Source: Alkalilimnicola ehrlichii
Lineage (GTDB): Bacteria; Pseudomonadota; Gammaproteobacteria; Nitrococcales; AK92
Assembly: GCF_003399765.1 (NCBI RefSeq)
Contig: NZ_NFZV01000001.1
Location: 345,704-409,703, forward strand
Reading direction: 5' to 3'
Length of the DNA stretch: 64,000 nucleotides
Part shown: piece by piece, positions 1 through 64,000 of the stretch
Position numbering within the stretch: position 1 is the stretch's first letter
Layout of the letters: the number at the start of each line of letters is the position of its first letter
Program-made: the position numbers and the translations under genes
The notes under the pieces: model-generated
Told to the model about the DNA's origin: nothing
Database searches by the model: none
Seen by the model: the letters and a program-made list of their open reading frames with translations, nothing else

Positions 1-192
1 ACAGGATCATGAACTAATATCCGAGTCTACGGACAAACTTAAGAGTCAAGCGTGTATATAACTCCGCTCCGCGGCACCGGGAGCTTACAGGCGCTGTTAC
101 TGCCGCGTTCGCCGGACTCATTATCCGCGCACTTCGATCAGTTATTCGATATGGTTATGAGCGGTTGACTCGTTAAGGACGGACGATAAGCA

Positions 193-1311
193 GTGACCAA
201 CCCGATAAAACCAGGCGTACGATCCGACGCCGGGGCGGCGGCGGTGTGCCCGGAGGGGGACTGGACGCTGTCCCACTATGTACATCTCTCTCGCCTTATC
301 GATACGCTCAGCCTAAACGAAGCGTGTCCTGTCGATTTGCGCCAGCTCGGCCGTTTGGACACGGCTGGTGCCGCTTTGCTGGTCAGGGCCTTAGGCCGCC
401 GACGTTTAATACAAGCGGTGGAGGATTGTGCGGAGCTGCCGGCCGAACAGCGCGATCTTTTATTAACGCTTAGCTCCGTACTGGAGAAGGAGGAGGGGAG
501 CGTTCCCGACCGTCGTCGTCAGGTGCCGGGGCTGGCCGCTATTGTCCAATTGGGGCGGAGCGTTGAGAACGGCGTACGGCAAAGCATAGGCCTCCTGAGC
601 TTTATCGGTTTACTGCTGGTCAGTGCCTGCCGCGCACAAGCTTGGCGTCCGGCGCCGTTGGTTAATCAGATAGAGCAAACGGGATTGCGGGCGATTCCGA
701 TTATCGTCGTACTGACTTTCGCCGTTGGGACGGTCGTCGCCTTCTTGGGCGCTTCCGTTCTCGTCGAGTTCGGCGCAACGATCTACATTGTCGATTTGAT
801 TGGTTACGCCATGCTCCGCGAGTTTGGCGTCTTGCTGGCGGCCATCGTATTAGCCGGGCGGACGGCGAGTGCCTTTACCGTTCAGTTGGGTTCGATGAAG
901 GCTAACGAAGAACTCGATGCAATGCGGGCCCAGGGGCTTGATCCGGTAGCCCGGCTCGTGGTGCCGAGGTTGATTGCGCTTGTGCTGGTTTTGCCGTTGC
1001 TGAGTTTTATTGCGACGCTTGCGGGTTTAGCAGGGGGTGCCGTGGTTGCGGTCTTCGTCTTGGATATCAGCCTTCCGCAGTTTCTTGCCATGCTAAACGA
1101 AATCCCGCCAGAGAATTACTGGGTCGGCTTGTTGAAAGCGCCGCTGTTCGCGTTAGTGATAGCCGCTATCGGTTGTCGCGAAGGGCTGAAGGCAGGGGCG
1201 AGTGCCCAGTCGGTGGGCGAACATACCACCTCGAGTGTCGTGCAGTCGATATTTGCCGTGATTCTATTGGATGCCGTGGCGGCATTGTTCTTCATGGAGG
1301 TCGGCTGGTGA
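193..1311 (+). CDS. ABC transporter permease of the MlaE family with an N-terminal STAS (MlaB-like) domain
   Basis: 372 aa; the N-terminal ~110 aa resemble a STAS/anti-sigma-antagonist fold, followed by a multi-TM MlaE-type permease; it overlaps the downstream ATPase by GTGA. Confidence 0.75.
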   Translation: MTNPIKPGVRSDAGAAAVCPEGDWTLSHYVHLSRLIDTLSLNEACPVDLRQLGRLDTAGAALLVRALGRRRLIQAVEDCAELPAEQRDLLLTLSSVLEKEEGSVPDRRRQVPGLAAIVQLGRSVENGVRQSIGLLSFIGLLLVSACRAQAWRPAPLVNQIEQTGLRAIPIIVVLTFAVGTVVAFLGASVLVEFGATIYIVDLIGYAMLREFGVLLAAIVLAGRTASAFTVQLGSMKANEELDAMRAQGLDPVARLVVPRLIALVLVLPLLSFIATLAGLAGGAVVAVFVLDISLPQFLAMLNEIPPENYWVGLLKAPLFALVIAAIGCREGLKAGASAQSVGEHTTSSVVQSIFAVILLDAVAALFFMEVGW

Positions 1312-2093
1312 GTCAGGGGGCGACAGTACTGACGCTACAAGAGCCGGTTGTGCAAGTTCGTGGGCTGACGACGCGGTTCGGTACCAATGTTATTCATGAC
1401 GGGCTTAACCTTGATATCCGGCCAGGCGAGATCCTCGGCGTTGTTGGTGGTTCGGGCACCGGCAAATCGGTCTTGCTGCGGACTATCATCGGTTTGCTCC
1501 AACCGGCGGCCGGCGACATTCGCGTCTTGGGGCGGCGGATCAAGCCGAACGGGGAGCGGCATGGCCTAGCGCAGCGGATGGGCGTTCTTTTTCAGCAAGG
1601 CGCCCTGTACTCGTCGCTCACCGTGCTTGAGAATGTCGCGCTGGTACTGGTCGAGCACGCGAAGCTGCCGCGTCGGGAAGCCGAGCATCTGGCGGCGGTT
1701 AAGATCGCCCTGGTAGGTTTGCCGAGCATCGCCGGGGAGCGGTACCCTGCCGAGCTGTCGGGCGGAATGATCAAGCGCGCCGCCTTGGCGCGGGCGTTAG
1801 CATTGGACCCAGAGGTGTTGTTTCTCGACGAGCCCACGGCAGGGCTCGACCCTATTAGCGCTGCCGAGTTCGACCAGTTGTTGTTGACGTTACGTAACGC
1901 ACTTGGGTTGACCGTCATGCTAGTGACCCACGATTTAGACACCTTGTACGCCACCTGCGACCGCGTTGCCGTATTGGCTAATAAGCGCGTGTTGACGGTG
2001 GGCCCGATAAACGACGTGGCGCAGACTAACGATGCTTGGGTGCAGGCTTATTTCCAGGGGCCGCGGGCGCGGGCCGCGAGAGGGGACGTATAG
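1308..2093 (+). CDS. ABC transporter ATP-binding protein, MlaF-like
   Basis: Walker A GGSGTGKS, ABC signature LSGGM, Walker B LFLDEPT; GTG start overlapping the permease stop. Confidence 0.8.
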   Translation: MSQGATVLTLQEPVVQVRGLTTRFGTNVIHDGLNLDIRPGEILGVVGGSGTGKSVLLRTIIGLLQPAAGDIRVLGRRIKPNGERHGLAQRMGVLFQQGALYSSLTVLENVALVLVEHAKLPRREAEHLAAVKIALVGLPSIAGERYPAELSGGMIKRAALARALALDPEVLFLDEPTAGLDPISAAEFDQLLLTLRNALGLTVMLVTHDLDTLYATCDRVAVLANKRVLTVGPINDVAQTNDAWVQAYFQGPRARAARGDV

Positions 2094-2930
2094 ATGGAGA
2101 GTCACGCTCGCTATTTTCTCATTGGCTTGTTCGCGCTGGCGGGTTTGGCGGGAATTTTGGCGTTTGGCTGGTGGCTGGCAGGGCCTGGCGGCGAACGGGA
2201 CCAGGTCTACTACGACGTTGTGTTTGCGCAGGAAGTCACCGGCCTAACGGTTGGCAGCAGTGTGCAGTACAACGGCATACAGGTCGGACAGGTCGTGCGT
2301 TTGGGCTTCGATCCTAACGATCCGACTCGTGTTGTCGCACGTATTCGGGTGGGGCGCGATACTCCGTTACGGGAATCGACCCGGGCCCAGCTGGGCGCTG
2401 CAAGCCTCGTAACCGGTAGTGCCTACGTGCGCCTCATTGGTGATACGGCGAGCGGGCGGTCGATTGTCCCGGACGGTCCGGAAGACGTGCCGCTGATTAT
2501 TGCCGAGCAATCGCCGCTTTCCAAACTACAGTCGGAAGGCGAGGCGATGTTGTCCGCGTTAACGGCATTAACGCGCCAAGCTAATGAATTCTTATCGTCC
2601 GAAAATGCCGAGCGCCTGGGGGCGACTTTACAGAATTTGGAACAGGCGACGGCCTCGCTTGCCCGGTATGAAGAGCAGTTATTGCCGGAAGTGAAAGATA
2701 CCCTGAACTCCTTGCATACCTCGGCTTCGGCCTTGGAGTCGCTCTTGTTGCAGAACCAGCCGGCCTTGGAAAGCGGACTGCGGGGTATGGAAGACCTGGA
2801 ACTGACCATGCGCGAGTTCCAACGGACCTTGGCTTCTTTCCGTCGCCTAAGCCGTCAACTGGAAGAAGAACCTAGCCGCGTGCTCGGGCGTGGCGAGCAC
2901 ATCCGTGGAGTGCCGCATGAAGATCAGTAG
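2094..2930 (+). CDS. MCE-domain periplasmic substrate-binding protein (MlaD/PqiB-like)
   Basis: N-terminal TM helix followed by an MCE domain (VTGLTVGSSVQYNGIQVGQV) and a coiled-coil C-terminus. Confidence 0.8.
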   Translation: MESHARYFLIGLFALAGLAGILAFGWWLAGPGGERDQVYYDVVFAQEVTGLTVGSSVQYNGIQVGQVVRLGFDPNDPTRVVARIRVGRDTPLRESTRAQLGAASLVTGSAYVRLIGDTASGRSIVPDGPEDVPLIIAEQSPLSKLQSEGEAMLSALTALTRQANEFLSSENAERLGATLQNLEQATASLARYEEQLLPEVKDTLNSLHTSASALESLLLQNQPALESGLRGMEDLELTMREFQRTLASFRRLSRQLEEEPSRVLGRGEHIRGVPHEDQ

Positions 2931-3549
2931 AGCCAAGCGGTTGGTCGGTCTCGTTGCGACGAGCAGCGTAATGGCGTTAAGCGCCTGTAACGTATTGCCG
3001 CAGGCGACGCCAGTCGATGTTTACCGTTTACCGCCAGCGGCTATTGTGTCGCCGCCCGAGCAAGCTCGTATCGATTGGTCGTTAAGAGTTGCCCGACCCC
3101 AGGCTATCGACCTCCTGAACAGCTCCCGTATTGCCGTCGCCGACGGCACTCGCCTGAACGTATACGAGAGTGCGCGTTGGAGCGCTTCGGCAACCGAGTT
3201 ATGGCGCGACCATGTGCTGGACGTGTTTCAGCAGGATGGACGATTTGCCGAGGTGAGTAGCGATGAAGAAGGCGTGCGCGCCGACTATGAGCTAACCGGC
3301 ATTCTGCGCGCGTTTTACAGTGAACGTACGGCGGAAGGGCGAGAGGCGGTAATCGTCGTCGATGCGCGGCTCGTCGATCTTGCCCAGCGCCGGACTGTCC
3401 AGGCGCAGCGCTTCGAAGTGCGAGAGCAAGCGGCTGATGGGCGGCTTTCGAGTGTGGTCGATGCTTTTGGCGAGGCGGCCGATCGGTTGGCGTTGGAGTT
3501 GCTTGATTGGACTTTGGGGGCTGCGATGTTGCAGCGCACAACCTATTAA
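2917..3549 (+). CDS. ABC-transport auxiliary lipoprotein (PqiC/DUF330-like)
   Basis: MKISRAKRLVGLVATSSVMALSAC lipobox; fourth gene of the MCE operon; a start at the MKIS methionine is preferred over the longer ORF. Confidence 0.65.
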   Translation: MKISRAKRLVGLVATSSVMALSACNVLPQATPVDVYRLPPAAIVSPPEQARIDWSLRVARPQAIDLLNSSRIAVADGTRLNVYESARWSASATELWRDHVLDVFQQDGRFAEVSSDEEGVRADYELTGILRAFYSERTAEGREAVIVVDARLVDLAQRRTVQAQRFEVREQAADGRLSSVVDAFGEAADRLALELLDWTLGAAMLQRTTY

Positions 3550-3634
3550 CCACCGTCGATAACAATCAACAATAGGCCGCCCAATATAAAGTCTGAACGC
3601 AATAAAATGGCTACTCCGCTAAGGCACAAAGAGC

Positions 3635-3660
3635 CATAAAAAAGGGGCGCTGTGCGCCCC
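3635..3660 (-). terminator. rho-independent terminator downstream of etfA (bidirectional hairpin)
   Basis: GGGGCGC-tgt-GCGCCCC hairpin flanked by an A-tract; on the minus strand it reads hairpin + TTTTTTAT. Confidence 0.6.
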
Positions 3661-3693
3661 CTTCTCGTGTTTCGTAAAGCGGAGAATGTTCTA

Positions 3694-4635
3694 TTACAGA
3701 ACTTTCTCCAGCTCCTGCGACAGTTCCGGCACTGCCTCGAACAGATCAGCGACCAAGCCGTAGTCGGCCACTTCGAAGATCGGAGCTTCTTCGTCTTTGT
3801 TGATGGCAACAATGACTTTGGAGCCTTCCATACCGGCCAAGTGCTGAATCGCGCCGGAGATGCCCACCGCGATGTACAGATCCGGAGCGACGATCTTACC
3901 GGTCTGGCCGACCTGGTAGTCGTTCGGCACGAAGCCGGCGTCGACCGCAGCGCGGGAAGCGCCAACCGCAGCGCCGAGCTTGTCGGCTACGTCTTCCAGC
4001 AGTTTGAAATTGTCGCCGTTCTGCATGCCGCGACCGCCGGAGATAATGATGCGGGCGCTGGTCAGCTCCGGACGCTCGGAAACGGTCAGCTGCTGATCGA
4101 CGAAACGAACATTGCTCGGTACTTCCGCCGCGTCGACGTTAGCGACGTCCGCGCTGCCACCTTCCGCTTCGGCACGCTCGAAAGCGGTGCCGCGAACAGT
4201 GATGACTTTTACGCTGTCGCTGGACTGAACCGTCGCCAGCGCGTTACCGGCGTAGATCGGCCGTACGAAAGTGTCTTCGGAAACGATGCCGGTGATGTCG
4301 GAAATCTGCTGTACGTCGAGGCGAGCCGCGACACGGGGCAGCAGGTTCTTGCCGAAGGTGGTCGCCGGCGCCAGCACGTGCGTGGCACCTTCGGCTTCGC
4401 GTACGACCAGCGGCGTCAGCGCTTCGGCCGTCGGGTGTTCGTAAGCAGCGTCGTCGGCAACCAGCACTTTGCTGACACCGGCAACGTTAGCTGCCTGTTG
4501 ACCCACTTCGGCAACATCCTTACCAGCCACCAGGACGGTGATGTCGCCACCCAGCTGTTTGGCAGCGCCAAGGGTTGCCAGGGTGCTGCCGGCCAGTTGG
4601 CCATTCAGATGTTCGGCAATGACGAGAACGCTCAT
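3694..4635 (-). CDS. etfA: electron transfer flavoprotein alpha subunit
   Basis: 313 aa; MSVLVIAEH...; FAD-binding C-terminal domain; immediately follows etfB. Confidence 0.9.
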
Positions 4636-5385
4636 TTAGATCACCTTCGCTTCGTTGCGGAGCTTCTCGACCAGCTCCTGAACGCTTCCAACCTTGGCGC
4701 CGCCCTTACGCTTCGGCGGCTCCTCGACTTTTACGACCTTCAGGCGATGCGCGGTGTCAACGCCGAGATCGCCCGGAGTCAAGGTGTCGAGCGGTTTCTT
4801 CTTCGCCTTCATGATGTTCGGCAGCTTCGCATAGCGCGGCTCGTTCAGACGAAGGTCGGTGGTGATGACCGCCGGCATGTTCAGAGCCAAGGTTTCGGCG
4901 CCGCCGTCGATTTCGCGGGTAACCGACACTTCCGAATCGCCCAGCTCGACCTTGGAAGCAAAGGTGCCTTGCGGCCAGCCAAGTAACTCGCCCAGCATCT
5001 GACCGGTTTGGTTGCTGTCGTCGTCGATGGCCTGCTTGCCGAGAATGAGGAGGTCTGGACTCTCTTTCTCAACCACAGCCTTGAGCAGTTTTGCAACCGT
5101 CAGCGGCTCGAGGTCAGGATCGGCTTCAACCAGGATGCCCCGATCGCCACCCATCGCCAGCCCCGTACGGATGGTTTCCTGAGCCTGGCTGGGGCCGATG
5201 GAAACGACGACGACCTCGTCGGCCTTGCCAGCTTCCTTGATGCGTACCGCCTCTTCCAAAGCGATTTCATCGAAAGGGTTCATGGACATTTTGACGTTGG
5301 CGGTTTCGACACCGGTCTGGTCCGCCTTAACGCGGATCCGGACGTTGTAGTCGACGACCCGCTTTACCGCGACCAATATCTTCAT
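4636..5385 (-). CDS. etfB: electron transfer flavoprotein beta subunit
   Basis: 249 aa; [19 protein letters not shown]... is the typical EtfB N-terminus. Confidence 0.9.
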
Positions 5386-5437
5386 GCTCTAAGCCCTATT
5401 GGTTGGTGTTTCATTGTATGTTTCACTATACGGAATA

Positions 5438-5452
5438 GTGTTTCGCAAACAC
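5438..5452. promoter_or_regulatory. putative operator GTGTTT-cgc-AAACAC (TTTCGCAAA core) in the etfBA promoter region
   Basis: perfect 6-3-6 inverted repeat; the same 9-mer core recurs four times in the IclR divergent region (11222-11316). Confidence 0.35.
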
Positions 5453-5669
5453 GGACGGCAGGATAGGCATGGGCCTTGCCGGCTGTCAAGGCTACCTCAA
5501 ACGAGCGTTTCGTTCAGCAGAAATTGTAAATTTTTTGCCGTTCAACAAAATTTTCGGGGATTCTAAACCCCTACTACTCCTGCTAAGAAAGCCCTTAACC
5601 TTCCCATGTCGCGCCTTGCGGGCAAGCCGCAAAGGGCGCGGCGGGGTAAGCGAAGGCGGCAGCGTTTCC

Positions 5670-7073
5670 CTAACTCCAGCGTCCGAGGAAGGGGAACCAT
5701 ACCATTAACAGCAGCAAGCAGCCGATAACAAACAGCCCGTTCCAGCGATAGCCGACCGTATAGGGCGATGTGTTGAGCAGGCGACCGACGATGAGCATCG
5801 CCGCGGTAATTGGCGATGACACCATCGATAGCGACCATCCCGCCATGAGTGCCGTTGCCAGGAGTGCCGGGGGTAAGCCTAGTGCCGCCGGGTCGGCTAA
5901 TAAGGTTGCCAGGACGGTGACGCTGACAATCGGGTTTAAGCCGATTTGTGCGGCTAATACGATGACCAAGGTGACGGCGAAGGCAAGCCAGGGCCCTTTC
6001 ATCCCGCTTTCGTATAATGCGGCGGCAATGGTCTCGACCGGCAATAGTTGGCCCAGTAATACGCCGAGAAATCCGGCGCCGCCGAGCACGACGATTTCCC
6101 CACGCATGCCGGGAAAGATACGGTCGGCGCGCCGGGCGATACTTAGCCCGGCTCGGCGAACGCCGGAGCCGCCGCCGAGCCGCCGTCGTTGCAAGGCGAG
6201 CCAAATCAATGCCGATAAGGGTGCGGAGAAAATGACGGCGACCGGTAGTTGTACGGCCATCAAATAAGCCAATAGGAATGTTAGTGCGACGATACCCGCG
6301 ACGAGCGTGCAGAACGCAATCAATGGGCGCGGGCTTAGGCGGATGCGCTCCGGCGCAAGCCCTTTGAGGTGTTTCGGGGCCGCCAAGCGGTCGAGTAGCC
6401 AACCGAGCACGAACATAAGCGCTGCGGTAGCAAAGGCGTAAGGTGCGATGGCAAACCAGGTCAGCTGCGGCAGGGCGGAAAGAATAACCGCTAGACTGAT
6501 ACCGAGCGGAGAGATCAGCGGGACCATCGCGAAGCCGCGTAGCATGGCGACGAACATGCGCCGTCGGCGCGCTTGCCAGACCGCTTGGTGGCCGCCGGCG
6601 GCTGCTAGTGTGTTGCCCCGAAGGCTCATCACGCCCAGCAGGTTAAGCACCCCGATGTTGAGAATAATGCCGAACAGGCCCGATCCAGTCGATAGCGTCA
6701 GGTAGCGGCGCTGGGGTGGCTGTTGTATCAGGTATTGTCCGCACTGGCGCATCAGGGGCGAATCTTCGGCTGCTACTCGCAACAAGCCAAGGCAGGCGAG
6801 AAAGGCGCCCAGAAAAGCGAATCGGTCCAATGCTTCGATCAATGCCTCGCTGGGGGCATCGGCTAACGACACGGTCAGCAGGGCGAGCACAATGCCGAAC
6901 AGAATAACGCCCTTGGCCATCGTCGCTTGGCGTCGCCATTCCGCCACGACATAAACGATCATGCCGACGCGCGCTACCCATGCCAGCGCATCGGAACCGG
7001 AGGCAAGACCGAATAAGATGGCGAGGATGACGGCGGGTAAGGCCCAGGCCCAGACGCGACCCAGCAGCGACAT
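5670..7073 (-). CDS. integral membrane protein, probable transporter (family not assigned)
   Basis: about 12 predicted TM helices with an internal two-fold repeat; start moved to the MSLLGRVWAW methionine to avoid overlap with the upstream thioesterase gene. Confidence 0.5.
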   Translation of the reverse strand: MSLLGRVWAWALPAVILAILFGLASGSDALAWVARVGMIVYVVAEWRRQATMAKGVILFGIVLALLTVSLADAPSEALIEALDRFAFLGAFLACLGLLRVAAEDSPLMRQCGQYLIQQPPQRRYLTLSTGSGLFGIILNIGVLNLLGVMSLRGNTLAAAGGHQAVWQARRRRMFVAMLRGFAMVPLISPLGISLAVILSALPQLTWFAIAPYAFATAALMFVLGWLLDRLAAPKHLKGLAPERIRLSPRPLIAFCTLVAGIVALTFLLAYLMAVQLPVAVIFSAPLSALIWLALQRRRLGGGSGVRRAGLSIARRADRIFPGMRGEIVVLGGAGFLGVLLGQLLPVETIAAALYESGMKGPWLAFAVTLVIVLAAQIGLNPIVSVTVLATLLADPAALGLPPALLATALMAGWSLSMVSSPITAAMLIVGRLLNTSPYTVGYRWNGLFVIGCLLLLMVWFPFLGRWS

Positions 7074-7128
7074 AGGCGGCCTCTTTAGCAGTCGGAGCGT
7101 GTTGGGCGGATTGCCTTGAGGCGAGCCC

Positions 7129-7566
7129 TCATTCGGGCTCGCCTTCCAGGGTTTCGCTACCGCTACGTAAGCGGAAGGTGCCTTCGCCGATGGCAATGAT
7201 GTTGCCTTCTCCGTCAAGCACTTCGCCGCTAGCGGCATAAACGCGGCGACCGCCGGCGCGGCGGACGCCCACAGCACGCAAGATGCCGCCGCTTGCCTGG
7301 CCGGTGAAGCTGGTGGTCAGCGATAGTGTGATGCATTTGCGGACACGCCCGGGGTAGGGGCAGTAAATGCCCGCATGGCCAAGCGCTGTATCGAGTAGGG
7401 TGGTGATCATCCCGCCGTGTACGATACCGCTCCGGTTCAAGTGCCCGTCGGTTATCGGCATTTCGATAACGGCTCGATTCTCCTCCCATTCCGCGACTCT
7501 AAAACCTAGCGTCCGTTGCAGGCCCCAGATCACTTCGCCCGTATGTGGGTCGCGTTCTTCGTTCAT
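7129..7566 (-). CDS. PaaI-family hotdog-fold acyl-CoA thioesterase
   Basis: 145 aa; GIVHGGMITTLLDTALG motif typical of PaaI/4HBT thioesterases. Confidence 0.75.
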   Translation of the reverse strand: MNEERDPHTGEVIWGLQRTLGFRVAEWEENRAVIEMPITDGHLNRSGIVHGGMITTLLDTALGHAGIYCPYPGRVRKCITLSLTTSFTGQASGGILRAVGVRRAGGRRVYAASGEVLDGEGNIIAIGEGTFRLRSGSETLEGEPE

Positions 7567-7598
7567 GGCTGAGCCCTGTTTGTCGTGGTTATGCTGAA

Positions 7599-9173
7599 CT
7601 AACTCGTTTGCCGTTCCTGCTGCGCTTTTGCTTTTAATTTATTCTTCAGAATCTTGCCTGTGGCCGTTGCCGGCAGCGTATCCATCAGCACAATTTCGCT
7701 GGGACGTTTGTATGCCGATAGGCGTTCGGCAGCGAACTGCCTAAGCTCGTCGGCGGTAAGTCCCGCTCCCGGCACCGGCTGCACATAGGCGACCACCTCC
7801 TCGTTGCCGGGCACTTCGCGGCCGACAACCGCGGACAAAGTGACTTGCGGATGCTCGTTAAGCACCGCTTCCACATCCGGCGGATATACATTAAAGCCAG
7901 AGCGGATAATCAATTCTTTCGAGCGGGCGACGATGTAGAGGTTACGCTCGTCGTCGAGGCGAGCCATATCGCCGGTATTCAGCCAGCCGTCGTCGGCGAG
8001 CGTGGCAGCGGTGGCTGCCGGGTTGCGGAAATAGCCCTTCATCACGTTCGGTCCGCGTACCCACAGCTCGCCTACATTGCCGGTCGGGACTTCGCGTCCG
8101 TTCTGATCGAGCAGTTTGTACTCAAGGAGGGGCAGTATTCGGCCTACGGTAACGCTGTCGTGTCGTTCGCCGATGCGCGTCTGGCTAATCGTCGGGCTGG
8201 CTTCGGTCAAGCCGTAGCCGTTGTGCAAGGTGGTGCCGAGTACCGCCTCGGTGCGCCGCTTCAGGTCCAGGTCCAGCGGAGCGCCGCCGACCGAGGTGTA
8301 AATCAGGCGCGGGGCTTCCAGCTTTAGCCCCTGTTGGCTTACGTACTCCAAGGTGCGGGCAAACATGGCAGGCACGCCTTGCAGCACTGAGATGCCTTCC
8401 TCCTTCAAGGCTTGCACCAGCGCGCCCGGTTCGAAGCGCGGCACCGGATAAAGGCAAGCGCCGTTGTATAACGAACCCAGGCACACCGAGGACAAGCCGA
8501 ACACATGCGACATAGGAAGCACGCCGTAAACCCGTTGCTCGCGGTTAAGGTTGCGCATCCCACCGGAAATCGAGGCGATATATAGACAACCCCGGTGTGT
8601 CAGCATGACGCCCTTGGGGACGCCGGTAGTGCCGGAGGTATAAATCATCGCCGCGACTTGGCCGCCGTCGGCTGCGACCGGTTCCGGCGTCGATTCTAGC
8701 AAGGGGCTTATCGCCAGTTTGCCGAGGCTGGGGTGGTCGATGGCGTCTGCGCCATGCCGCTCGGCATGGCTGGCCGCTTCCGGAGAAACGGCCAGCGTAT
8801 AAACAATACGGCGCGGTTCGCAGTTGCCCCGAATGAGGTCCACTTCGTTGGGGGCTAGTCGAGCGTTAATAATAGCGACCCAAACATCCAGCTCGCTGGC
8901 CGCCAGCAAGAGTGTGACCAGTGCTCGACAGTTTTCGTTGACCACCATTAAACGATCGCCCGGCCGCAGCCCCAGCTCGCGAAGCCACTCCTGCGCGGCG
9001 CGTACTTCGCGGGCCAGGTCGGCGTAAGTCCAGCGGACTTCGTCGTCCACTAAGGCTTCCGCATCCGGCGTGCGCTCCGCCCATTGCAAGGGGTGCGTGC
9101 TGATACGCGCCGGCAGCTCGGCCAGCCGTTCGGCCGCCGAGCGTCCGAAGATGTCCTCATCCGGTGCTTGCAT
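7599..9173 (-). CDS. AMP-dependent acyl-CoA synthetase/ligase
   Basis: 524 aa; AMP-binding motifs YTSGTTGVPKGV, GYGLTE and IIRSGFNVYP. Confidence 0.85.
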   Translation of the reverse strand: MQAPDEDIFGRSAAERLAELPARISTHPLQWAERTPDAEALVDDEVRWTYADLAREVRAAQEWLRELGLRPGDRLMVVNENCRALVTLLLAASELDVWVAIINARLAPNEVDLIRGNCEPRRIVYTLAVSPEAASHAERHGADAIDHPSLGKLAISPLLESTPEPVAADGGQVAAMIYTSGTTGVPKGVMLTHRGCLYIASISGGMRNLNREQRVYGVLPMSHVFGLSSVCLGSLYNGACLYPVPRFEPGALVQALKEEGISVLQGVPAMFARTLEYVSQQGLKLEAPRLIYTSVGGAPLDLDLKRRTEAVLGTTLHNGYGLTEASPTISQTRIGERHDSVTVGRILPLLEYKLLDQNGREVPTGNVGELWVRGPNVMKGYFRNPAATAATLADDGWLNTGDMARLDDERNLYIVARSKELIIRSGFNVYPPDVEAVLNEHPQVTLSAVVGREVPGNEEVVAYVQPVPGAGLTADELRQFAAERLSAYKRPSEIVLMDTLPATATGKILKNKLKAKAQQERQTS

Positions 9174-9187
9174 AAGACAAACCTATC

Positions 9188-10342
9188 TTAGGACTGAGCT
9201 TCCCGAACCATACCGCGTGCCACCACGATCTGCTGGATCTGGGTGGTGCCCTCGTAGAGACGGAACAGGCGGACGTCGCGGTAGAAACGCTCCACCGCAT
9301 ATTCTTGGATGTAGCCCGAGCCGCCGTGGATTTGTACCGCCCGGTCCGCCACCTTGCCCACCATCTCGGCGCAGAACAGCTTGCAGCAAGAGGCTAAGGT
9401 GCTGACGTTCTCGCCGGCGTCTTTACGCCGCGCCGCGTCGAGAACCATGGAGCGACCGGCATAGGCTTCGGCTTTGCTGTCGGCCAGCATGGCTTGTACC
9501 AACTGATGCTCGGCAATCGGCTGGCCGAATTGCTTCCGCTCCATGGCAAAGTGCAGCGCGTCCTCGATCAGGCGCTCGGCAACGCCGACGCAGACGGCGG
9601 AGATGTGCAGGCGGCCGCGGTCGAGGACTTTCATAGCGGTTTTAAAGCCTTGGCCTTCTTTGCCGCCGATGATGTTCTCGGCCGGTACGCGGCAGTTGTC
9701 GAAGATGATGTCGCAGGTGTGAGCGCCTTTCTGTCCCATCTTCTTGTCGCGCTTGCCGCGGATCAGCCCCGGCGTATCGCCCTCCACGACGAAGGCTGAA
9801 ATGCCGCCCGCGCCTTTGTTGTTCGGGTCGGTGCGCGCCATCACCGTGTAGAGACCAGCGTGCGGGCCGTTGGTGATGAAACGCTTGGTGCCGTTGAGGA
9901 TGTAGTGATCGCCGTCGCGCTCGGCGCGGGTCTTCAACGAAGCGGCATCGGAACCGGCGTCGGGTTCGGTCAGGCAGAAAGAGCTCAAAATCTCGCCGGT
10001 AGCGAGCTTGGGCACGTACTTCTGCTTCTGCTCTTCGGTGCCGTCGATCAGGATGCCTTGGGCGCCGATGCCGTTATTGGTGCCGAAGATGGAGCGGAAA
10101 GCCGGCGAGGTTTTGCCGATCTCGAAGGCAACCAGCGCTTCTTCTTCCATGGTTAGGCCAAGCCCGCCGTATTCTTCCGGAATCGACAGGCCGAACAGGC
10201 CCATGTCCTTCATTTCTTGTAGGATATCTTCCGGAATGGCGTCGTCTTCGGCCACTTTCTCTTCCGCCGGAACCAAGCGCTCGCGAACGAAGCGGCTGAT
10301 GGTGTCGACGAGCTGGTTGAGCGTCTCCTGATCTCTGATCAC
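9188..10342 (-). CDS. acyl-CoA dehydrogenase
   Basis: 384 aa; ACAD N-terminal, middle and C-terminal signatures (FCLTEPDAGSD, RFITNG, IHGGSGY). Confidence 0.85.
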   Translation of the reverse strand: MIRDQETLNQLVDTISRFVRERLVPAEEKVAEDDAIPEDILQEMKDMGLFGLSIPEEYGGLGLTMEEEALVAFEIGKTSPAFRSIFGTNNGIGAQGILIDGTEEQKQKYVPKLATGEILSSFCLTEPDAGSDAASLKTRAERDGDHYILNGTKRFITNGPHAGLYTVMARTDPNNKGAGGISAFVVEGDTPGLIRGKRDKKMGQKGAHTCDIIFDNCRVPAENIIGGKEGQGFKTAMKVLDRGRLHISAVCVGVAERLIEDALHFAMERKQFGQPIAEHQLVQAMLADSKAEAYAGRSMVLDAARRKDAGENVSTLASCCKLFCAEMVGKVADRAVQIHGGSGYIQEYAVERFYRDVRLFRLYEGTTQIQQIVVARGMVREAQS

Positions 10343-10368
10343 AATGATATCCCCTATCGGTTATTTTC

Positions 10369-11163
10369 TTACATTCGGCTAAGTGCCGTTTGAACATTGA
10401 AAACCAGTTGCTTGAGCCGTGGGCCGAGGTCTTCGTCGAGTCGCTCTTCAGGCAATAGAAAGGACGGCCCGCCGCAGTTGAAGGCGAATACGTCGCCGTT
10501 CTCCGTTTGCACCAACGGGACGCCGACGGAGTTAACGTCGCGTTCCCATTCGCCGATGGTTTTCACGTAGCCATACTGCTCGTAATGATCGAGCGAATGC
10601 TCGATGCCTTGGCGTACCTGGTTCCATTCGTTGCCGCTGCGTTTCTTGATGTAATCCATCAGGTAATCGCGTTCGCGTTCCGGAATGGCTGCCAGGAAAG
10701 CGCGCCCCATTGCCGTTGTCGCGATCGGAATACGGGAGCCGATATCCAGGCGCAGTGTGACCGCTCCGCTGCCGCGGCAGGTTTCCAGGTACACCATGGC
10801 CAAGCGCTCGCGGGAGCCCAGCGACACTGCGCAGTCGACCTCGTCGGCTAGCTCTTGCATATAGGGGCGGGCCATTTGCCGAATGCCATAATTCGACAAG
10901 GTCGCATACCCCAGTGCGAGCACGCTCGTCCCCAGCTGATAACGCTCTAGCCGCTCGGAGTAGGCAAGATAACCGAGCTTAGTCAGCGTGTACGTCAGCC
11001 GCGTAACCGTCGGTTTCGGAAGCCCGGTTCGTTTGGCAATTTCTTGATTGCCTAGAAAGCCGTCGCCTGGACGGAACGCACGCAAGACCTCCAGCCCGCG
11101 CGCGAGCGCGGTCACGAACTTGCGATCCTTTGCAGGTGTTTCTTCGTTTTGGAAGTCGTTCAT
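10369..11163 (-). CDS. IclR-family transcriptional regulator
   Basis: 264 aa; N-terminal HTH (LGNQEIAKRTGLPKPTVTRLTYTL) plus an IclR effector domain. Confidence 0.85.
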   Translation of the reverse strand: MNDFQNEETPAKDRKFVTALARGLEVLRAFRPGDGFLGNQEIAKRTGLPKPTVTRLTYTLTKLGYLAYSERLERYQLGTSVLALGYATLSNYGIRQMARPYMQELADEVDCAVSLGSRERLAMVYLETCRGSGAVTLRLDIGSRIPIATTAMGRAFLAAIPERERDYLMDYIKKRSGNEWNQVRQGIEHSLDHYEQYGYVKTIGEWERDVNSVGVPLVQTENGDVFAFNCGGPSFLLPEERLDEDLGPRLKQLVFNVQTALSRM

Positions 11164-11221
11164 AGTTCACCGCCAGTGGATGCCAGGGTCATGGAAAGAC
11201 CGTTAAGGCAGGCGTTCTCCA

Positions 11222-11316
11222 TTTGCGAAACTCGATTTCGCAATAGTTGCAAACGACTCTGTCACGACCTATCCTGGGTGTCAAGTTTGCGAAACTTGGT
11301 TCTGCACTGCGAAATG
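11222..11316. promoter_or_regulatory. cluster of TTTGCGAAA/TTTCGCAA inverted-repeat motifs in the IclR divergent promoter region
   Basis: TTGCGAAA-ctcga-TTTCGCAA, AGTTTGCGAAACT and TGCGAAAT; the same core occurs in the etfBA promoter. Confidence 0.4.
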
Positions 11317-11527
11317 TTGCCGTTCTAACCCGCATGGTTGCTGGGTTCGTTAAGTCCGGCGGGGCTTCGTCGGTTGCTGTGTCCGGCACGGTAAGGGCGC
11401 ATAGGGAGAAGAATATGGCACTCGGTATAGATCGCCGTGACTTCCGTCTCGGAATCGTCAGTAACGGCGCGCTGGGGCGCGGCATTGCTTTATTGCCGGT
11501 ATCCCGGTCGCATGCGTTAAGGCGCGG

Positions 11528-11956
11528 TTGCCCGGGCGTTATTGCTTCGACTCGGTGCCGCTGATGAAGGCCGTTGAGCTTATCCCTGGCGGGCGCACCG
11601 TTGAGTGGGCGCTGGCCAGACGGCTGGCCCTGGGCGAACGAATAGGCCATTTTGCCGCATCTGCCACTGACACGCCGGGCTTTTTGGTCAACCATGCCGG
11701 GCAAGGCTGTGGCACCGAAACGCTGCGGATATTAGGCGAGGGTAGCGCCGGGTCCGATACGGCGGACTGCATTCGCCGCGACAGCGTGGGGTTCCGTATG
11801 AGGCCGCCGGCACTGCTCGCTCAAGTCGGATCCGACAACATCTTGCGGATTCTTGTGCGTATGTACGATTTCTCTGGCGATCCCCGCTATCGCCCCAGCC
11901 CGTGGCTCAAACGTCGCACCCGCTTGGGTGTGCCGCTGACCACACCGGAACAATAA
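11528..11956 (+). pseudogene. 3-hydroxyacyl-CoA dehydrogenase remnant (C-terminal domain only)
   Basis: TDTPGFLVNHAG...GDPRYRPSPWLK aligns with the 3HCDH C-terminal domain (GFVVNR...GDSKYRPCPLL); an upstream frame carries a GxGxxG-like fragment (LGIVSNGALGRGIALL) only ~60 aa earlier, so roughly 115 aa of the NAD-binding domain are missing. Confidence 0.4.
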
Positions 11957-11972
11957 GCTAAGGAGCCGACTC

Positions 11973-13174
11973 ATGCTGGACGCTTATATATACGATGGAT
12001 TGCGGACCCCTTTCGGCCGTCATGCCGGTAGCCTCGCTTCGGTACGGCCGGACGATTTGCTCGCGCATGTGATTCGTGCTTTGGTCGAACGCAATTCGTT
12101 CGCGCCGGAGCAATACGAAGACGTTATTGCCGGCTGTACCAATCAAGCCGGTGAGGATGCTCGTAACGTTGCGCGCCATGCTGGCCTGCTGTCCGGCCTG
12201 CCGCTCGAAGTGGGCGGGCAGACGGTGAACCGTTTATGCGGTAGCGGCCTGGCAGCCATTATCGACGCGGCGCGTTCGGTGACTGCGCGCGAAGGCGAGC
12301 TATTCGTCGCCGGCGGTGTCGAAAGCATGAGTCGGGCACCGTTCGTGATGGCGAAGAGCGAAACGGCGTATAGCCGCAACTTCCGCATGTTCGACTCTAC
12401 CATCGGGGCGCGCTTCCCTAACCCGAAAGTCGAGGCCGAGTTCGGCGACGACACGATGCCGCAGACGGCGGACAACGTAGCGCGCGATTTGGGCATCAGC
12501 CGGGAAGAGGCCGATACCTTTGCCGCCGGCTCCCAGGCACGTTTCGAAGCGGCGCGCGAAGCCGGATTCTTCGACGATGAGATTCTGCCTATCGAAGTGC
12601 CGCAAGGTCGTAAGAAGCTGCCGCTCGCCGTCGACCGCGACGAGCATCCGCGACCTGGTACCGGTGTCGAGCAGCTAGCTAAGCTGCGCACCTTGTTCGA
12701 CGGCGGTGTCGTCACTGCGGGCAATGCTTCCGGAGTCAACGACGCGCCGGCGCCTTGTTGATCGGTACCCGTAATGCCGGCGAGCGGGCCGGTGTCGTCC
12801 CGCGCGGCCGGATCGTTGCGGCCGCGATTGCCGGCGTGCCGCCGCGGGTCATGGGCTTGGGGCCGGTACCGGCGTCGCAGAAAGCATTGGCTCGGGCCGA
12901 CCTGAGCCTGGATCAGATGGACATCATCGAGATCAACGAAGCATTCGCCTCGCAGGTGCTCGGCTGCGCCAAGCAACTGGGAATCGCCTTCGACGATCCG
13001 CGTTTGAACCCCAACGGCGGTGCGATCGCCGTAGGCCACCCGCTGGGTGCCTCGGGTGCGCGTATTGCCTTGACCGCGCTGCGCGAACTGGAGCGCCGAG
13101 GTGGTCAATACGCGTTGGTTTCGATGTGCATTGGCGTAGGCCAAGGCATTGCCGCCGTTATCGAACGGCTCTGA
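11973..13174 (+). CDS. 3-ketoacyl-CoA thiolase (PcaF/PaaJ-like), apparent 1-nt frameshift near 12745
   Basis: N-terminal YIYDGLRTPFGR and C-terminal thiolase motifs split across ORFs 11973-12761 and 12755-13174; inserting one G at ...aacgac|gcgcc restores VNDGAGALLIG. Confidence 0.8.
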
Positions 13175-13200
13175 ATAAACCCCTTCCCGGAGGATGATCG

Positions 13201-14370
13201 ATGAAAGCCTTTGCATGGGATGACGCGTTGCGCCTTGAGGGGCAGCTCACTGAAGAAGAGCGCATGATTCGCGATACCGCACGCGATTACTGTCAGGACA
13301 ACCTGATGACGCGGGTTTTGGAAGCTAACCGCCATGAGATCTTCCACCGTGAGATCATGAGCGAAATGGGCGAGCTGGGCCTGCTCGGGCCGACGATTCC
13401 CGAGCAATACGGCGGTGCTGGCGTAAACCATGTCTGTTACGGCCTGGTTGCGCGCGAAGTCGAGCGGGTCGACTCCGGCTATCGTTCGGCGATGAGCGTA
13501 CAGTCGTCATTGGTCATGTTTCCGATCTATACGTTCGGCAACGAAGCCGTGCGCAATAAGTACCTGCCTAAACTGGCCAGCGGCGAATGGGTAGGTTGCT
13601 TTGGGTTGACCGAGCCGAATCATGGCTCCGACCCCGGTAGCATGGTGACGCGGGCCGAGAAGGTCGACGGCGGTTATCGCCTGACCGGCGCCAAAACCTG
13701 GATTACCAACTCGCCGATCGCCGATGTGCTGGTGGTGTGGGCCAAGCTCGACGGCAAGATCAACGGGTTCGTTCTGGAGCGTGGCATGGAAGGCCTGAAA
13801 ACGCCGAAAATCGAGGGTAAGTTCTCCCTGCGGGCGTCGATTACCGGCGAAATCGTCATGGACGAGGTGTTTGTTCCTGCCGAGAACCGGTTGGACGTGG
13901 AAGGCCTGAAAGGCCCGTTTAGCTGCCTCAATAAAGCCCGCTACGGCATTTCCTGGGGGGCGCTGGGTGCTGCAGAATTTTGTTGGCACGCGGCTCGGCA
14001 GTATACTCTCGACCGGCAGCAGTTTGGCCGGCCGTTAGCCGCCAACCAGCTGATTCAGAAAAAGCTCGCCGACATGCAAACGGAAATTGCCCTAGGCTTA
14101 CAGGGTTGCCTGCGCCTGGGGCGGTTGATGGACGAGGGGGATTGGGCGCCGGAAATGGTGTCCCTGCTCAAACGCAATAACTGCGGCAAAGCCCTCGACA
14201 TCGCCCGTGTTTCGCGTGACATGCACGGCGGTAACGGGATTGCTGACGAGTACCACGTCATCCGACACGTAATGAACCTGGAAGCGGTGAATACCTACGA
14301 GGGTACGCATGACGTGCACGCGCTTATTCTTGGGCGGGCACAAACGGGTATTCCGGCGTTCTCCGCTTGA
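13201..14370 (+). CDS. gcdH: glutaryl-CoA dehydrogenase
   Basis: 389 aa; [22 protein letters not shown] is the GcdH-type N-terminus; ACAD fold. Confidence 0.8.
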
Positions 14371-14396
14371 GAAGACAGGTTAGGAGGTTTTATTAA

Positions 14397-16055
14397 ATGA
14401 GTGCAGAGTACGAACGCGAGTCGATGGAATACGACGTGGTCGTCGTAGGCGGCGGCCCCGCCGGTCTCGCCACCGCCATTCGTCTCAAGCAGCTCGCCGC
14501 GGAGAAAGAGCAGGAAATCTCCGTTTGTGTGCTGGAAAAAGGCTCTGAAGTGGGTGCCCACATTCTATCGGGCGCCGTGATGGACCCGATCGCGCTCAAC
14601 GAGTTGATTCCGGACTGGAAGGAAAAAGGTGCGCCGCTGAATGCACCGGTTTCCGAGGACCAGGTCCTGTTCCTCACCGAAAAGAAAGCGATTGCCACGC
14701 CCAAGGCGCTGATTCCGCCGAATTTCCATAACCACGGTTGCTATGTCGTCAGCCTCGGCAACGTGTGCCGCTGGTTGGCTGAGCAGGCTGAGGCGCTGGA
14801 AGTGGAAATCTACCCCGGCTTCGCCGCCGCGGAAATCCTCTACAACGAGGACGGCTCGGTAAAAGGCGTTGCCACGGGCGACATGGGTCGCGACGTCAAT
14901 GGCGAGCCGACTGACAACTTCATGCCGGGCATGGAGTTGCATGCCAAGTACACGGTGTTCTCGGAAGGTTCGCGCGGTCATTTGGGTAAACAGCTGATCG
15001 GCAAGTTTAACCTGGATGAGGGTAAAGACCCGCAAAGCTATGCCATCGGCATCAAAGAACTGTGGGAAATCGACCCCGAGAAGCACAAGGAAGGTCTGGT
15101 AATCCACACCGCCGGTTGGCCCATGGAGCCGGACACCTACGGTGGCGGCTTCCTGTATCACCTGGAAAACAACCAGGTAACGCTTGGATATGTCATCGGG
15201 CTCGATTACAAAAACCCGTGGCTGTCGACCTTCGACGAAATGCAGCGCTTCAAGACCCACCCGGCTATCCGGAAGTATCTGGAAGGTGGGCGGCGGATTA
15301 GCTACGGCGCGCGGGCAATTACCGCGGGCGGCATCCTGAGCCTGCCGAAGCTGACCTTCCCGGGCGGCGTATTGGTCGGTTGCGATGCCGGCTTCCTCAA
15401 CGCGTCCCGCATCAAGGGCAGCCACGCCGCGATCAAGACCGGCATGCTGGCCGCCGATGCAGCGTTCGACGCCGTAACGGCCGGCCGTCAGTACGACGAG
15501 TTGACGGCCTATCCGGAAGCCTTCGAAGCCTCCTGGCTGTACACCGAGTTGCAGAAATCGCGCAACTTCAAACAGTGGTTCAAGAAGGGCGTCTACGTCG
15601 GCTCGTTGATGACCGGCATCGAGCAGTTGGTTTTCCGCGGCAAAATGCCGTGGACGATTCACCGCAAAGAGCCGGATCACGCGCAGCTCAAGCCGGCCAG
15701 CGAATGCAAGAAGATCGAGTATCCGAAGCCGGACGGTGAGATTACCTTCGACAAAATGTCCTCGGTGTTCATCTCCAACACCAACCACGAGGAGAACCAG
15801 CCGGTTCACCTTACGTTGAAGGACGCTTCGGTACCGGTCGATGTCAACCTCGCCAAGTACGAAGGGCCGGAGAGCCGTTACTGTCCGGCGGGCGTATATG
15901 AGTTCGTTCGCGACGACGACGGTTCTAACCCACGGTTGCAGATCAACGCGCAGAACTGTGTGCACTGCAAGACCTGCGATATTAAAGATCCGACCCAAAA
16001 CATTGTCTGGGTAACGCCGGAAGGCGGCGGCGGGCCGAACTACCCGAATATGTAA
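14397..16055 (+). CDS. electron-transferring-flavoprotein:ubiquinone oxidoreductase (ETF-QO)
   Basis: 552 aa; FAD motif VVVVGGGPAGL; C-terminal 4Fe-4S CPAGVYEF...CVHCKTCDIKDP. Confidence 0.9.
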   Translation: MSAEYERESMEYDVVVVGGGPAGLATAIRLKQLAAEKEQEISVCVLEKGSEVGAHILSGAVMDPIALNELIPDWKEKGAPLNAPVSEDQVLFLTEKKAIATPKALIPPNFHNHGCYVVSLGNVCRWLAEQAEALEVEIYPGFAAAEILYNEDGSVKGVATGDMGRDVNGEPTDNFMPGMELHAKYTVFSEGSRGHLGKQLIGKFNLDEGKDPQSYAIGIKELWEIDPEKHKEGLVIHTAGWPMEPDTYGGGFLYHLENNQVTLGYVIGLDYKNPWLSTFDEMQRFKTHPAIRKYLEGGRRISYGARAITAGGILSLPKLTFPGGVLVGCDAGFLNASRIKGSHAAIKTGMLAADAAFDAVTAGRQYDELTAYPEAFEASWLYTELQKSRNFKQWFKKGVYVGSLMTGIEQLVFRGKMPWTIHRKEPDHAQLKPASECKKIEYPKPDGEITFDKMSSVFISNTNHEENQPVHLTLKDASVPVDVNLAKYEGPESRYCPAGVYEFVRDDDGSNPRLQINAQNCVHCKTCDIKDPTQNIVWVTPEGGGGPNYPNM

Positions 16056-16083
16056 TTCGGCGCTTAGCAACCCCTGTGGCAAA

Positions 16084-16121
16084 AGGCCTCGGCATTCCAG
16101 AAATGTCGAGGCCTTTTCGTT
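16084..16121 (+). terminator. rho-independent terminator after ETF-QO
   Basis: AGGCCTCG...CGAGGCCT hairpin followed by TTTCGTTT. Confidence 0.55.
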
Positions 16122-16198
16122 TCCAGGCGGCATCCTGCTAGATAAACGATGGTATCGATGCGAGTACCGGAGTTTACCGTTTTTGCGGAATAACCGCC

Positions 16199-16690
16199 TT
16201 AGGGGATTTTTACGATCGGCCCATTGCGCATAAAGCTGCTCATACCAACGGCGATGGGGTCTTCCCGGTCGCCGTCATGGGCGGTGCAGCGGACGAAAAC
16301 AATGCGCTTAGTGACCCGGTAGGCCTCCGCACAGGCATAGATGGCGGCGCCTGCTTTAGCGGGGCGCAAGTAATCGAGCCGTAGATCGAGTGTGGCCACC
16401 ATGCTAGGCGGGTAAACGGCTAAGCTTGCCGCAGCGCCGCTGGTTTGATCGACCAGGGCGGTGATCGCACCGCTGTGTAAGGCGCCGGTTTCAAGGTTGC
16501 CGATCAAGGCCTCTTGATACGGCATCCGCGCGGTGAGTTCACGCCCACGGTAGCCTATCGGCTTGAGCTTAATATAGCGGCCATGCGGGATGGAGCGGAA
16601 AAAGACCCTGGCAACCCACAGGCGTAATAAATTGCTGCGACGAAGACGCTTTTGCCACCCTGGAATGGGCGGCGGCTGGGAACTCCTCAT
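16199..16690 (-). CDS. hotdog-fold thioesterase (YigI/DUF4442-like)
   Basis: 163 aa; LETGALHSGAITALVDQTSGAAA core. Confidence 0.55.
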   Translation of the reverse strand: MRSSQPPPIPGWQKRLRRSNLLRLWVARVFFRSIPHGRYIKLKPIGYRGRELTARMPYQEALIGNLETGALHSGAITALVDQTSGAAASLAVYPPSMVATLDLRLDYLRPAKAGAAIYACAEAYRVTKRIVFVRCTAHDGDREDPIAVGMSSFMRNGPIVKIP

Positions 16691-17483
16691 TGCTGTGCGC
16701 TCGTTGTTGTTATGAGATAAACGTCGAACCGTACACTGCGTCCCTCAAGGCTATAGTCGGGGCGCGAACCGCTGATGGCAGGTGCTTTCAGCGGTCGTTT
16801 TACCACGACTCGTTGTTTGGCTGCATGCTGCGCTGCGGCTAAAAGTTCGCTAGGGTCGGCGTCTGCGCCGAGCAAGCGGCGCAAGAGCTGCATTTCTTTC
16901 TTTACCTGGGCTCGCGTTCCGCCTTCCGGATACATGGGGTCGAGATATACGACATCGGGCCCGCGTGCGGAGATTGCTGTCGTAGTAAGGTCGTTGAGTC
17001 CGTACAGCATAGACTCATCCGCGCCGCCACTGCCGCAAGATCAGCAAGTTCCGCCGCGCGTTGCAAGCCGTCGTCTAGTAAAGCGGTAATGACGGGCGAG
17101 CGCTCAACCAAGGTCACGCGCGCGCCTAAGGCTGCGAGTATGAAGGCGTCTTTGCCTAAACCCGCGGTCGCATCCAGTACCTCAAGCGTTCGGTCGCCCT
17201 TCAAACCGCAGGCGCGTGCAATAGCTTCTTTCTTCAGGGAGCCCTGGCGGCGGCGATAGCCGAATTTACCGAAGTCGACATAGACCGCGCCGGGTGCATG
17301 CGGGCCGGTTAGGCGTAACTGGAGGCGCTTAGGCGTTAGCTCCAGGATCAAGGAGCCCGCTGCGGGGGCAGCGTCCGCAGCGGGCGTCAGGCCGTAGGCT
17401 TTGGCTAAGCCGCGGGCTTTCTCTTCCAGCGAGGGGTCCGTCCAGTGCAATGGGCAATTTTCTGAAGAAAAAGAGTTTTTCAT
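16687..17483 (-). CDS. rsmJ: 16S rRNA (guanine1516-N2)-methyltransferase RsmJ, apparent 1-nt frameshift near 17020
   Basis: N-terminal part in ORF 16902-17663 (from MKNSFSSENC) and C-terminal part in ORF 16687-17010 (VVYLDPMYPEG motif); one extra C in cgc(c)gg restores a continuous approximately 266-aa protein. Confidence 0.7.
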
Positions 17484-17760
17484 GGTGTTCTGATAAGTAA
17501 CGGATGGCTTGTCGGTCTTTGTTGCCGTGCAGTATGATCGAGAAGAGGCCGTTGCAAATCCTATTGTATCTATCGGTGCATGCGAGCGCCGATGCGTTAG
17601 GAGAGGCGATCTTCGCCGGCGGCGGCTTTCGCTACGAGACGTCTTTCGCCAAGGAATAGGCAAAACGCTCGACTCACGACACGTTCAACGCCGCCACAAT
17701 TAAGGCTGCGCTCGACGGCCGGTTGTGCTGCGGTGCTATTTCAGCTTCGAGGGATAGATA

Positions 17761-19551
17761 ATGTCTGAAAATGTAGCCGTTGACACCAAGACGGTAGAGT
17801 CTTCCGAACTGTCTCAAACGTTGGCCGAGATCGCCAGTAAAAGCCAGCAGCTCGTTCAGGACTTCCTCAAGCGTGAGCAGAATGCTCACCATATCTCCGT
17901 TCACGACGCCTTGCACATGAGTCAGCTGTTTCAACAGCTGTCTGCTCGTATGATGAGCAATCCCATGGCGCTGATGCAGGCGCAAATGACCTTTTGGCAG
18001 GATTATCTGGCGTTGGTCCAGAATGCCACCTTACGCATGCTTGGTGTACGGCCCGAGCCGGTGATCGCGCCGAAAAAGGGCGATAAGCGTTTTCAACATG
18101 AGTCGTGGGAAGAAAACCCGGTATTTGACTTTATCAAACAATCCTACCTGCTTGCGGCCGAGTATCTGCATTCGACGGTAAAGAACATCGAAGGCTTGGA
18201 TCCGAAGCGAGCGCGCCAGGTAGAGTTCTACACCCGGGCGTTCGTCGACGCCATGGCGCCGAGTAATTTCATTCACACCAATCCGGAGGTGCTGCGCGCA
18301 ACGCTGGAGACGCGCGGCCAGAATCTTCTAAACGGATTGAAGAACCTACTGGACGATTTGTCCCGCGGCAGCGTCAAAATGACCGATCTGGATGCCTTCG
18401 AGGTCGGCAAAAATGTGGCGATCTCGCCCGGTGAGGTGATCTACCAGAATGATCTGATTCAGCTTATTCAGTACACGCCAAGCACGGATAAAGTCTATAA
18501 GCGGCCGTTACTGTTTATCCCGCCATGGATTAACAAGTTTTACATCGCCGATCTGCAGCCGGAGAACTCGCTGGTTAAGTATATCGTCGACCAAGGTTTT
18601 ACCTTATTCATGATCTCTTGGAAGGTTCCCAAGAAAGAAGATGCCGAGCGGGGCTATGAGGATTACATGACCGACGGCGTATTCAAGGCCATGGAGGTGG
18701 TGCTTGCAGAAACCGGCGAAAAAGATCTGAACGCCATTGGTTATTGCCTCGGCGGTACGCTGCTTGGAAGCGTTCTGGCGTACATGAGTGCCAAGGGCGA
18801 CGACCGCATTAAGTCCGCCGCCTACTTCACCACCTTGCTGGATTTCTCCGATCCGGGCGATGTCGAGGTCTTTATCGACGAGTTGCAAGTGAAATCGCTC
18901 GAAGAGCGGATGAACCGCACCGGTTACCTTGACGGTCGTAATATCGCGGTGACCTTCAATATGCTGCGCGCTAACGACCTTATCTGGCAGTATTTCATCA
19001 ATAACTACCTGCATGGTAAGGAGCCGTTCCCGTTCGATCTGCTGTACTGGAACTCAGACGCCACTAATATGCCGGCGAAGATGCACAGTTTTTATCTGCG
19101 TAACATGTACTTGCGCAATGCCTTGCGGGAGCCGGGCGGCATCACCTTGTTAGGCGAGCCGATCGATCTGCGGAAAATTAAGATTCCTACCTGTTTCGTG
19201 TCGACGAAAGAAGACCACATTGCGCCGTGGAAGACGACCTATGAAGGCGTGAATCTACACTCCGGGCCGACCAAGTTTATCCTCGGCGGCTCAGGGCATA
19301 TTGCCGGTGTTATGAATCCGCCGGCAAAGAAGAAATATTTCTACTGGACTAACGACGGCGGCCGTAAAATTGCCGACCCGGATAAATGGCTGGAAAAGGC
19401 CGAGAAATATCCTGGATCTTGGTGGCCGGAGTGGTCGAAATGGGCGGCGGACAAGAGTGGTACCCAAGTGGCGGCGCGTAAGCCGGGAGCGAACAAGTTC
19501 AAACCCATTGAGCCGGCACCTGGTTCTTACGTGAAGGAACGTATCGTTTAG
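17761..19551 (+). CDS. phaC: class I poly(3-hydroxyalkanoate) synthase
   Basis: 596 aa; lipase box GYCLGG; PhaC N-terminal and alpha/beta-hydrolase domains. Confidence 0.9.
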   Translation: MSENVAVDTKTVESSELSQTLAEIASKSQQLVQDFLKREQNAHHISVHDALHMSQLFQQLSARMMSNPMALMQAQMTFWQDYLALVQNATLRMLGVRPEPVIAPKKGDKRFQHESWEENPVFDFIKQSYLLAAEYLHSTVKNIEGLDPKRARQVEFYTRAFVDAMAPSNFIHTNPEVLRATLETRGQNLLNGLKNLLDDLSRGSVKMTDLDAFEVGKNVAISPGEVIYQNDLIQLIQYTPSTDKVYKRPLLFIPPWINKFYIADLQPENSLVKYIVDQGFTLFMISWKVPKKEDAERGYEDYMTDGVFKAMEVVLAETGEKDLNAIGYCLGGTLLGSVLAYMSAKGDDRIKSAAYFTTLLDFSDPGDVEVFIDELQVKSLEERMNRTGYLDGRNIAVTFNMLRANDLIWQYFINNYLHGKEPFPFDLLYWNSDATNMPAKMHSFYLRNMYLRNALREPGGITLLGEPIDLRKIKIPTCFVSTKEDHIAPWKTTYEGVNLHSGPTKFILGGSGHIAGVMNPPAKKKYFYWTNDGGRKIADPDKWLEKAEKYPGSWWPEWSKWAADKSGTQVAARKPGANKFKPIEPAPGSYVKERIV

Positions 19552-19586
19552 GTAAAATTATTGCCGTAAAATCTCGTAAAGTTATA

Positions 19587-19619
19587 GCGCGCCGTAGGAT
19601 TCTGCGGCGCGTTTTTTTA
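19587..19619 (+). terminator. rho-independent terminator after phaC
   Basis: GCGCGCCG-taggattct-CGGCGCG followed by TTTTTTT. Confidence 0.75.
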
Positions 19620-19764
19620 TAAGCTTTGATATCATGAGAAACTGCGGATAAGCGCTTGCGCTTCTCGCCACGCCGCGTTTCCCAAGCATGAGCGCATGTT
19701 TGAGTGTGGGGCTTTGGAGTTGACAGCAGGCATACTGCCTGTAAGCCGTAGTAGTAACGGATCG

Positions 19765-19995
19765 ATGGCAGAGCTACAGACCATACGTTTCTATCTTTCT
19801 CTCACCGCCGACGAAATCATGGCCTATTACCGGGGGGATGCTGAGAGTATCGTCGCAACAAGCGACGACGGTCGACGCGTCAGCTTTCCGGCCCGGGTAA
19901 TACGACCTTTTGTCAGCTATTCCGGCGTCCAAGGATGGTTTTTGCTGCGGTACGATGCCGAGGGGCGTTTTCATAGTATAGAAAAGATTCGTTAG
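19765..19995 (+). CDS. small conserved hypothetical protein (DUF2835-like)
   Basis: about 76 aa taking the MAELQTIRFYLSL start; DUF assignment from memory and uncertain. Confidence 0.4.
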   Translation: MAELQTIRFYLSLTADEIMAYYRGDAESIVATSDDGRRVSFPARVIRPFVSYSGVQGWFLLRYDAEGRFHSIEKIR

Positions 19996-20198
19996 CGAAA
20001 CAGAGGGGAATCTTTTTTAAACCTTGCGAATAGCGGTCAATCGTCTTGATGCCTGGGTGAAACGGGTAATTGTGCGTCGATTCTACCAATAAGTATGCTT
20101 GTATAAGGCAACGCTTCTTAGTCGGTTAATTAAAGCAAGGTGATGAATAAACGGGACCACTAAGGTAAGCTGTTCCGCGAAATGAGGCGCTGGCGGGG

Positions 20199-21086
20199 GT
20201 GGCCGGTGCGCTGTGTCGATTCAACAGAGGCCCCTTGACGGAGCAACCGTCGAAGATTCATTCGAATGAAAATCGCATCCTCCGAAAACTCGATGTTCTG
20301 CCCGCCGTGCCGATGGTGGTGCAAGAAATACTCGAGGTTCTGAATAAGCGGGATGCCAGTGTGAGCGATGTCAGCAACGCGCTTGCACGAGATCCCGGCT
20401 TGACCGGCCGCTTAGTGGCCGCCTCCAATGCCGCTTTCTTCTCCGGTTTTCGGCCTATTTACACCATCGAAGAAGCGGTGATGCGTTTAGGCCTGAACCG
20501 GGTTCGCACCACTGCGCTGGCCGTTTTGATCGGTACCCGCTTTAACCCCCGCCGTTGCCCTCCCTTCAACACCAAATACTATTGGTTCGAAGCGATGAAG
20601 GCGGCCGATTGCGCCAACAAGCTGGCGAAGCTGTTGCCGTTGGGGGGCGTCGGGCATGCGGCTTATTTATGCGGTTTACTGCATAACATCGGGCTGCTAG
20701 TCAATGCTTACGCCTTTCCGGAACCCATGCAGAAAGTGTTGGAAGCCAAGCTCGATCGGCCGGCTTTGTCTCTGGCAGAGCTTGAGCGTCAGCACCTTGG
20801 GTTCGATCATCATCAGTCCGGTGCCGAGTTGTTGCGGCGCTGGCGGATGCCGGCTGCCGTGGTGGCCGCCGTGGAGCATTATCCGGACCCTGAGAGCGCG
20901 ACAGAATTTAAAATGTTGGTGCGGCTGACGCAGTTCGCAGTTACCTGGGCGCAGTCGAGTTTTCGCGTGCGGCCCTCGACTCGCTTGGCGATTGCCGAAG
21001 ATAAACTGCGCAGTGTCGGCGAGAGTTGTCAGCGCGAACGCGATCAGATGGAAACGCTAGCCTTTATGCTGTGCTCGGCAGCTTGA
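20199..21086 (+). CDS. HDOD-domain signalling protein
   Basis: 295 aa; the HDOD fold resembles an HD domain without a complete catalytic set; exact start uncertain. Confidence 0.6.
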   Translation: MAGALCRFNRGPLTEQPSKIHSNENRILRKLDVLPAVPMVVQEILEVLNKRDASVSDVSNALARDPGLTGRLVAASNAAFFSGFRPIYTIEEAVMRLGLNRVRTTALAVLIGTRFNPRRCPPFNTKYYWFEAMKAADCANKLAKLLPLGGVGHAAYLCGLLHNIGLLVNAYAFPEPMQKVLEAKLDRPALSLAELERQHLGFDHHQSGAELLRRWRMPAAVVAAVEHYPDPESATEFKMLVRLTQFAVTWAQSSFRVRPSTRLAIAEDKLRSVGESCQRERDQMETLAFMLCSAA

Positions 21087-21537
21087 GAACAACGGCTTCG
21101 GCCTTGTCTCTCGGCAGAAGCAACATGGGAGGAAGGTGGCGCCGTTGCCGTCAGGCTGTGGTGTCGATGAGCGACTTCCGCGGTTGATTTCCGGTCTGGG
21201 TCTCTTCGTTAGCGCGTATTACGCCGGCGCCGGGGTGCGCTTGCTCGTCCGCAGCACGGCTGCTCACCGTTTCGGTGTCGTGGTCTTCACTGCGTGGCGT
21301 GCGCGCTCCGTGACGTGCCACCGCATGCCCATGCCGTTGTAGGCCTTCGTTAATAGCCTGGAACGCCTGCCAAGCCGGATTGAAGCCGTTGTTTATGTCC
21401 ATAAGTTCCTCCTTATGTGTTGATTATAGTACAGCTTTTGCGAGCAAGCGTCATTTTCTCCGTGGCTGCGAACTAGGGACAGACCATTTTTCTCCGAAAT
21501 GCTAAAATCCCCGACTTTTACGGGTATTGGAGGAACG

Positions 21538-22029
21538 ATGGCCGAACAATCGCCGGTGGTAGGCGTGATCATGGGCAGCAAATCGGATTGGGACACCATG
21601 CGTCATGCCGCCGAGGTGTTGGAAGAGTTCGGAGTGCCGCACGAGTGCCAGATCGTCTCGGCGCACCGGACGCCCGATCGTATGCAGGCGTATGCGGCGA
21701 GCGCTGCCGAGCGTAAGTTGGAAGTCATCATTGCCGGTGCCGGCGGTGCGGCCCATTTACCCGGCATGGTGGCGGCGCAGACGACCGTCCCGGTGCTTGG
21801 CGTCCCCGTGCAGAGCAAGGCACTTAACGGGCTCGATTCGCTGCTGTCTATCGTTCAAATGCCGGGTGGGATTCCGGTTGGGACCTTGGCGATCGGCGCG
21901 GCAGGAGCGCGCAACGCCGCTTTGCTGGCGATCGCCATTCTGGCCAATCAGCGGCCGGAGCTGCGTCAGCGGTTGGAAGCATTCCGCCTTGCTCAGTCGA
22001 ACCGTGTGAAAGAGGACACTTTGCCGTGA
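21538..22029 (+). CDS. purE: N5-carboxyaminoimidazole ribonucleotide mutase
   Basis: [18 protein letters not shown]...; overlaps purK by 4 nt. Confidence 0.9.
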
Positions 22030-23162
22030 ATCGCGTGATTGCGCCGGGAGCCGTATTGGGTGTGCTGGGCAGTGGGCAGTTAGGTCGCATGTTTGCCATT
22101 GCGGCGCGGCGGATGGGTTACCGCGTGCACACCTTCTCGCCGGAGCAGGCGACGCCTACCGGCCAGATTGCCGATAAAGAAGTCGTCGCGGCGTACGAAG
22201 ATTTGGATGCCGTCGCGGCCTTTGCCAAAGACGTCGATGTGATCACCTTCGAGTTCGAGAACGTGCCGGCCGTCGCTTCTGAGTGCGCGGCGCAGTTCGT
22301 GCCCGTCGCCGGCGGCGAGGTGCTGCATACGACGCAGAACCGCTTGCGGGAGAAGACCTTTCTTCGCTTCAAAGGTATCCCAACGGCGCCGTTTGAGGCT
22401 ATTCGTAGTCTGGCAGAACTGCGAGCGGCGTTAGCGCGGATTGGCGCTCCGGCGGTTTTGAAAACGGCGGGTTTCGGCTACGACGGTAAAGGCCAGGCTG
22501 TGATCAAACACGTCGACGATGCACTAGCGGCTTGGCAGGCGATTGGCGAAGTCGAAGCCGTGTTGGAAGGTTTCATCGACTTCGAAGGCGAAGTGTCGGT
22601 CGTTGCCGCCCGCGGTTTGAACGGCGATTTCGCCCACTTCGGCGTGGTCGAGAACATTCACCGCAACCACATCCTGGACTTATCGATCCCGGATGCGCAA
22701 TTGCCTGCCTCGCTCCTGCAGGAAGCGGAGGACATCGCTCGCACGTTATTGGAAGCGTTGGACGTGATCGGGGTGCTGTGCGTCGAGTTCTTCGTTACCC
22801 GCGATGGTCGTCTGCTGGTGAATGAGTTGGCACCGCGGCCGCATAATTCCGGCCATTTCACCTTCGATGCCTGTGTATCGAGCCAGTTCGAACAACAAGT
22901 ACGTGCCGCTTGCGGATTGCCTTTGGGCGGTACCGATTTGTTGCGGCCGGCGGCAATGGTTAATCTGTTGGGCGACGTTTGGGAGCAGGGCGAGCCGAAT
23001 TGGGCCGCCGCCTGCGCCGAGCCGGCTGTAAAACTACACCTATACGGCAAGGCCGAGCCGCGCCCCGGTAGAAAAATGGGTCATCTGACCGCGTTCGGAG
23101 CCGATCGCGACGAGGCGGCCAAGAAAGCGCTGGCTGCGCGCGAGGCGTTGCTAAAGCGCTAG
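22026..23162 (+). CDS. purK: N5-carboxyaminoimidazole ribonucleotide synthase
   Basis: 378 aa; ATP-grasp fold; immediately downstream of purE. Confidence 0.9.
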
Positions 23163-23226
23163 CAGTAGACCGCTGCTAAAAGCGCGAGGGTGTTGCGCAC
23201 TACTTCTTCTTTTAAAGGTGCCGCTT

Positions 23227-24156
23227 ATGTGGTTCAAGAATCTCTGTCTTTACCGCTTGCAAGAGCCGTTTCATCTGTCCGCCGAAGAACTGGAAGAAGC
23301 GCTGGCCGCGCATGCGTTCCAGGCCTGCGGCAAAATGGATATGAGCAGCCAAGGCTGGGTTTCGCCACTAGGGCGGGACGGCGAGGTTCTGGTGTGGGCC
23401 GCGGGCGGTTGCTACATGGTTTGCTTACAAGAGGAGAGCAAGCTGCTACCGCCGGCGGTGATCCGCGACACCTTGAGCGAGCGCGTCGCCGAAGTGGAAG
23501 AAAAAGAGCAGCGTAAAGTCCGTAAGCGGGAAAAGGACAACATGCGGGAAGAGATCTTCCACGAGTTGCTCCCGCGAGCGTTCTCGCGCTCCAAGCTGAC
23601 CTATGGCTACATCGATACGCAGGAAGGTTGGCTGGTCATCGACAGCGCTAGCTGGAAGCAAGCGGAGACGTTCAGCGAAATTTTGCGCGAGGCGATCTCT
23701 ACCTTGCCGATTACGCCGCCGGCCACTCAAAGCGCGCCGCAAAGCGTCATGACGCATTGGCTGGCGCAGGACGATATCCCGCACGATATCGAGCTCGGCG
23801 AAGAGGCGGTGTTCGAAGATCCGCAAACCGAAGGCTGCGAGATTCGTTGCAAACGGCAGGATCTTTATGCCGACGAGATCAAGGGGCACATCAAGTCCGG
23901 CAAACGTATTCGTCGCTTGGCGGTGACCTGGAACGAGCGCTTGGGGTGCGTGTTGGATGCCGATACCTCGCTTAAGCGTTTGAAGTTTCTCGACATCGTG
24001 CAGGAAGAAATGGGCGATCGCGAGATGGAGAGCGCAGCGGAGCGGTTCGATGCCGACTTCAGCTTGATGAGTCTGGAGCTCAAACGCTTCCTGCCGCGCT
24101 TGCTCGAATTGTACGGCGGCGAGGAAAAGTCGCCGAACGACCGGCTTGCCGGTTAA
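23227..24156 (+). CDS. rdgC: recombination-associated protein RdgC
   Basis: MWFKNLCLYRL... is the typical RdgC N-terminus; about 310 aa. Confidence 0.85.
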   Translation: MWFKNLCLYRLQEPFHLSAEELEEALAAHAFQACGKMDMSSQGWVSPLGRDGEVLVWAAGGCYMVCLQEESKLLPPAVIRDTLSERVAEVEEKEQRKVRKREKDNMREEIFHELLPRAFSRSKLTYGYIDTQEGWLVIDSASWKQAETFSEILREAISTLPITPPATQSAPQSVMTHWLAQDDIPHDIELGEEAVFEDPQTEGCEIRCKRQDLYADEIKGHIKSGKRIRRLAVTWNERLGCVLDADTSLKRLKFLDIVQEEMGDREMESAAERFDADFSLMSLELKRFLPRLLELYGGEEKSPNDRLAG

Positions 24157-24159
24157 GTA

Positions 24160-24205
24160 AAAAATCTCCGGAGCGAAGCCTTAGCTTCGCTCCGGTTTAG
24201 TTTCT
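24160..24205. terminator. bidirectional rho-independent terminator between rdgC and the deacetylase gene
   Basis: CCGGAGCGAAGC-ctta-GCTTCGCTCCGG hairpin with an A-run upstream and a T-run downstream. Confidence 0.7.
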
Positions 24206-24215
24206 TTCCCGCCGA

Positions 24216-25346
24216 TCAAAAACGATCGCAGTCGCGCCATTCGAGCTCCGCTGCGTAAGCGAACTCGATCAAATCCGGTAATACGGATAAGGCCTTGGCC
24301 TGGGTGTCGTGGAACAAGATAATCCCCTGCCGGCGCACCAGCATCAGTTTCTTGATGCGTTCCAGCATACTCTCCGAGCCGATCCGTCGGTTCCAGTCCT
24401 GCGAGTCGATATTCCACAGCACGAGCGGGTCGGCTGTCGCGTGGACGTGCGATGCGATGGCGGCATTGCGCTGCCCATAGGGAGGGCGGAAAGCAACCGT
24501 TTCCTGCTCGGGGAAGAGCTGAAGGATGAGGCGGCGCGTATCGTCGATGGAGGCTTGCCAGTCCGTCCACCGGGGGTGGGCATTATGCGCCATCCCGTGC
24601 GAGGCCAGGCAGTGATGCTCATACAGCGATGCAAGTGCTGCGGGCGAGGTCGCCTGCTTGCGCCGTTGGAGGCTTTCGCCGAGCACGAAGAACAATGCCG
24701 GGACTTTGTGCTCATTGAGTAGCGCGATATAGCGATCGGTATGACCGCCCGCCGTTGTCGGGCCATCGTCGAAACTGAGCAGGAACTGGCCGTCGTCTAA
24801 CTCGTCGCCTAGCCATTCCCCGTCGTCGAAGCGCAGAATCTCGCTGCTCGGAGAGGGGAAAAGCGCTGCCAAGCGCCATTGTTCGCGAAAATACGCCGTG
24901 TAGAAGGCCTGGCTATGCGTTAACCAAGCTGCATAGTCGGGATGAGTGGCGGCGGTCTCGGCATACGATTGGCCGAACGCGACCAGCTCGTCCCAGCTTG
25001 CGCCGGAAAAACCGCAGCTTCTGTCCTGTGACGAGCAAGACGTCGATGCCTGCCGAAAGCCGTCTAGCCACTGCCGACGTGTCGCCTCCAGCCATTGTTC
25101 CACCGACGCTTCGTGAAGTCGCCGAATGCCAAGCGCGTCGGCATTCGGGTTGTGTTGAATTAGCGTATCCAGAACAGTGGCGGATACCAGCAGCTCGGCC
25201 CGTGAGGCGGCGTCGAAAGCCGTTCGACTCTCAATCGCATGGGGCCATAGCCCGGCTTTTCCCTGGGCGAGGCTCGTTGGGCCGGCCGCATTTGCCGGCC
25301 CAACGAACAGCAGCAGGCCCATCAACAACGCTAGACGAATACGCAT
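24216..25346 (-). CDS. secreted polysaccharide deacetylase (NodB-homology domain)
   Basis: signal peptide MRIRLALLMGLLLFVGPANA; NodB motifs LSFDDGP and ASHGMAH. Confidence 0.7.
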   Translation of the reverse strand: MRIRLALLMGLLLFVGPANAAGPTSLAQGKAGLWPHAIESRTAFDAASRAELLVSATVLDTLIQHNPNADALGIRRLHEASVEQWLEATRRQWLDGFRQASTSCSSQDRSCGFSGASWDELVAFGQSYAETAATHPDYAAWLTHSQAFYTAYFREQWRLAALFPSPSSEILRFDDGEWLGDELDDGQFLLSFDDGPTTAGGHTDRYIALLNEHKVPALFFVLGESLQRRKQATSPAALASLYEHHCLASHGMAHNAHPRWTDWQASIDDTRRLILQLFPEQETVAFRPPYGQRNAAIASHVHATADPLVLWNIDSQDWNRRIGSESMLERIKKLMLVRRQGIILFHDTQAKALSVLPDLIEFAYAAELEWRDCDRF

Positions 25347-25347
25347 A

Positions 25348-26559
25348 TTACTCACCGCTCAAGCGTGCGCGCATCCGCTCAATGCCGTTGGTGTAGGCTC
25401 TATGCTCGCGTAAATCGAGTGCTTCTTGATAATGCCTGAGGGCGTCTTCCCACGCCGCGTTCGCTTCGTAAATGCGGGCGATATTGAAGTGCGAGCTTGC
25501 TTTGATGGTGGCCGCGTTGGCCCCGGAGGCCAGCGCGATGGCTTTTCGGTTGACAAATAAACCTTCCGCGCTTTTCTCTAAGCGCATATAAAGTACACCC
25601 AGATTGCTATAGGCCTGAGCGTGATCGGGGTAGTAGTCGATGGCCCTGAGGAAATGTCGCTCGGCTTCTTCCAGATCGCCGGCCTGATAGGCTGTTTCGC
25701 CCTGGCGATTGGCGGCGTCCGCTCGCATCTGCTGGGCGCGCTCGATCGTCGGCATGGAGGCGAGAGACGCCTGATCGATATAGCGCTCCATGGCCGAGCC
25801 GATTGCCTCCAGGCTGTCGAGGTTTAAGGTAAGGCCGAGGTCGTAGAACTCGCCGTCCTCGCCGATCATGAAAACCCACCATGTGTTGCCAGTCCGGTTG
25901 GGGGCGAGGGTGAACGTACGGATAAGGGTTGAACCGACGTAGACATTGACCCGCGCGTTACTGGCCGCCAAGGAGGTGCTTTCGGGCCTCGAAGTCGCGC
26001 TGTAATTGTGTACGCCGTACAAATAGCGAACGCCATGCCGACGGTTATGGATGGTGATCGTCTCGGGGCCGTATCCGTCCTGTTGGTCGATATCGAGTTG
26101 GGCGTGCTGACCGCGTGGGTTTGCGTAGTTGATGTGACCGCCTGAGCTGAATAGGTGGGCGTCGAGGTCTGCCGGCTCGCTGCCCCATTGCAGGACAATG
26201 CGCACGTCTTCCAGCTCCGTAAGAATCGGGCTCATCGCATAGGTCAGGCCGCCGCATGGGCAGTGTGCCACCAGGTTCGAGTACCCCGCCCGCCGAATGA
26301 TGAGGGTGGCATCGTCGCCGGCCGAGAGCGCCGATGTCGGTATCCGCGCGATGCCGCGGCTATCGGTATAGACCCGCTCCGAGGCGGCGCCAGGCACTTG
26401 GGTGATCACTTCGGCGTCCGCAATGACTTCGCCGTCGGTGACGGCACTCAGGACTTGGAGGTAGGAGCTGTGCAGGCGACCTTGTTGAGCATGGGCAAGC
26501 GCAAACGGCAGCAGAAGGCAGGCGGCCAATAAAACGCGGAGGGTGACGGTAGCGTTCAA
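25348..26559 (-). CDS. secreted protein with a YfaP-like (DUF2135) domain and C-terminal TPR repeats
   Basis: signal peptide; RIVLQWGSEPADLDAHLF...QLDIDQQDGYGPETITI; TPR-like C-terminus. Confidence 0.5.
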   Translation of the reverse strand: MNATVTLRVLLAACLLLPFALAHAQQGRLHSSYLQVLSAVTDGEVIADAEVITQVPGAASERVYTDSRGIARIPTSALSAGDDATLIIRRAGYSNLVAHCPCGGLTYAMSPILTELEDVRIVLQWGSEPADLDAHLFSSGGHINYANPRGQHAQLDIDQQDGYGPETITIHNRRHGVRYLYGVHNYSATSRPESTSLAASNARVNVYVGSTLIRTFTLAPNRTGNTWWVFMIGEDGEFYDLGLTLNLDSLEAIGSAMERYIDQASLASMPTIERAQQMRADAANRQGETAYQAGDLEEAERHFLRAIDYYPDHAQAYSNLGVLYMRLEKSAEGLFVNRKAIALASGANAATIKASSHFNIARIYEANAAWEDALRHYQEALDLREHRAYTNGIERMRARLSGE

Positions 26560-26722
26560 CGTGGGACTCTCTTCATTTATTTTTCGAAATGGCCTTTTTA
26601 GCGACCACTCTGTGCCGCTGCATCACACGACGTGTGAGTAGAGATAGCTAATATTACTGTACCCGAAACAGGAATCCAGCGCCCGACGGGCGCGCTTTTT
26701 CGCAAAGGGGAGGCAAAGCTGC

Positions 26723-27742
26723 CTACCCCAGTGTCAGTACCTGTTTATTCCCTTGCATTTCGCGAGCGATCCGGTGTCCGGTTAAGCGCTCGATCAGGGC
26801 GCTGTTGGTCTGAGCGTGGCTCGACAGCGGGCCGCAAGAGAAGCTTCCGCCGCCGGCGGCTACCATGGGAAGCATGATCTGATCGGCCAAGTGCTCGCAA
26901 AGCGCGGCGTCGCCATCCAGGTGGCGGCTCACCCGATGGGCCAGATTCTCGGCCACTCGTTCCGCCCGCAGGCGGTGTTTGCCCAGCTCGGCAAAACACA
27001 GCTGGACATTGCGAAACTGTAGCTCGTGGCTGAGCAGGTTACCGGGGCAGGTGGCCTTCGGGTAACGGATGTCATAGGTCGTATCGGCAAGCCGGCACAT
27101 TTTTCGATAGCTGTGAATTTCTCGCTCGGCCACCTCGTGACGAATATTGCTGAGATAGGCCGTTACCCGGCTATGGACTAGCTCGCCCCTATCCGTAATT
27201 TGAATAGGGTGTAGGGGGCCGGGGGAGAGGCTGGCGACCCATTGGCCGCCGCCTGCTGGAAAGTAACCCCAGCGCTCGATGTCAATTTCAAGTTTGGCGC
27301 CCATGGCCTTGAGCAGCGGCAAAAAGGCCGCGGTCAGGAAGGTCAGGGGCGGTGCCATGGGATTATGGGTGCCGCCGGTAAAACGGACCTTTGACGCCCC
27401 CGAGGCGTTTAGCAATGGCAGAAACACGGTCTGAAATACCAGCGTGGTACTGCCGGCGCTGCCGACATCGAAATGATAATTGCCGGCGGCGACCGCACCC
27501 GGCTCGAAGCGGAGCGCCTGCGAGCCAAGTTCGGCGCCGGAAACCTCGGCGTTGCAAATCGCCTGGGCGGCGTTTACGCAAGCTAAGTGTTGACGCATCA
27601 AGCCGGGCTTGGAGCGGTTGCGGCGAATGTTCGTGAGGGAGATGCTCAAGCCGTACAGCATCGCCAGCGTCAGGCTGGTGCGGAGGATTTGGCCTCCGCC
27701 TTCGCCCTCGCTACCGTCGATTTCTATTGTTCTTATCGGCAC
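26723..27742 (-). CDS. rtcA: RNA 3'-terminal phosphate cyclase
   Basis: 339 aa; GGGQILRTSLTLAML...GSAGSTTLVFQTV matches RtcA along its whole length. Confidence 0.9.
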   Translation of the reverse strand: MPIRTIEIDGSEGEGGGQILRTSLTLAMLYGLSISLTNIRRNRSKPGLMRQHLACVNAAQAICNAEVSGAELGSQALRFEPGAVAAGNYHFDVGSAGSTTLVFQTVFLPLLNASGASKVRFTGGTHNPMAPPLTFLTAAFLPLLKAMGAKLEIDIERWGYFPAGGGQWVASLSPGPLHPIQITDRGELVHSRVTAYLSNIRHEVAEREIHSYRKMCRLADTTYDIRYPKATCPGNLLSHELQFRNVQLCFAELGKHRLRAERVAENLAHRVSRHLDGDAALCEHLADQIMLPMVAAGGGSFSCGPLSSHAQTNSALIERLTGHRIAREMQGNKQVLTLG

Positions 27743-27747
27743 GACGG

Positions 27748-28966
27748 TTACCCTTTCACGCAGACAACTTGCTTAAGTGTGTAGACGATTTCCACCAGAT
27801 CCTTTTGGGCCGCCATCACCGCGTCGATGTCTTTATAGGCGGCCGGCGTTTCGTCCACCACACCGGCATCTTTGCGACACTCCACGCCTTGGGTGGCCTC
27901 GGCATGTTGCTCGACGGATACCCGCTTCTTCGCTTCGGTGCGAGACATGACGCGTCCGGCACCGTGGCTGCACGTGCAGAAGCTTTCTTCGTTACCCAGC
28001 CCCTCACAATGAAAGAGCGCGCGCCCATACTGCCGGGGATAATGCCCAATTCGTCCTTTTTCGCGGAAACCGCGCCCTTACGCGTCAGAAGTACGTCTTT
28101 GCCGTAGTGGTGTTCGCGGGCAACGTAGTTGTGGTGGCAGTTTACCGCTTGCTCGACGCCGAGTACGCGACGCTCCAGCGTTTTTGCCACGGCATCGAGC
28201 GTGCGCTGCATCATGATCTCTCGGTTGATGCGGGCGTAATCTTGGGCCCAAGCGACGGCTTCGACGTAGTCGTTGAAGTGTGCGGTGCCTTCCGACAGGT
28301 ACGCCAGGTCTTTATCGGGCAGATTGACGAACATACGTTCCATGTCCTTCTTCGCCAGCTCGATAAAGTGAGTGCCGATACGGTTGCCGACGCCGCGCGA
28401 GCCGGAATGCAGCATGACCCATACGGACTGGTGTTCGTCCAGGCATAGCTCTATGAAGTGGTTGCCGGTGCCCAGCGTCCCCAGATGATTCGCGTTGTTG
28501 GTTTTCTTCAGTACCCGGTGCTTTTCCGCCAGCACGTCGAAGCGTGCCGAGAGTTGCTCCTTCCAGGCATGGGAGACGACCTCGGGCAGGTCATGCCAAG
28601 CGCCGCGATCTCTTTTGCCACGGGTGCTGGAACGCCCGTGGGGAACTGCGCGCTCAATCGCAGTGCGCAGCGGGGCGAGGTTATCGGGTAGATCGCGAGC
28701 TTTCAGGTCAGTCTTCACCGCCATCATTCCGCAGCCGATATCAACGCCCACCGCTGCCGGAATCACAGCTCCGACGGTGGGGATAACGGAGCCGATAGTA
28801 GCCCCTTTGCCAAGGTGAACATCCGGCATCGCCGCGACCCATTGATGGACAAAGGGCAGCGAGGCGATGTTTTTAGTTGTTGCCGGGCCTTATCTTCAAA
28901 CGGCACCCCGAGCGTCCAGCTCTTGATCGGAACGCCGTTGTCGACGTTGGTCATTTCGTAGTTCAT
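27748..28966 (-). CDS. rtcB: RNA-splicing ligase RtcB, two apparent 1-nt homopolymer frameshifts (~28035 and ~28867)
   Basis: three ORF pieces (28763-28966, 27816-28829, 27748-27948) align end to end with E. coli RtcB (MNYE..., MPDVHLGKG, C-terminal VECRKDAG...VVCVKG); one extra A in an A5 run and one extra G in a G4 run restore a ~407-aa protein. Confidence 0.85.
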
Positions 28967-28996
28967 ACCGCTCTTTCCTGTCTGTGAATTCTAAAC

Positions 28997-29019
28997 TGGG
29001 GATTACACGTATCGTGCCA
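28997..29019 (-). promoter_or_regulatory. candidate sigma54 (-24/-12) promoter for rtcBA
   Basis: minus-strand TGGCACG-atac-GTGTA about 30 nt upstream of the rtcB start; the -12 element deviates from TTGC. Confidence 0.3.
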
Positions 29020-29113
29020 ACGGCTCCGTGTGGCCCTAACGTTTTGATGCGAAAGAGGATGCAGTTTTTCCAGTGCCTAGAGAGTTGTGTCTAAAGCTAT
29101 CGAAAAAGATACG

Positions 29114-30724
29114 CTAAACGCTTTTTCGATCGGTCAGCTCTTCGAAGCTTAGGTTGAATTTGGCCAACATCTGTCGGAGACGGTGAGAGTCGTTGGTGGA
29201 ACGCTTGCGGGTGCGGGAGCGGTTAAACAGCAGGCGTCCGGCGTCGGAGAGGCTGCGGCATTGGGAGCAGACATCGATGATTTTAAGCAGTTGCCATTGG
29301 TCCAGCAGATCGATCTCCTGAAGCTCCGCTTCCGGAATATAATCGGCCAGATCGATGTTTGCTTCCGGTCCATGCGTTTGACTTCGGGGCTGCCAGTGAC
29401 GCTTGAGGCGGCCGATCTCGTCGTTAACGTTTTGCTCGGTGATTCTGCCGCCGTCCGCCAGGGTGCTCATCCGCTGAATCGCTGCATTCAGGTCGCGGAA
29501 GTTGCCGCGCCAGGTGGCCTCGGGGCTGAGGGCAAAGTCGAGAAAGCGCTGGCGCGCGGCTTTGTTGAGGCTCACTTTGTGGCCGTGCTGGATTTCCGCT
29601 TGCTGTAGTTCGTAATCGAGGTTTGGCTCAATATCCTCGCGACGATCTTTGAGGCCGGGGAGTCGATAAGACCACAGGTTGATGCGGGTCAGTAAGTCTT
29701 CCCGAAACTCGCCCCGCTGCACCTGCGTATGAAGGTCGCGATTGGTGCCGGCGATTAGCTGAAAGTCGCTTGCCTGCGGCGTGTCGGAGCCGACCGGATA
29801 AAACTGCTTCTCTTCTATGGCGTGCAGCAGCATGGCTTGCTCGTCCAGCCCCAGTTCACCGATTTCGTCGAGAAACAGCAGGCCGCGGTTCGCCTTGGAT
29901 AGCAACCCTTGGCGGGCGTGCTGGGCGCCGGTGAAGGCGCCTCGGGTGTGGCCGAACAAGGCCGACATGGCGCCATCGCCGCGAATGGTAGCGCAGTTGA
30001 CGGCGACGAACTCTCCTTCGATGAGCGAGCGTTTTCGCTTGAGTTCATAGATACGCTTGGCGAGCTGGGATTTGCCCGCCCCCGTGGGGCCAGTGATGAG
30101 GATCGGTGCCGTAGAGCGGATGGCGACCTTCTCGACCTGCTGGATGAGCTCATTGAAAGCCCGGTTGCGGGTGGCAATTCCGGACTTAAGAAATTCCGTG
30201 CCCTCCAGATGCTGGTTTCGGAAGCGGGAGTTGATGAGGTCGTATTTTGATAGATCGAGATCGATGATCTGGTGGTTGCCGGCCGCGCATCTCTCGCCCC
30301 GCGTCGGCGAGGTTTGGAGGATTTGCGCCGGTATGTAATTGGCTTCGCAGAGCAAAAACCAGCAGATCTGCGCCACGTGGGAGCCGGTGGTGATATGCAG
30401 CAGGTAGCGCTCTTCCTGAGGCTTGAAAGGATAGTTTTCGGCAAAGTCCAGCAGAGTGCTATAGACGTGCTCGAAATCCCAGGCATCGGTAAAGTTGATC
30501 TCGGTGAGCTTAACCTCGCTTCCCGGCGATACGGTTTCTATATCGGCGCCGATGTTGTTGGCTAGCCGTTCGTCCCGCCGGTCATGCAGCAACTCCAGCC
30601 GATCGACGATCAGATCCTCTTGCATGAAAATGCCTACCGTAGGTCGCCAAGCATCCCACCGTTTAACGCCTTTTCCCTTATTGTCCATGACGGAGCCGAG
30701 CAGCCCGATGACGACGGTTTTCAT
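29114..30724 (-). CDS. rtcR: sigma54-dependent transcriptional activator RtcR (CARF + AAA+ + HTH)
   Basis: aligns with E. coli RtcR from MKTVVIGLLGSV... through GAGKS, GAFTGA and ESELFGH-like motifs to the C-terminus; start at MKTVV, with the upstream extension of the ORF rejected. Confidence 0.9.
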   Translation of the reverse strand: MKTVVIGLLGSVMDNKGKGVKRWDAWRPTVGIFMQEDLIVDRLELLHDRRDERLANNIGADIETVSPGSEVKLTEINFTDAWDFEHVYSTLLDFAENYPFKPQEERYLLHITTGSHVAQICWFLLCEANYIPAQILQTSPTRGERCAAGNHQIIDLDLSKYDLINSRFRNQHLEGTEFLKSGIATRNRAFNELIQQVEKVAIRSTAPILITGPTGAGKSQLAKRIYELKRKRSLIEGEFVAVNCATIRGDGAMSALFGHTRGAFTGAQHARQGLLSKANRGLLFLDEIGELGLDEQAMLLHAIEEKQFYPVGSDTPQASDFQLIAGTNRDLHTQVQRGEFREDLLTRINLWSYRLPGLKDRREDIEPNLDYELQQAEIQHGHKVSLNKAARQRFLDFALSPEATWRGNFRDLNAAIQRMSTLADGGRITEQNVNDEIGRLKRHWQPRSQTHGPEANIDLADYIPEAELQEIDLLDQWQLLKIIDVCSQCRSLSDAGRLLFNRSRTRKRSTNDSHRLRQMLAKFNLSFEELTDRKSV

Positions 30725-30871
30725 ATTATCTATCTCGATAAAAATTATTCTAATTCGATAATTATTATCGAGCTGTTCCTCTTTTGCAATTCCAACGTTT
30801 TTTCGTGAATGAGCGTGTGATTTTTTTAAAAACAGAGGGTTAAATTTTTCTGCTGGGCTTTCTGAACAACT

Positions 30872-30887
30872 TGGCACGTTCATTGAT
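30872..30887 (+). promoter_or_regulatory. candidate sigma54 promoter divergent from rtcR, directed at the tRNA-like element
   Basis: TGGCACG-ttca-TTGAT with consensus -24 GG spacing; lies in the AT-rich rtcR upstream region, which also holds the palindrome CGATAAAAATTATTC/GAATAATTATTATCG (30727-30775). Confidence 0.4.
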
Positions 30888-30992
30888 ACCTCTCCTGCGA
30901 CTGCGGGATCGGCCACTACAGGGTTCTGATTCAAACGTCAGACCGGCATCGGTTTCCATGAAACTGGATGTTCCGCCACCCCGCAATCGCCG

Positions 30993-31064
30993 CGCTTGTT
31001 AGCTCAGCGGGTAGAGCAATCAGTACAGACTGATCGGTCGCAGGTTCGACTCCTGCACAAGCTC
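30993..31064 (+). ncRNA. tRNA-like element, degenerate tRNA or Y-RNA-like module
   Basis: cloverleaf with a D-arm (GCTC-agcgggta-GAGC), a 5-bp anticodon stem enclosing only a 6-nt loop (tacaga), a T-arm (GCAGG-TTCGACT-CCTGC) and a 6/7-bp acceptor stem with a C:T mismatch; no encoded CCA; a second T-arm copy at 31081-31097. Confidence 0.5.
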
Positions 31065-31426
31065 CTGGGAAGCCGCAAGGCCGGGGTTCGACTCCCCGAT
31101 AAAAAGCGCAAACGGAGCATTGCTCCAAAACGGTACGAATGCCTGGGCAAGTTTGCCCAGGCCAGTAGTGCCAACGCCGATGGGCAGCGTGTGAGGCCCT
31201 GACGCTTTCGGTCCGGATGAGTATGCAGGGTGCGGGGGGCACCCTGCACGCGTTCGGTCTCGTCAACGGTCGCTCGGCGGCCCGTGTTAGCCCGTTTGTT
31301 AAAGGGGTAGCGCGGCAACCGACGAGCGGTTGATCGGGACGGCATTCGGCACCCGGAAGGGAATAGCCTCACACCCCCCATTGGCTTTTACTAAGCATTA
31401 AGCTGGATAACAGCAGGAGAGTCGCA

Positions 31427-32575
31427 ATGTTGGGGTTTACGAAGAAAATGGTGGTTGCAGATGACGAGCGCGTGTTGCTGTTCAAACACCGTCAGTTCCA
31501 GCGGGTTCTGCAGCCTGGATGCCATCGCTTTTTCGATGGATTCAATAGGCTCTCTTTCGACGTGCTTAAGGTTCATCGGGCGGGGGTTGTGCATGAGCAA
31601 TTGGATCTACTGCTTAAGAAGCCGGCATTTTCCAGCCAGGTAGAGATATACCTCATGCAGGAAAACGAAGTAGGCGTGGTGTATGTGGACGGTAAGCCGC
31701 AGCGGGTTCTAGCGCCCGGCTCGCGTTGGGTGACCTGGAAGGACGCCCTGAATGTGGAGGTCCAAAGCTATGCGCTGGAGCAACTGGCTCCGATTAACGA
31801 GGTACTGCTAGCCGGGCTGTTGCGCGAAGGCTTGGATAAGGCCGGCGGTCAGTGGTGCATTAACCATGCCCTAGTACCGGACGGCCATATCGGCTTATTG
31901 TTCGAGAACGGCAAGCTGAACACGACCCTACAGCCTGGGCGTTACGGTTATTGGGCGTTTAATCGAGACGTTCAGATCCAGATTTTCGACCTCAGGTTGC
32001 AGATGGTGGACATCTCCGGGCAGGAAATCCTGACCAAGGATCGAGTGAGCTTACGACTGAATTTAAATGCCGTTTACCAGTATGCCGACGCCGTAAAGGC
32101 CGCGGAACAGCTCAGAAACGCGGGCGATTACATCTACAAGCGCTTGCAGCTTGCGTTGCGAGAAGCAGTGGGCACCCGCACTCTGGACGAGTTATTGGCG
32201 GATAAGGATGCGATCTCCAACGTGATTCTCAAGGATTGCCGAGACGCCCTAAAGGAATACGGGATCACCTTAGACCGGGTGGGGGTAAAGGACATCATTT
32301 TGCCGGGCGAGATGAAGGAGATTTTGAATCAGGTCGTGCAGGCGCAGAAGTGTGCGGAGGCGAATCTGATCAAACGTCGGGAAGAAACAGCGGCCACCCG
32401 CTCTTTGAGCAACACCGCGAAGATGATGGAGAAAAACCCGACGCTGCTGCGACTCAAAGAGTTGGAGGCACTGGAAAAAGTGGCCGAGCGGATCGACTGC
32501 ATCAATGTGTACGGCGGATTGGATACGGTAATGAACGATTTGGTTCGCCTAACGGATAAACGGGTAGCGGGATAG
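31427..32575 (+). CDS. SPFH/band-7 domain protein
   Basis: 382 aa; central SPFH domain and a coiled-coil C-terminus. Confidence 0.6.
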   Translation: MLGFTKKMVVADDERVLLFKHRQFQRVLQPGCHRFFDGFNRLSFDVLKVHRAGVVHEQLDLLLKKPAFSSQVEIYLMQENEVGVVYVDGKPQRVLAPGSRWVTWKDALNVEVQSYALEQLAPINEVLLAGLLREGLDKAGGQWCINHALVPDGHIGLLFENGKLNTTLQPGRYGYWAFNRDVQIQIFDLRLQMVDISGQEILTKDRVSLRLNLNAVYQYADAVKAAEQLRNAGDYIYKRLQLALREAVGTRTLDELLADKDAISNVILKDCRDALKEYGITLDRVGVKDIILPGEMKEILNQVVQAQKCAEANLIKRREETAATRSLSNTAKMMEKNPTLLRLKELEALEKVAERIDCINVYGGLDTVMNDLVRLTDKRVAG

Positions 32576-32652
32576 GTACGACTGAAAGAGAGCGGCTGCC
32601 GACAGGCAGCTCGCTCTATTAAACGTCCGATTTTTACCGCAAGAGGGTCGTG

Positions 32653-33500
32653 CTAAGCCTCGGGCATCGCCCCCACGTGACGTAAGATGTCTTTCGTAAT
32701 CGAAAGTCGGGCGTCGGCGGAGTCTGCGTGTTCCATATCAAGGTTCAGTGCAAAAAAGTACACCTCGCCGTCGCGCTCGACGTAACCGACAAACCATCCC
32801 AGTCCAGGCGTCGCAGGATCGCCAAACCCCGCCCATCCCGTTTTGCCGCTGAGGCGGTACTCCGGCGTTTCCTCCAGCACGAAGAGGTCTTTTGCGGTCT
32901 TCGTCGTTGCCGGCGATAGGCCTAACTCATCGAAGTAAAAGCGTTGCAAAAAGTCGACCTGGGCATCGGCCGAAACGCGCAGCGCCCCCGTCAACCAAAA
33001 GCGATCGATAGCGCCGCTCATATCGCCATTGCCGTACTTAAAGGCGTCCAAGTAGGTTTGCATGTGTTCCGCACCGATACGGCGGGCCAGCTCTTGGTAA
33101 TACCAAACCACAGAGTTTAAAAACGCGGTTTCAAGCGTATGCTCCTCTAACCACGCGGGTGGCCACCACGCTTGGGGCGGTGCGACGGCGTCATCGCGTT
33201 CCAGCGCAAACGCCGGCCCGTTGGCAACGCCTGTCTCCAACGCGATCAAGGTGTTCGGAATCTTGTAGGTCGATGCGGGTAGAAAGGCCGTTTGCGCCCG
33301 TTGCGGGTTATGGCGGATGACACGCTGGGCCTGCGGGTCCAGCAAAACAAAGGCTCCGTTCCGGCCTTCAAAAAGGGCGCAAGTTCCGCGGCGTCCGAAT
33401 CAGCGGGCGCTGCCGCAACGGCGGGCGAGGGCGGCTCAGACGAGCAGGCCGACAAGGAAAGCGAGAACACTAATAATGGCAATAAATGTCGCAGCTGCAT
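32653..33500 (-). CDS. class D (OXA-type) beta-lactamase, apparent 1-nt homopolymer frameshift near 33355
   Basis: motifs STYK (the S-x-x-K active site), SVV, YGN, KTG and WFVGY; lipoprotein-type signal peptide MQLRHLLPLLVFSLSLSAC in ORF 33246-33500; a T5 to T6 correction restores APFFEGRNGAFVLLDPQAQRV. Confidence 0.8.
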
Positions 33501-33640
33501 TCATCTAACCTGTGGTCGGTTGAGTTTGGATTAATTATTTGCCGAATTATCATAATGTAGAACGTCTTCTTTTGCTTTTGCCCCCAGGAAGAAATCAGCA
33601 TCGCTTTTATGCGGTGGGTATAAGGGGCGGCCGGTTGGTC

Positions 33641-34167
33641 TTAAGTTGCTTCGCAGGGCTGAGCCGTCATTAGGTCGACATACGCGCCGGCAATCAAATC
33701 CTGCGGCTCGATCGCTAGTTCCGCCATCAAGCGTTGCGCAATCTTCACGCCTTCGGCTTCCGTTTGCGCCGGGGTGAGAACAACCTCCAGTTCGATAAAA
33801 CGGCCAAGCTCGGCCACCTCGTCTAGATGTATTCTCGTTTGTCCGACGAGAAAAACCGTGCGGCACTTTTTGACGACGGCGCGGACGCCGAGCGCTGCCG
33901 CCAGAGCCGCTTTGAGGGAGGCCGGGTCATCGGTCGGCGAGCGAATATAGGTCGAGGTCTTCGGACCCGAGGCGTCGGGGCGGTCGTACTGGATCAACTC
34001 GCCCGTACCGTCGCCAAAGGCCCTAAGCTTCAGTCTCCCCTCGGGTACCTGAAAAAAGTGTCTTCCTGCTCAAGCCGCTGCGGCGGGCCGTCCGCGAGCC
34101 TCGCCGCTATGTGGGTTTGCCCCTCGAAGTCGCTTGAGCGGGCTTTTATCTCGATATTACGTGCCAT
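33641..34167 (-). CDS. CYTH-domain protein (class IV adenylate cyclase / CyaB-like), apparent 1-nt homopolymer frameshift near 34030
   Basis: N-terminus MARNIEIKAR...QEDTFFRYPRG in ORF 34030-34422 and C-terminus RIHLDEVAELGRFIELEVVL in ORF 33641-33997; a G4 to G5 correction restores ...GRLKLRAFGDGTGELIQYDRP. Confidence 0.6.
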
Positions 34168-34520
34168 CTTCCCTCCGCTAATGCGGTCGGCTCGATCAAC
34201 GGGGTGCGCGTTTGCGTCGTTGCCGACCTGGTTCGTTAACCACACCTTAGCGCATTTTCCCGCCGCTTCGGTTTGCCCGCGCACCGGTAAATGGCTCTTC
34301 CACGAGTACGCCTTCGCGTTTCGTTTTGCCGGTTCAGCGTGTCGGCCAAGCGAAAGATGATCGGCCACTAGGCGCTGGGGAAGCATTCGTCCCCAGGCGA
34401 CATTCCGCTGGTTATTTGACAATTAATGCAGTTGAGACTTATTCTCAATTAAAATCTAAAACCCATAACTTCTATTCCGGGTGTCACAACTAAACGCCTG
34501 TACCGCGGGAAGGATATCCC

Positions 34521-35069
34521 ATGGGAGCGAATTCCCAAGCAAGGAAAGATCTACTGGCGGTTCTTTATAACAATCATCATCGCTGGCTGGTGCATTGGCT
34601 GCGCAAGAAGATCGGCTGCTCGGAGCAGGCCGCCGACCTGGCGCAAGATAGTTTCGTCAGGGTGATGGCCAGCCAGACCAATTTACACGCACTCTGCGAG
34701 CCTCGGGCTTATCTCACCAGAATCGCCACCCGTCTGCTGATCGACAGCGTTCGTCGCCGCCAAGTCGAACAGGCTTGGTACGAGAGCTGGGTGGGACTCT
34801 ACGGTAACGACGCCAGCATGGAACCCGCAACCGAGGCCTTAGTAGAAATGCTCGATTTGCTGGTGGCTATAACACGCATGCTCGAAGGCCTGCCGGAGAA
34901 GCCTCGCAAAGCCTTTCTCTGGAGCCGTCTGAAGGGCATGCCCTATGCCGAGATTGCCGCCCGTTTGGGCGTCTCGGTGGTCAGGGTAAAACAGTACATC
35001 GCCCGCGCCCTGCTGCATTGTCACGACATCCTTGAAGGTGAGGCAAACGGTGAAGGTCCCCGCCACTGA
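34521..35069 (+). CDS. ECF sigma factor, FecI-like
   Basis: 182 aa; sigma70 regions 2 and 4; immediately followed by a FecR-like gene. Confidence 0.8.
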   Translation: MGANSQARKDLLAVLYNNHHRWLVHWLRKKIGCSEQAADLAQDSFVRVMASQTNLHALCEPRAYLTRIATRLLIDSVRRRQVEQAWYESWVGLYGNDASMEPATEALVEMLDLLVAITRMLEGLPEKPRKAFLWSRLKGMPYAEIAARLGVSVVRVKQYIARALLHCHDILEGEANGEGPRH

Positions 35070-35094
35070 ATCTGCTACTACGCCCAGCCGCACC

Positions 35095-36045
35095 ATGATC
35101 GAGCAAGCTGCCCACTGGCATGCAACGCTTGGCTCGGAAACCGTGACCGAGGAGGAAAAGCAGGCGTGTGCAGCATGGCGGGCGGCGCATCCCAGCCATG
35201 AAGCAGCCTTTCAGCGCTTGCTGCGTGTGTGGGCGCCGCTGGAATCGCTAAACGACGAACTCAAGGAGCCGGCCCTGTCTACCGTTCAGGCGGTGGCGGG
35301 GCGCAAACTGCGTCGGCGCGGCGCACGGTTGGCATCGCTAGCGGGGGCGGTGTTACTAAGCGGTTGGCTGAGCTTTCAGTGGCTGTTACCGGCAGGGATG
35401 GGCGCCGATCATGCCACGCTCGCCGGAGAGCGTCGCGAGCTATTGCTTGACGATGGCAGTCGTCTGTTACTAAACAGCAGAACGGCGATTGATGTCCGCT
35501 ATAGCGATCGAGAGCGCCGCATCGTGCTGCATCGCGGAGAGCTGCTGATCGATGTCGGCCGGGATGCTGCGCGCCCATTTATCGTTGCGACCCGCTACGG
35601 TACCGCGGAAGCGCTGGGTACCCGCTATGCCGTCAGGCAGACCGCCGACGATGCGGCGGTGGTGACGGTGGCGCACTCCCGCGTCAGGTTTTGCCCGGCA
35701 CCGGAGGCGAGCGCCGAGCGTTGTCGGCTTTTGCGGGAGGGGGAGCAAAGCCGGGCCGGCGCCGACGGCGCAGCGACGTCCGCGATCGAGGTGGATGTCG
35801 AAGCGGCCACCGCCTGGACGAGGGGGCGGCTGGTTGTCGACGACTGGCCGTTGCCGCAAGTGCTCTCAGAGCTTGGTTACCATCGCCGCGGTTGGTTGAT
35901 TTTCCACGCGGATTCACTGCAAGACTTGCGCGTGTCCGGCGTTTTCCCTATCGACGATACCGACTTGGCCCTGGCCATTCTGGAGGCGAACTTACCGCTC
36001 ACTATCTCCCGCTATGGGCCTGTCACCCGAATCGCCCGCCACTAG
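35095..36045 (+). CDS. FecR-like anti-sigma factor / transmembrane sensor
   Basis: IEQAAHWHATL N-terminal anti-sigma domain, central TM segment and a periplasmic FecR domain. Confidence 0.75.
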   Translation: MIEQAAHWHATLGSETVTEEEKQACAAWRAAHPSHEAAFQRLLRVWAPLESLNDELKEPALSTVQAVAGRKLRRRGARLASLAGAVLLSGWLSFQWLLPAGMGADHATLAGERRELLLDDGSRLLLNSRTAIDVRYSDRERRIVLHRGELLIDVGRDAARPFIVATRYGTAEALGTRYAVRQTADDAAVVTVAHSRVRFCPAPEASAERCRLLREGEQSRAGADGAATSAIEVDVEAATAWTRGRLVVDDWPLPQVLSELGYHRRGWLIFHADSLQDLRVSGVFPIDDTDLALAILEANLPLTISRYGPVTRIARH

Positions 36046-36144
36046 CGGGCTCTTATAAGCAGAAAAGCCTGCTCGACTCTATACCTTTTGCTCCGGCGCT
36101 CGTCATAACCCATAGGTAAACGAGAATGGGAATTATTTTTATTT

Positions 36145-38882
36145 ATGGGGTGCAACAAACTCATCCGCCGGACTGTCGGGTGGTGCGTGCTGTTGGCTGG
36201 GGGGCTGCTGGCGCTGACGCTTCACGCCGCCGAATCCGCGCATCGCTTCGACATACCGCCAGGCGGTCTTGACCAAACGCTGACGCAGTTTGCCTTGCAG
36301 GCAGGGCTTGTTCTGTATCTCGATCCTGCCTTGGCTCAGGGGCAAACCAGCCCGGGCCTGCAAGGCGAGTATCGGCCCCGGCACGGCCTGTCGCTCTTGC
36401 TAAGCGGTACCGGCCTCACCTATCGAGAGGATGCCGACAGCGGCGCCATCGCTATCGTACCTCGCGCCGCTATCGCCGCCAGCGAGCGGCAGTCGCTGCC
36501 GGCGCTACTGATCGAGGCGCGGCCCTGGAGTCCGGGAGACGACGCCTACACCGGTTCGGGCTCGGCCAATGTGCTCACACAGCGGGATATCGAGCTTTTT
36601 CGGGGTAGCTCCGTGGGCGATATCTTCCAGGGCACGCCCGGCGTGCTGGTGGGGGAGAACCGCAACAGCGGCGGCCTGGACCTCAACATCCGCGGCATGC
36701 AGGGGCAGGGGCGGGTGCCGGTGCTGATTGACGGCAGCCGGCAGGAAACGACGGTACACCGCGGCTATGCCGGCGTCGCTTCCCGTAGTTATGTGGACCC
36801 GGATCTGATCGGCGGCATTCGTATCGACAAAGGGCCGAGCATGACGGCCGAAGGCAGCGGCGCGGTCGGTGGGCTGGTCAGCATGCGCACCCTGGAGCCC
36901 AACGACATCATCAAGGACGGCAAGGATTTCGGCGTCCGGCTTCGAGGTACCGCCATCGGCAATAACAGCGGTCGCACTCCTAGCCCCGGCACGCCGGCGG
37001 GTTATAACACAGGCAATCCGTTTGCCGGCGCAGCGGTCTACCGCACGGACTGTATCGTTGCGAGCCTGTGCCAGGGCGAGTACGCACTGCCCGAACGCTT
37101 CGCCCCGGAGGCCGGTATGGATCGCCCCGGCCTGCTGGAGCCGAAAAGCCATGCCGCCAGCGTGGCCGTTGCCGGGCGCTTGGCCTGGGCGGATCTGCTC
37201 GCCGCTTATGCGGAGCGCCGCCAGGGCAATTATTACGCCGGCAGGCACGGTCGCACGCCGTCCATCGACCTCTCCGATGTACGCGAATTGCCCTTCTACA
37301 CCGAGGTGCGGCCGGTACTGCGCGGCGCTTCCCGATTCCGAGGCGGGGAGCGCATCGTTAACAGCAACTACGAGAGCCAGTCGGTTCTACTCAAGGGCCA
37401 GCTCTGGCTGCCGCGCGAGCAAAACCTGGAATTAAGCTACCTGAATTACCGCAGTACCTACGGCGAGTTGATGCCCTCGCAACTCATGTGGTTCGACCAA
37501 GTCCGGCAGACGGCCTCAAGCGAGGTAACGGCAAACACCTACACCGCCCGTTACCGCTGGGATCCGTTCGCCTCCGATTATTTCGACCTACGCGCCAATC
37601 TTTGGCATACCGATACGCGTAGCAGTAACGACCCCTACTTCGTGCCGGGCGCCGATGGCGAGCCGATGGAAATGGGCGGAACCGGCTCCGAACACTATCG
37701 CCGCTGGGGAGCGGACCTTAGCAACAGCATGCGCTTTGAGGGCTTCGGCCGGCTGGAGGCCCGCTACGGCGGTTCCGCGCAATTAGAAAAGCTCCGCCCC
37801 CGCGGCGAGATCGCCGAGGACACCCCGAGCGACAACCGCGACGGCGATCGCCATGAGCTTAGCGCGTTTGCCGCGCTGGAATATCAACCGCTACCTAGCG
37901 TCACCTTAGAAGCCGGTATCCGGCACACCCGCTTCCGCTCCAAAGACAACACGCCCATGGCGATCGACCCGGGCAACGAATACTGCCCCGAGCCCGACGG
38001 CGACGGCGGCTGCCTCCCCTTTACCTACCGAAGCCGCAATCACGGCACCGTGCCTATGGCCGGCCTTACCTGGGAGCCCGTCGCCGGCATTCGGCTCTAT
38101 GCCCGCTACGCCGAGGCGCTCCGCATGCCCAGTTTGTTCGAAACCACCCAAGGATTCTCGGTGGCGCCGACCCCCGGCCTGGACCTAAAACCGGAGCACG
38201 CTTACCACCGCGAAGTGGGCATCAATATGCTGCGCCATGGGTTGCTCGGCGAAAGCGACCGACTTGGGTTACGCATCGCCTACTTCCGCAACCGCGTTAA
38301 AGACTATATCACCCGCACGCCGCGCAACCTGTGGGAGGAGGAAACCGACAACTTCCAGCAAAACATGTTCCGCATCCGCAACATCGAAAGCGCAAGCTTT
38401 CATGGCTACGAAGTGTCGGCGGAGTATGACGCAGGGTGGTTGTTCGGAGAGTTCGGCGGCACCTGGTACAGCAACATCGAAACCTGCCACGAAGGTAGCT
38501 ATCGTCGTCAAAGCTGCACCGATTACGGCGTGCCGCGCAGCTACATCAATAACATGATCCCCCCAACTGGCATAGCAGCGCCACCCTCGGCACACGGCTA
38601 TTCCAGCAGCAGCTGGAGCTTGGCGCTCGCGGCACCTTCATGGGGCAGCGCACCCCGCTTCCTCCCACTGACAGCTCGCAATTCCAGAGCTTTGCCGCGC
38701 CGGTGTCCTGGCACCGCTATCGCGTGTACGACGTGTTCGCCAGCTACCGGCCCAACGACACCGTCAGCGTCGATTTCAACATCGACAACGTCACGGACCG
38801 TTACTACATCGACGCGCTCAGCCTAGGGCTGGTGCCTGCTCCCGGGCGCACGGCCCGGTTGAGCCTGACGCTTCATTACTAA
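36145..38882 (+). CDS. TonB-dependent transducer (receptor with N-terminal STN signalling domain), apparent 1-nt homopolymer frameshift near 38562
   Basis: signal peptide, STN domain (FDIPPGGLDQTLTQFALQAGL), plug and barrel; C-terminal ...LSLTLHY found in ORF 38640-38882; a C6 to C7 correction joins the frames. Confidence 0.8.
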
Positions 38883-38903
38883 CCCAAGAAGGAGACGCTT
38901 TGC

Positions 38904-41207
38904 ATGAATAGGCCCTTACCGCTGTTTGCCCTAGGCTGCTGCCTGCTATGGCTGAGTGCCTGCGGCGGCAGTAGCAGCACGTCCCGCCCCACGGCCGACG
39001 CCGGTCCCGACCGGACGGTGGAGATGGGGGATACCGTCGTGCTCGATGCCGGCGGCAGCAGCACGCCTAACGGCGACGGCTCATTAAGTTACACGTGGTC
39101 CTTGATCGCGCAACCGGAGTTCAGCAAAGCCGAGCTGGAGGGGAGCGATACGATCGCCACCCGCTTCGTCGCCGACTTACCCGGCCGCTACGTGGCCAAT
39201 TTGACCGTCGACGACGGCACTCGGCAAAGCCAGCCCAGCCGCGTCACGATAACGGCGACCAACCCCTACCCGGTGGCCGTGGTGCGGCCGATCTACAACG
39301 AACTGCTGGGGGCCCAGGTCACGCTGGACGGTACCCGCAGCGTGCCGCCCAGCGGCGCCGACTCAGCCGAGCTGAGCTTTCGCTGGACGCTGACCGAGCG
39401 GCCGGAGGAGAGCAACGCCACCTTGTTCGACGCCACCACCGCAACACCCTGGCTGGAAGCCGACGCCGTCGGCACCTACAGCGCCGAGCTGGTGGTGAGC
39501 CACGCCGGGCAGAGCAGCGAACCGGCCGTCGTCACCGTCACGGTCACCCCGCTCAACACCGTGCCGGTGGCCGACGCCGGCGGCGACCGCAGCGTGCCCT
39601 TCGGCCGTGTGCACCTGGACGGCAGCGGTAGCTACGACGCCGACGGCGACCCGCTCAGCTACCGCTGGCGCTTCGCCAAAGCCGTCCACCAGCCGGCGGT
39701 GCGCTACAAGAACATCCCCATCGGCTCGCAGACCGAGCTGGCGGACGCGGATACCGCCACCCCGTACTTCGACCCGGACCTTCCCGGCGACTACGAAGTC
39801 ACCCTGTACGTGTTCGACGGCACCTCTCGCAGCGCAGTCTCCCGCGCCACCATTACCGTGGAAGCGCCGGAGAGGGACGAGAACACGCCCCCGGTGGCGG
39901 TGCTCCAGTACGACGGCCCGGACAATGCCGAGCCCTACGAAGTGGAGCCGGGCGTCGGCTGGCAGGCTTACGTCTACCCCGCCAGCGGCTCCTACGACGT
40001 GGACGGCGATCCGCTGGCCCACCATTGGGAATGGATCAGCTACCCCAACGGCTTCGACCCGGACGGGCCGCACGTGAACCTGCGCCGCGACAACCCCGGT
40101 CACCGGAGTGCGTACTTCACCCCCACCGAGCAGGGCGAGTACGTGTTGCAGCTCACCGTCAACGACGGCAGCGTGGACAGCGAACCGGCGCAAATCGTCT
40201 TCAACGCCCGCCTCGGCGCCAACCGCCCGCCGGTCGCTGTCGCCGATGCCGACAGCATCACCGCGCTGGTGGGCAGCTCGGTGGGGTTGGACGGCACCGG
40301 TAGCTACGACCCCAACGACGATCCGCTGAGCTACCACTGGCGCCTGATCGACCGGCCCGACCACAGCCAGGCCTCGCTGTCCGACCCCGACAGCGCCCGC
40401 CCCAGCTTCGTGCCCGACGAACCGGGCGCCTACATCGCCGAGCTTACCGTCCGAGACCATCACGGATTGGTCAGCTATCCGCCGGACGAGGTCACCGTCA
40501 TGGCCAAGACCCACAACACGCCGCCGGTGGTGAACCCTGCCATGAGTCGAGGCTTAAGCACCGAGCAGCCGTTTACTCTCGGCCAACCCTTTGGAGCGCA
40601 AAGCTTTGGGGTGCGTGCCAATGCCTACGACGTGGACGGCGACCCGCTGTACTACCTGTTCGTTCTCGCCCAGCAGCCGGCGGGCAGCAACCTGCCGGAG
40701 GCCTCAGACGGCAACGGCCGCGTCTTCTGGAACCTCACGCCGGAGGTGCCGGGTACCTACGTCTTTGAGGTGGCGGTCAGCGACGGTATCGACACCACGT
40801 CCGGGGTCGTCAAGGTCGGCGTGGTGGAGCGGGAGGATTATCCCGGGCTGTTGCTGGAAAACGCACACTGCGCGGTCGGCAGCTATCGCCAGCAGACCTT
40901 CCCATTCAGTCGGTATCCTACCTTTAGTGCAGAGGATCGCTGCCACAGTCTCTACCGCCTGACCGCCGTCGACCGCGATTACACCATCGTCAACCTACAC
41001 ACGGCCTCCGATCATTTCGGCTACGTCCCCTGGTTCGATGGCCTGGAGGACGGCCAGGTCATCGCCCAGGGCGAGGAGGTCGTGTTTTCGGTTTGGACCC
41101 CCGCCGTTCCTGAACATGAGCCTGTCTCTGCAATGAGCCTGGGTTTCAGCGTGGCGGAAAAGCCGGGCTGGGATTTCCAGTACCGGGTGCGGCCTCCTCT
41201 CGATTGA
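38904..41207 (+). CDS. large lipoprotein with 5-6 tandem PKD/Ig-like repeats
   Basis: lipobox LWLSAC; repeated about 95-aa units each with ADAGxDRxV...LDG(S/T)GS.D.DGDPLSY(R/H)W signatures; the C-terminal about 150 aa are unrelated. Confidence 0.7.
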   Translation: MNRPLPLFALGCCLLWLSACGGSSSTSRPTADAGPDRTVEMGDTVVLDAGGSSTPNGDGSLSYTWSLIAQPEFSKAELEGSDTIATRFVADLPGRYVANLTVDDGTRQSQPSRVTITATNPYPVAVVRPIYNELLGAQVTLDGTRSVPPSGADSAELSFRWTLTERPEESNATLFDATTATPWLEADAVGTYSAELVVSHAGQSSEPAVVTVTVTPLNTVPVADAGGDRSVPFGRVHLDGSGSYDADGDPLSYRWRFAKAVHQPAVRYKNIPIGSQTELADADTATPYFDPDLPGDYEVTLYVFDGTSRSAVSRATITVEAPERDENTPPVAVLQYDGPDNAEPYEVEPGVGWQAYVYPASGSYDVDGDPLAHHWEWISYPNGFDPDGPHVNLRRDNPGHRSAYFTPTEQGEYVLQLTVNDGSVDSEPAQIVFNARLGANRPPVAVADADSITALVGSSVGLDGTGSYDPNDDPLSYHWRLIDRPDHSQASLSDPDSARPSFVPDEPGAYIAELTVRDHHGLVSYPPDEVTVMAKTHNTPPVVNPAMSRGLSTEQPFTLGQPFGAQSFGVRANAYDVDGDPLYYLFVLAQQPAGSNLPEASDGNGRVFWNLTPEVPGTYVFEVAVSDGIDTTSGVVKVGVVEREDYPGLLLENAHCAVGSYRQQTFPFSRYPTFSAEDRCHSLYRLTAVDRDYTIVNLHTASDHFGYVPWFDGLEDGQVIAQGEEVVFSVWTPAVPEHEPVSAMSLGFSVAEKPGWDFQYRVRPPLD

Positions 41208-41359
41208 TGCCGGAGGGAGCGAAGGCGATGAGGGAGCCGGGCTATGTCCTTTACCAGCAAACAAACAAGGAGGTGATGCCGACACGATCGATCCGGTACG
41301 CCAGTACCCAAACACGCAAACGTAATGCTTTCGTTAATGTGAAACACAGGAGATACATC

Positions 41360-42106
41360 ATGAAATACGTAAATCTGAACCTGCTGGCCGTGGCGATCAT
41401 GGCTGTAAGCGGCGCCGCCCAGGCTACGGTGGTGGGCACCCAGAGCGACGACACCTATATCGAAGTCGGTGCGGCCACCGTCTTCGGCGGCCCCCATACC
41501 CCCGGCGGCCCCGGTGTCGGGGTTTACACCATGGGCAAGGCCAATAAGGTCGACTTTGCCGGCCTGCAAGGCGTGGTGCCGCCTAACGCGGACGGTGTGA
41601 CTACAATCCACAACCCCATCGCGGACAACCATGGCGGCATGGGCGTGTTCGACTTCGCCAAGGTGGCGGGCCACGAGGTCTACTTCGGCGAGTGGAGCAC
41701 GGCAGGGGACGTTACCGACGGCACCCACACCGTCTACTACGCCGGTGAAGGGGCCACCGCCAGCATGCCCACCTCCGGGACGGCGGAGTATTCCGTCGCG
41801 GGCCTCAGCGACTATGCCAGCAACGGGTTGCTGAGCGGGACGCTCACCGCTGACTTTGGTGCCAATACCTTGTCCGGGGGCATGCAAAACGGCGATACCG
41901 GATACTCCATCGACATCGGAACGGCCACGATAAGCGGCAATACCTTTGTCGGTGGTGGTGCTAGGGCTGAGCTCTCCGGAGTAGAGCTGGCCCGAGACGG
42001 TAATGTGGAAGGCCACTTCTTCGGCGCCAACGCCGCGGCTCTGGCCGGCATCGCCACCTTTGCCGACAGCCAGTACGACGCCGCCTTCGGCGGCTCCCGA
42101 GACTAA
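41360..42106 (+). CDS. secreted TbpB-fold beta-barrel protein (hemophilin/HphA-like type XI secretion cargo candidate)
   Basis: SPI signal peptide MKYVNLNLLAVAIMAVSGAAQA with no lipobox; the C-terminal EGHFFGANAAALAGIATF...AAFGGSRD matches the TbpB C-lobe/hemophilin barrel signature; start moved to MKYV, which has an AGGAG RBS. Confidence 0.6.
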   Translation: MKYVNLNLLAVAIMAVSGAAQATVVGTQSDDTYIEVGAATVFGGPHTPGGPGVGVYTMGKANKVDFAGLQGVVPPNADGVTTIHNPIADNHGGMGVFDFAKVAGHEVYFGEWSTAGDVTDGTHTVYYAGEGATASMPTSGTAEYSVAGLSDYASNGLLSGTLTADFGANTLSGGMQNGDTGYSIDIGTATISGNTFVGGGARAELSGVELARDGNVEGHFFGANAAALAGIATFADSQYDAAFGGSRD

Positions 42107-42205
42107 TGGCGGCCGTTTAACGGTCGGTGTCTTTAGTCGTAACAGCGAGCGCCGCTCTGCGGGCGCTCGTTTCTCGTTTGTTCCGATTCCGCCAGAGTTC
42201 CAGCG

Positions 42206-43684
42206 ATGACGATTGCAATCCCTCTACGCCGGCTGCTGGTTGTGGCGCTGTGTGTGTATAGCCTGGCCGTCGCGGCCGACCCGGATACGCCCCTGCGGCT
42301 CGAACAGCGCCTGGAGCACAGTGCCGCCGATCAAGAGCGCGAACTGCTACGAGAGGCGCTCGATGCCGACGGCGAACACCCCCAGCTTTTGATCGACGGT
42401 CGTCACTATCGGGTTGAGAACACATTGGATGATCTGGGCCGGGCCTTGTATTTATCCGTGCGCGCCCAGCAGTGGTCGGCGGTGCGGCATTTTCTCGCGG
42501 CGTACCGAAGCCTGTCCGGGCACGACCCGATGCTGGTGCACTACGCGCAAGGCGGACTTGCCCGGGCGGAGGGCCGCTTAGTCGAGGCGGAGCGTGAGTA
42601 TGAGGCGCTGCTAGCCATCCAGCCCGAGTTCCTGCCTGGTCGGTTGGAATTGGCGCGGGTGCTGTTCGAGAACCACAAGGATCGCGAGGCGGCTGACCGC
42701 TTCCGCGATATTCGCGCCTCGCTGGACCCCGCCGACCGCCGCGTGGACGGCTTGCGCCGCAGCGTCGAGTTGTTCCTGGAAGCGCTGGAGCGCCGGCGCC
42801 GCTGGCAAGGCTCGCTGGCGGTGGGCGGCGTCTGGGACGACAACCTAAACCGCTCCTCCGAGGATCGCACCTGCCTGGCGGCCGATGCCGCCGGCAACTG
42901 CATCATCGAGCGCCGCATTCCCGAGGCGATTACCGCCCACGGCCTGGATTTCGAGATGGCGGCGAACCGGCGCCTGCCGCTACGGGGGCAGCATGGCCTG
43001 TACCTGCGCTCGCTGTTGTTCGGCGCCGTCTATAAGAAGCAGACACCCTACAACGAAATGACCAGCATCACGCACGCCGGCTACCACTACCGCACCGCGC
43101 GCGGGCATTACGCCGTCGCGCCCTTATTCGAAATCCATCGCTTGGGCAACCAGACTCAGCACGGCGCCTGGGGCGCCCATGCCGAATGGCAGCGCCACCT
43201 ATCGCCCAACAGTTCGCTGAGGGTGGAAGGTCATCACAAGACGCTGCGCTATCGGCCCGATCTGTATGCGCATCATGACGGCAGCCAGCGGGCGGTATAC
43301 GCCACCCTCTGGCATGCCAGGCCTTCGGGGTGGATGCTGTTGGGCGGGGTGGACCAGCTGGAGCGTTCGACCGAGTATCGGGCGGACAGCTATCGCCAGT
43401 ATGGGGCGCGGCTGGGGGTGATACGGCAATTTGACGCCGGTTTCGAAACCAGCCTGTTCACCGCTTTTCGCCAACGGCAATATCAGGCCGACAACCCTTT
43501 GCTCGAACAGCGGCGCCGAGACGAGGAACAAACATACACCCTGACCCTCCGCGCTCAACGCTTCAGCACCTTGGGCCTGACGCCGGCCTTGAGCTTACGG
43601 CATCAGCGCGTCGACAGCTCGGTCGACTGGTTATACAGCTACCAGCGCAACACCGCCAGCTTAAAGCTGGAACGCCGCTTTTAG
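42206..43684 (+). CDS. Slam-family outer-membrane protein (DUF560), type XI secretion system
   Basis: 492 aa; signal peptide, N-terminal TPR-containing periplasmic domain and C-terminal barrel ending ...SYQRNTASLKLERRF, the DUF560/Slam hallmark. Confidence 0.7.
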   Translation: MTIAIPLRRLLVVALCVYSLAVAADPDTPLRLEQRLEHSAADQERELLREALDADGEHPQLLIDGRHYRVENTLDDLGRALYLSVRAQQWSAVRHFLAAYRSLSGHDPMLVHYAQGGLARAEGRLVEAEREYEALLAIQPEFLPGRLELARVLFENHKDREAADRFRDIRASLDPADRRVDGLRRSVELFLEALERRRRWQGSLAVGGVWDDNLNRSSEDRTCLAADAAGNCIIERRIPEAITAHGLDFEMAANRRLPLRGQHGLYLRSLLFGAVYKKQTPYNEMTSITHAGYHYRTARGHYAVAPLFEIHRLGNQTQHGAWGAHAEWQRHLSPNSSLRVEGHHKTLRYRPDLYAHHDGSQRAVYATLWHARPSGWMLLGGVDQLERSTEYRADSYRQYGARLGVIRQFDAGFETSLFTAFRQRQYQADNPLLEQRRRDEEQTYTLTLRAQRFSTLGLTPALSLRHQRVDSSVDWLYSYQRNTASLKLERRF

Positions 43685-43844
43685 GAAATGCCGCATCATT
43701 TTCCTTCACCCCCCTGGCCGCGCGAGGGGGCGGCGTCTCCTGGCGCCCGCCGTACCGTCCCGTAAGCTCTCTACGGTCGCCGAGGCTGCCTCTTGCAAAT
43801 GTCGCCGATTATCTATATGTTGTTCTTCGTCTTCAATGCTTGCA

Positions 43845-44020
43845 CCATATGTTGTGGTGCTGCAAGCAGGGAATCCGGTGCGAATCCGGAACTGTCGCGC
43901 AGCGGTGTAGGGGAGCGAAGGTCGCCGGGCGTAAAGCGCCAGGCACTGTCCGATCAGGATGGGAAGCCGCGACCGTAGGTGCTCGTTACGAGCGTGCCCC
44001 TGAGTCCGAATACCTGCCGA
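43845..44020 (+). ncRNA. cobalamin (AdoCbl) riboswitch
   Basis: GGTG...AAGCAGGGAAtCCGGTGcGAATCCGGaaCTGtCGCGCAGCGGT...GCCAGGCACTG...GGGAAG...GAATACCTGCC (B12 box) matches the consensus core; located in the nrdD leader. Confidence 0.85.
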
Positions 44021-44165
44021 AGACGGCCGCCACCACCGGCGGTTAGCCCGAGCCTTCGCGTCAAAGGCGGCGGGAGCGGTGTTGCGTCTGTGCGATGACG
44101 AACACCGTCCTCCTGTGCTTGTGCGATGGCCGGTTGTGGAACCACACGCGCAGATGGGATGCAAC

Positions 44166-45923
44166 ATGTCGAACCTCTTTCTGTCCCCACACGATAACGT
44201 CTCGCCGTCGAACGCCGGCTATCGCATCGACGTTTCCAATACCATCAACGAGTACCTGCAACGGCAGGATTGGCGAGTTAACGCCAATGCCAATCAAGGC
44301 TATTCGCTGGGCGGTTTGATTCTGAATAGCGCCGGCAAGATGGTGGCCAATTATTGGCTTGAGCAGGTTTACCCGGCCGCCATCGGGCAAGCGCACCGCG
44401 ACGGCGATATACATATTCACGATCTGGATATGCTCTCGGGTTACTGCGCCGGCTGGTCGCTGCGGACGTTGCTGCATGAAGGGCTCAACGGGGTGCCGGG
44501 CAAAGTCGAAGCCGCGCCGCCCAAGCATTTGTCCTCGGCGGTGGGGCAGATCGTTAATTTCCTCGGCACGCTGCAGAACGAATGGGCCGGCGCCCAAGCC
44601 TTCAGCTCCTTCGATACCTATCTCGCGCCCTTCATTCGCAAGGATAAGCTCGCCTACGCCGAGGTCCGGCAATGCATACAGGAGCTGATCTACAACCTCA
44701 ACGTGCCGTCGCGGTGGGGGACGCAAACGCCGTTTACGAATCTTACCTTCGATTGGACGTGCCCGGAGGATTTAAAAGATCAGGTGCCTATCGTCGGCGG
44801 CGAGGAAATGCCGTTTAGCTACGGCGAGCTGCAAACCGAAATGGACATGATCAATCGCGCCTACATCGAGGTCATGACCGAGGGCGATGCCAAGGGCAGG
44901 GTGTTTACCTTTCCCATTCCGACTTACAACATCACGGCGGATTTTCCCTGGGACAGCGAGAACGCCGAGCGGCTGTTCGCGATGACGGCCAAATACGGGC
45001 TGCCGTATTTCCAGAACTTCGTGAATTCGGATCTTGAGCCGCATATGGTTCGCAGCATGTGCTGCCGCCTGCAATTGGATTTGCGCGAGCTACTCAAACG
45101 CGGCAACGGGCTATTCGGCAGCGCCGAGCAAACCGGCTCGCTGGGTGTCGTCACCGTCAATTGCGCGCGGTTGGGCTACCTATATCGAGGCGACGAGGCC
45201 GGATTATTTGCCCGGCTGGATACGCTGCTGGCGCTTGGCCGCGACAGTCTGGAGATCAAGCGGCGGACTATTCAGGCGTTAATGGACAACGGTCTCTTTC
45301 CCTATACCAAGCGCTACCTGGGCACCCTGCGCAATCATTTCTCGACGCTGGGCGTTAACGGCATTAACGAGATGATCCGCAACTTCAGCGCCGACGCCGA
45401 CGACCTTACCACCGCGCACGGCCATGCGCTTGCGGTTCGCTTGCTCGATCGCATCCGTGCGCGTATGACGGAGTTTCAAGAGGCGACGGGGCATCTTTAC
45501 AACCTGGAAGCGACGCCCGCCGAAGGGACGACCTACCGCTTCGCCAAGGAAGACCGCAAGCGTTACCCGGACATTATCCAGGCAGGCACGCCCGAGAATC
45601 CTTATTACACCAATTCGTCACAGCTGCCTGTGGGTTTCACGGACGACCCGTTCGAGGCGCTTGAGCGGCAGGAAGCGCTACAGACTCGCTATACCGGCGG
45701 CACCGTGCTGCATCTTTATATGGGCGAGCGGATATCGAGCACCGATGCCTGTCGCCGCTTGGTGCGGCGCGCGTTGGAGCGTTTTCGCCTGCCCTACATC
45801 ACGGTGACGCCAACCTTTTCCATTTGCCCTATTCACGGCTACCTGAGCGGAGAGCACGAATTCTGCCCCCGCTGCGACGAAAACTTAATCGCTAACCAAC
45901 AAAAGGAGGCGCACGATGCCTAA
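44166..45923 (+). CDS. nrdD: anaerobic ribonucleoside-triphosphate reductase (class III) large polypeptide, without ATP cone or glycyl-radical motif
   Basis: about 585 aa; ends with a Zn-ribbon-like CPIH...CPRC; followed by a glycyl-radical ORF and nrdG; the start is ambiguous (44153 or 44166). Confidence 0.65.
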   Translation: MSNLFLSPHDNVSPSNAGYRIDVSNTINEYLQRQDWRVNANANQGYSLGGLILNSAGKMVANYWLEQVYPAAIGQAHRDGDIHIHDLDMLSGYCAGWSLRTLLHEGLNGVPGKVEAAPPKHLSSAVGQIVNFLGTLQNEWAGAQAFSSFDTYLAPFIRKDKLAYAEVRQCIQELIYNLNVPSRWGTQTPFTNLTFDWTCPEDLKDQVPIVGGEEMPFSYGELQTEMDMINRAYIEVMTEGDAKGRVFTFPIPTYNITADFPWDSENAERLFAMTAKYGLPYFQNFVNSDLEPHMVRSMCCRLQLDLRELLKRGNGLFGSAEQTGSLGVVTVNCARLGYLYRGDEAGLFARLDTLLALGRDSLEIKRRTIQALMDNGLFPYTKRYLGTLRNHFSTLGVNGINEMIRNFSADADDLTTAHGHALAVRLLDRIRARMTEFQEATGHLYNLEATPAEGTTYRFAKEDRKRYPDIIQAGTPENPYYTNSSQLPVGFTDDPFEALERQEALQTRYTGGTVLHLYMGERISSTDACRRLVRRALERFRLPYITVTPTFSICPIHGYLSGEHEFCPRCDENLIANQQKEAHDA

Positions 45924-46077
45924 TACGGCCGTCGAACTGAAGACTGAAGAACGCACTCGTTGCGAGGTATGGACGCGAGTGATGGGCTATCACCGCCCGG
46001 TCGCGAGCTGGAATGTCGGCAAGCAAGGAGAGCACAAAGAGCGGCAATTCTTTCGGGAGCACCATGACTCGGCCTGA
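45916..46077 (+). CDS. small glycyl-radical domain protein (NrdD C-terminal module encoded separately)
   Basis: 53 aa; TRVMGYHRPVASWNVGKQGEHKERQ matches the NrdD R-V-x-G-Y...FN-GK glycyl-radical motif; perfect SD AAGGAGG 6 nt upstream of the ATG; overlaps the nrdD stop and the nrdG start. Confidence 0.5.
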   Translation: MPNTAVELKTEERTRCEVWTRVMGYHRPVASWNVGKQGEHKERQFFREHHDSA

Positions 46078-46675
46078 GCTTCGGGTAGGGGGCGTTAGCC
46101 CCCTTACGACGATCGATTATCCCGGCGAGCTTGCCGCCGTTGTGTTCTGCCAGGGGTGTCCGTGGCGTTGTCATTACTGCCATAACCCGGAACTGTTGCC
46201 GGCTCGCGGTGTGGCCGGTATTGCGTGGGGCCGGGTGCTGGATTTCTTGCAGCGGCGGCGCGGTTTGCTGGATGCGGTGGTGTTCTCCGGCGGCGAGCCG
46301 ACGTTGCAGCCGGCGCTGGCGCCGGCGATCCTCCAAGTTCGTGAGCTGGGGTTTCGCATCGGCTTGCACACCGCCGGTATGTATCCCAAACGTCTTAAAG
46401 CGCTGCTGCCGTTACTGGATTGGGTCGGCTTGGATATCAAAGCCTTACCCGATCGCTATGCGGAGATCACTCAGGTGCGGCGCAGCGGTGGCGCGGCTTG
46501 GCGGAGCGCGGAGATCATAGCCGCCAGCGGCGTTGCCCACGAGGTTCGGATTACCCAGTATCGACCGGCTATCGACGCCGAGCACCTGAATGCGTTGCAG
46601 CGAAAGCTGCGGGCGCTTGGCGTTGAGAACATGCGGGTTCAACCCTGTCGCGTTCCGGAGGTGCGGCTATCATGA
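46064..46675 (+). CDS. nrdG: anaerobic ribonucleotide reductase activating protein (radical SAM)
   Basis: CQGCPWRCHYCHN is a Cx3Cx2C-type cluster; about 200 aa; start ambiguous (46013 or 46064). Confidence 0.8.
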   Translation: MTRPELRVGGVSPLTTIDYPGELAAVVFCQGCPWRCHYCHNPELLPARGVAGIAWGRVLDFLQRRRGLLDAVVFSGGEPTLQPALAPAILQVRELGFRIGLHTAGMYPKRLKALLPLLDWVGLDIKALPDRYAEITQVRRSGGAAWRSAEIIAASGVAHEVRITQYRPAIDAEHLNALQRKLRALGVENMRVQPCRVPEVRLS

Positions 46676-47172
46676 AGGACGTGTATCCAAGAAACTTCTC
46701 CCATATTGGGATCTCTGTGCCCGACCTGGAGAAGGCCGTCGAGTTTTATACCGATGTGATGGGGTGGTACCTCATCATGAAACCGACCGAGATCGTCGAG
46801 GACGACAGCCCCATCGGCCAGATGTGCACCGACGTTTTCGGCCACGGTTGGGGGAGCTTCCGTATAGCTCACCTTGCAACCGGCGATCGCATCGGGGTCG
46901 AATTGTTTCAGTTTCGAAACCAAACGAACCCCGAGGACAACTTCGAATACTGGAAAACGGGCGTGTTCCACTTTTGCGTTCAAGATCCGAACGTGGAAGC
47001 CCTGGCCGAGAAAATCGTGGCCGCCGGCGGCAAAAAGCGCATGCCGCGGCCGCGTTATTATTATCCTGGGGAAAAGCCCTATCGCATGATCTACATGGAA
47101 GACCCGTTCGGGAATATCGTCGAGATATACAGCCACAGCTACGAGTTGATCTATAGCGAGGGCGCATACTGA
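46672..47172 (+). CDS. VOC-family (glyoxalase/bleomycin-resistance fold) protein
   Basis: 166 aa; HIGISVPDLEKAVEFYTDVMG. Confidence 0.6.
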   Translation: MKDVYPRNFSHIGISVPDLEKAVEFYTDVMGWYLIMKPTEIVEDDSPIGQMCTDVFGHGWGSFRIAHLATGDRIGVELFQFRNQTNPEDNFEYWKTGVFHFCVQDPNVEALAEKIVAAGGKKRMPRPRYYYPGEKPYRMIYMEDPFGNIVEIYSHSYELIYSEGAY

Positions 47173-47228
47173 CGCGCGTGCTCGCCGCCGCACCGGCTCC
47201 TCTTGAACAAAGAGCCGGTGCGCGTTGT

Positions 47229-48080
47229 TCATAGCGCTAAGTGCTGGGCGTGAAAGCGCAGATGATCGTCAATGAAACTGGCGATGAAGTAATAGCTGTG
47301 GTCGTAGCCTTCCTGCATCCGCAGCGTCAGCGGATAGCCGCTGGTTTGCGCGGCGGCGGTAAGCGCCTCCGGCTTGAGTTGTTCGGCGAGGAAGTTATCG
47401 CGATCGCCTTGGTCGACGAGCGCCGGTAAAAACTGCGCCGCCTCCGCCGCGCGCATGAGCTCGGCGCTGTCGTACTCCCGCCAAGCGTCACGATCCTCTC
47501 CCAGGTAGCGGCTTAACGCCTTCTCGCCCCAGGGGCATCGGCTTGGGTTGGCAATGGGGCTGAAGGCCGACACCGAGCGGTAGCGCTGGGGGTTCTTCAG
47601 CGCAATGGTCAATGCCCCGTGGCCGCCCATGGAGTGCCCGCTGATAGCGCGCTCGGCGGTCACCGGAAAATGCGCCTCGATAAGCGCCGGCAACTCCTCG
47701 ACGATGTAATCGTACATGCGGTAATGGCGATTCCAGGGCGCCTGGGTCGCGTTGACGTAAAACCCGGCGCCGTGGCCGAAGTCGTACGCGCCGTCGGGAT
47801 CGTCGGGCACGTCCTCGCCGCGCGGGCTGGTATCCGGCGCTACTAACGCGATACCTAGCTCGGCGGCGAGACGCTGTGCGCCGGCCTTCTGCATGAAGTT
47901 CTCGTCCGTGCAGGTAAGGCCCGAGAGCCAGTACAACACGGGGGCGGGGCGGTCGCCGGTGGCTTGCGGCGGTAAGAAGATAGCGAAGCGCATGCTGCCG
48001 TTGAGCGCTTCGGAGCGGTGCCGATACTGCTTGTGCCAGCCACCGAAGCTTTTGTTGGCGCCGACGTTTTCTAGCGTCAT
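47229..48080 (-). CDS. frmB: S-formylglutathione hydrolase (esterase D)
   Basis: about 283 aa from [15 protein letters not shown]; [10 protein letters not shown] nucleophile elbow; the longer ORF extension is rejected. Confidence 0.85.
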
Positions 48081-48129
48081 AAAGCGGCCTCCTGCTGACG
48101 GCGGGCCGGGCACCCGCCGCGTGTGTGCG

Positions 48130-49332
<1,203 letters not shown>

Positions 49333-49388
49333 TTACGAAACGCGTATAATCGGGTTTTCTGGCAAATGACTTTTGCGGCTGGGCAATA

Positions 49389-50273
49389 ATGTACGTGTGG
49401 GAAGGTGTGTCGGAGTTTGTCGCGGTGGCGGAAGCCAATAGCTTTACAGCGGCCGCGGAGCGCTTGGGGTTATCCACGGCTTTGGTTAGTCGGCGGGTTC
49501 AAGGCTTGGAGCGCCGACTTAGCCTGCGTCTGTTCTATCGCACGACGCGCAAAGTCTCGCTGACGGCCGAAGGGGCGCTGTATTACGGCCACTGCCGTCA
49601 AGCTCTGAACGCGTTGGCGGATGCCGAGCGGGCAATGGGGCGGCTTAAGGATACGCCGCAGGGGCTGGTGAAGCTGACCGCCCCCGTTACTTACGGCGAG
49701 AAGTATGTGCTGCCCCTGGTTAACGAGTTTTTGGTCCGCTACCCGGAGGTTAGCGTGACCGCGAACTTGACCAATCAACCTATCGATCTGATCGAAGGCG
49801 GTTACGATTTGGCGATCCGCCTTGGAAAATTAAGCAGCTCCAGTCTAATCGCGAAGCGCTTGTCCAGCCGTACCCACTATGTGTGCGCGGCACCGGCCTA
49901 CCTGGAGCGGCATGGCGCGCCGCATACGCTTGCCGAGCTCGCGCACCATAATTGCCTGCGCGGCAACTACAATTACTGGCGCTTTCAGGACCAGGGGCGG
50001 GAGACGACGGTGCGGGTGCGAGGCCGCGTTACTTACAACAGCGGCATCGGTCTTCTGGAAGCTGCCTTGAAGGGGATCGGGCTGGTGCAATTGCCCAACT
50101 ATTACGTTGAGCCCTACTTGCGCAGCGGCGAGTTGGTTTCCGTGCTGGAGCCGTTTCAGGAAGCGGACGAGGGCGTTTGGGCCGTCTACCCGCAGAGTCA
50201 GCACCTATCGCCGAAAATCCGCCGCTTGGTTGACTACCTCGCCGAGCACCTTCCGAAACAAGAGGCGTCCTAA
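49389..50273 (+). CDS. LysR-family transcriptional regulator, divergent from frmAB
   Basis: 294 aa; N-terminal HTH and a LysR substrate-binding domain. Confidence 0.85.
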   Translation: MYVWEGVSEFVAVAEANSFTAAAERLGLSTALVSRRVQGLERRLSLRLFYRTTRKVSLTAEGALYYGHCRQALNALADAERAMGRLKDTPQGLVKLTAPVTYGEKYVLPLVNEFLVRYPEVSVTANLTNQPIDLIEGGYDLAIRLGKLSSSSLIAKRLSSRTHYVCAAPAYLERHGAPHTLAELAHHNCLRGNYNYWRFQDQGRETTVRVRGRVTYNSGIGLLEAALKGIGLVQLPNYYVEPYLRSGELVSVLEPFQEADEGVWAVYPQSQHLSPKIRRLVDYLAEHLPKQEAS

Positions 50274-50294
50274 GACAGAGGCTATCAGAGTGCG

Positions 50295-50741
50295 TCAGTA
50301 GGCTATGGCTAATCGCAGCCTGTCTTGATGCTGGATGCCGTTCTCGTAGATGGGATCTCGATAGTGTTGCAGAAAGTAATCGACTTCCAACGCATAGGGT
50401 CTAAAGCCTACCCTTTGGTAATACGTTAGCTGGTAACCGAAGGTTCCCGTGCCGACCTCGAAACGGCTAGCGCCTTTCTCCCGCACCGTATCGATAGCAT
50501 GGCGAAGCAGTGCCGAACCGATGCCTTGGCGCTGATACTCGGGTGCAACCGCGATACTCATTAGCTCATAGGTATCGCCAGCGATCGCTTTGATCGCATA
50601 GGCGCCGACGGTTTCGCCCGCGAGCAAGGCGATAAAGCAGACCGATTCGTCAAGATAACGCTTGATGTTCTCAGTCGAGGGGTCTGCTTCGAGAAGAAGG
50701 TTTATCGGAACTTCCGACGGCGCAACCTGCGTTATGTCCAT
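50295..50741 (-). CDS. GNAT-family N-acetyltransferase
   Basis: 148 aa; QRQGIGSALL acetyl-CoA binding motif. Confidence 0.75.
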   Translation of the reverse strand: MDITQVAPSEVPINLLLEADPSTENIKRYLDESVCFIALLAGETVGAYAIKAIAGDTYELMSIAVAPEYQRQGIGSALLRHAIDTVREKGASRFEVGTGTFGYQLTYYQRVGFRPYALEVDYFLQHYRDPIYENGIQHQDRLRLAIAY

Positions 50742-50773
50742 GAGGTGATTGGCTCTCTAATCTTGCCGCGAGT

Positions 50774-51235
50774 TTAAACGTGCTTTTCCTCGGCCCGTTT
50801 GTTTTCAACGTGCCTTGCCCAAGCTTTCGTGGTGATGCGCTCAAGAAACGAAGCACCTAACATGAGCAACAAACAGCAGACGGCGAGCACGAGCGACAGC
50901 AAAGGGCTCATAAACAGCGTCATCAAGTTGAGGTTCGGTAGGTCGCGCAATGCCAGATATTCTTGATTTAACGTCAGCCACACAACCAACAAGGTCGCGG
51001 CACCGGCAGGAAACAGGGCGGCAGCGCTCACCGCTTTCGTTTTGTATAACAAGATCCCTCCGGCGGCCAAATATCCCGCGTAGGGCGCAAGAGGGAACAC
51101 GAGTAAAGGGCCGCCGGCCTGATAGCCGGCGCCAACGAGCAGTTGATACGCCGTTATCGATGCCGCTATCGGATAAACCAATATCATGCAGGCGGCTACG
51201 CTGCATAGTATGTATAGGATGGTTCGGCCGGGCAC
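50774..51235 (-). CDS. hypothetical membrane protein (4 TM)
   Basis: 153 aa; hydrophobic segments only. Confidence 0.4.
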   Translation of the reverse strand: MPGRTILYILCSVAACMILVYPIAASITAYQLLVGAGYQAGGPLLVFPLAPYAGYLAAGGILLYKTKAVSAAALFPAGAATLLVVWLTLNQEYLALRDLPNLNLMTLFMSPLLSLVLAVCCLLLMLGASFLERITTKAWARHVENKRAEEKHV

Positions 51236-51372
51236 GATTAGCCTTACTCCTGCTTGTCGTTATGAGGATGCCGGCCGCGTTGTCCCCTCGCCTGGGCGCT
51301 GAACAGGCAAATCTATGCGTGACGGCATACCCGCTAGGGGCCAACTCAGCCGAGAAGCATCTATTAGCCGGA

Positions 51373-51706
51373 CATTAGCGTATCCGCTCCCAAAATGTCA
51401 TGTCGACGGATGTTTCGTCCAACAGTTCGATATACTTTAGCGCTACGGCGTTCGAGGTCCACTTTGCGCAAACCGCTTCTGCCCGCGCCTGCGAATCGGC
51501 TAGGGCGAGGTCGCGTAAACGCCATCTGGTCCTTTGAGCAAAACGTGGCCAAGAAGGCCTTCCTCGTGCGCTAGGAACTCGCGGTCTACGTTCTCGGAAG
51601 CTTCGAGTAGCGTTTTCTCGTCGACACCCTCGCGTAGTCTGAAGGTGGCGAATTCGACGCCGCCGAAGCGAAGCGCATCGTCTTTCATTAGAGTGAATCG
51701 AGCCAT
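51373..51706 (-). CDS. small hypothetical protein, apparent frameshift near 51515
   Basis: MARFTLMKDDALRF...LLKGPDG in ORF 51500-51706 continues in another frame as ...RLRDLALADSQARAEAVCAKW...FWERIR, giving a protein of about 110 aa. Confidence 0.3.
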
Positions 51707-51738
51707 TGTCTACTCCCCGTTTGTGTGGAGTAGGAAGA

Positions 51739-52467
51739 TTATTCTTCGCCTACTGACAGCGTGGTGTCAGTAGAGCGACGGACCTTGGTCCAGGCCTTCG
51801 CCTGCTGCGACATATAACGGTCGAGGTTTATTGCGTCCGTTAATTCGAACCGATGAGGGAGTAGCTTTACCTCGCTCATACGATCGAGGCGGAAATCTCT
51901 GAATGCGTTTCGGAGTACGCACCAGGCGCCCAGCGTCCATTTTCCGCCCCAGTAAAATAGACCCAGCGGCCATACTTCCCGTTGCGAGCGTTCCTGGCTT
52001 GGGGTTACGTACCGAAAGTGCAGCACTCGCCGCGAACAGACGGCATCGTGAAGCATATCCCAGCGTGCCGATAAGCCGCTGCGCTCCGTAACCGTTAACG
52101 CGTAGGCCCACCGGTTGGTTTCTAGTCCGCTTTGTTCGGGTAGGGATGCGCAGATCTTGCTGAGGAGGGTACGCGCACTGGCGGTTAGCATAGTCCCCGT
52201 CGATGCCGATACCATCTGTGTCCCTAGAAGGAGGGCATCGAGTTCGCCGGGCGTCAGGGTGAGAGGCCGCAGTTCGAATGCCTCATCGAGCCGATAACCG
52301 ACGCCGGGTTCGCCATAGATTGGGATGCCGCTGACGGATAAGTCATCGATATAGCGATAGATGGAGCGTACGGATACGCCAAGCTCGCTTGCCAAGGACT
52401 GTGCCGTCACGGGTTGCTTCGCCCGTAGCGCGTTAACCAACTGAAATAGCCGCTCCGCTTTTCTCAT
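51739..52467 (-). CDS. YafY/DeoR-type transcriptional regulator (HTH + WYL domain)
   Basis: MRKAERLFQLVNALRAK... HTH, then a WYL-like domain; the longer N-terminal extension is rejected. Confidence 0.7.
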   Translation of the reverse strand: MRKAERLFQLVNALRAKQPVTAQSLASELGVSVRSIYRYIDDLSVSGIPIYGEPGVGYRLDEAFELRPLTLTPGELDALLLGTQMVSASTGTMLTASARTLLSKICASLPEQSGLETNRWAYALTVTERSGLSARWDMLHDAVCSRRVLHFRYVTPSQERSQREVWPLGLFYWGGKWTLGAWCVLRNAFRDFRLDRMSEVKLLPHRFELTDAINLDRYMSQQAKAWTKVRRSTDTTLSVGEE

Positions 52468-52616
52468 CGCCTTAGCATAGCGCGCCTCCTGTCGCTCTGT
52501 TATATACCTAAGGCCACGATAAGCCGGGTTTATGCGCACGTCTTGGCCGTTCTCCCCCCGTCTTGTCCGGGGAATGCCATGCGTTGGGGGCGGAAGCGCT
52601 CGGGCGCCGACGGAGG

Positions 52617-53243
52617 CTACCTGTCCGCCGTCGCCCGTAAGCTGGGTTCCAGCACCGGCCAAACCTTATCGAGCAGCAGAGGCTGAGCTTGCGCTGTCGG
52701 GTGGATGCCGTCGTCTTGGACCAGTTCGGCGTGCTCGTCCAGGTCGTCGGGAATAAACGGTACTAAAGCAATGCTATGCTCAGCGGTCAAGTCGCGGAAC
52801 ATGGCCTCGAAACGCTCGCTAAAGGCGGCTCCGTAATTTGGCGGTAAGCGGATCTCGGCGAGTAACACTTCGGCGCCCGCGGTTCGCCCGAGTTCGATCA
52901 TGCGGGCTAGGTTGCGTTCGGTTTCCTGTGGCGGAATGCCGCGCAGACCGTCGTTGCCGCCAAGTTCGATGAACAGCACGTCCGGCTGGTGCCTTTCCAA
53001 GGCGCGCGGTAGCCTGGCTAAGCCGCCGGCGGTGGTATCGCCGCTAATGCTGGCGTTTACCACGCGGTGCGGATAGCCTTGTTCCTGTAGTCGCTCCTCT
53101 AATAGTGCGACCCAACCGGCCTCGGTAGGCATACCGTAGCTGGCGCTAAGACTATCGCCCAACACCATGAGGACGGGCCTGTCTGCCCAGGCGGGCCCGG
53201 TACCGAATAGCAATAGCAAGACAAGAAGGAAGCGTTTGCGCAT
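52617..53243 (-). CDS. tesA: SGNH/GDSL hydrolase, TesA-like thioesterase I/lysophospholipase L1
   Basis: signal peptide MRKRFLLVLLLLFG; GDSLS motif; divergent from ybbA as in E. coli. Confidence 0.8.
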   Translation of the reverse strand: MRKRFLLVLLLLFGTGPAWADRPVLMVLGDSLSASYGMPTEAGWVALLEERLQEQGYPHRVVNASISGDTTAGGLARLPRALERHQPDVLFIELGGNDGLRGIPPQETERNLARMIELGRTAGAEVLLAEIRLPPNYGAAFSERFEAMFRDLTAEHSIALVPFIPDDLDEHAELVQDDGIHPTAQAQPLLLDKVWPVLEPSLRATADR

Positions 53244-53928
53244 GTCTGATGCCGTTCCTCGCGAACTGTTGGTTGCCGAAGGTTTGGAAATGCGGTTTCG
53301 CGGCCCCGATGCCGAGATCGCGCTGTTTAATAACCTCGATCTTAGCATCTCGGCCGGCGAGACGGTCGCGATTTTAGGCGCGTCCGGTTCGGGTAAGTCG
53401 ACGTTGCTGGGCTTGCTAGCCGGCTTAGATGTACCGAGCGGCGGCCGTGTGTTTATAGACGGTACCGAACTCACCGCACTCGACGAAGACGGCCGCGCCC
53501 GGGTGCGGGCGGAAAAGCTCGGTTTTGTCTTTCAAGCCTTTCATTTGTTAAACGGCCTGACCGCCATCGAGAATGTGATGCTGCCGTTGGAGTTGGAAGG
53601 TGCTGCCGAGGCCCTGGCGCGGGCGGAGGCGGCATTGCAGCAGGTCGGTCTAGGGCATCGGCTGCGGCATTATCCGCAGCACCTCTCCGGCGGGGAGCAG
53701 CAACGAGTGGCGCTGGCGCGCGCTTTTGTCACCCGGCCGCAATTGCTGTTGGCCGACGAGCCGACCGGTAACCTGGACCAGGCCACCGGACAGAAGGCGG
53801 CCGATCTTATGTTTCGGATGAACGCCGAGCAGAACACGACCTTAGTGCTCGTGACGCACGATCGCGAATTGGCAGGCCATTGTCAGCGTGTTTTGCAGTT
53901 GGTCGAAGGGAGGCTACAGCCGGTATGA
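53242..53928 (+). CDS. ybbA: ABC transporter ATP-binding protein YbbA-like
   Basis: Walker A GASGSGKST, LSGGEQQR, LLLADEPTG. Confidence 0.85.
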   Translation: MSDAVPRELLVAEGLEMRFRGPDAEIALFNNLDLSISAGETVAILGASGSGKSTLLGLLAGLDVPSGGRVFIDGTELTALDEDGRARVRAEKLGFVFQAFHLLNGLTAIENVMLPLELEGAAEALARAEAALQQVGLGHRLRHYPQHLSGGEQQRVALARAFVTRPQLLLADEPTGNLDQATGQKAADLMFRMNAEQNTTLVLVTHDRELAGHCQRVLQLVEGRLQPV

Positions 53929-56423
53929 GGGCGGGGGCATGGCGTTTGGGTTTGCGCTTCCTGCGCCGCGATTGGCGCGCCGGCGAGTTGCGATTGCTAG
54001 CGGCGGCTTTGGTGATTTCGGTCGCCGCGGTGAGTTCGGTTGCGTGGTTAGCCGAGCGGGTGAGCGCTGCCGGTACCGGGCGAGCGGCGGAATTGCTGGC
54101 CGCCGACGGTGTGGCGCGTAGCTCCGACCCTATCCCCGCAGCGTGGCGCGAGGAGGCCGCCGCGCGCGGGCTTTTACATGCGGTGACGCTGGAGTTTCCA
54201 AGTGTGGTGCTGGCCGGCGAGCGGAGTCAGCTGGTATCGGTGAAGGCCGTGGAAGCGCCCTACCCCTTGCGCGGGATGTTACGGGTACAAGCCGGTCGCG
54301 ATGCACCGGAAGAGGAGGTGCGGGCGGTGCCGGAGCCGGGTACGGTCTGGTTGGAGCCGCGCTTGATGTTGCAGCTCGACCTGGTGGTGGGCGATGCGCT
54401 GGAGCTGGGCGCGGAGACGTTCACGGTAAGCCGTATGCTGACGCTGGAGCCGGATCAAGGCGGCTTTTTCGGCAGCCTTGCGCCGCGTTTAATGTTGAAC
54501 ATCGAGGATATACCGGCCACCGGCTTGGTACAGCCGGCAAGCCGGGTGCGTTACAACCTGATGGTGGCGGGGGATGCTCAAGCAGTTGAGCGTTATCGAG
54601 GGTGGCTGGAAGCCGCGACCGAAGAGCCGCTGGACTGGGCGCGGCCGGGCGATCAGCCGGGGGTGGAGCAAGTGCTGAGCAACGCTCAGCGTTTCTTAGG
54701 CCTCGGTGCTTTGCTTACCGTGGTCATTGCCGGTGTGGCGATTTTGCTCACGGTTCGGCGTTACGCGGCAAGCCAATTGGATCGGGTAGCCATTATGCGC
54801 TGCTTGGGCGCAAGGCAGCGCCAAGTGAGCGCTATTTTGACCTGGAAGCTGGTGTGGCTGGGGCTGGCCGCCGGTTTTGTTGGCTTAGGCGCCGGCTTTG
54901 CTTTGCAGCATCTAATGTTGCTACTGGTGGCCGATTTGCTGCCGCCGGAGTTGCCCGCGCCGGGGCTGCGCCCGGCCTTGAGCGGGTGGTTGGTAGCGTT
55001 GGCGGCTTTGCTCGGATTCGCTTTGCCGACGGTATTGCGCTTGCGGCAAGTGCCGCCGATGCGGGTATTGCGGCGCGATATCGGCGGCGATGTGTTCCGT
55101 GGTAGCGGCCTGTATGTCATTCCGCTGGCGATCATTTTCCTCATGATGTGGTGGCAAGCGGGCGATCCGCGCCTGGCTGTGGTGGTGTTTGGCGCTGTGC
55201 TCGGCACGCTGTTCGTGCTCGGGTTGGCCGGGCTCGGTCTGGTTGTGGCCGTGCGCCTGTTGCGGCGTGTCAGCGGTGCCGGTTTGCTGTGGTTTTCCGG
55301 CATTGGCCGGCGGCCGGTGGCGGCTGTAGTGCAGGTGGTCGGCGTCGGCTTAGGGCTGATGGCCTTGTTTTTGCTGGGTTTGGTGCGCGGCGATTTGCTG
55401 GATACCTGGCAGGGGCGAATTGCCGAGGATGCGCCTAATTACTTCTTGATCAATGTGCAGCCGACGGAAGTGGACGCCTTGCGCACCTTTTTGGCTGAGC
55501 GGGGCGAGGTGGTGCCGACCTTTTATCCCATGGTTCGTGGGCGATTGACGGCGATTAACGAGCAACGTGTGCAGCCGGACGATTTCGAAGATCCCTCCAC
55601 CCAACGTTTGCTGGCGCGCGAGTTCAATTTATCGTGGGCGGAAGATCTGTACCCGGATAATCGCATTCGTTCCGGCCGCTGGTGGACGGGAGCCGAGCCC
55701 GATCCGGAGCAGTTTTCGGTCGAGGTGGGCTTGGCCGAGCAGTTAGGTGTCGGTTTAGGCGATACGCTGACCTTTTCGGTGGCGGGCGAGTCGGTGGAGG
55801 CGACGGTAACCAGCTTGCGAGAAGTGCATTGGGATAGCTTCAATGTGAATTTCTTTGTCACCGCACCGAGCGGTTTGCTGGACGACTTTCCGGCGACGTA
55901 TATCAGTAGCTTTTATCTGCCGCCGGAGCATGAGGATATTATGCCGGCACTGGTGCGCAACTTTCCTAGCGCCACGGTGATCGATATCAACAGCATTCTC
56001 GCCACCGTGCGCGATATCATCGAGCAGGGCAGCCGTATCGTGGAGTTGATGGCGGGGCTGACGTTGCTAGCCGGGCTGCTAGTGTTGTTGGCGGCCTTGC
56101 AGATCACCGGCGAAGAGCGTCGCTTCGAAAGCGCGCTGCTACGCTCGTTGGGGGCGAGTCGCGCGCGTATTCGTTGGTTGGCGCGCAGCGAGTTCTGGTT
56201 GCTTGGCGCGGCGGCAGGTTTCCTGGCGGCGGTGATTGCGGTTTTTGCCGGTCGGATCGCCGCGCGGGAGTTGTTTCAGCTTTACTATCCGGTGAATCTG
56301 GAGCTTATCGCGCTCGGCACGCTTATCGGCGTTTTGGTGGTATGGAGTGCCGGAGCCTGGGGTTCCGTGCAAGCCTATCGCGTCTCGCCGATGCGTTTGT
56401 TGCGTGAAACCCGAGATGTTTGA
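53925..56423 (+). CDS. ybbP: ABC transporter permease YbbP-like (FtsX-family, duplicated)
   Basis: about 830 aa; two FtsX-like TM bundles; ATGA overlap with ybbA. Confidence 0.8.
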   Translation: MRAGAWRLGLRFLRRDWRAGELRLLAAALVISVAAVSSVAWLAERVSAAGTGRAAELLAADGVARSSDPIPAAWREEAAARGLLHAVTLEFPSVVLAGERSQLVSVKAVEAPYPLRGMLRVQAGRDAPEEEVRAVPEPGTVWLEPRLMLQLDLVVGDALELGAETFTVSRMLTLEPDQGGFFGSLAPRLMLNIEDIPATGLVQPASRVRYNLMVAGDAQAVERYRGWLEAATEEPLDWARPGDQPGVEQVLSNAQRFLGLGALLTVVIAGVAILLTVRRYAASQLDRVAIMRCLGARQRQVSAILTWKLVWLGLAAGFVGLGAGFALQHLMLLLVADLLPPELPAPGLRPALSGWLVALAALLGFALPTVLRLRQVPPMRVLRRDIGGDVFRGSGLYVIPLAIIFLMMWWQAGDPRLAVVVFGAVLGTLFVLGLAGLGLVVAVRLLRRVSGAGLLWFSGIGRRPVAAVVQVVGVGLGLMALFLLGLVRGDLLDTWQGRIAEDAPNYFLINVQPTEVDALRTFLAERGEVVPTFYPMVRGRLTAINEQRVQPDDFEDPSTQRLLAREFNLSWAEDLYPDNRIRSGRWWTGAEPDPEQFSVEVGLAEQLGVGLGDTLTFSVAGESVEATVTSLREVHWDSFNVNFFVTAPSGLLDDFPATYISSFYLPPEHEDIMPALVRNFPSATVIDINSILATVRDIIEQGSRIVELMAGLTLLAGLLVLLAALQITGEERRFESALLRSLGASRARIRWLARSEFWLLGAAAGFLAAVIAVFAGRIAARELFQLYYPVNLELIALGTLIGVLVVWSAGAWGSVQAYRVSPMRLLRETRDV

Positions 56424-56438
56424 GTTGTCGAGGAGATA

Positions 56439-56879
56439 TTGATGGATTCCACCCAAGGTTGTTTTCTGGAAGATCTTAGCGAAGGCATGGAAGCGACGTT
56501 TACCAAAACGGTGACGGAGACGGACGTGACCCTGTTTGCCGGCATTACCGGCGATTTGAACCCGATGCACGTTAACGAAGAGTATGCGGCCGCGACGCCT
56601 TTCAAGGGGCGGATCGCGCACGGTATGTTAACGGCGAGTCTGATCTCCAATCTGCTGGGGACGAAGCTGCCGGGGCCGGGCACTATTTATATGAGCCAGC
56701 AGGTGCGGTTTAAGGCGCCGGTGCGGATTAACGATACCGTCACAGCGCGGGTGAGGGTGACGAATATCCGTGAGGATAAGGCCATTGTGACCTTGGCAAC
56801 GGATTGTCTGGTGGGCGGCAAGGCGGTATTGACCGGCGAAGCGGTGGTGATGGTGCCGCGACGCGAGGCAGTGTCCTAA
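56439..56879 (+). CDS. MaoC-like (R)-specific enoyl-CoA hydratase (PhaJ-like)
   Basis: 146 aa; hotdog fold; DLNPMHVNEEYAAATPFKGRIAHG hydratase motif. Confidence 0.75.
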   Translation: MMDSTQGCFLEDLSEGMEATFTKTVTETDVTLFAGITGDLNPMHVNEEYAAATPFKGRIAHGMLTASLISNLLGTKLPGPGTIYMSQQVRFKAPVRINDTVTARVRVTNIREDKAIVTLATDCLVGGKAVLTGEAVVMVPRREAVS

Positions 56880-56880
56880 G

Positions 56881-57693
56881 GTGGATCGGTTGCTGACGGC
56901 AGAGGCGGCGCTTGCCGACTGGTATGGCGAGTTCGAATTGCCGGAAGGCGCTGTGGCCGAATGGCGGATTGGTCCGGCGCGGTTTCAGGTGGTGCATCGG
57001 TTTGGCGAATGGCGGGTGTCTCAGCAGCGAGACGAAGGTTTGCCGTTGCACGCCGAAGTCGCTTTCGACGATGTCGAGCCGATGCCGGAAGACAAGGTAG
57101 AGCGGTTCGTGTATGCCGATCAAAGCGGCGTTTTCCACGTGCAACCGCTGTTGCCGGACCGCTCCGTCGTATCGCGTCCGGCAGCGCCGCTGTTCGTACC
57201 GGCTGGCGAGGCGGTGCGGTTGTACGTAACCGTACCGCTGTGGTTGCAATTGTCGGTCGGTAAGCAGCGGAAACGTTTGTTGGAGGTGCCGAGCTATCGG
57301 CCCTCCGATACCTGGTTCGGCCCGACAACCATGACCGGCGAACTCTGCTACGCGCTGCGTAGCCGGTGTCGGTTGTATCTTGAGGATGCCGAGTTCGTAC
57401 CTTATCGGGCGCATATCCCCGTGCAGATCCGCAACCAGGCGAGTAAACAATTGAGTTTGGAAAGAGTCTGCGTGCCGGTGCGGCAGTTGAGCTTATATGT
57501 CACGCGCGACGGCCGGTTCTGGACCGACGAGGTCGGTCTTGAGCAGCGAGACGAAGGCGGCAGTCTAGCGGCCTTGCGGCTGGGGGGAAAGGCGCCGAAA
57601 GAAGCGGTCGATGCGCAGCGCATCGCTACCTCGCGCGATGCGCCGGGTCGACGTACGGCTATACATGCGTTCAGCGCTTTGTTTAATCTATGA
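56881..57693 (+). CDS. conserved hypothetical protein
   Basis: 270 aa; long ORF coupled to the preceding gene; no motif recognised. Confidence 0.4.
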   Translation: MDRLLTAEAALADWYGEFELPEGAVAEWRIGPARFQVVHRFGEWRVSQQRDEGLPLHAEVAFDDVEPMPEDKVERFVYADQSGVFHVQPLLPDRSVVSRPAAPLFVPAGEAVRLYVTVPLWLQLSVGKQRKRLLEVPSYRPSDTWFGPTTMTGELCYALRSRCRLYLEDAEFVPYRAHIPVQIRNQASKQLSLERVCVPVRQLSLYVTRDGRFWTDEVGLEQRDEGGSLAALRLGGKAPKEAVDAQRIATSRDAPGRRTAIHAFSALFNL

Positions 57694-57760
57694 ATCTTCG
57701 TTATCGATAGCTTATCCGCCAACGAGCGTATGTTCTGTCTGAGGCTAAACGAGGTGTTTC

Positions 57761-58624
57761 GTGGCTGACTTTTGGGCGCCGATGGGGGCGTTTTTCTCGG
57801 CGGGCGGTTGGTTGAACGTCTTGCAAGCGGCGCTGATCCTCGTGCTGGGGCTACTGCTTGGGCGGATACTTGGCAGTGCGGTCGCGCGCGTGCTGCACGG
57901 CAAGCTCGACGCGCACGGGGTTATGATTGCCCGGCGGGTCGTCTTTTATTTCATTTTGGGTTTAGCCGTTGCTTCGGCGTTGCATCAGCTCGGTTTCCGC
58001 TTAGGGGTTTTGTTGGGAGCTGCCGGCGTCGTCTCGGTTGCGCTCGGCTTTGCCTCGCAGACCTCCGTATCCAACCTGATCAGCGGCTTGTTCTTAGTCG
58101 GCGAGCGTCCGTTCGGCGTTGGCGATGTGGTACGTATCGGCTCTACGACGGGCGAGGTTTTATCCATCGATTTGCTGTCGGTGAAACTGCGTACCTTCGA
58201 TAACCTCTATGTCCGCATTCCGAACGAGACGCTGATTAAAAGCGAGATGACGAATATGTCTCGCTTTCCCATCCGTCGCGCCGATCTGCAAATCGGCGTG
58301 GCGTATAAAGAGAGCATCAAACGGGTGCGCGAGGTGTTGCTTGAGGTCGCGGAGCGCAATCCGGTATGCCTGGAAGAGCCGAAACCTGTGTTCATGGTTT
58401 TGGGCTTCGGCGATTCGTCGATTAATCTGCAATTTTCGGTATGGGCCAAGCGCGAGAACTTTCTCGAGCTTCGTAACAGTATGCAGGAGCAGATCAAAGA
58501 AGCGTTCGACGAGCACGGGATCGAGATTCCTTTCCCCCACCTTAGTCTTTATGCCGGTAGCGTAACCGACCCTATCCCTGTGCGCTATGTCGACCCCGAC
58601 CCGACAACGAGCGATAAGCTTTAA
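57761..58624 (+). CDS. small-conductance mechanosensitive channel (MscS family)
   Basis: three TM helices followed by the MscS beta-domain (GDVVRIGSTTGEVLSIDLLSVKLRTFDN). Confidence 0.8.
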   Translation: MADFWAPMGAFFSAGGWLNVLQAALILVLGLLLGRILGSAVARVLHGKLDAHGVMIARRVVFYFILGLAVASALHQLGFRLGVLLGAAGVVSVALGFASQTSVSNLISGLFLVGERPFGVGDVVRIGSTTGEVLSIDLLSVKLRTFDNLYVRIPNETLIKSEMTNMSRFPIRRADLQIGVAYKESIKRVREVLLEVAERNPVCLEEPKPVFMVLGFGDSSINLQFSVWAKRENFLELRNSMQEQIKEAFDEHGIEIPFPHLSLYAGSVTDPIPVRYVDPDPTTSDKL

Positions 58625-58842
58625 TCAGGTTTATCGCTGATATAGATCAAGCGCTCACCCGTACTCCCGACATACAGTGAAGGTGTGGAAGGTGTGCCGG
58701 CAGGCGGCGATTTGCCGTGGTCATGCCAACGTTCTCTGTCGCACTTTAGTGTCGATACGCCTGCCGAGCCCTTGCCAGATCGTGCTGGCGTCCATAAGAA
58801 CAGGATGCGCAAGGCAGCTCGTCAACGCCAGGAGGTGGCGAA

Positions 58843-60591
58843 ATGCTCCATAAGCTGATGGCACCCCGCGATACCGGAGAAGGCGTTCACGCGCTGGACC
58901 GTATTAATCATATGATCATGGGCCGTTTAACGCGGGGTATCTCGCCGGCTGGTCTGTCGCTGGCATACTACGACTGGCTGGTGCATTTGGCCATGTATCC
59001 GGGAAAGCAAATCGATTTGATGCAGGATGCGACGGAAAAATATCTTCGCCTGATAAGCTATGCAGGTAACTGCGCCTCCGAAAATAGCATCGAACCTTGT
59101 ATCACGCCCGAGCCGGGCGATAACCGGTTTCGCGCGCCGGAATGGCAGCAGTGGCCGTTTAATCTGATCCAGCAGAATTTTCTGCTGGTGCAAGATTGGT
59201 GGAGTAGGGCGACCAGCGAGGTCCGCGGTATCGAGCCGCATCATCAGGATGTGGTCCATTTTGTCGGGCGGCAACTCCTCGATGTGCTGTCGCCGTCGAA
59301 CTACCTGCCGACTAATCCGGAAGTGTTGCGTCGTACTTTCGAAGAAAACGGCGAGAATCTCTTGCGTGGCTGGCGCAATTTCATCGACGACGTTTATCGT
59401 CGTGTCCATGGCCAGCCGCCCGCCGGGGTAGAAGATTGGCAGGTCGGCGAGAACATGGCATTGACGCCCGGCAAAGTCATCTACCGCAATCGCTTGATCG
59501 AGCTGATCCAGTACGAGCCGACCACCAAAAATGTGTACGCCGAGCCGGTTCTTTTCGTGCCGGCGTGGATTATGAAGTACTACATTTTGGATCTGGTGCC
59601 CGGTAAATCCTTAGTGGAGTATCTGAGGGATCAGGGGCACACGGTATTCATGATTTCCTGGAAAACCCTGGGCCGACAGACCGCGACATGGGCATGGTCG
59701 ATTACCGTAAGCTCGGTATTCTGGCCGCCTTGGATGTTATAAATGCGGTGGTGCCGAATCAGAAGGTGCATGCGGTAGGTTATTGTCTCGGCGGAACCTT
59801 GTTATCGCTTACCGCCGCGGCGATGGCTCGCGATGGCGACGAGCGTTTGGCAAGTATGAGTTTATTTGCGGCTCAGGTGGATTTTACCGAGCCTGGAGAG
59901 TTGGATCTTTTCATCGACGAAAGCCAGATTACCTATCTCGAAGATAATATGTGGCAAAAGGGCTATCTGGACGCCTATCAGATGGCCGGCGCGTTTCAGC
60001 TGTTGCGCAGTAACGACCTCATCTGGTCGGCCGTGGTTAAGGATTATTTAATGGGCGAGCGGACGCCCATTTTGATCTCATGGCCTGGAATGCCGATGCT
60101 ACCCGCCTGCCCTACCGAATGCACAGCGAATACCTCCGCAGTTTATTCCTTAATAATGATTTCGTCGAAGGGCGTTACGATGTCGAAGGGCAGCCCATTC
60201 ATTTCGGCGATATTCGAGCGCCGATTTTGCAGTTGGCACCGTTAAGGACCATGTGGCACCCTGGCTGTCTGTCTACAAGATAAACCGCCTGGCGCGAACC
60301 GAAACGACGTTTTTACTGACCACGGGTGGGCATAACGCAGGGATCGTTACGCCGCCGGGCCATCCGCGGCGTAAGTATCAGGTACATACTCGCGACGTGC
60401 ATGATCGCTACCTCGGGCCGCGTCGGTTCCACCTGGAAACGCCCTATCAGGACGGTTCCTGGTGGCCGGAGTGGGAGGCGTGGCTGGCGAAGCGTTCCGG
60501 CAACCGGGTTAAACCACCGGCGATGGGAGCGCCCAAAGCGGGTTATAAACCCCTTCTGGATGCGCCGGGCGAGTATGTACTTATGAAATGA
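58843..60591 (+). CDS. phaC: second PHA synthase (PhaC), three apparent 1-nt homopolymer frameshifts (~59675, ~60078, ~60240)
   Basis: four ORF pieces are colinear with PhaC (lipase box GYCLGG); correcting A4 to A5, T4 to T5 and A2 to A3 runs restores about 584 aa. Confidence 0.8.
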
Positions 60592-60607
60592 TCAGGAGGA
60601 TCGTTCG

Positions 60608-61381
60608 ATGGGGGAATTCGCAAGCCTGAAAGGAAAGAAAGGGCTGGTGGTCGGGATCGCTAACGATCGCAGTATTGCTTACGCTTGCGCGCGCGATTTT
60701 CGGGCGCAGGGAGCTGAGTTAGCTGTTACCTATTTGAACGAGAAGGCCAAGAGTTACGTCGAGCCTTTGGCTAGGGATTTGGATTGTTCGTTGTTTATCC
60801 CTTGCGATGTGCGCGAGCCGGGCCAGTTAGAGGCCGTTTTCGAGCGCATCGGGGCGGAGTGGGGCGAACTCGACTTTCTGCTGCACTCCATCGCCTTCGC
60901 CCCGCGCGAGGATTTGCATGGGCGGGTCGTCGATTGCTCGCAGGCGGGATTTGCGCAGGCGATGGATGTGTCCTGCCATTCGTTTATCCGGATGGCGCGT
61001 TTGGCCGAGCCGTTGATGAAAAATGGCGGTTGCCTGCTGACCGTGAGCTTTTACGGCGCTGAAAAGGTGGTCGAGCACTACAACCTGATGGGGCCGGTAA
61101 AAGCGGCTTTAGAGGCCTCGGTACGCTATCTTGCCGCCGAGCTGGGGCCGCAAGGCATCCGTGTGCATGCCTTATCGCCGGGGCCTTTGAAAACTCGGGC
61201 CGCCTCCGGCATCGATCGTTTTGACGAATTGATGGAAAACGCCGCTGCGCGCGCACCTCAACATCAATTGGCCGATATCCGCGATGTCGGTGCAACCGCT
61301 GCCTTATTGGTGAGCGATCGCTCCCGTACCTTAACGGGCAATATCATCCGTATCGACGCTGGCTACCACATCGTCGGCTAG
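60608..61381 (+). CDS. fabI: enoyl-[acyl-carrier-protein] reductase (NADH)
   Basis: 257 aa; GIANDRSIAY; catalytic YxxMxxxK (YNLMGPVK). Confidence 0.9.
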   Translation: MGEFASLKGKKGLVVGIANDRSIAYACARDFRAQGAELAVTYLNEKAKSYVEPLARDLDCSLFIPCDVREPGQLEAVFERIGAEWGELDFLLHSIAFAPREDLHGRVVDCSQAGFAQAMDVSCHSFIRMARLAEPLMKNGGCLLTVSFYGAEKVVEHYNLMGPVKAALEASVRYLAAELGPQGIRVHALSPGPLKTRAASGIDRFDELMENAAARAPQHQLADIRDVGATAALLVSDRSRTLTGNIIRIDAGYHIVG

Positions 61382-61405
61382 CCAACAAAGTAAAAGAAGG
61401 AAATC

Positions 61406-62824
61406 ATGGTGGGATTTATCGAGAATTTTCCCTATGAGGAATTGCACGTCGGGCAGCAGGCGATGCTTAAGCGCCGCTTGGTCTTGGATGAGCTGAAGCT
61501 GTATGCGGAGAGTGCGGCGGAGGCCGTGCCCACGCGTATGGACGAGACCCTCGCCACTAGCGACTTGTTCCATCAGTTGATCGCTCATGGAATGTGGGGC
61601 AATGCCTTAGTGGCGATTGTAATCGCGACCGAGTTGCCGGGGCCGGGCACGCGCTTATTAGAGCAGCGGTTGAACTATAAGGATCAAGTCTCGCTTGGCG
61701 AGTGTGTCACCGTTACCGTGACGGTGAAGGAAAAACTCAACGAGCGGCGGGTGCTGTTGGAGTGTCTTTGCGTTGCCGACGACGAGCGCGTCGCGTTGGC
61801 TGGCGATATCCTGGTGGAGGTGCCCAAAGACAAGATTAAACGCCCCTTGAAAGAAGTGAAGGGTATCAACGGTAGCGGCCGCCATCGGCAGCTGGAACGT
61901 ATGTTGGCGATGGCGGAAGGCTTGGAGCCGGTGAAAACGGCTGTGGTTCACCCGGTCGACGATGCCTCGTTGCGCGGTGTGGTCGAGGCGGCGCGACATC
62001 GCCTGATTGCGCCGATTCTGGTCGGTCCGCCGCAGAAAATCAACGCGGCAGCCGATGCGGCCGAGCTCGATATTGCCGGTTTCGAGATCGTTGCTACCGA
62101 GCATAGTCATGAGGCCGCCGAGCGAGCGATGGACATGGTGCGCGCCACCGAGGTCGAGCTGGTGATGAAGGGCGCCCTGCATACCGACGAACTCATGGGC
62201 GCCGCCGTTCACAAGGAAAAAGGCGTGCGTACCGAGCGACGCATGAGTCATGTTTGGGTGATGGATGTGCCGACCTACCCGCGGCCTTTGTTCATCACCG
62301 ATGCCGCCATTAACATTAATCCAAACCTGGTGGTAAAGCGCGACATCGTACAAAACGCCATCGAGCTGGCGCATGCCTTGGGCATCGAAGAGCCGAAAGT
62401 GGCGATTCTGTCGGCAACCGAATCGGTTAATCCCTTAATGCCGTCGACGTTGGATGCCGCGGCGCTATGTAAAATGGCCGATCGCGGGCAGATAAGAGGC
62501 GGTCTTCTCGATGGTCCGCTGGCGTTCGATAACGCGATTTCGGAAGCGGCCGCTCGCACCAAGAATATCCGCTCGAAGGTGGCGGGGCACGCCGATATTC
62601 TGCTCGCCCCCGATATGGAAGCCGGCAACATGATCGGTAAGCAGTTGAACTATTTGGCCGATGCCGATGCGGCCGGTATTGTGCTCGGCGCTCGGGTGCC
62701 GATTATTTTGACCAGCCGGGCCGACGATACCGTCTCCCGCTTGGCTTCCTGCGCCATCGCTCGCCTGCTGGCCGAGAAAAAGCGCCGGGAAGTGCAGGAT
62801 GCAGCCGCGGCAGCATTGAGGTAA
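61406..62824 (+). CDS. bifunctional MaoC-like enoyl-CoA hydratase / phosphate acyltransferase (Pta/Ptb family)
   Basis: 472 aa; N-terminal hotdog domain plus a C-terminal phosphotransacetylase domain. Confidence 0.8.
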   Translation: MVGFIENFPYEELHVGQQAMLKRRLVLDELKLYAESAAEAVPTRMDETLATSDLFHQLIAHGMWGNALVAIVIATELPGPGTRLLEQRLNYKDQVSLGECVTVTVTVKEKLNERRVLLECLCVADDERVALAGDILVEVPKDKIKRPLKEVKGINGSGRHRQLERMLAMAEGLEPVKTAVVHPVDDASLRGVVEAARHRLIAPILVGPPQKINAAADAAELDIAGFEIVATEHSHEAAERAMDMVRATEVELVMKGALHTDELMGAAVHKEKGVRTERRMSHVWVMDVPTYPRPLFITDAAININPNLVVKRDIVQNAIELAHALGIEEPKVAILSATESVNPLMPSTLDAAALCKMADRGQIRGGLLDGPLAFDNAISEAAARTKNIRSKVAGHADILLAPDMEAGNMIGKQLNYLADADAAGIVLGARVPIILTSRADDTVSRLASCAIARLLAEKKRREVQDAAAAALR

Positions 62825-62828
62825 GCCG

Positions 62829-64000
62829 ATGCAGGAAGCCATTCTCGTCCTTAACGCCGGTTCTTCCAGCATCAAGTTCGCCATCTATGCCTTGGGAGAG
62901 GGCGATAGCCTGACGCTACGCGTCGCCGGGCAGGCTCAGGGCATTCCCGAGCGGCCAGGGATTGTGATGTATTCGGGCGACGGCGAGAAGCTGCAAACGA
63001 TGCAGTTGCCTCGCGGTGCGGATCACGAGCACGCGTTAAGTATGCTGACCGACTTCGCGAGTCTGTACGTGGAGGACTTGGAGTTTATTGCCTGCGGGCA
63101 CCGGGTGGTGCACGGGGGTACGGACTATGCCGAGCCGGTGTTGATCGACCACGAAGTCTACCGGCGTTTGGAGCGTTTAATACCGTTAGCTCCCTTGCAC
63201 CAGCCGCACAATTTGCGGGCCGTTAAAGCCTTCGAGCAATTGTATCCGACAACGCCGCAGATCGCCTGTTTCGACACGGCATTTCATCGGACTCAGCCGG
63301 CTGTGGCGCAAGCTTTTGCTCTGCCCCATAAGTATACGGAGCAGGGTGTGCTACGTTACGGTTTTCACGGTTTGTCGTACGAGTACATCGCGCAGGCGTT
63401 GCATGGCTACGACAAGCTGGCAGCGACAGGCCGCGTCGTTGTTGCGCACCTAGGCAACGGCGCCAGCATGTGCGCCATTTCCCGCGGGCAGAGCATTGCC
63501 ACAAGTATGGGGTTTACCGCACTCGACGGCCTGCCGATGGGGCAGCGCTGCGGTAACATCGACCCCGGCGTTGTGCTGTATCTCATGCAAAACGAAGGAA
63601 TGTCGGTCGAGGAAGTCGAGGAACTGCTTTACCGGCGCTCCGGTCTGTTGGGAATGTCCGGCATTAGCTCCGACATGCGCGAGCTACTCGACAAGGAAGA
63701 CGACCCCCGTGCGTGTCGGGCATTGGATGTATACACCTACCGCGCGCAACGTGAGATCGGCTCTTTGGTCGCCGCGTTGCGCGGTATGGATGCCTTGGTG
63801 TTCACCGCGGGCGTGGGCGAGAACGCCCCCGCGATCCGTGAGTGGATCTGTCAGGATCTTACCTGGCTCGGCGTGTACCTGGACCACGAAGCGAACGATG
63901 CCGGCGAGGCGCGCATCAGCACCGAAGATAGTCCGGTATCGGTGTGGGTGATTCCAACCGACGAAGAGCTGATGATCGCCCGCCACACTTTAAAGCTTGT
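62829..64000 (+). CDS. ackA: acetate/propionate kinase (partial, runs off the window end)
   Basis: reading frame open from the ATG at ~62829 to the end of the window; LVLNAGSSSIKF and HLGNGAS motifs; not in the ORF track because no stop lies within the window. Confidence 0.8.
   Translation, partial: MQEAILVLNAGSSSIKFAIYALGEGDSLTLRVAGQAQGIPERPGIVMYSGDGEKLQTMQLPRGADHEHALSMLTDFASLYVEDLEFIACGHRVVHGGTDYAEPVLIDHEVYRRLERLIPLAPLHQPHNLRAVKAFEQLYPTTPQIACFDTAFHRTQPAVAQAFALPHKYTEQGVLRYGFHGLSYEYIAQALHGYDKLAATGRVVVAHLGNGASMCAISRGQSIATSMGFTALDGLPMGQRCGNIDPGVVLYLMQNEGMSVEEVEELLYRRSGLLGMSGISSDMRELLDKEDDPRACRALDVYTYRAQREIGSLVAALRGMDALVFTAGVGENAPAIREWICQDLTWLGVYLDHEANDAGEARISTEDSPVSVWVIPTDEELMIARHTLKL

What the first reader, a model, noticed from the sequence alone, without database searches (positions are those of the whole stretch)
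11973..60591. Pervasive single-base deletions in homopolymers: apparent pseudogenes are most likely sequencing artefacts
In every case checked, the reading frame is restored by adding one base to a short homopolymer or dinucleotide run. The cases are: thiolase (~12745, G), rsmJ (~17020, C), rtcB (two sites: A5 to A6 near 28867 and G4 to G5 near 28035), the OXA beta-lactamase (T5 to T6 near 33355), CYTH (G4 to G5 near 34030), the TonB receptor (C6 to C7 near 38562), phaC2 (three sites: A4 to A5, T4 to T5, A2 to A3), and probably the small gene at ~51515. That is at least 11 deletion-type errors in 64 kb, all in the same direction, spread across essential and accessory genes alike. This is the signature of uncorrected homopolymer undercalling (nanopore, Ion Torrent or 454 style). 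It is not gene decay. ORF-based annotation of this contig will systematically split genes.
Basis: seen in the sequence. Interest (0 to 1): 0.6.

Follow-up and report, generated by a model that had tools for sequence, protein, structure and literature searches.

The report
Single-base deletion errors splitting genes
Eleven one-base deletions split eight genes in this window; a second public assembly of the same bacterium shows at least six are sequencing or assembly errors, and the other five probably are too, so this is a data-quality problem rather than biology.

Summary
Eight genes are split by 11 frameshifts: thiolase, rsmJ, rtcB (two), class D beta-lactamase, CYTH, a TonB haem receptor, a 110-aa gene and a second phaC (three). 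All 11 are in the -1 direction, and adding one base at each site restores a full-length, family-typical protein.

The decisive evidence is a second NCBI assembly of the same organism (GCA_003399715.1, labelled Alkalilimnicola ehrlichii). Over 62.2 kb it differs from the window by 0 substitutions and 20 single-base indels.
- The sister carries 11 different indels of its own, which break purK, rdgC, rtcR, Slam and other genes that are intact here.
- These differences are therefore consensus errors. Of 17 that reading frame can resolve, 16 are deletions.

Five frameshifts are shared by both assemblies: thiolase, rsmJ, TonB and two in phaC2. They are too many for independent random coincidence. 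The repaired proteins show no relaxed constraint, and the three shared sites in runs of 4 or more all abut GATC or CCWGG. Systematic error is the likelier cause, but genuine mutations are not excluded.

None of the affected genes is essential.

The parts
11973..13174 (+). 3-oxoadipyl-CoA thiolase gene, split into 262-aa and 139-aa ORFs
   Evidence: Thiolase_N and Thiolase_C lie on separate ORFs. The repaired 400-aa protein scores 700 bits to NF006001 over 1-399/401 and aligns without gaps to PDB 8gqi_A.
12744..12745 (+). Frameshift 1: one G missing from GAC-GGC-GCC (NDGA motif), GG->G. Shared with the sister assembly.
   Evidence: Junction interval; NDGA motif pinned; no difference from the sister at this site.
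16687..17483 (-). rsmJ (SAM_MT) gene, split
   Evidence: Pfam profile 15-145 and 138-229 on two ORFs. The repaired protein covers 15-229/230 at 251 bits in one stretch.
16957..16962 (-). Frameshift 2: GGGCCC, where one run should be 4 long. Shared with the sister assembly.
   Evidence: The HMM scan of all insertion positions peaks at 16953-16980 with 326-327 bits, against 299 bits at 17020. Identical in the sister. The frameshifted ORF is annotated as WP_181919214.1.
27748..28966 (-). rtcB gene, read in three frames
   Evidence: tblastn of Marinobacter RtcB gives three HSPs in frames -1, -3 and -2. The repaired 406-aa protein covers Pfam RtcB 1-426/426 and is identical to RFA39336.1 of the sister assembly.
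28000..28003 (-). Frameshift 3 (rtcB, 3' site): G4 on the coding strand; the sister has 5. Window-specific error.
   Evidence: the sister calls an intact 406-aa RtcB.
28870..28874 (-). Frameshift 4 (rtcB, 5' site): A5 on the coding strand; the sister has 6. Window-specific error.
32653..33500 (-). Class D (OXA-type) beta-lactamase gene, split
   Evidence: The repaired 282-aa protein scores 228 bits to the class D main model over 4-235/236.
33370..33374 (-). Frameshift 5 (OXA): T5 on the coding strand; the sister has 6. Window-specific error.
   Evidence: The T6 version scores 6-14 bits better than an alternative repair. The sister breaks the same gene elsewhere, at 33157.
33641..34165 (-). CYTH-domain gene, split
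   Evidence: The repaired protein covers CYTH 2-179/179 at 62.5 bits, against 35 bits for the fragment.
34052..34057 (-). Frameshift 6 (CYTH): T6 on the coding strand; the sister has 7. Window-specific error.
36145..38882 (+). TonB-dependent haem/haemoglobin receptor gene; the last 107 codons are in another frame
   Evidence: The repaired 912-aa protein scores 352 bits to TIGR01785 and matches to the last profile position.
38559..38564 (+). Frameshift 7 (TonB receptor): C6, expected C7. Shared with the sister assembly.
   Evidence: The downstream frame opens only at 38553 and HasR homology starts at PNWHS, which pins the shift to about 38553-38566. Identical in the sister. Abuts GATC.
51376..51706 (-). 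Small 110-aa gene of unknown function, split into a 68-aa ORF plus a tail
   Evidence: The repaired protein is identical to WP_220359281.1 of the sister; the 68-aa fragment is WP_220347722.1 on the 478,257-nt contig.
51512..51513 (-). Frameshift 8 (small gene): one base missing (GCC-GAC read as GC-GAC), a run of 2 reduced to 1. Window-specific error.
58843..60591 (+). Second PHA synthase gene ('phaC2', class I type), read in four frames
   Evidence: tblastn of the 77%-identical orthologue gives four HSPs in frames 1, 3, 2, 1 that tile residues 1-584. The repaired 583-aa protein covers 583-585-aa homologues at 100%.
59662..59665 (+). Frameshift 9 (phaC2): A4, expected A5 (invariant SWKNP motif). 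Shared with the sister assembly.
   Evidence: (HMM scan peak 59661-59666). Abuts CCTGG.
60070..60073 (+). Frameshift 10 (phaC2): T4, expected T5. Shared with the sister assembly.
   Evidence: (peak 60067-60073). Abuts GATC.
60225..60228 (+). Frameshift 11 (phaC2): T4; the sister has T5, which gives the conserved PIFAVGTVKDH. Window-specific error.
   Evidence: (peak 60223-60228).
16180..16184 (.). T5 in the window, T6 in the sister; downstream of, or in the tail of, the 4HBT thioesterase gene.
   Evidence: Which assembly is right was not resolved.
16207..16211 (-). T5 in the window, T6 in the sister, inside the last codons of the 4HBT thioesterase gene (163 aa against 172 aa).
   Evidence: Not resolved.
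31234..31239 (.). G6 in the window, G7 in the sister, in the non-coding stretch between the tRNA-like gene and the SPFH gene.
   Evidence: Not resolved.

Best explanation
The split genes come from single-base deletion errors in the consensus of an error-prone assembly, roughly one error per 4-6 kb. The organism's genes are intact.

Two classes of error are present:
- **Stochastic undercalls of run length.** They are more frequent the longer the run, at roughly half of 7-mers, about 13% of 6-mers and 1-3% of 5-mers per assembly. They fall at different places in two assemblies of the same DNA. Six of the 11 frameshifts belong here, and this is shown.
- **Reproducible errors present in both assemblies.** Five of the 11 belong here. 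Their cause is inferred, not shown. The most likely cause is context-dependent (systematic) miscalling, possibly near methylated motifs in native-DNA single-molecule sequencing, or data shared between the two assemblies.

The sequencing platform could not be established.
For: 1. **Sister assembly.** The window matches NFZW01000001.1 (GCA_003399715.1) over 62,219 nt with 0 mismatches and 20 one-base gaps.
2. **Sites where the window is shorter.** At rtcB (two sites), OXA, CYTH, the small gene and the third phaC2 site, the sister's extra base restores the ORF. The repaired RtcB and small protein equal the sister's annotated proteins exactly.
3. **Sites where the sister is shorter.** There are 10 of these. 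At nine the sister breaks a gene that is intact here: hyp535, thiolase-N, h78, rdgC, rtcR, SPFH, OXA, Slam and frmA. The tenth, 33851, falls in CYTH, which is also split in the window, at 34052-57. One sister insertion breaks its purK. Resolved errors are 16 deletions to 1 insertion.
4. **Direction and lesion type.** All 11 window frameshifts are -1, and no nonsense codon, IS element or truncation occurs in these genes.
5. **No relaxed constraint.** Repaired PhaC2 matches 190 of 190 columns that are at least 95% conserved in 120 homologues, where the homologues themselves miss a median of 2. RsmJ matches 39 of 39. PhaC2 identity to its orthologue is 76, 81, 82 and 74% in the four frame segments.
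6. **Motif context.** The three shared sites in runs of 4 or more all abut GATC or CCWGG, against 0 of 13 assembly-specific sites. Background is 2.2% and 3.6% of runs. Fisher p is about 0.002 by my own calculation, and the test is post hoc.
7. **Literature.**
   - An uncorrected R9.4 assembly of a 59%-GC Pseudomonas had 23% pseudogenes. Of these, 89% were frameshift-only, mostly false deletions after 4-5-mers, with some deletions of non-repeated bases (PMC12007338).
   - Systematic errors survive into the consensus at any depth, and methylation motifs and then homopolymers dominate ONT consensus errors (PMC6591954).
   - Homopolymer indels cause fragmented gene calls (PMC9262707).
Against: - Five frameshifts are identical in both assemblies.
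- Under independent errors whose rate depends only on run length, I expect about 0.1 coincidences at runs of 5 or fewer, and four are seen (my estimate). These need a systematic cause that I could not demonstrate.
- No reads and no third dataset are available, and the repaired versions of these four genes are not in the 15-billion-protein collection.
- Three hits in phaC2 is mildly over-dispersed: some gene receiving 3 or more hits has p about 0.08.
- A genuine gene relic (3HCDH) lies directly upstream of the thiolase, so some real decay exists in this region.
- The overall error rate of about 0.025% is far lower than raw ONT consensus of that era, so the platform and polishing history are unknown.
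- Whether this organism methylates GATC or CCWGG is unknown.
Confidence: 0.85

Rival explanations
1. Mixed picture. The six window-specific frameshifts are errors, but some or all of the five frameshifts shared by both assemblies are genuine recent -1 mutations. The strain would then really carry inactivated thiolase, rsmJ, haem receptor and/or second phaC genes.
For: - The five sites are identical in two assemblies that otherwise make different errors.
- That many coincidences is far more than independent random error predicts (estimate).
- All four genes are dispensable.
- A truncated 3HCDH relic sits just upstream of the thiolase in both assemblies.
- phaC2 is a second copy alongside an intact phaC at 17761-19551.
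Against: - All five are -1, like the proven errors.
- No other lesion type is present.
- Repaired PhaC2 and RsmJ keep every highly conserved residue. That is hard to reconcile with a phaC2 that drifted long enough to take two independent indels.
- Four real frameshifted genes among 57 would be several-fold above usual rates.
- The association with GATC/CCWGG has no mutational rationale, but it does have a known technical one (PMC6591954).
- The two assemblies may not be independent.
Confidence: 0.15
2. All differences are real. The two records would be two isolates or subpopulations of a strain with very high homopolymer slippage (for example mismatch-repair deficiency or phase variation), and the frameshifts would be true polymorphisms.
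For: Indels concentrate in mononucleotide runs, as replication slippage does. The TonB haem receptor belongs to a class that is phase-variable through poly-G tracts in Neisseria (from general knowledge).
Against: - There are 0 substitutions against 20 indels in 62 kb. Mutators produce many transitions.
- The bias is 16 deletions to 1 insertion.
- The hits include purK, rdgC, rtcR and frmA in one or the other record.
- Several errors fall in runs of 1-3 bases, where slippage is rare.
- Tracts of 4-7 are short for contingency loci, and the TonB tract lies 88% of the way into the gene.
Confidence: 0.02
3. Programmed ribosomal frameshifting or transcriptional slippage restores the proteins in vivo.
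For: Runs of A or T occur at several sites.
Against: - Homologues of every gene are single ORFs.
- Eleven events in unrelated genes share no slippery-site or stimulator architecture.
- The sister assembly simply has the extra base at six sites.
- The runs are much shorter than the A9 or longer tracts used for transcriptional slippage.
Confidence: 0.005

Closest known systems
Gene-fragmenting homopolymer deletion errors in long-read-only (nanopore, PacBio CLR) or flow-based (Ion Torrent, 454) assemblies
   Same: - Single-base indels, overwhelmingly deletions, mostly at runs of 4-7
- Pseudogenes that are frameshift-only
- Breaks at different places in replicate assemblies
- About 14% of genes affected, against 23% in an uncorrected R9.4 Pseudomonas assembly (PMC12007338)
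- Removed by merging or polishing
   Different: The platform is unknown. The error rate of about 1 per 4-6 kb is lower than unpolished early nanopore consensus. A third of the errors recur in both assemblies, and three lie in runs of 1-2 bases.
Methylation-motif systematic basecalling errors in nanopore consensus (Dcm CCWGG, Dam GATC)
   Same: The errors recur in independent consensus sequences. The three shared run-of-4-or-more sites all abut GATC or CCWGG.
   Different: The literature mostly describes errors inside the motif, often substitutions (PMC6591954). Here they are length errors in the adjacent run. Methylation in this organism is untested, the sample is tiny and the test is post hoc.
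Genuine pseudogene accumulation in decaying or host-restricted genomes
   Same: Many apparently broken genes per kilobase, including genes hit more than once.
   Different: Genuine decay shows a mix of nonsense mutations, insertions, larger deletions and IS elements, together with loss of conserved residues. It is also reproducible between assemblies. None of this is seen here, apart from the separate 3HCDH relic.
Phase-variable contingency loci (for example poly-G tracts in Neisseria hmbR/hpuAB haem receptors)
   Same: A mononucleotide tract in a haem-receptor gene whose length decides the reading frame.
   Different: The tract is only 6-7 long and lies near the 3' end. It has the same length in both assemblies, and it is one of many such events in unrelated genes.

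Membership tests
Assembly consensus indel error (homopolymer undercall) | Not reproducible between independent assemblies of the same DNA | tested here: met
   Six of 11 window frameshifts are absent from the sister assembly, and 11 sister-specific indels are absent from the window, with 0 substitutions in 62.2 kb. Not met for the five shared sites.
Assembly consensus indel error (homopolymer undercall) | Single-base events, with deletions far outnumbering insertions | tested here: met
   All 11 window frameshifts are -1. Of the window/sister differences that reading frame resolves, 16 are deletions and 1 is an insertion.
Assembly consensus indel error (homopolymer undercall) | Concentrated in mononucleotide runs, with the rate rising with run length | tested here: met
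   Eight of 11 lie in runs of 4 or more, which hold about 4.3% of bases. The per-assembly error fraction is roughly 50% for 7-mers, 13% for 6-mers and 1-3% for 5-mers (estimate). Exceptions are the thiolase and small-gene sites (run of 2 reduced to 1).
Assembly consensus indel error (homopolymer undercall) | Adding the base back gives a full-length, conserved protein with no other lesion | tested here: met
Assembly consensus indel error (homopolymer undercall) | Raw reads, or accurate reads, disagree with the consensus at the site | not testable with these tools
   No read data are available.
Genuine pseudogenes (gene decay) | The lesion is present in independent sequence determinations of the strain | tested here: inconclusive
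   Five sites are shared and six are not. Whether the two assemblies are independent is unknown.
Genuine pseudogenes (gene decay) | Mixed lesion spectrum (nonsense, insertions, larger deletions, IS elements) | tested here: not met
   Only -1 single-base events occur in the eight genes. The only other lesion seen is the separate 3HCDH truncation.
Genuine pseudogenes (gene decay) | Relaxed constraint: loss of conserved residues, especially downstream of the first lesion | tested here: not met
   PhaC2 has 0 of 190 and RsmJ 0 of 39 deviations at conserved columns. Identity to the orthologue is even across the frame segments.
Phase-variable contingency locus | A long tract (usually 8 or more) in the 5' coding region or promoter, with length varying between isolates | tested here: not met
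   Tracts are 4-7 long. The TonB tract lies 88% of the way into the gene and is identical in both assemblies.
Programmed frameshift or transcriptional slippage | The frameshift is conserved in homologues and has a slippery site | tested here: not met
   Homologues are single ORFs. The sister assembly has the in-frame sequence at six sites.

The most novel reading that the evidence does not exclude
The five frameshifts found in both assemblies (thiolase 12744, rsmJ 16957-62, haem receptor 38559-64, phaC2 59662-65 and 60070-73) are genuine. This free-living gammaproteobacterium would then have very recently lost four dispensable genes, exclusively through -1 slippage next to GATC/CCWGG and GC-palindromic motifs. 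That would hint at a motif-linked indel hotspot rather than a technical error.
Probability: 0.12. Interest if true: 0.3.

Novelty: not a real feature. Interest (0 to 1): 0.08.

Why it matters
The consequences are practical.

- ORF-based annotation of this contig and of its sister record splits or truncates about one gene in seven. Both records already carry such fragments as RefSeq proteins, for example WP_181919214.1, WP_258868879.1 and WP_220347722.1.
- Any inference of pseudogenisation, gene content, resistance genotype (the OXA gene) or metabolic capacity from these assemblies would be wrong.
- The two assemblies can be merged to remove about two thirds of the errors.
- The remaining shared sites are a short, explicit list to check by Sanger sequencing or short reads.

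Tried and rejected
1. **Search for a close relative with the SPFH protein.** The exact look-up found nothing. Scans of genome contigs and metagenome contigs gave at most 69% identity. The sister assembly was missed because its copy of that gene is itself frameshifted.
2. **ETF-QO homologue search.** The best hit was 84%. The source proteins were hidden because their cluster representative is a 43-aa fragment.
3. **Chimeric four-protein query.** It returned only two irrelevant hits and wasted a search.
4. **Locus of the Aquisalimonadaceae relative.** It shows no synteny with the window.
5. **My first junction placements were wrong.** I had put rsmJ at 17008-17022 and the third phaC2 site at 60235-60240. 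HMM scanning of all insertion positions and the sister sequence corrected both.
6. **The tRNA-like gene with a 6-nt anticodon loop.** I considered it a possible deletion error in an RNA gene. I rejected this because Marinobacter and Hahella homologues have the same odd loop, and the sister is identical there.
7. **Clustering of hits.** Three hits in phaC2 and two in rtcB is only mildly unusual under a uniform model (p about 0.04-0.08).
8. **Literature searches for the accession or strain.** They found nothing, so the platform remains unknown.
9. **Look-ups to fill the sister's gap at window 48829-50609 and to fetch the window's own contig.** Both failed.
10. **Exact look-up of repaired thiolase, RsmJ, TonB receptor and PhaC2 in the protein collection.** None is present, so there is no third witness.

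Full report
**What is in the window**

The window is a gammaproteobacterial chromosome segment with about 59% GC and about 57 genes. A codon-usage Viterbi segmentation and Pfam scans show eight genes whose domains are divided between adjacent ORFs in different frames:
- thiolase (11973-13174, +)
- rsmJ (16687-17483, -)
- rtcB (27748-28966, -, three frames)
- a class D beta-lactamase (32653-33500, -)
- a CYTH protein (33641-34165, -)
- a TonB-dependent haem receptor (36145-38882, +)
- a 110-aa gene (51376-51706, -)
- a second PHA synthase (58843-60591, +, four frames)

All 11 frame changes go from frame f to f-1, the signature of one missing base. About 45 other genes have complete domain coverage.

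**Repair test**

Inserting one base per site yields single ORFs. These match full-length family models in one stretch:
- 3-oxoadipyl-CoA thiolase: 700 bits, above its 622-bit cut-off, positions 1-399 of 401
- RtcB: 1-426 of 426, at 445 bits against 306 bits for the fragment
- RsmJ/SAM_MT: 15-229 of 230
- CYTH: 2-179 of 179
- TonB-hemin family: matched to the last residue
- class I PHA synthase: 7-531 of 532
- class D beta-lactamase: 4-235 of 236

Further checks agree.
- The thiolase aligns without gaps to PDB 8gqi_A through the NDGA motif, which fixes the lesion as GG->G at 12744/5.
- Marinobacter RtcB, 83% identical, tiles the window in frames -1, -3 and -2.
- The nearest PhaC orthologue, 77% identical and from GCA_964460035.1, tiles it in frames 1, 3, 2 and 1.

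**Locating the sites**

For rsmJ and phaC2 I built HMMs from homologues. I then scored every possible insertion position.
- The three phaC2 peaks fall on A4 (59662-65), T4 (60070-73) and T4 (60225-28).
- rsmJ peaks at 16953-16980, which contains GGGCCC at 16957-62.
- The TonB shift is confined to 38553-38566, which contains C6. The bounds are a stop codon in the downstream frame and the start of HasR homology.

**The decisive comparison**

An exhaustive protein search with the frameshifted rsmJ ORF returned a 182-aa protein that is that same ORF, out-of-frame tail included. It is WP_181919214.1 of 'Alkalilimnicola ehrlichii'.

Exact look-ups show that two NCBI assemblies carry this region:
- one has a 478,257-nt contig (RFA31xxx proteins, locus tag CAI21_) and matches the window's ORF products
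- the other is GCA_003399715.1, contig NFZW01000001.1 (476,559 nt, RFA39xxx proteins, locus tag CAL65_)

I fetched the second assembly across window positions 1-48828 and 50610-64000. The alignment has 0 mismatches and 20 single-base gaps.

*Evidence that the sister is right at the six.*
- The sister calls an intact 406-aa RtcB and an intact 110-aa small protein.
- My repaired versions of these two proteins are identical to the sister's annotated ones.
- Adding the sister's extra bases to the window restores rtcB, OXA and CYTH.

*Sites where the sister is wrong.*
- The sister is one base shorter at 6136, 12324, 21235, 23458, 30821, 31628, 33157, 33851, 43439 and 48559.
- It has one extra C at 22307.
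- All but one of these 11 break a gene that is intact in the window and in relatives, including purK, rdgC, rtcR, Slam, frmA and the SPFH gene. The exception, 33851, lies in CYTH, which the window also splits, at 34052-57.

Twenty indels with zero substitutions, each assembly breaking different conserved genes, and a 16:1 deletion bias can only be consensus error.

**The five shared frameshifts**

Thiolase, rsmJ, TonB and phaC2 sites 1 and 2 are identical in both assemblies.

From the counts I estimate per-assembly error fractions of about 0.5 for 7-mers, 0.13 for 6-mers, 0.01-0.03 for 5-mers and below 0.005 for shorter runs.
- A coincidence at the C7 tract is therefore expected.
- Four coincidences at runs of 5 or fewer are not, since about 0.1 would be expected.

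These four are therefore systematic errors, a product of non-independent assemblies, or real mutations.

Four observations argue against real mutations:
- all five are -1, like the proven errors
- no other lesion type is present
- repaired PhaC2 keeps 190 of 190 columns that are at least 95% conserved, where real homologues miss a median of 2, and RsmJ keeps 39 of 39
- phaC2 identity to its orthologue is flat across the four frame segments

One post hoc observation favours systematic error. The three shared sites in runs of 4 or more all abut GATC or CCWGG. None of the 13 assembly-specific sites in such runs does, and the background is 2-4% of runs. The other two shared sites lie in the palindromes GGGCCC and GGCGCC. 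Methylation-motif and homopolymer errors are the two dominant reproducible error classes in nanopore consensus (PMC6591954).

Three points keep real mutation open:
- no reads and no third dataset are available
- the 3HCDH ORF just upstream of the thiolase is a genuine 5'-truncated relic in both assemblies
- three hits in phaC2 is mildly over-dispersed

I put the probability that at least one shared site is genuine at about 0.15.

**Comparison with published cases**

The pattern matches published descriptions of uncorrected long-read assemblies.
- A 59%-GC Pseudomonas R9.4 assembly had 23.3% pseudogenes, and 89% of them were frameshift-only. The indels were mostly false deletions, most often after 4-5-mers, with occasional loss of a non-repeated base. 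Errors made up less than 0.05% of bases (PMC12007338).
- Homopolymer indels are known to fragment gene calls (PMC9262707).

Here 8 of 57 genes (14%) are hit, at about 0.02% of bases.

**Verdict**

The artefact interpretation is supported, directly for six sites and by inference for five. There is no biological feature here, so the interest is low. What can be used is the explicit list of five sites that still need accurate reads.

Noticed in passing
window 30993-31065 (+) and 31427-32575 (+); loci L001-L010, L020, L035, L040 about 350-800 nt upstream of the match: A tRNA-like gene with a 6-nt 'anticodon loop' (ARAGORN 'tRNA-???'; Rfam tRNA 45.5 bits) sits about 360 nt upstream of an SPFH/Band-7 protein gene, divergent from rtcR-rtcB-rtcA. 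The same pairing of one to three tRNA or tRNA-like genes with the SPFH homologue recurs in Marinobacter, Hahella, Kangiella, Thiodiazotropha and Alcanivorax loci. rtcR lies beside it in at least the Marinobacter and Hahella loci. Several of these copies have irregular loops. It looks like a conserved RNA-repair-associated module, reminiscent of Y-RNA/tRNA-like elements in rsr-rtc operons. The sister assembly differs in the structured spacer (G6 against G7 at 31234-39).
   Followed up: partly
window about 24200-52600: This block of about 28 kb is absent between rdgC and tesA in the nearest syntenic relative (L075, GCA_964460035.1). It looks like an insertion or island. It carries:
- a polysaccharide deacetylase and a TPR protein
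- the rtc operon
- OXA and CYTH
- ECF sigma/FecR, the TonB haem receptor, a PKD protein, the HphA haemophore and Slam
- the B12 riboswitch with nrdDG
- frmAB
- a LysR regulator, a GNAT protein and a WYL regulator

GC rises to 64-65% at 36-44 kb.
   Followed up: partly
window 11415-11956 (+): This is a relic of a 3-hydroxyacyl-CoA dehydrogenase gene. Only profile positions 137-175 of the NAD-binding domain and a weak C-terminal domain (36 bits) remain, and there is no room upstream for the missing 136 positions. It is present in both assemblies, so it is probably a genuine truncated pseudogene. It may also carry a -1 shift near 11490.
   Followed up: partly
window 38559-64, 59662-65, 60070-73; also 16957-62 and 12735-12752: The indel errors that recur in both assemblies abut GATC, CCTGG and GATC respectively. 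The other two lie in GGGCCC and GGCGCC palindromes. None of the 20 assembly-specific indel sites abuts GATC or CCWGG. This may be a footprint of DNA methylation on the sequencing chemistry. The pattern is post hoc and the sample is small.
   Followed up: partly
whole window; P0129, P0001-P0004: Both source records are labelled Alkalilimnicola ehrlichii. However, PhaC is only 66% identical to that of strain MLHE-1, and the best ETF-QO hit outside the two assemblies is 84%. The species or genus label looks doubtful. The nearest relative found is an unnamed MAG (GCA_964460035.1) at about 65-84% amino-acid identity.
   Followed up: no
window 43820-44035 (+): A full-length cobalamin riboswitch (76 bits) lies directly upstream of the anaerobic ribonucleotide reductase genes nrdD-nrdG. 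This is a known type of arrangement.
   Followed up: no
window 16180-16211: Two T5/T6 differences lie 27 nt apart between the two assemblies, at the 3' end of the 4HBT thioesterase gene. They give tails of ...IVKIP* (window) or ...IVKNPLRRLFRKKR* (sister). Which is correct was not resolved.
   Followed up: partly
window 17761-19551 and 58843-60591: There are two PHA synthase genes in one window, both of the class I type by NCBIfam and Pfam. The two copies are about 40% identical to each other.
   Followed up: no

Follow-up and report, generated by a model that had tools for sequence, protein, structure and literature searches.

RtcR is the best-studied CARF-domain sensor that switches on RNA repair upon tRNA damage, and its activation by tRNA halves has been described (Hughes et al. 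2020, PMC7790460). In Escherichia coli, rtcBA itself is divergent from rtcR, with neither a band-7 gene nor a tRNA-like RNA (Genschik et al. 1998; Kotta-Loizou et al. 2022, PMC9650030), and its promoter, composed of an enhancer (UAS), an IHF site and weak -24/-12 elements, is weak in vitro (Kotta-Loizou et al. 2022, PMC9650030). The Salmonella rsr-yrlBA-rtcBA locus is an RtcR/sigma-54 operon that combines a putative RNA-binding scaffold as the first gene with a tRNA-mimicking non-coding RNA (Chen et al. 2013/2014; Hughes et al. 2020, PMC7790460). An association of band-7, b7a-tRNA and RtcB, as summarised in bioRxiv 10.1101/312249, is an experimentally unvalidated bioinformatic prediction (Burroughs & Aravind 2016, Nucleic Acids Res 44:8525). 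In Pseudomonas aeruginosa, 'tRNA-Arg4' (PA4581.1) lies between rtcR (PA4581) and the operon PA4582–PA4585; this tRNA-like homologue was detected by qRT-PCR and was not co-induced with Rtc proteins.

The locus described here, within a 64-kb stretch of Alkalilimnicola ehrlichii DNA (the window), is a rearranged member of a known RNA-repair system predicted by comparative genomics, not a new system. Judging from gene order, rtcB and rtcA appear to have moved behind rtcR, together with a second copy of its putative sigma-54 promoter; the known logic of the RtcR system is unaltered by these findings. As in the band-7/b7a-tRNA system in its summarised form, rtcR is divergent from a strongly tRNA-shaped RNA followed by a band-7/SPFH gene, RtcB and RtcA are encoded in the locus, and the module is common to 23 of 80 RtcR relatives; the window thus has both a band-7 gene in an RtcB/RtcR neighbourhood and an adjacent RNA resembling an authentic tRNA. 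It differs in that rtcBA lies behind rtcR with its own putative promoter module, not downstream of band-7, in that only a T-arm hairpin is left of the second tRNA-like unit and, compared with P. aeruginosa, in that neither an RlaP nucleotidyltransferase nor a PA4584-like gene is present at the locus. Shared with E. coli are an RtcR equivalog, adjacent rtcB and rtcA, and a putative sigma-54 promoter with UAS and IHF site at equal distance from rtcR, although in L039, a locus of the E. coli type, the -12 GC is canonical (TGGCACGACGGTTGCA) where the window has TTGAT and GTGTA. The likeness to Salmonella lies in the combination of scaffold-type first gene and tRNA mimic, whereas the window has no TROVE/Ro60 gene and its RNA is located upstream of the protein gene (downstream in Salmonella), with unpermuted tRNA topology and no Rfam YrlA match.

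Gene content and layout of the rtc locus

The genes, spacer, promoter-like sites, palindrome and tRNA-like element listed by a first-pass annotation were all recovered at their positions (Table 1), and its assignment of the locus to an RtcR/sigma-54 RNA-repair module is supported by Pfam and NCBIfam matches. The rtcR product matched Pfam RtcR (7e-81), Sigma54_activat (2e-50) and AAA_lid_14, as well as the NCBIfam equivalog RNA_repair_RtcR (790.8 bits; cutoff 650), and the gene starts with ATG at 30724, not TTG at 30934. The minus strand carries all of rtcR, rtcB and rtcA, with rtcB and rtcA adjacent, and rtcBA is indeed co-directional with rtcR, unlike in E. coli. The rtcR–rtcB spacer spans 147 bp (28967–29113), and no intrinsic terminator was found on the minus strand from rtcR to rtcB. 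The unit divergent from rtcR consists of a leader RNA and the band-7 gene rather than rtcBA, a departure from the E. coli layout that concerns gene order and not mechanism. No plus-strand intrinsic terminator was found from the tRNA-like element to band-7; the proposed split arrangement is real, rtcR standing between the RNA and rtcBA. Pfam and structure matches leave the N-terminal 150 residues of the band-7 protein without assignment. Both the band-7/SPFH gene and the frame breaks in rtcB had escaped the first-pass annotation.

Table 1 Features of the rtc locus (positions in the window)
Feature	Position	Strand	Details
rtcA, RNA 3'-terminal phosphate cyclase	26723–27742	-	339 aa, GTG start; Pfam RTC 3e-73; NCBIfam equivalog NF003246 402 bits (cutoff 352)
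rtcB, RNA ligase	27748–28966	-	Pfam RtcB matches in two frames
rtcB-proximal sigma-54-like promoter	29019–29004	-	TGGCACGatacGTGTA, TGGCACG-ATAC-GTGTA
IHF-like site, rtcB promoter	29037–29049	-	CATCAAAACGTTA, 8/9 specified positions of WATCAANNNNTTR; between enhancer and -24 element
Candidate RtcR enhancer (UAS), rtcB promoter	29098–29111		Palindrome TATC-N6-GATA, 3 nt past rtcR stop codon
rtcR, sigma-54 enhancer-binding protein	29114–30724	-	536 aa; RtcR/CARF-type N-terminal domain
Candidate RtcR enhancer (UAS), divergent promoter	30727–30775		TATC-N6-GATA (30727–30740) and TCGATAA-TTA-TTATCGA (30755–30771); AT-rich
IHF-like site, divergent promoter	30830–30842	+	AAACAGAGGGTTA, 7/9 specified positions
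Divergent sigma-54-like promoter	30872–30887	+	TGGCACGttcaTTGAT, TGGCACG-TTCA-TTGAT; predicted start near 30897–30900
5' leader domain (three-way junction)	30897–30992	+	Closing stems P1/P2, T-arm-like hairpin P3 with one-base bulge, long hairpin P4
tRNA-like element (b7a-tRNA)	30993–31065	+	Full cloverleaf, conserved D and T arms; Rfam tRNA 45.5 bits, above gathering
Second tRNA-like module, remnant	31072–31098	+	GCC-GCAA-GGC hairpin and T-arm-like hairpin CGGGG-UUCGACU-CCCCG, read from sequence
3' leader domain	31114–31352	+	Hairpin 31114–31126; helix 31132–31136/31168–31172; long-range helix 31168–31179/31340–31352
Band-7/SPFH (stomatin-like) protein gene	31427–32575	+	382 aa; Pfam Band_7 3e-35; stomatin structures E about 1e-19

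The reported absence of rsr from the window held: tblastn of the 64 kb with the Rsr protein of the related locus L012 (domains TROVE and vWA_Ro60) returned no gene (best E = 1.8), and a hidden rsr gene was rejected on this result. Among 80 related RtcR loci, a divergent band-7 gene is found in 23 and a divergent rsr in 35, the latter being the Salmonella-like rsr-yrlBA-rtcBA type (35/80), in which Y-RNA-like matches lie downstream of rsr and not before the first gene. An rtcB(A) behind rtcR with its own putative promoter occurs only in the closest relatives of the window; loci of Marinobacter zhejiangensis, Gynuella, Reinekea and Litoribacillus share the layout, which is not unique.

Two 1-nt deletions, one beside 27999 and one beside 28869, spread the window rtcB over three frames; with a single base put back at each, the ORF again reads through 406 aa. 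Because a public record of the same contig (NFZW01000001.1) has both bases and an intact 406-aa RtcB, the frameshifts are assembly indels. The record differs from the window by nine single-base indels and zero substitutions; it has rtcB intact and band-7 broken, whereas the window has band-7 intact and rtcB broken. A pseudogene reading of rtcB, plausible at first as other window genes looked intact, was rejected given the intact gene in the public record. At a T-run at 30821 the contig versions differ by one base, which shifts the enhancer-to-promoter spacing by 1 nt.

Putative promoter modules flanking rtcR

The two sigma-54-like sites exceed chance expectation. TGGCACG-N5-TG occurs three times in the 64 kb (0.77 expected), two of the three being the rtc sites, and TATC-N6-GATA occurs four times (0.32 expected; none of 100 shuffles reached four), with two copies upstream of the two sigma-54-like sites. 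Each site is accompanied by an upstream palindrome and an IHF-like site and conserved in position among relatives, making both good candidates, as the first-pass annotation had supposed. The candidate enhancer region next to the rtcR start overlaps sigma-70-like hexamers that possibly serve rtcR, and a weak sigma-70-like match lies at 30735–30762 (+).

A comparison of rtcR-flanking regions found the -24 sites positionally conserved at both units. The divergent -24 element lies 147 nt from the rtcR start, and a TGGYAY lies within the 100–300 nt before rtcR in 76 of 81 loci, L039 of the E. coli type among them, at a median distance of 155 nt; the promoter holds the same position in E. coli-type and rsr-type loci alike. 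Repeats of the TTATC-N6-GATAA type adjoin the rtcR start codon family-wide (strict pattern in 39/81 loci), and most loci have a conserved block, AATCAAnnnnTTA, 30–55 nt before the -24 element. On the rtcB side, TGGCAY-N5-TTGNW at the same position, a GATC/TATC-N5-6-GATAA motif and an equivalent IHF-like ATCAAnnnnTTA precede rtcB in relatives (the first two in L001, L002, L003, L005 and L006), such that the module is conserved in all five relatives with co-directional rtcB. In L002 two unrelated genes separate rtcR from rtcB, yet rtcB retains its promoter module, and in L003 this module is the only candidate RtcR target. These patterns of conservation point to TATC-N6-GATA as a candidate RtcR operator. 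The -12 GC is missing at both window promoters (TGA in TTGAT, TGT in GTGTA); it is present in 58 of 76 family members and lacking in 15 of 76 relatives, and the weak -12 elements are typical of the clade, not special to this locus.

A structured leader RNA around a tRNA-like element

The tRNA-like element begins 106 nt downstream of the plus-strand sigma-54-like site and lies 362 nt upstream of band-7 on the same strand. It scored 79.7 bits with our model R1, and covariation was seen at 15 of 20 cloverleaf pairs. ARAGORN reported 'tRNA-???' with an abnormal anticodon loop: the loop has 6 nt, or 4 nt (ACAG) when the stem is extended to 6 bp, and no CCA is encoded. Across 25 elements the loop has 4–6 nt in 14 and 7 nt in 10 without a conserved anticodon. 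Gammaproteobacterial and betaproteobacterial homologues have invariant D and T loops. Of the 23 band-7 loci, 20 have a high-scoring tRNA-like element between rtcR and band-7; none of the 35 rsr loci has one upstream of rsr.

Folding predicts that the element is embedded in a strongly structured leader of about 530 nt (z = -6.5 for the whole leader), of which no Rfam family covers either the 5' three-way-junction or the 3' long-range-helix domain. Model R2 of the 5' domain, built from Pseudomonas and betaproteobacterial loci, found 17 other loci (E<=1e-5); in these matches 92% of cells are paired, and both sides have changed in 16 pairs. In the window it matched the right place (30886–30994) at 11.6 bits, no better than a random match, and support for the 5' domain in this clade consequently comes from a six-sequence alignment with hand-assigned pairs, in which P3/P4 are 98.6% paired with six pairs changed on both sides. 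At the position of the second tRNA-like remnant, relatives have either a second tRNA-like unit in complete form or a minihelix of acceptor and T arm. In the 3' domain, the short helix encloses a GAAU/CAGUA internal loop and a hairpin (31141–31162), and compensatory changes relative to L001 and L004 were read by eye; homologous long-range helices, compared at 14 other loci, are 94% paired and show compensatory change in 11 of 23 pairs. The reading that the leader encodes a small protein was rejected: the three ORFs overlapping 30931–31381 matched the closest relative alone, and there only in frame-hopping fragments.

Proposed regulon and alternative readings

The locus is probably an RtcR-controlled RNA-repair regulon of the band-7/b7a-tRNA type, with two transcription units under one activator. 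From the gene identities, conserved DNA motifs and conserved RNA structure established here, we infer RtcR binding, transcription and RNA function as follows. By analogy with Salmonella RtcR, tRNA fragments with 2',3'-cyclic phosphate ends would switch on RtcR, which combines a CARF-like sensor with domains for AAA+ sigma-54 activation and for DNA binding. RtcR would most likely bind the TATC-N6-GATA palindromes flanking its own gene and, helped by IHF-induced DNA bending, turn on two sigma-54 promoters. Unit 1 (plus strand, predicted start near 30898), whose promoter is positionally orthologous to the classical rtcBA/rsr promoter, would comprise the ~530-nt structured leader (5' three-way junction, tRNA mimic without a functional anticodon loop, second-module remnant and closed 3' domain) and then the band-7/SPFH gene. 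Unit 2 (minus strand, predicted start near 28993) would be rtcB-rtcA, expressed from the second copy of the enhancer/IHF/-24 module and possibly also fed by rtcR read-through. The tRNA mimic, probably cut from the leader or acting within it, could be the RNA partner of an SPFH oligomer, by analogy with Ro60 and Y RNA, and the two may assist or protect tRNA repair by RtcB/RtcA. The tRNA-like RNA may also come from another promoter, because the P. aeruginosa homologue was not co-induced with Rtc proteins.

That the divergent promoter alone is real, so that rtcBA relies on read-through from the rtcR promoter and the spacer TGGCACG-N4-GTGTA is a chance or decayed match, would accord with the poor -12 element, the missing terminator between rtcR and rtcB, and a promoter that is already weak in vitro in E. 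coli. We consider this quite unlikely, considering that the -24/-12 motif, IHF-like site and palindrome recur before rtcB in all five relatives of the same layout, including L002 with its intervening genes, and that both motif types are rare and co-located in the window. The first-pass annotation had set the tRNA-like element beside the Salmonella YrlA/B Y RNAs and pointed to the absence of rsr, which would suit a Y RNA orphaned by Ro60 loss. Its regulon position is that of the Salmonella Y RNAs, and L024 has a partial Rfam YrlA match where its two tandem tRNA-like units join, below threshold at 33 bits (gathering score 69); however, an Rfam scan of 28800–31500 returned tRNA as the sole match, with neither YrlA nor Y_RNA even at E<=10, and YrlA/Y RNA identity was rejected. 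The element folds as a normal cloverleaf without the permuted YrlA topology, is associated with band-7 rather than with rsr (the Y-RNA-like matches of rsr-type loci sit downstream of rsr), and is not an orphan Y RNA, because a band-7/SPFH gene follows directly downstream; the orphan reading is very improbable. An ordinary decoding tRNA gene, or a decaying, functionless tRNA pseudogene, would agree with the Rfam score above gathering, the annotation of the P. aeruginosa homologue as tRNA-Arg and the 7-nt loop kept in 10 of 25 homologues. Against this, the window element lacks the 7-nt anticodon loop and the conserved anticodon identity that a decoding tRNA would have: the loop has 4–6 nt in both contig versions, 'anticodons' vary between close relatives, UUCG-type tetraloops are frequent among homologues, CCA is missing and 1:72 mismatches occur. 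Covarying stems and the invariant D/T loops across both proteobacterial classes oppose decay, making a tRNA gene or pseudogene equally hard to credit.

A stronger alternative, still somewhat unlikely, is that leader and tRNA mimic act only in cis, as a 5'-UTR element that governs translation or stability of the band-7 mRNA, for instance by means of RNase P/Z processing or alternative pairings. No terminator separates the RNA from band-7, the 3'-domain long-range helices stop just upstream of the ribosome-binding site, and segment 31168–31172 has two mutually exclusive, covarying partners (read by eye). However, the strongly constrained tRNA shape with its invariant D/T loops suggests that tRNA-binding factors recognise it, the level of the P. 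aeruginosa homologue reaches about half that of real tRNAs, and the parallel Ro60 module has trans-acting Y RNAs; cis and trans roles are not mutually exclusive. Within the regulon proposed above, it is possible, if doubtful, that the b7a-tRNA is one module of an undescribed structured RNA of ~0.5 kb, expressed from the RtcR/sigma-54 promoter and forming a tRNA-repair or tRNA-decoy RNP with the oligomeric SPFH protein, parallel to Ro60–Y RNA. The 5' part of such an RNA would be the three-way junction that carries the T-arm-like hairpin; one or two tRNA-like units would follow, and the closed 3' domain would contribute the long-range helices together with an internal loop resembling loop E.

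The candidate RtcR operator TATC-N6-GATA is found twice at one locus, making footprinting and reporter tests straightforward, and the tRNA mimic lies within a much larger conserved RNA outside any Rfam family. In this clade the band-7/RNA unit is naturally uncoupled from the ligase/cyclase unit, both being under the same predicted activator; if the reading as a ~0.5-kb RNA is true, the natural separation of the RNA/SPFH unit from rtcBA would mark it as an autonomous module.

Gene content and arrangement of the rtc locus

Gene calls and Pfam and NCBIfam matches agreed with the first-pass annotation in placing rtcR, rtcB and rtcA in that order on the minus strand, and no rsr gene was found in the window by tblastn (best E = 1.8), as had been claimed. 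Two features were absent from that annotation: a Band_7/SPFH gene, with a band-7 domain similar to stomatin, and the splitting of rtcB into three frames.

A 406-amino-acid RtcB was restored by one added base at each of two sites. Exact-sequence look-up of RtcR located a public record of the same contig (NFZW01000001.1; GCA_003399715.1), in which RtcB is intact (406 amino acids). Alignment of the window with this record over 9.6 kb (window 25116–34725) revealed no substitutions and nine single-base indels. The window is one base short at 27999 and 28869, the two rtcB frameshifts. The public record, in turn, is one base short at 31628 and so has a broken band-7 gene, where the window's is intact; runs of T at 30821 and of G at 31233 are among the sites of the remaining indels. 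The tRNA-like element has the same sequence in both versions. Given that each version has homopolymer-type assembly errors, which break a different gene, neither the rtcB nor the band-7 frameshift is biology, and frameshifts elsewhere in the window are therefore to be distrusted. The window also contains a cobalamin riboswitch (43820–44035, plus strand; Rfam RF00174, 76 bits, E = 6e-17) 5′ of a 640-codon ORF (44004–45923) and, at 34494–38826 (plus strand), an ECF sigma factor gene (Sigma70_r2/r4_2), a FecR-type anti-sigma gene (DUF4880 and FecR) and then a 906-codon ORF, a set that looks like a typical surface-signalling cassette.

A scan with the window's RtcR, using one genome per species, yielded 80 loci whose genes were mapped by tblastn; the closest RtcR was that of Marinobacter zhejiangensis (79% identity). 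The first gene divergent from rtcR was rsr (Ro60/TROVE) at 35 loci, band-7 at 23 and rtcB itself at most of the remainder, including the E. coli-type locus L039. Band-7 loci usually follow the order band-7, rtcB, further genes and rtcA. The RlaP nucleotidyltransferase is among these further genes in Pseudomonas: an RlaP gene (PF10127, RNA repair pathway DNA polymerase beta family) lies between rtcB and rtcA at 1085–1885 (minus strand) of locus L024, with equivalents in Pseudomonas-type band-7 loci, whereas the window's locus has none. A co-directional rtcB behind rtcR occurs only in the RtcR relatives nearest to the window (61–79% identity), namely M. zhejiangensis (L001), Gynuella (L002 and L005), Litoribacillus (L003) and Reinekea (L006). 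Because of this confinement, the window's layout is, on comparison of gene orders, a clade-specific rearrangement of a band-7-type locus and no singularity. One Gynuella metagenome-assembled genome (MAG; L005) has both arrangements, with one rtcB behind band-7 and another behind rtcR, and resembles an intermediate state. In the other Gynuella MAG (L002), DUF1186 and TerB genes sit between rtcR and rtcB; Litoribacillus has only rtcR then rtcB, without band-7 or tRNA mimic.

Features of the rtc locus, its promoters and its leader (window coordinates)
Feature	Position	Strand	Description
rtcA	26723–27742	−	NCBIfam cyclase equivalog, 402 bits (cutoff 352)
rtcB	27748–28966	−	three reading frames in the window
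Element in rtcR–rtcB spacer	29019–29004		TGGCACGatacGTGTA
−24 element, rtcB promoter	29019–29013		TGGCACG
IHF-like counterpart, rtcB promoter	29049–29037		CATCAAAACGTTA
Candidate enhancer, rtcB promoter	29098–29111		TATC-N6-GATA
rtcR	29114–30724	−	ATG start at 30724; Pfam RtcR and Sigma54_activat; NCBIfam RtcR equivalog, 790.8 bits (cutoff 650)
Candidate enhancer, divergent promoter	30727–30740		TATC-N6-GATA
Second perfect palindrome, divergent promoter	30755–30771
IHF-like site, divergent promoter	30830–30842
Element 5′ of rtcR	30872–30887	+	TGGCACGttcaTTGAT
5′ domain	30897–30992	+	two closing stems, bulged T-arm-like hairpin P3, long hairpin P4; three-way junction; from predicted transcript start to tRNA mimic
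tRNA-like element	30993–31065	+	Rfam tRNA, 45.5 bits; ARAGORN 'tRNA-???', abnormal anticodon loop
Second tRNA-like unit	31072–31098		shrunk to small hairpin and T-arm-like hairpin
3′ domain	31114–31352	+	closed by long-range helices
3′-domain hairpin	31114–31126	+
3′-domain helix	31132–31136 with 31168–31172	+	around GAAU/CAGUA internal loop (loop-E-like)
Long-range helix	31168–31179 with 31340–31352	+	equivalent of the helices common to 14 loci
Band_7/SPFH gene	31427–32575	+	immediately 3′ of the tRNA-like element
Indels against NFZW01000001.1	27999, 28869, 30821, 31233, 31628, 33157, 33369, 33851, 34051

Two predicted RtcR-dependent promoters

Both TGGCACG-type elements of the first-pass annotation, one in the 147-bp rtcR–rtcB spacer and one on the plus strand 5′ of rtcR, were recovered together with the AT-rich palindromes adjoining the rtcR start, and they recur among relatives. 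TGGYAY lies on the divergent strand 100–300 nt 5′ of the rtcR start at 76 of 81 loci (median, 155 nt); as the window's divergent site, 147 nt from that start, fits this position, it is, judged by distance, positionally orthologous to the classical RtcR-dependent promoter. Family-wide, two features lie on the 5′ side of this promoter: TTATC-N6-GATAA-type inverted repeats that touch the rtcR start codon, and a AATCAAnnnnTTA block fitting the IHF consensus. The layout of repeat, IHF-like site and −24 element has the same architecture as E. coli rtcBA, the promoter of which was reported as a UAS, an IHF site and a weak −24/−12 (PMC9650030).

The enhancer, IHF-like and −24 trio also recurs 5′ of rtcB in all five co-directional relatives, and is retained in L002 despite the DUF1186 and TerB insertion after rtcR. 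Two of the three TGGCACG-N5-TG matches in the window (0.77 expected) and two of the four TATC-N6-GATA matches (0.32 expected) are the rtc sites. The −12 elements in the window are TGA and TGT, lacking the canonical C (GC in 58 of 76 family members); TTG followed by a non-C base is the rule at both promoters of the window's clade. We conclude from sequence comparison that RtcR and sigma-54 probably act at both promoters and that the rtcB promoter would have arisen by duplication or transfer of a complete enhancer–promoter module. No terminator was found between rtcR and rtcB, so basal rtcB expression may gain from read-through from the rtcR promoter.

A tRNA mimic within a structured leader

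The tRNA-like element, a b7a-tRNA, starts 106 nt 3′ of the plus-strand site, consistent with the first-pass annotation. The regulon and promoters proposed there stood, and the parallel drawn with Y RNA and Ro60 did not: YrlA had no Rfam match in the window, and the element tracks band-7. Most band-7 loci carry one or two tandem tRNA-like genes in the rtcR–band-7 interval on the band-7 strand (ARAGORN), with highly variable 'anticodons' (Met, Ile, Asn, Leu, Ser, Arg, Val, stop or undefined). In an alignment of 25 copies, the D-arm (UAGCUCA..GG.UAGAGC) and T-arm (GGUUCGAnUCC) are invariant, 15 of 20 cloverleaf pairs show compensatory changes, and the anticodon loop is 4–6 nt in 14 copies, many with UUCG-type tetraloops; the window copy has a 6-nt loop, or ACAG capping a 6-bp stem. 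The alignment was turned into a covariance model, which scored the window copy at 79.7 bits and found copies (≥59 bits) between rtcR and band-7 at 20 of 23 band-7 loci and upstream of rsr at none of 35 rsr loci, where weak Y-RNA-like matches lie downstream of rsr instead.

At L024, a sub-threshold Rfam YrlA match (5607–5658, minus strand; 33.4 bits, model positions 28–81) begins in the T-arm of the first unit of a tandem tRNA-like pair and runs into the D-arm of the second, which hints that tandem b7a-tRNAs may be evolutionarily linked to YrlA and its permuted tRNA-like domain. Three other copies (L002_1, L051_2 and L056_2) combine a CUCAUAA anticodon loop (CAU) with a C1:A72 mismatch; these features recall initiator tRNA-Met and may indicate the ancestor of the family.

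The leader (530 nt from promoter to band-7 start codon) folds with z = −6.5, matched by none of 100 shuffles, and contains no ORF conserved as protein; no intrinsic terminator was found ahead of band-7. A 5′-domain model trained on 11 loci from Pseudomonas and Betaproteobacteria matches 17 loci at E ≤ 1e-5, with 92% of cells paired and 16 of 25 pairs altered on both sides (none of 500 shuffles attained these values; slid controls were 38–57% paired). This model has no significant match in the window's clade (11.6 bits at the expected place in the window); a six-sequence alignment of that clade nevertheless upholds P3 and P4, where pairing reaches 98.6% and 6 of 12 pairs are altered on both sides. 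Two long-range helices 3′ of the tRNA units, enclosing about 200 nt just before the ribosome-binding site, are common to 14 loci (94% paired; 11 of 23 pairs compensatory versus 2–4 in slid controls). As 31168–31172 belongs to both helices of the window's 3′ domain, its GUGCC has two alternative partners, the upstream GGUAC (31132–31136) or the downstream GGCAC (31348–31352); in L001 and L004, both pairings are accompanied by compensatory changes (read by eye), and the two may constitute a conformational switch. Covarying leader domains flank the tRNA-like element at L016, L024, L027, L041, L047, L051, L056, L064, L065, L070, L076 and other loci, and Rfam 15 holds no family for either the 5′ or the 3′ domain.

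Proposed mechanism and relation to described systems

Gene identities, conservation of promoter and enhancer at two sites, covarying RNA structure and the association of band-7 with the tRNA mimic are established here; the following mechanism is proposed alongside them. From the RtcR literature (PMC7790460, PMC9650030), tRNA fragments with 2′,3′-cyclic phosphate ends would lift CARF-mediated auto-inhibition of RtcR, and palindrome-bound RtcR oligomers, aided by IHF bending, would switch on sigma-54 RNA polymerase at the two promoters. On the model of Ro60/Y RNA, and in line with a 2016 proposal, the SPFH oligomer could have the tRNA mimic as its RNA partner; the mimic could, in the same vein, help RtcB/RtcA-dependent repair or be a decoy resistant to cleavage by anticodon nucleases, an idea that the missing anticodon loop would fit. 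The main rival explanation is that the leader is purely cis-regulatory.

A preprint from the Wolin laboratory describes the b7a-tRNA as strongly resembling authentic tRNA, encoded beside a band-7 protein and RtcB and experimentally unvalidated (bioRxiv 10.1101/312249). P. aeruginosa has the same arrangement (rtcR (PA4581), PA4581.1 and PA4582–PA4585); PA4581.1 is annotated as tRNA-Arg4 and, according to a 2026 P. aeruginosa paper, lacks CCA, reached about half the level of canonical tRNAs in qRT-PCR and was not induced alongside the Rtc proteins. Comparative genomics has already described systems of this kind, so the locus adds a rearranged member and not a separate system; only its extended structured leader may be new.

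Follow-up and report, generated by a model that had tools for sequence, protein, structure and literature searches.

The PKD-repeat lipoprotein of Alkalilimnicola ehrlichii described here is probably a helper of bacterial heme uptake, and probably neither a chance neighbour in its locus nor a typical Slam cargo. The reading that we favour, with moderate confidence, is that the lipoprotein serves a Has-like system for heme uptake as an accessory or co-receptor in the outer membrane; its surface exposure and a ligand are inferred. The gene was found in a stretch of 64,000 nucleotides (hereafter the window), and the features of its locus are listed in Table 1.

Table 1. Features of the lipoprotein gene and its locus (positions in the window)
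Feature	Position	Strand	Basis or remark
ECF (FecI-type) sigma factor, first cassette gene	34521..35069	+	Pfam Sigma70_r2/r4_2; NCBIfam FecI-like 1.7e-44
FecR-type anti-sigma factor	35032..36045	+	Pfam DUF4880 and FecR; NCBIfam FecR 4.8e-53, under model cut-off
HasR-like TonB-dependent transducer (STN, plug, barrel)	36145..38882	+	Pfam STN, Plug, barrel; frameshifted
C6 homopolymer breaking the receptor frame	38559..38564	+	Orthologue alignment; orthologues imply C7
PKD-repeat lipoprotein gene	38904..41207	+	ATG start, 767 aa, 21 nt past restored receptor stop
Type II signal peptide, lipobox L-S-A-C (predicted)	38904..38963	+	Cys20 codon 38961-38963; Gly at +2
Six PKD/Ig-like repeats	38994..40829	+	Pfam matches, pairwise repeat comparison
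Repeat R1 (aa 31-119)	38994-39260	+	Self-comparison
Repeat R2 (aa 120-217)	39261-39554	+	Self-comparison
Repeat R3 (aa 218-322)	39555-39869	+	Self-comparison
Repeat R4 (aa 328-436)	39885-40211	+	Self-comparison
Repeat R5 (aa 441-536)	40224-40511	+	Self-comparison
Repeat R6 (aa 540-642)	40521-40829	+	Self-comparison
Family-defining C-terminal domain (aa 643-767)	40830..41204	+	Ig-like beta-sandwich, without described family
Hemophilin (HphA), signal-peptidase-I type signal peptide	41360..42106	+	HphA_N 7e-38, HphA_C 6e-30, NF041636 3.7e-41
Terminator-like GC-rich hairpin with T-rich tail, between hphA and slam	42144..42171	+	Consensus scan only
Slam / type 11 secretion outer-membrane protein	42206..43684	+	SlipAM 2e-56, TPR_Slam 9e-26

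Architecture of the lipoprotein

An earlier, sequence-only reading had proposed a 767-aa lipoprotein with an LSAC lipobox, and the ORF, the lipobox and the family conservation of Cys20 confirmed it. The N-terminus is MNRPLPLFALGCCLLWLSAC, in which the lipobox L-S-A-C20 is followed by a Gly/Ser linker. The segment LWL-S-A-C20 fits the bacterial lipoprotein pattern [LVI][ASTVI][GAS]C, and lipidation is predicted on this ground. Nearly all full-length family members have the lipobox and a Gly-rich linker, and AAGGAG is located 8 nt 5′ of the ATG. Across the 40 sequences of the family alignment, Met1 never varies and the conservation of Cys20 is at least 90%. Thus, the start at 38904 is favoured over that of the NCBI annotation (P0001), which begins at Met41 and gives 727 aa; the annotated start probably cuts off the lipoprotein signal peptide.

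The six repeats are 28-45% identical in pairwise comparison, with E-values as low as 5e-18, and D-x-D/N-G/D-D-P-L motifs were found in R3-R6. Five or six repeats of ~95 aa had been proposed; the repeats were recovered by both Pfam and self-comparison, and their number is six, not five. The Pfam E-values of the repeats were 2e-40 for K319L-like_PKD, 5e-26 for PKD_4, 5e-17 for REJ and 2e-16 for Big_9. Scores exceeded the curated cut-offs for K319L-like_PKD (137 bits, cut-off 27), PKD_4 (91 bits, cut-off 27) and Big_9 (61 bits, cut-off 23.6), and the profile models thus recognise the repeats as PKD/Ig-like (PF22352, PF18911, PF17963). In addition, AF2 modelled the full-length protein as all-beta (pLDDT 87.7), and the structural matches of this model were confined to Ig-domain strings of a generic kind, as in titin, contactins and cadherins.

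The C-terminal domain (aa ~643-767) gave no match to Pfam, NCBIfam or PDB sequences. In this respect the earlier description of a C-terminal part without recognisable relatives was right, and its length is ~125 aa rather than ~150 aa. The domain carries the motifs YPxLLLE, FPF/Y, YRLTAxDRDYTI, GLxxGQVIxxGE and FSVAEKPGW. It was predicted with high confidence (pLDDT 92) to be an Ig-like beta-sandwich and not the 8-stranded barrel of Slam substrates, for which the sequence-only reading had suggested looking; accessory beta-sandwich domains of glycoside hydrolases are among its best structural matches. No His, Cys or Met of the domain is invariant across the family. The sole invariant aromatics are Tyr693 and Phe748, which could be purely structural, and the lipoprotein sequence contains no signs of heme binding.

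Gene neighbourhood in the window

Pfam and NCBIfam matches of the neighbouring genes bore out the placement of the lipoprotein gene between a TonB-dependent transducer and a hemophilin-like gene. The receptor scored 281 bits (1.9e-83) against the heme-receptor model TIGR01785, below its trusted cut-off of 316.85, and the closest solved structures are HasR (4e-38), then PhuR and ShuA. Adding one C at the C6 run restores a 912-aa receptor that ends with ...RLSLTLHY* at 38882. This frameshift may stem from an error in sequencing or from a genuine mutation. Since the receptor gene is frameshifted in the window, the system may be inactive in this strain.

On the other side, a 300-aa ORF with a TTG start (41204..42106) overlaps the stop codon of the lipoprotein gene and was judged over-extended. 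Judging from the sequence, the most likely start of the hemophilin gene is the ATG at 41360, which gives a signal peptide. The best matches of a Fur-box scan of the 64-kb window had 6/19 mismatches and there were nine such sites; thus, we make no claim of a Fur site. A candidate sigma-70-like promoter and a short palindrome were seen at 34416-34445, 5′ of the sigma gene.

The family and its link to the receptor

The family is small and uncharacterised, with ~50 clusters at 50% identity. Nearly all members are lipoproteins of 770-890 aa that share the C-terminal domain, and BLASTP located it at the extreme C-terminus of many proteins of this size. The same domain was also found on lipoproteins that are shorter (~260-530 aa) or longer (1123-1219 aa), which fits a variable stalk and a constant head. 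Searched exhaustively with HMMER, 1.84 billion representatives yielded 58 matches, ~6 of which were WD40 false positives. P0128, P0142, P0165, P0169 and P0175, which matched in multiple stretches, belong to the WD40 proteins and were excluded from the family. A word-indexed search returned 0 matches with the C-terminal domain alone and one protein with its profile, which reflects a limit of the index.

We compared ~23 distinct cassettes from Gammaproteobacteria, Betaproteobacteria and Desulfurispirillum. The search for related loci used a 7-sequence alignment and sampled only carriers of the motif YR[LM]TA[FVY]D[RQK]D, which biases the sample of loci. The order of sigma factor, FecR, TonB-dependent transducer with STN domain, and PKD gene recurs across these cassettes, and none of the ~23 contradicts the order of receptor and PKD gene. 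The carriers include Alloalcanivorax dieselolei (two tandem cassettes), A. xiamenensis, Marinobacter daepoensis, Kerstersia (two loci per genome), Pigmentiphaga, Xylophilus, Pseudorhodoferax, Lampropedia, Corticibacter, Desulfurispirillum indicum and metagenomes. In all 19 cassettes that could be scored, the PKD gene lies directly 3′ of the set of ECF sigma, FecR and TonB-dependent transducer, with a gap of -19 to +125 nt between receptor and PKD gene. The sigma gene was found at the first position in 19 related cassettes; elsewhere, the upstream DNA is missing or FecR alone was detected in it.

Furthermore, the trees of the PKD proteins and the receptors have their main clades in common, and the pairwise distances are correlated (r = 0.64). 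The lipoprotein gene is thus both adjacent to and co-inherited with the receptor gene, as expected of an accessory lipoprotein. A heme oxygenase is encoded inside or adjoining at least ten cassettes (including L005, L008, L011, L012, L014, L018, L022, L023 and L024), and ExbB/ExbD/TonB together with a heme-type ABC transporter occur in L005 and L024.

These results bear on whether the gene encodes an unrelated adhesin, or a generic PKD surface protein, that came to lie in the locus by chance. PKD repeat proteins are very common, and 1768 database proteins matched at E ≤ 1e-10 through the repeats alone. However, proteins with the C-terminal domain directly follow the same receptor type in every scorable cassette, across three bacterial classes. 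In addition, each repeat aligns with its counterpart throughout the family (32-41% mean pairwise identity), and the six repeats are individually orthologous. The receptor synteny effectively refutes the chance-neighbour explanation, which we consider very improbable. By contrast, a ligand-capturing co-receptor, which the sequence-only reading had also offered, is the explanation best supported by synteny. On the whole, the sequence-only interpretation was partly right.

Slam and hemophilin as an optional module

A hemophilin-like gene and Slam lie downstream of the PKD gene in 10 of the 23 cassettes; in the other 13, no Slam gene was found in the DNA 3′ of the PKD gene, which was covered for up to ~10 kb, as far as the contig extends. 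Nine of the 10 Slam-linked cassettes belong to one clade of Burkholderiales, and the window falls outside that clade. Its tree neighbour, L021, is Slam-less, and the gene downstream there is rpmH. Thus, the constant partner of the lipoprotein gene is the receptor and not Slam.

The lipoprotein might nevertheless be a second cargo of type 11 secretion, flipped to the surface by the adjacent Slam alongside hemophilin. Neisserial Slam-dependent lipoproteins also carry a lipobox and a Gly/Ser-rich linker, as does the PKD lipoprotein. In addition, the PKD gene is located two genes 5′ of Slam in the window and is likewise present at nine further Slam loci, and the link to Slam occurs in two separate cassette lineages. 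However, known Slam cargo is defined by an 8-stranded barrel (10.1101/2024.09.26.615229, 10.1101/2023.03.29.534853), and the head of the PKD protein is modelled as an Ig-like sandwich. The protein matched neither NF041636 nor TbpB_B_D (PF01298), nor HphA_N and HphA_C (PF22828, PF22829), both of which match the neighbouring gene; hhalign against HphA gave 0.1% probability. Furthermore, the 13 Slam-less cassettes speak against this explanation, and every Slam-linked locus already has a hemophilin-like cargo gene directly 5′ of Slam, between it and the PKD gene. We therefore regard a second Slam cargo as unlikely.

Comparison with known systems

The Has system of Serratia and Pseudomonas (HasI sigma, HasS anti-sigma, HasR receptor, HasA hemophore) has the same logic and gene order as the window, namely sigma, anti-sigma, signalling heme receptor and, directly 3′, an accessory heme-acquisition gene. 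HasA, however, is small and secreted, an alpha/beta hemophore that leaves the cell through a type I system, whereas the gene after the receptor in the window encodes a 767-aa PKD-domain lipoprotein, and no HasA-family match was found in the Pfam scan.

The window shares HphA (HphA_N and HphA_C), Slam and a TonB-dependent receptor with the HphA / HsmA (Slam) / HphR system of A. baumannii and Haemophilus. However, the PKD gene lies between receptor and hemophilin in the window, and relatives of the window keep the PKD gene without hemophilin and Slam. Described hemophilin clusters are made up of genes for Slam, the hemophilin and its receptor (PMC8560813, 10.1101/2023.03.29.534853). The claim that a PKD component is foreign to them agrees with 0 occurrences of 'PKD' in the hemophilin and T11SS papers searched. 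Our literature search also returned nothing relevant that would connect PKD lipoproteins to TonB-dependent heme receptors, or PKD proteins in Alcanivorax to TonB and iron.

TbpB, LbpB and HpuA are similar in that a lipoprotein gene lies beside that of a TonB-dependent receptor which draws on an iron source of the host, and in the lipobox and Gly-rich linker. They consist of handle and 8-stranded barrel lobes, which are needed for Slam recognition. In contrast, the PKD protein consists of PKD domains and an Ig-like sandwich, lacks the NF041636/TbpB_B_D match, and follows its receptor gene, which comes first. Finally, SusE/SusF of Bacteroidota are lipoproteins encoded 3′ of a TonB-dependent transporter, with N-terminal Ig-like spacers and distal beta-sandwich binding domains. 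The likeness to these is an analogy of architecture only; the PKD system belongs to another phylum, concerns heme and not glycan, and has no SusD partner.

Proposed mechanism

We propose that members of the family may serve as dedicated accessories to a HasR-like TonB-dependent heme receptor with signalling via ECF sigma and FecR. The PKD gene would be co-transcribed with the receptor gene across the short gap between them. The lipoprotein would be exported by Sec, lipidated at Cys20 and, because the +2 residue is Gly, sorted to the outer membrane according to the Lol rule. Its parts would then be an N-terminal lipid anchor, a flexible Gly/Ser linker, six PKD/Ig-like domains acting as a stalk that keeps the head off the membrane, and the C-terminal beta-sandwich head. 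The head may bind a heme-bearing ligand or a hemophore and so concentrate the ligand near the receptor. Receptor and lipoprotein would together work as a bipartite receptor, with the lipoprotein comparable in function to TbpB/HpuA or to SusE/F-type lipoproteins. The hemophilin-Slam pair would be a module of its own that adds a hemophore to this receptor, not the export machinery of the PKD lipoprotein.

The 13 Slam-less cassettes encode no evident surface-export route, so the PKD lipoprotein may instead face the periplasm. There, the six-domain chain could serve as a scaffold or regulator that acts on the signalling domain of the receptor, on FecR, on TonB or on the heme ABC transporter. By default, Lol sorting leaves a lipoprotein in the outer membrane with its anchor in the inner leaflet, six Ig domains would be long enough to span the periplasm, and the receptors to which the family is strictly linked are of a signalling type (sigma/FecR). 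However, chains of PKD, cadherin-like or Big_9 domains with Asp-rich D-x-D-G-D loops are typically extracellular or on the surface, and the arrangement of anchor, stalk and distal beta-sandwich head recalls surface binding proteins. Neither point is decisive, and we consider a periplasmic role rather unlikely. The co-receptor reading can be carried further, though tentatively. It is possible that Proteobacteria and Chrysiogenota have a new kind of two-component heme receptor, made of a HasR-like signalling receptor and a long-stalk PKD lipoprotein. The head would serve as a cell-anchored hemophore or as a docking arm for secreted hemophilin, and the surface would be reached without the barrel signal of Slam cargo.

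Significance

Heme piracy is usually described as relying on a receptor with a hemophore (Has, hemophilin/Slam) or on a receptor with a barrel-type lipoprotein (HpuAB, TbpAB). The PKD family would be a third type of accessory, strictly linked to the receptor and with an undescribed domain of its own. Its hosts are marine hydrocarbon degraders (Alcanivorax, Marinobacter), Kerstersia and other Burkholderiales, and one species of Chrysiogenota. The C-terminal domain merits its own family model for annotation. Furthermore, if the lipoprotein is exposed on the surface without a Slam-type barrel, the family would bear on how Proteobacteria display surface lipoproteins.

Gene Neighborhood and Coding Start

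The PKD gene lies between the gene of a TonB-dependent transducer (the receptor) and that of a hemophilin, in agreement with the sequence-only reading.

Features in and around the PKD gene locus (window positions)
Feature	Position	Strand	Remarks
RtcR	29114-30934	-	
SPFH protein	31427-32575	+	
230-aa ORF	32653-33345	-	
FecI-type ECF sigma	34521-35069	+	
FecR anti-sigma	35032-36045	+	
TonB-dependent transducer (receptor)	36145-38882	+	STN, plug, barrel
PKD gene	38904..41207	+	ORF, 767 aa
Hemophilin hphA	likely start ATG 41360	+	HphA_N 7e-38, HphA_C 6e-30, NF041636 4e-41
Terminator-like hairpin	42144-42171		
Slam	42206-43684	+	SlipAM 2e-56, TPR_Slam 9e-26
NrdD + radical-SAM activase	44079-46675	+	downstream of Slam

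An AAGGAG is located 8 nt 5′ of the PKD-gene ATG, and the N-terminus MNRPLPLFALGCCLLWLSAC leads to a lipobox, L-S-A-C20, followed by GGSSSTS. Thus, the lipoprotein with an LSAC lipobox described from the sequence alone is present at its full 767 aa. In a full-length search, a public A. ehrlichii entry ("PKD domain-containing protein") was 100% identical to the window protein. The annotated A. ehrlichii form has 727 aa and begins at Met41, so that the signal peptide and lipobox (window 38904-39023) are left out. Across 40 aligned full-length members, Met1 never varies and at least 90% have Cys20; for this reason, the longer form is favored.

The solved structure nearest to the receptor is HasR (4e-38), followed by PhuR and ShuA. 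The receptor frame shifts by -1 in a C6 homopolymer (38559-38564), past which the orthologues continue in the second frame. One inserted C gives a 912-aa receptor with the canonical C-terminus RLSLTLHY and its stop at 38882, 21 nt before the PKD start. Possible explanations of the frameshift are an error in sequencing, a pseudogene, and slippage. Meanwhile, a 300-aa TTG ORF for hemophilin overlaps the PKD stop codon (41204-41359 region). This ORF is over-extended. Hemophilin probably starts at ATG 41360, downstream of an AGGAG; translation from there yields MKYVNLNLLAVAIMAVSGAAQA, a signal peptide of signal-peptidase-I type, and a spacer of 152 nt is left between the PKD gene and hphA.

The strong terminator-like hairpin with a T-rich tail separating hphA and slam might attenuate read-through into slam. 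A Fur-box scan was uninformative. The GC content of the six-gene locus (36-44 kb; window 36000-44000) is about 64% versus 55-60% in the flanks, a composition compatible with horizontal acquisition. In addition, NrdD and its activase also adjoin the cassette (the sigma-FecR-receptor-PKD gene set) in Desulfurispirillum indicum (L007, 331-3274); their proximity in both may be a coincidence. The 230-aa ORF, close to the genes of RtcR and an SPFH protein, shows similarity to just a portion of a penicillin-binding-protein transpeptidase domain and is possibly a fragment of a gene.

Repeats and C-Terminal Domain

Five or six PKD/Ig-like repeats had been proposed. Pfam supports the PKD type (K319L-like_PKD 2e-40, PKD_4 5e-26, REJ 5e-17, and Big_9 2e-16, well over cut-off), and a unit-versus-unit comparison sets the count at six (aa 31-119, 120-217, 218-322, 328-436, 441-536, and 540-642). 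The units are 28-45% identical to one another (best E-values 5e-18), and each of repeats 1-6 aligns to its family counterpart in the 40-member alignment with 32-41% mean identity. From these alignments, the architecture looks like an old and fixed one, not that of a fast-shuffling adhesin.

The final ~125 aa, which we call the head (aa ~643-767), are unrelated to the six repeats. No match to the head was found in Pfam or NCBIfam, nor any PDB sequence match, profile query included; the C-terminal part is unrecognizable as first noticed, at ~125 and not ~150 aa. Its motifs are YPxLLLE, FPY, YRLTAFDRDYTI, GLxxGQVIxKGE, and WSFxIAEKPGWTF, and its loop insertions differ between family members.

The head was modeled from a 31-sequence alignment as a nine-strand all-beta domain (pLDDT 92.4, pTM 0.85), and Foldseek returned no match at E ≤ 1e-3; the top matches, all weaker than this, were the VesC/VesB Ig-fold domain, GH123, MSP, and the FmlH lectin domain. 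The full-length model is all-beta, with six Ig-like domains and the head (pLDDT 87.7, pTM 0.69), and resembles only generic Ig strings. In the hemophilin and T11SS literature found, cargo is defined by a C-terminal 8-stranded barrel. Modeling the C-terminal part to look for such a barrel, as in Slam substrates, had been suggested from the sequence alone, and the outcome is negative: the head has a non-barrel fold. A profile comparison of the head with the window HphA gave 0.1% probability. We regard the PKD protein as a genuine PKD-repeat lipoprotein outside the Slam-cargo and hemophilin families.

The full-length search gave 1768 matches, most via the PKD repeats alone. BLASTP with the head alone retrieved a subset of 770-890 aa proteins with the same domain at the extreme C-terminus, and HMMER, run exhaustively over 1.84 billion representatives, gave 58 matches to the head. 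About 6 of these were WD40 false positives and were discarded. Almost every full-length member begins with a lipobox and a poly-Gly linker (such as LLLAACGGGG). Furthermore, a few complete lipoproteins of other length, shorter (~260-530 aa) or longer (1123-1219 aa), carry the same head.

Synteny of the Cassettes

Contexts were collected by exact-protein look-ups and pattern scans of genomes and metagenomes, and scored by tblastn with the window proteins. The order sigma-FecR-TBDT(STN)-PKD was seen repeatedly across ~23 distinct cassettes. The carriers include Alloalcanivorax dieselolei B5 (two tandem cassettes), A. xiamenensis, Marinobacter daepoensis, Kerstersia gyiorum and K. similis (two loci each), Pigmentiphaga, Xylophilus, Pseudorhodoferax, Lampropedia, Corticibacter, a record labelled Pantoea sp. 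18069, Desulfurispirillum indicum S5, and several metagenome contigs. The receptor is directly 5′ of the PKD gene in all 19 scorable cassettes (gap -19 to +125 nt), and no cassette contradicts this. An incidental adhesin, one of the possibilities raised at first, is contradicted by this synteny and is very improbable. Heme oxygenase is encoded within or next to at least 10 of the ~23 cassettes; ExbB-ExbD-TonB occurs in L005 and L024, and a heme-type ABC transporter in L024.

Slam is 3′ of the PKD gene in 10 of 23 cassettes (window counted) and absent there in 13, searched up to ~10 kb as far as the contig extends. In every Slam-linked cassette, a secreted protein of 255-300 aa lies between the two. 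They belong to a single divergent hemophilin-like family (33-79% mutual identity, ~30% to the window HphA), with an HphA_N match in four of eight scanned and a weak NF041636 match in one. The Slam adjacency is the one point in favor of the PKD protein being Slam-dependent cargo; however, the head is modeled as a non-barrel beta domain, and we consider this unlikely.

In neighbor-joining trees of PKD proteins and receptors, a single clade holds the nine Burkholderiales cassettes with Slam. The window is placed outside this clade and, in the tree of PKD proteins, beside the Slam-less L021, which has rpmH downstream. PKD and receptor distances are correlated (r = 0.64). Taken together, the receptor adjacency, the partial occurrence of Slam, and the tree placement indicate that the receptor is the constant partner. 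Judged from gene order and phylogeny, hemophilin and Slam together make up an optional module, either gained by the cassette on two or more occasions or lost several times.

Several loci showed further features. Two cassettes are in tandem in A. dieselolei (L001) and metagenome L008, and a second cassette leaves the contig end past the receptor in A. xiamenensis L024. Kerstersia has two separate loci (L017/L020, L015/L019), one copy with hemophilin-Slam and one without. Some Slam-less loci encode a TPR_12-repeat protein after the PKD gene (L001, 12571-13213) or after heme oxygenase (L023, 9583-10938). L005 (13237-13599) and L008 (3998-4381) have a DUF454 gene and heme oxygenase as a pair beside the cassette. 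L011 (the Pantoea sp. 18069 record) falls among the Burkholderiales loci in the PKD tree, where its neighbors are L025 and then the Xylophilus locus L012, and its gene content is similar to theirs; this record may be mislabelled or contaminated.

Proposed Role

The best-supported reading is that the PKD protein would be an outer-membrane lipoprotein accessory to a Has-like heme uptake system with cell-surface signalling. The gene would be co-transcribed with the receptor and the protein anchored through Cys20; the PKD chain would form the stalk, and the conserved sandwich would be the functional end. As in the analogous TbpB/HpuA and SusE/F-type lipoproteins, the protein may capture a heme-bearing ligand, or dock the hemophore, and hand it over to the receptor. 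Among the early suggestions, the ligand-capturing co-receptor is the one favored by the invariant receptor adjacency. The analysis establishes the family, the lipobox, this adjacency, the heme context, and the non-barrel fold of the head, and from there surface exposure, the ligand, and receptor contact are inferred.

However, three observations count against this proposal: no surface-export route is evident in the Slam-less loci, the window receptor is frameshifted, and no His, Cys, or Met of the head is invariant in the family alignments. Alternatively, the protein might face the periplasm as a scaffold or regulator, which is unlikely.

Hemophilin and T11SS clusters in the literature found consist of Slam, hemophilin, and receptor. 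The term "PKD" is absent from that literature, consistent with the early remark that such a component is not part of described hemophilin systems, and searches for PKD lipoproteins in the context of TonB-dependent heme receptors gave no relevant results. The PKD protein fits the functional class of receptor-associated lipoproteins by way of a new domain family.
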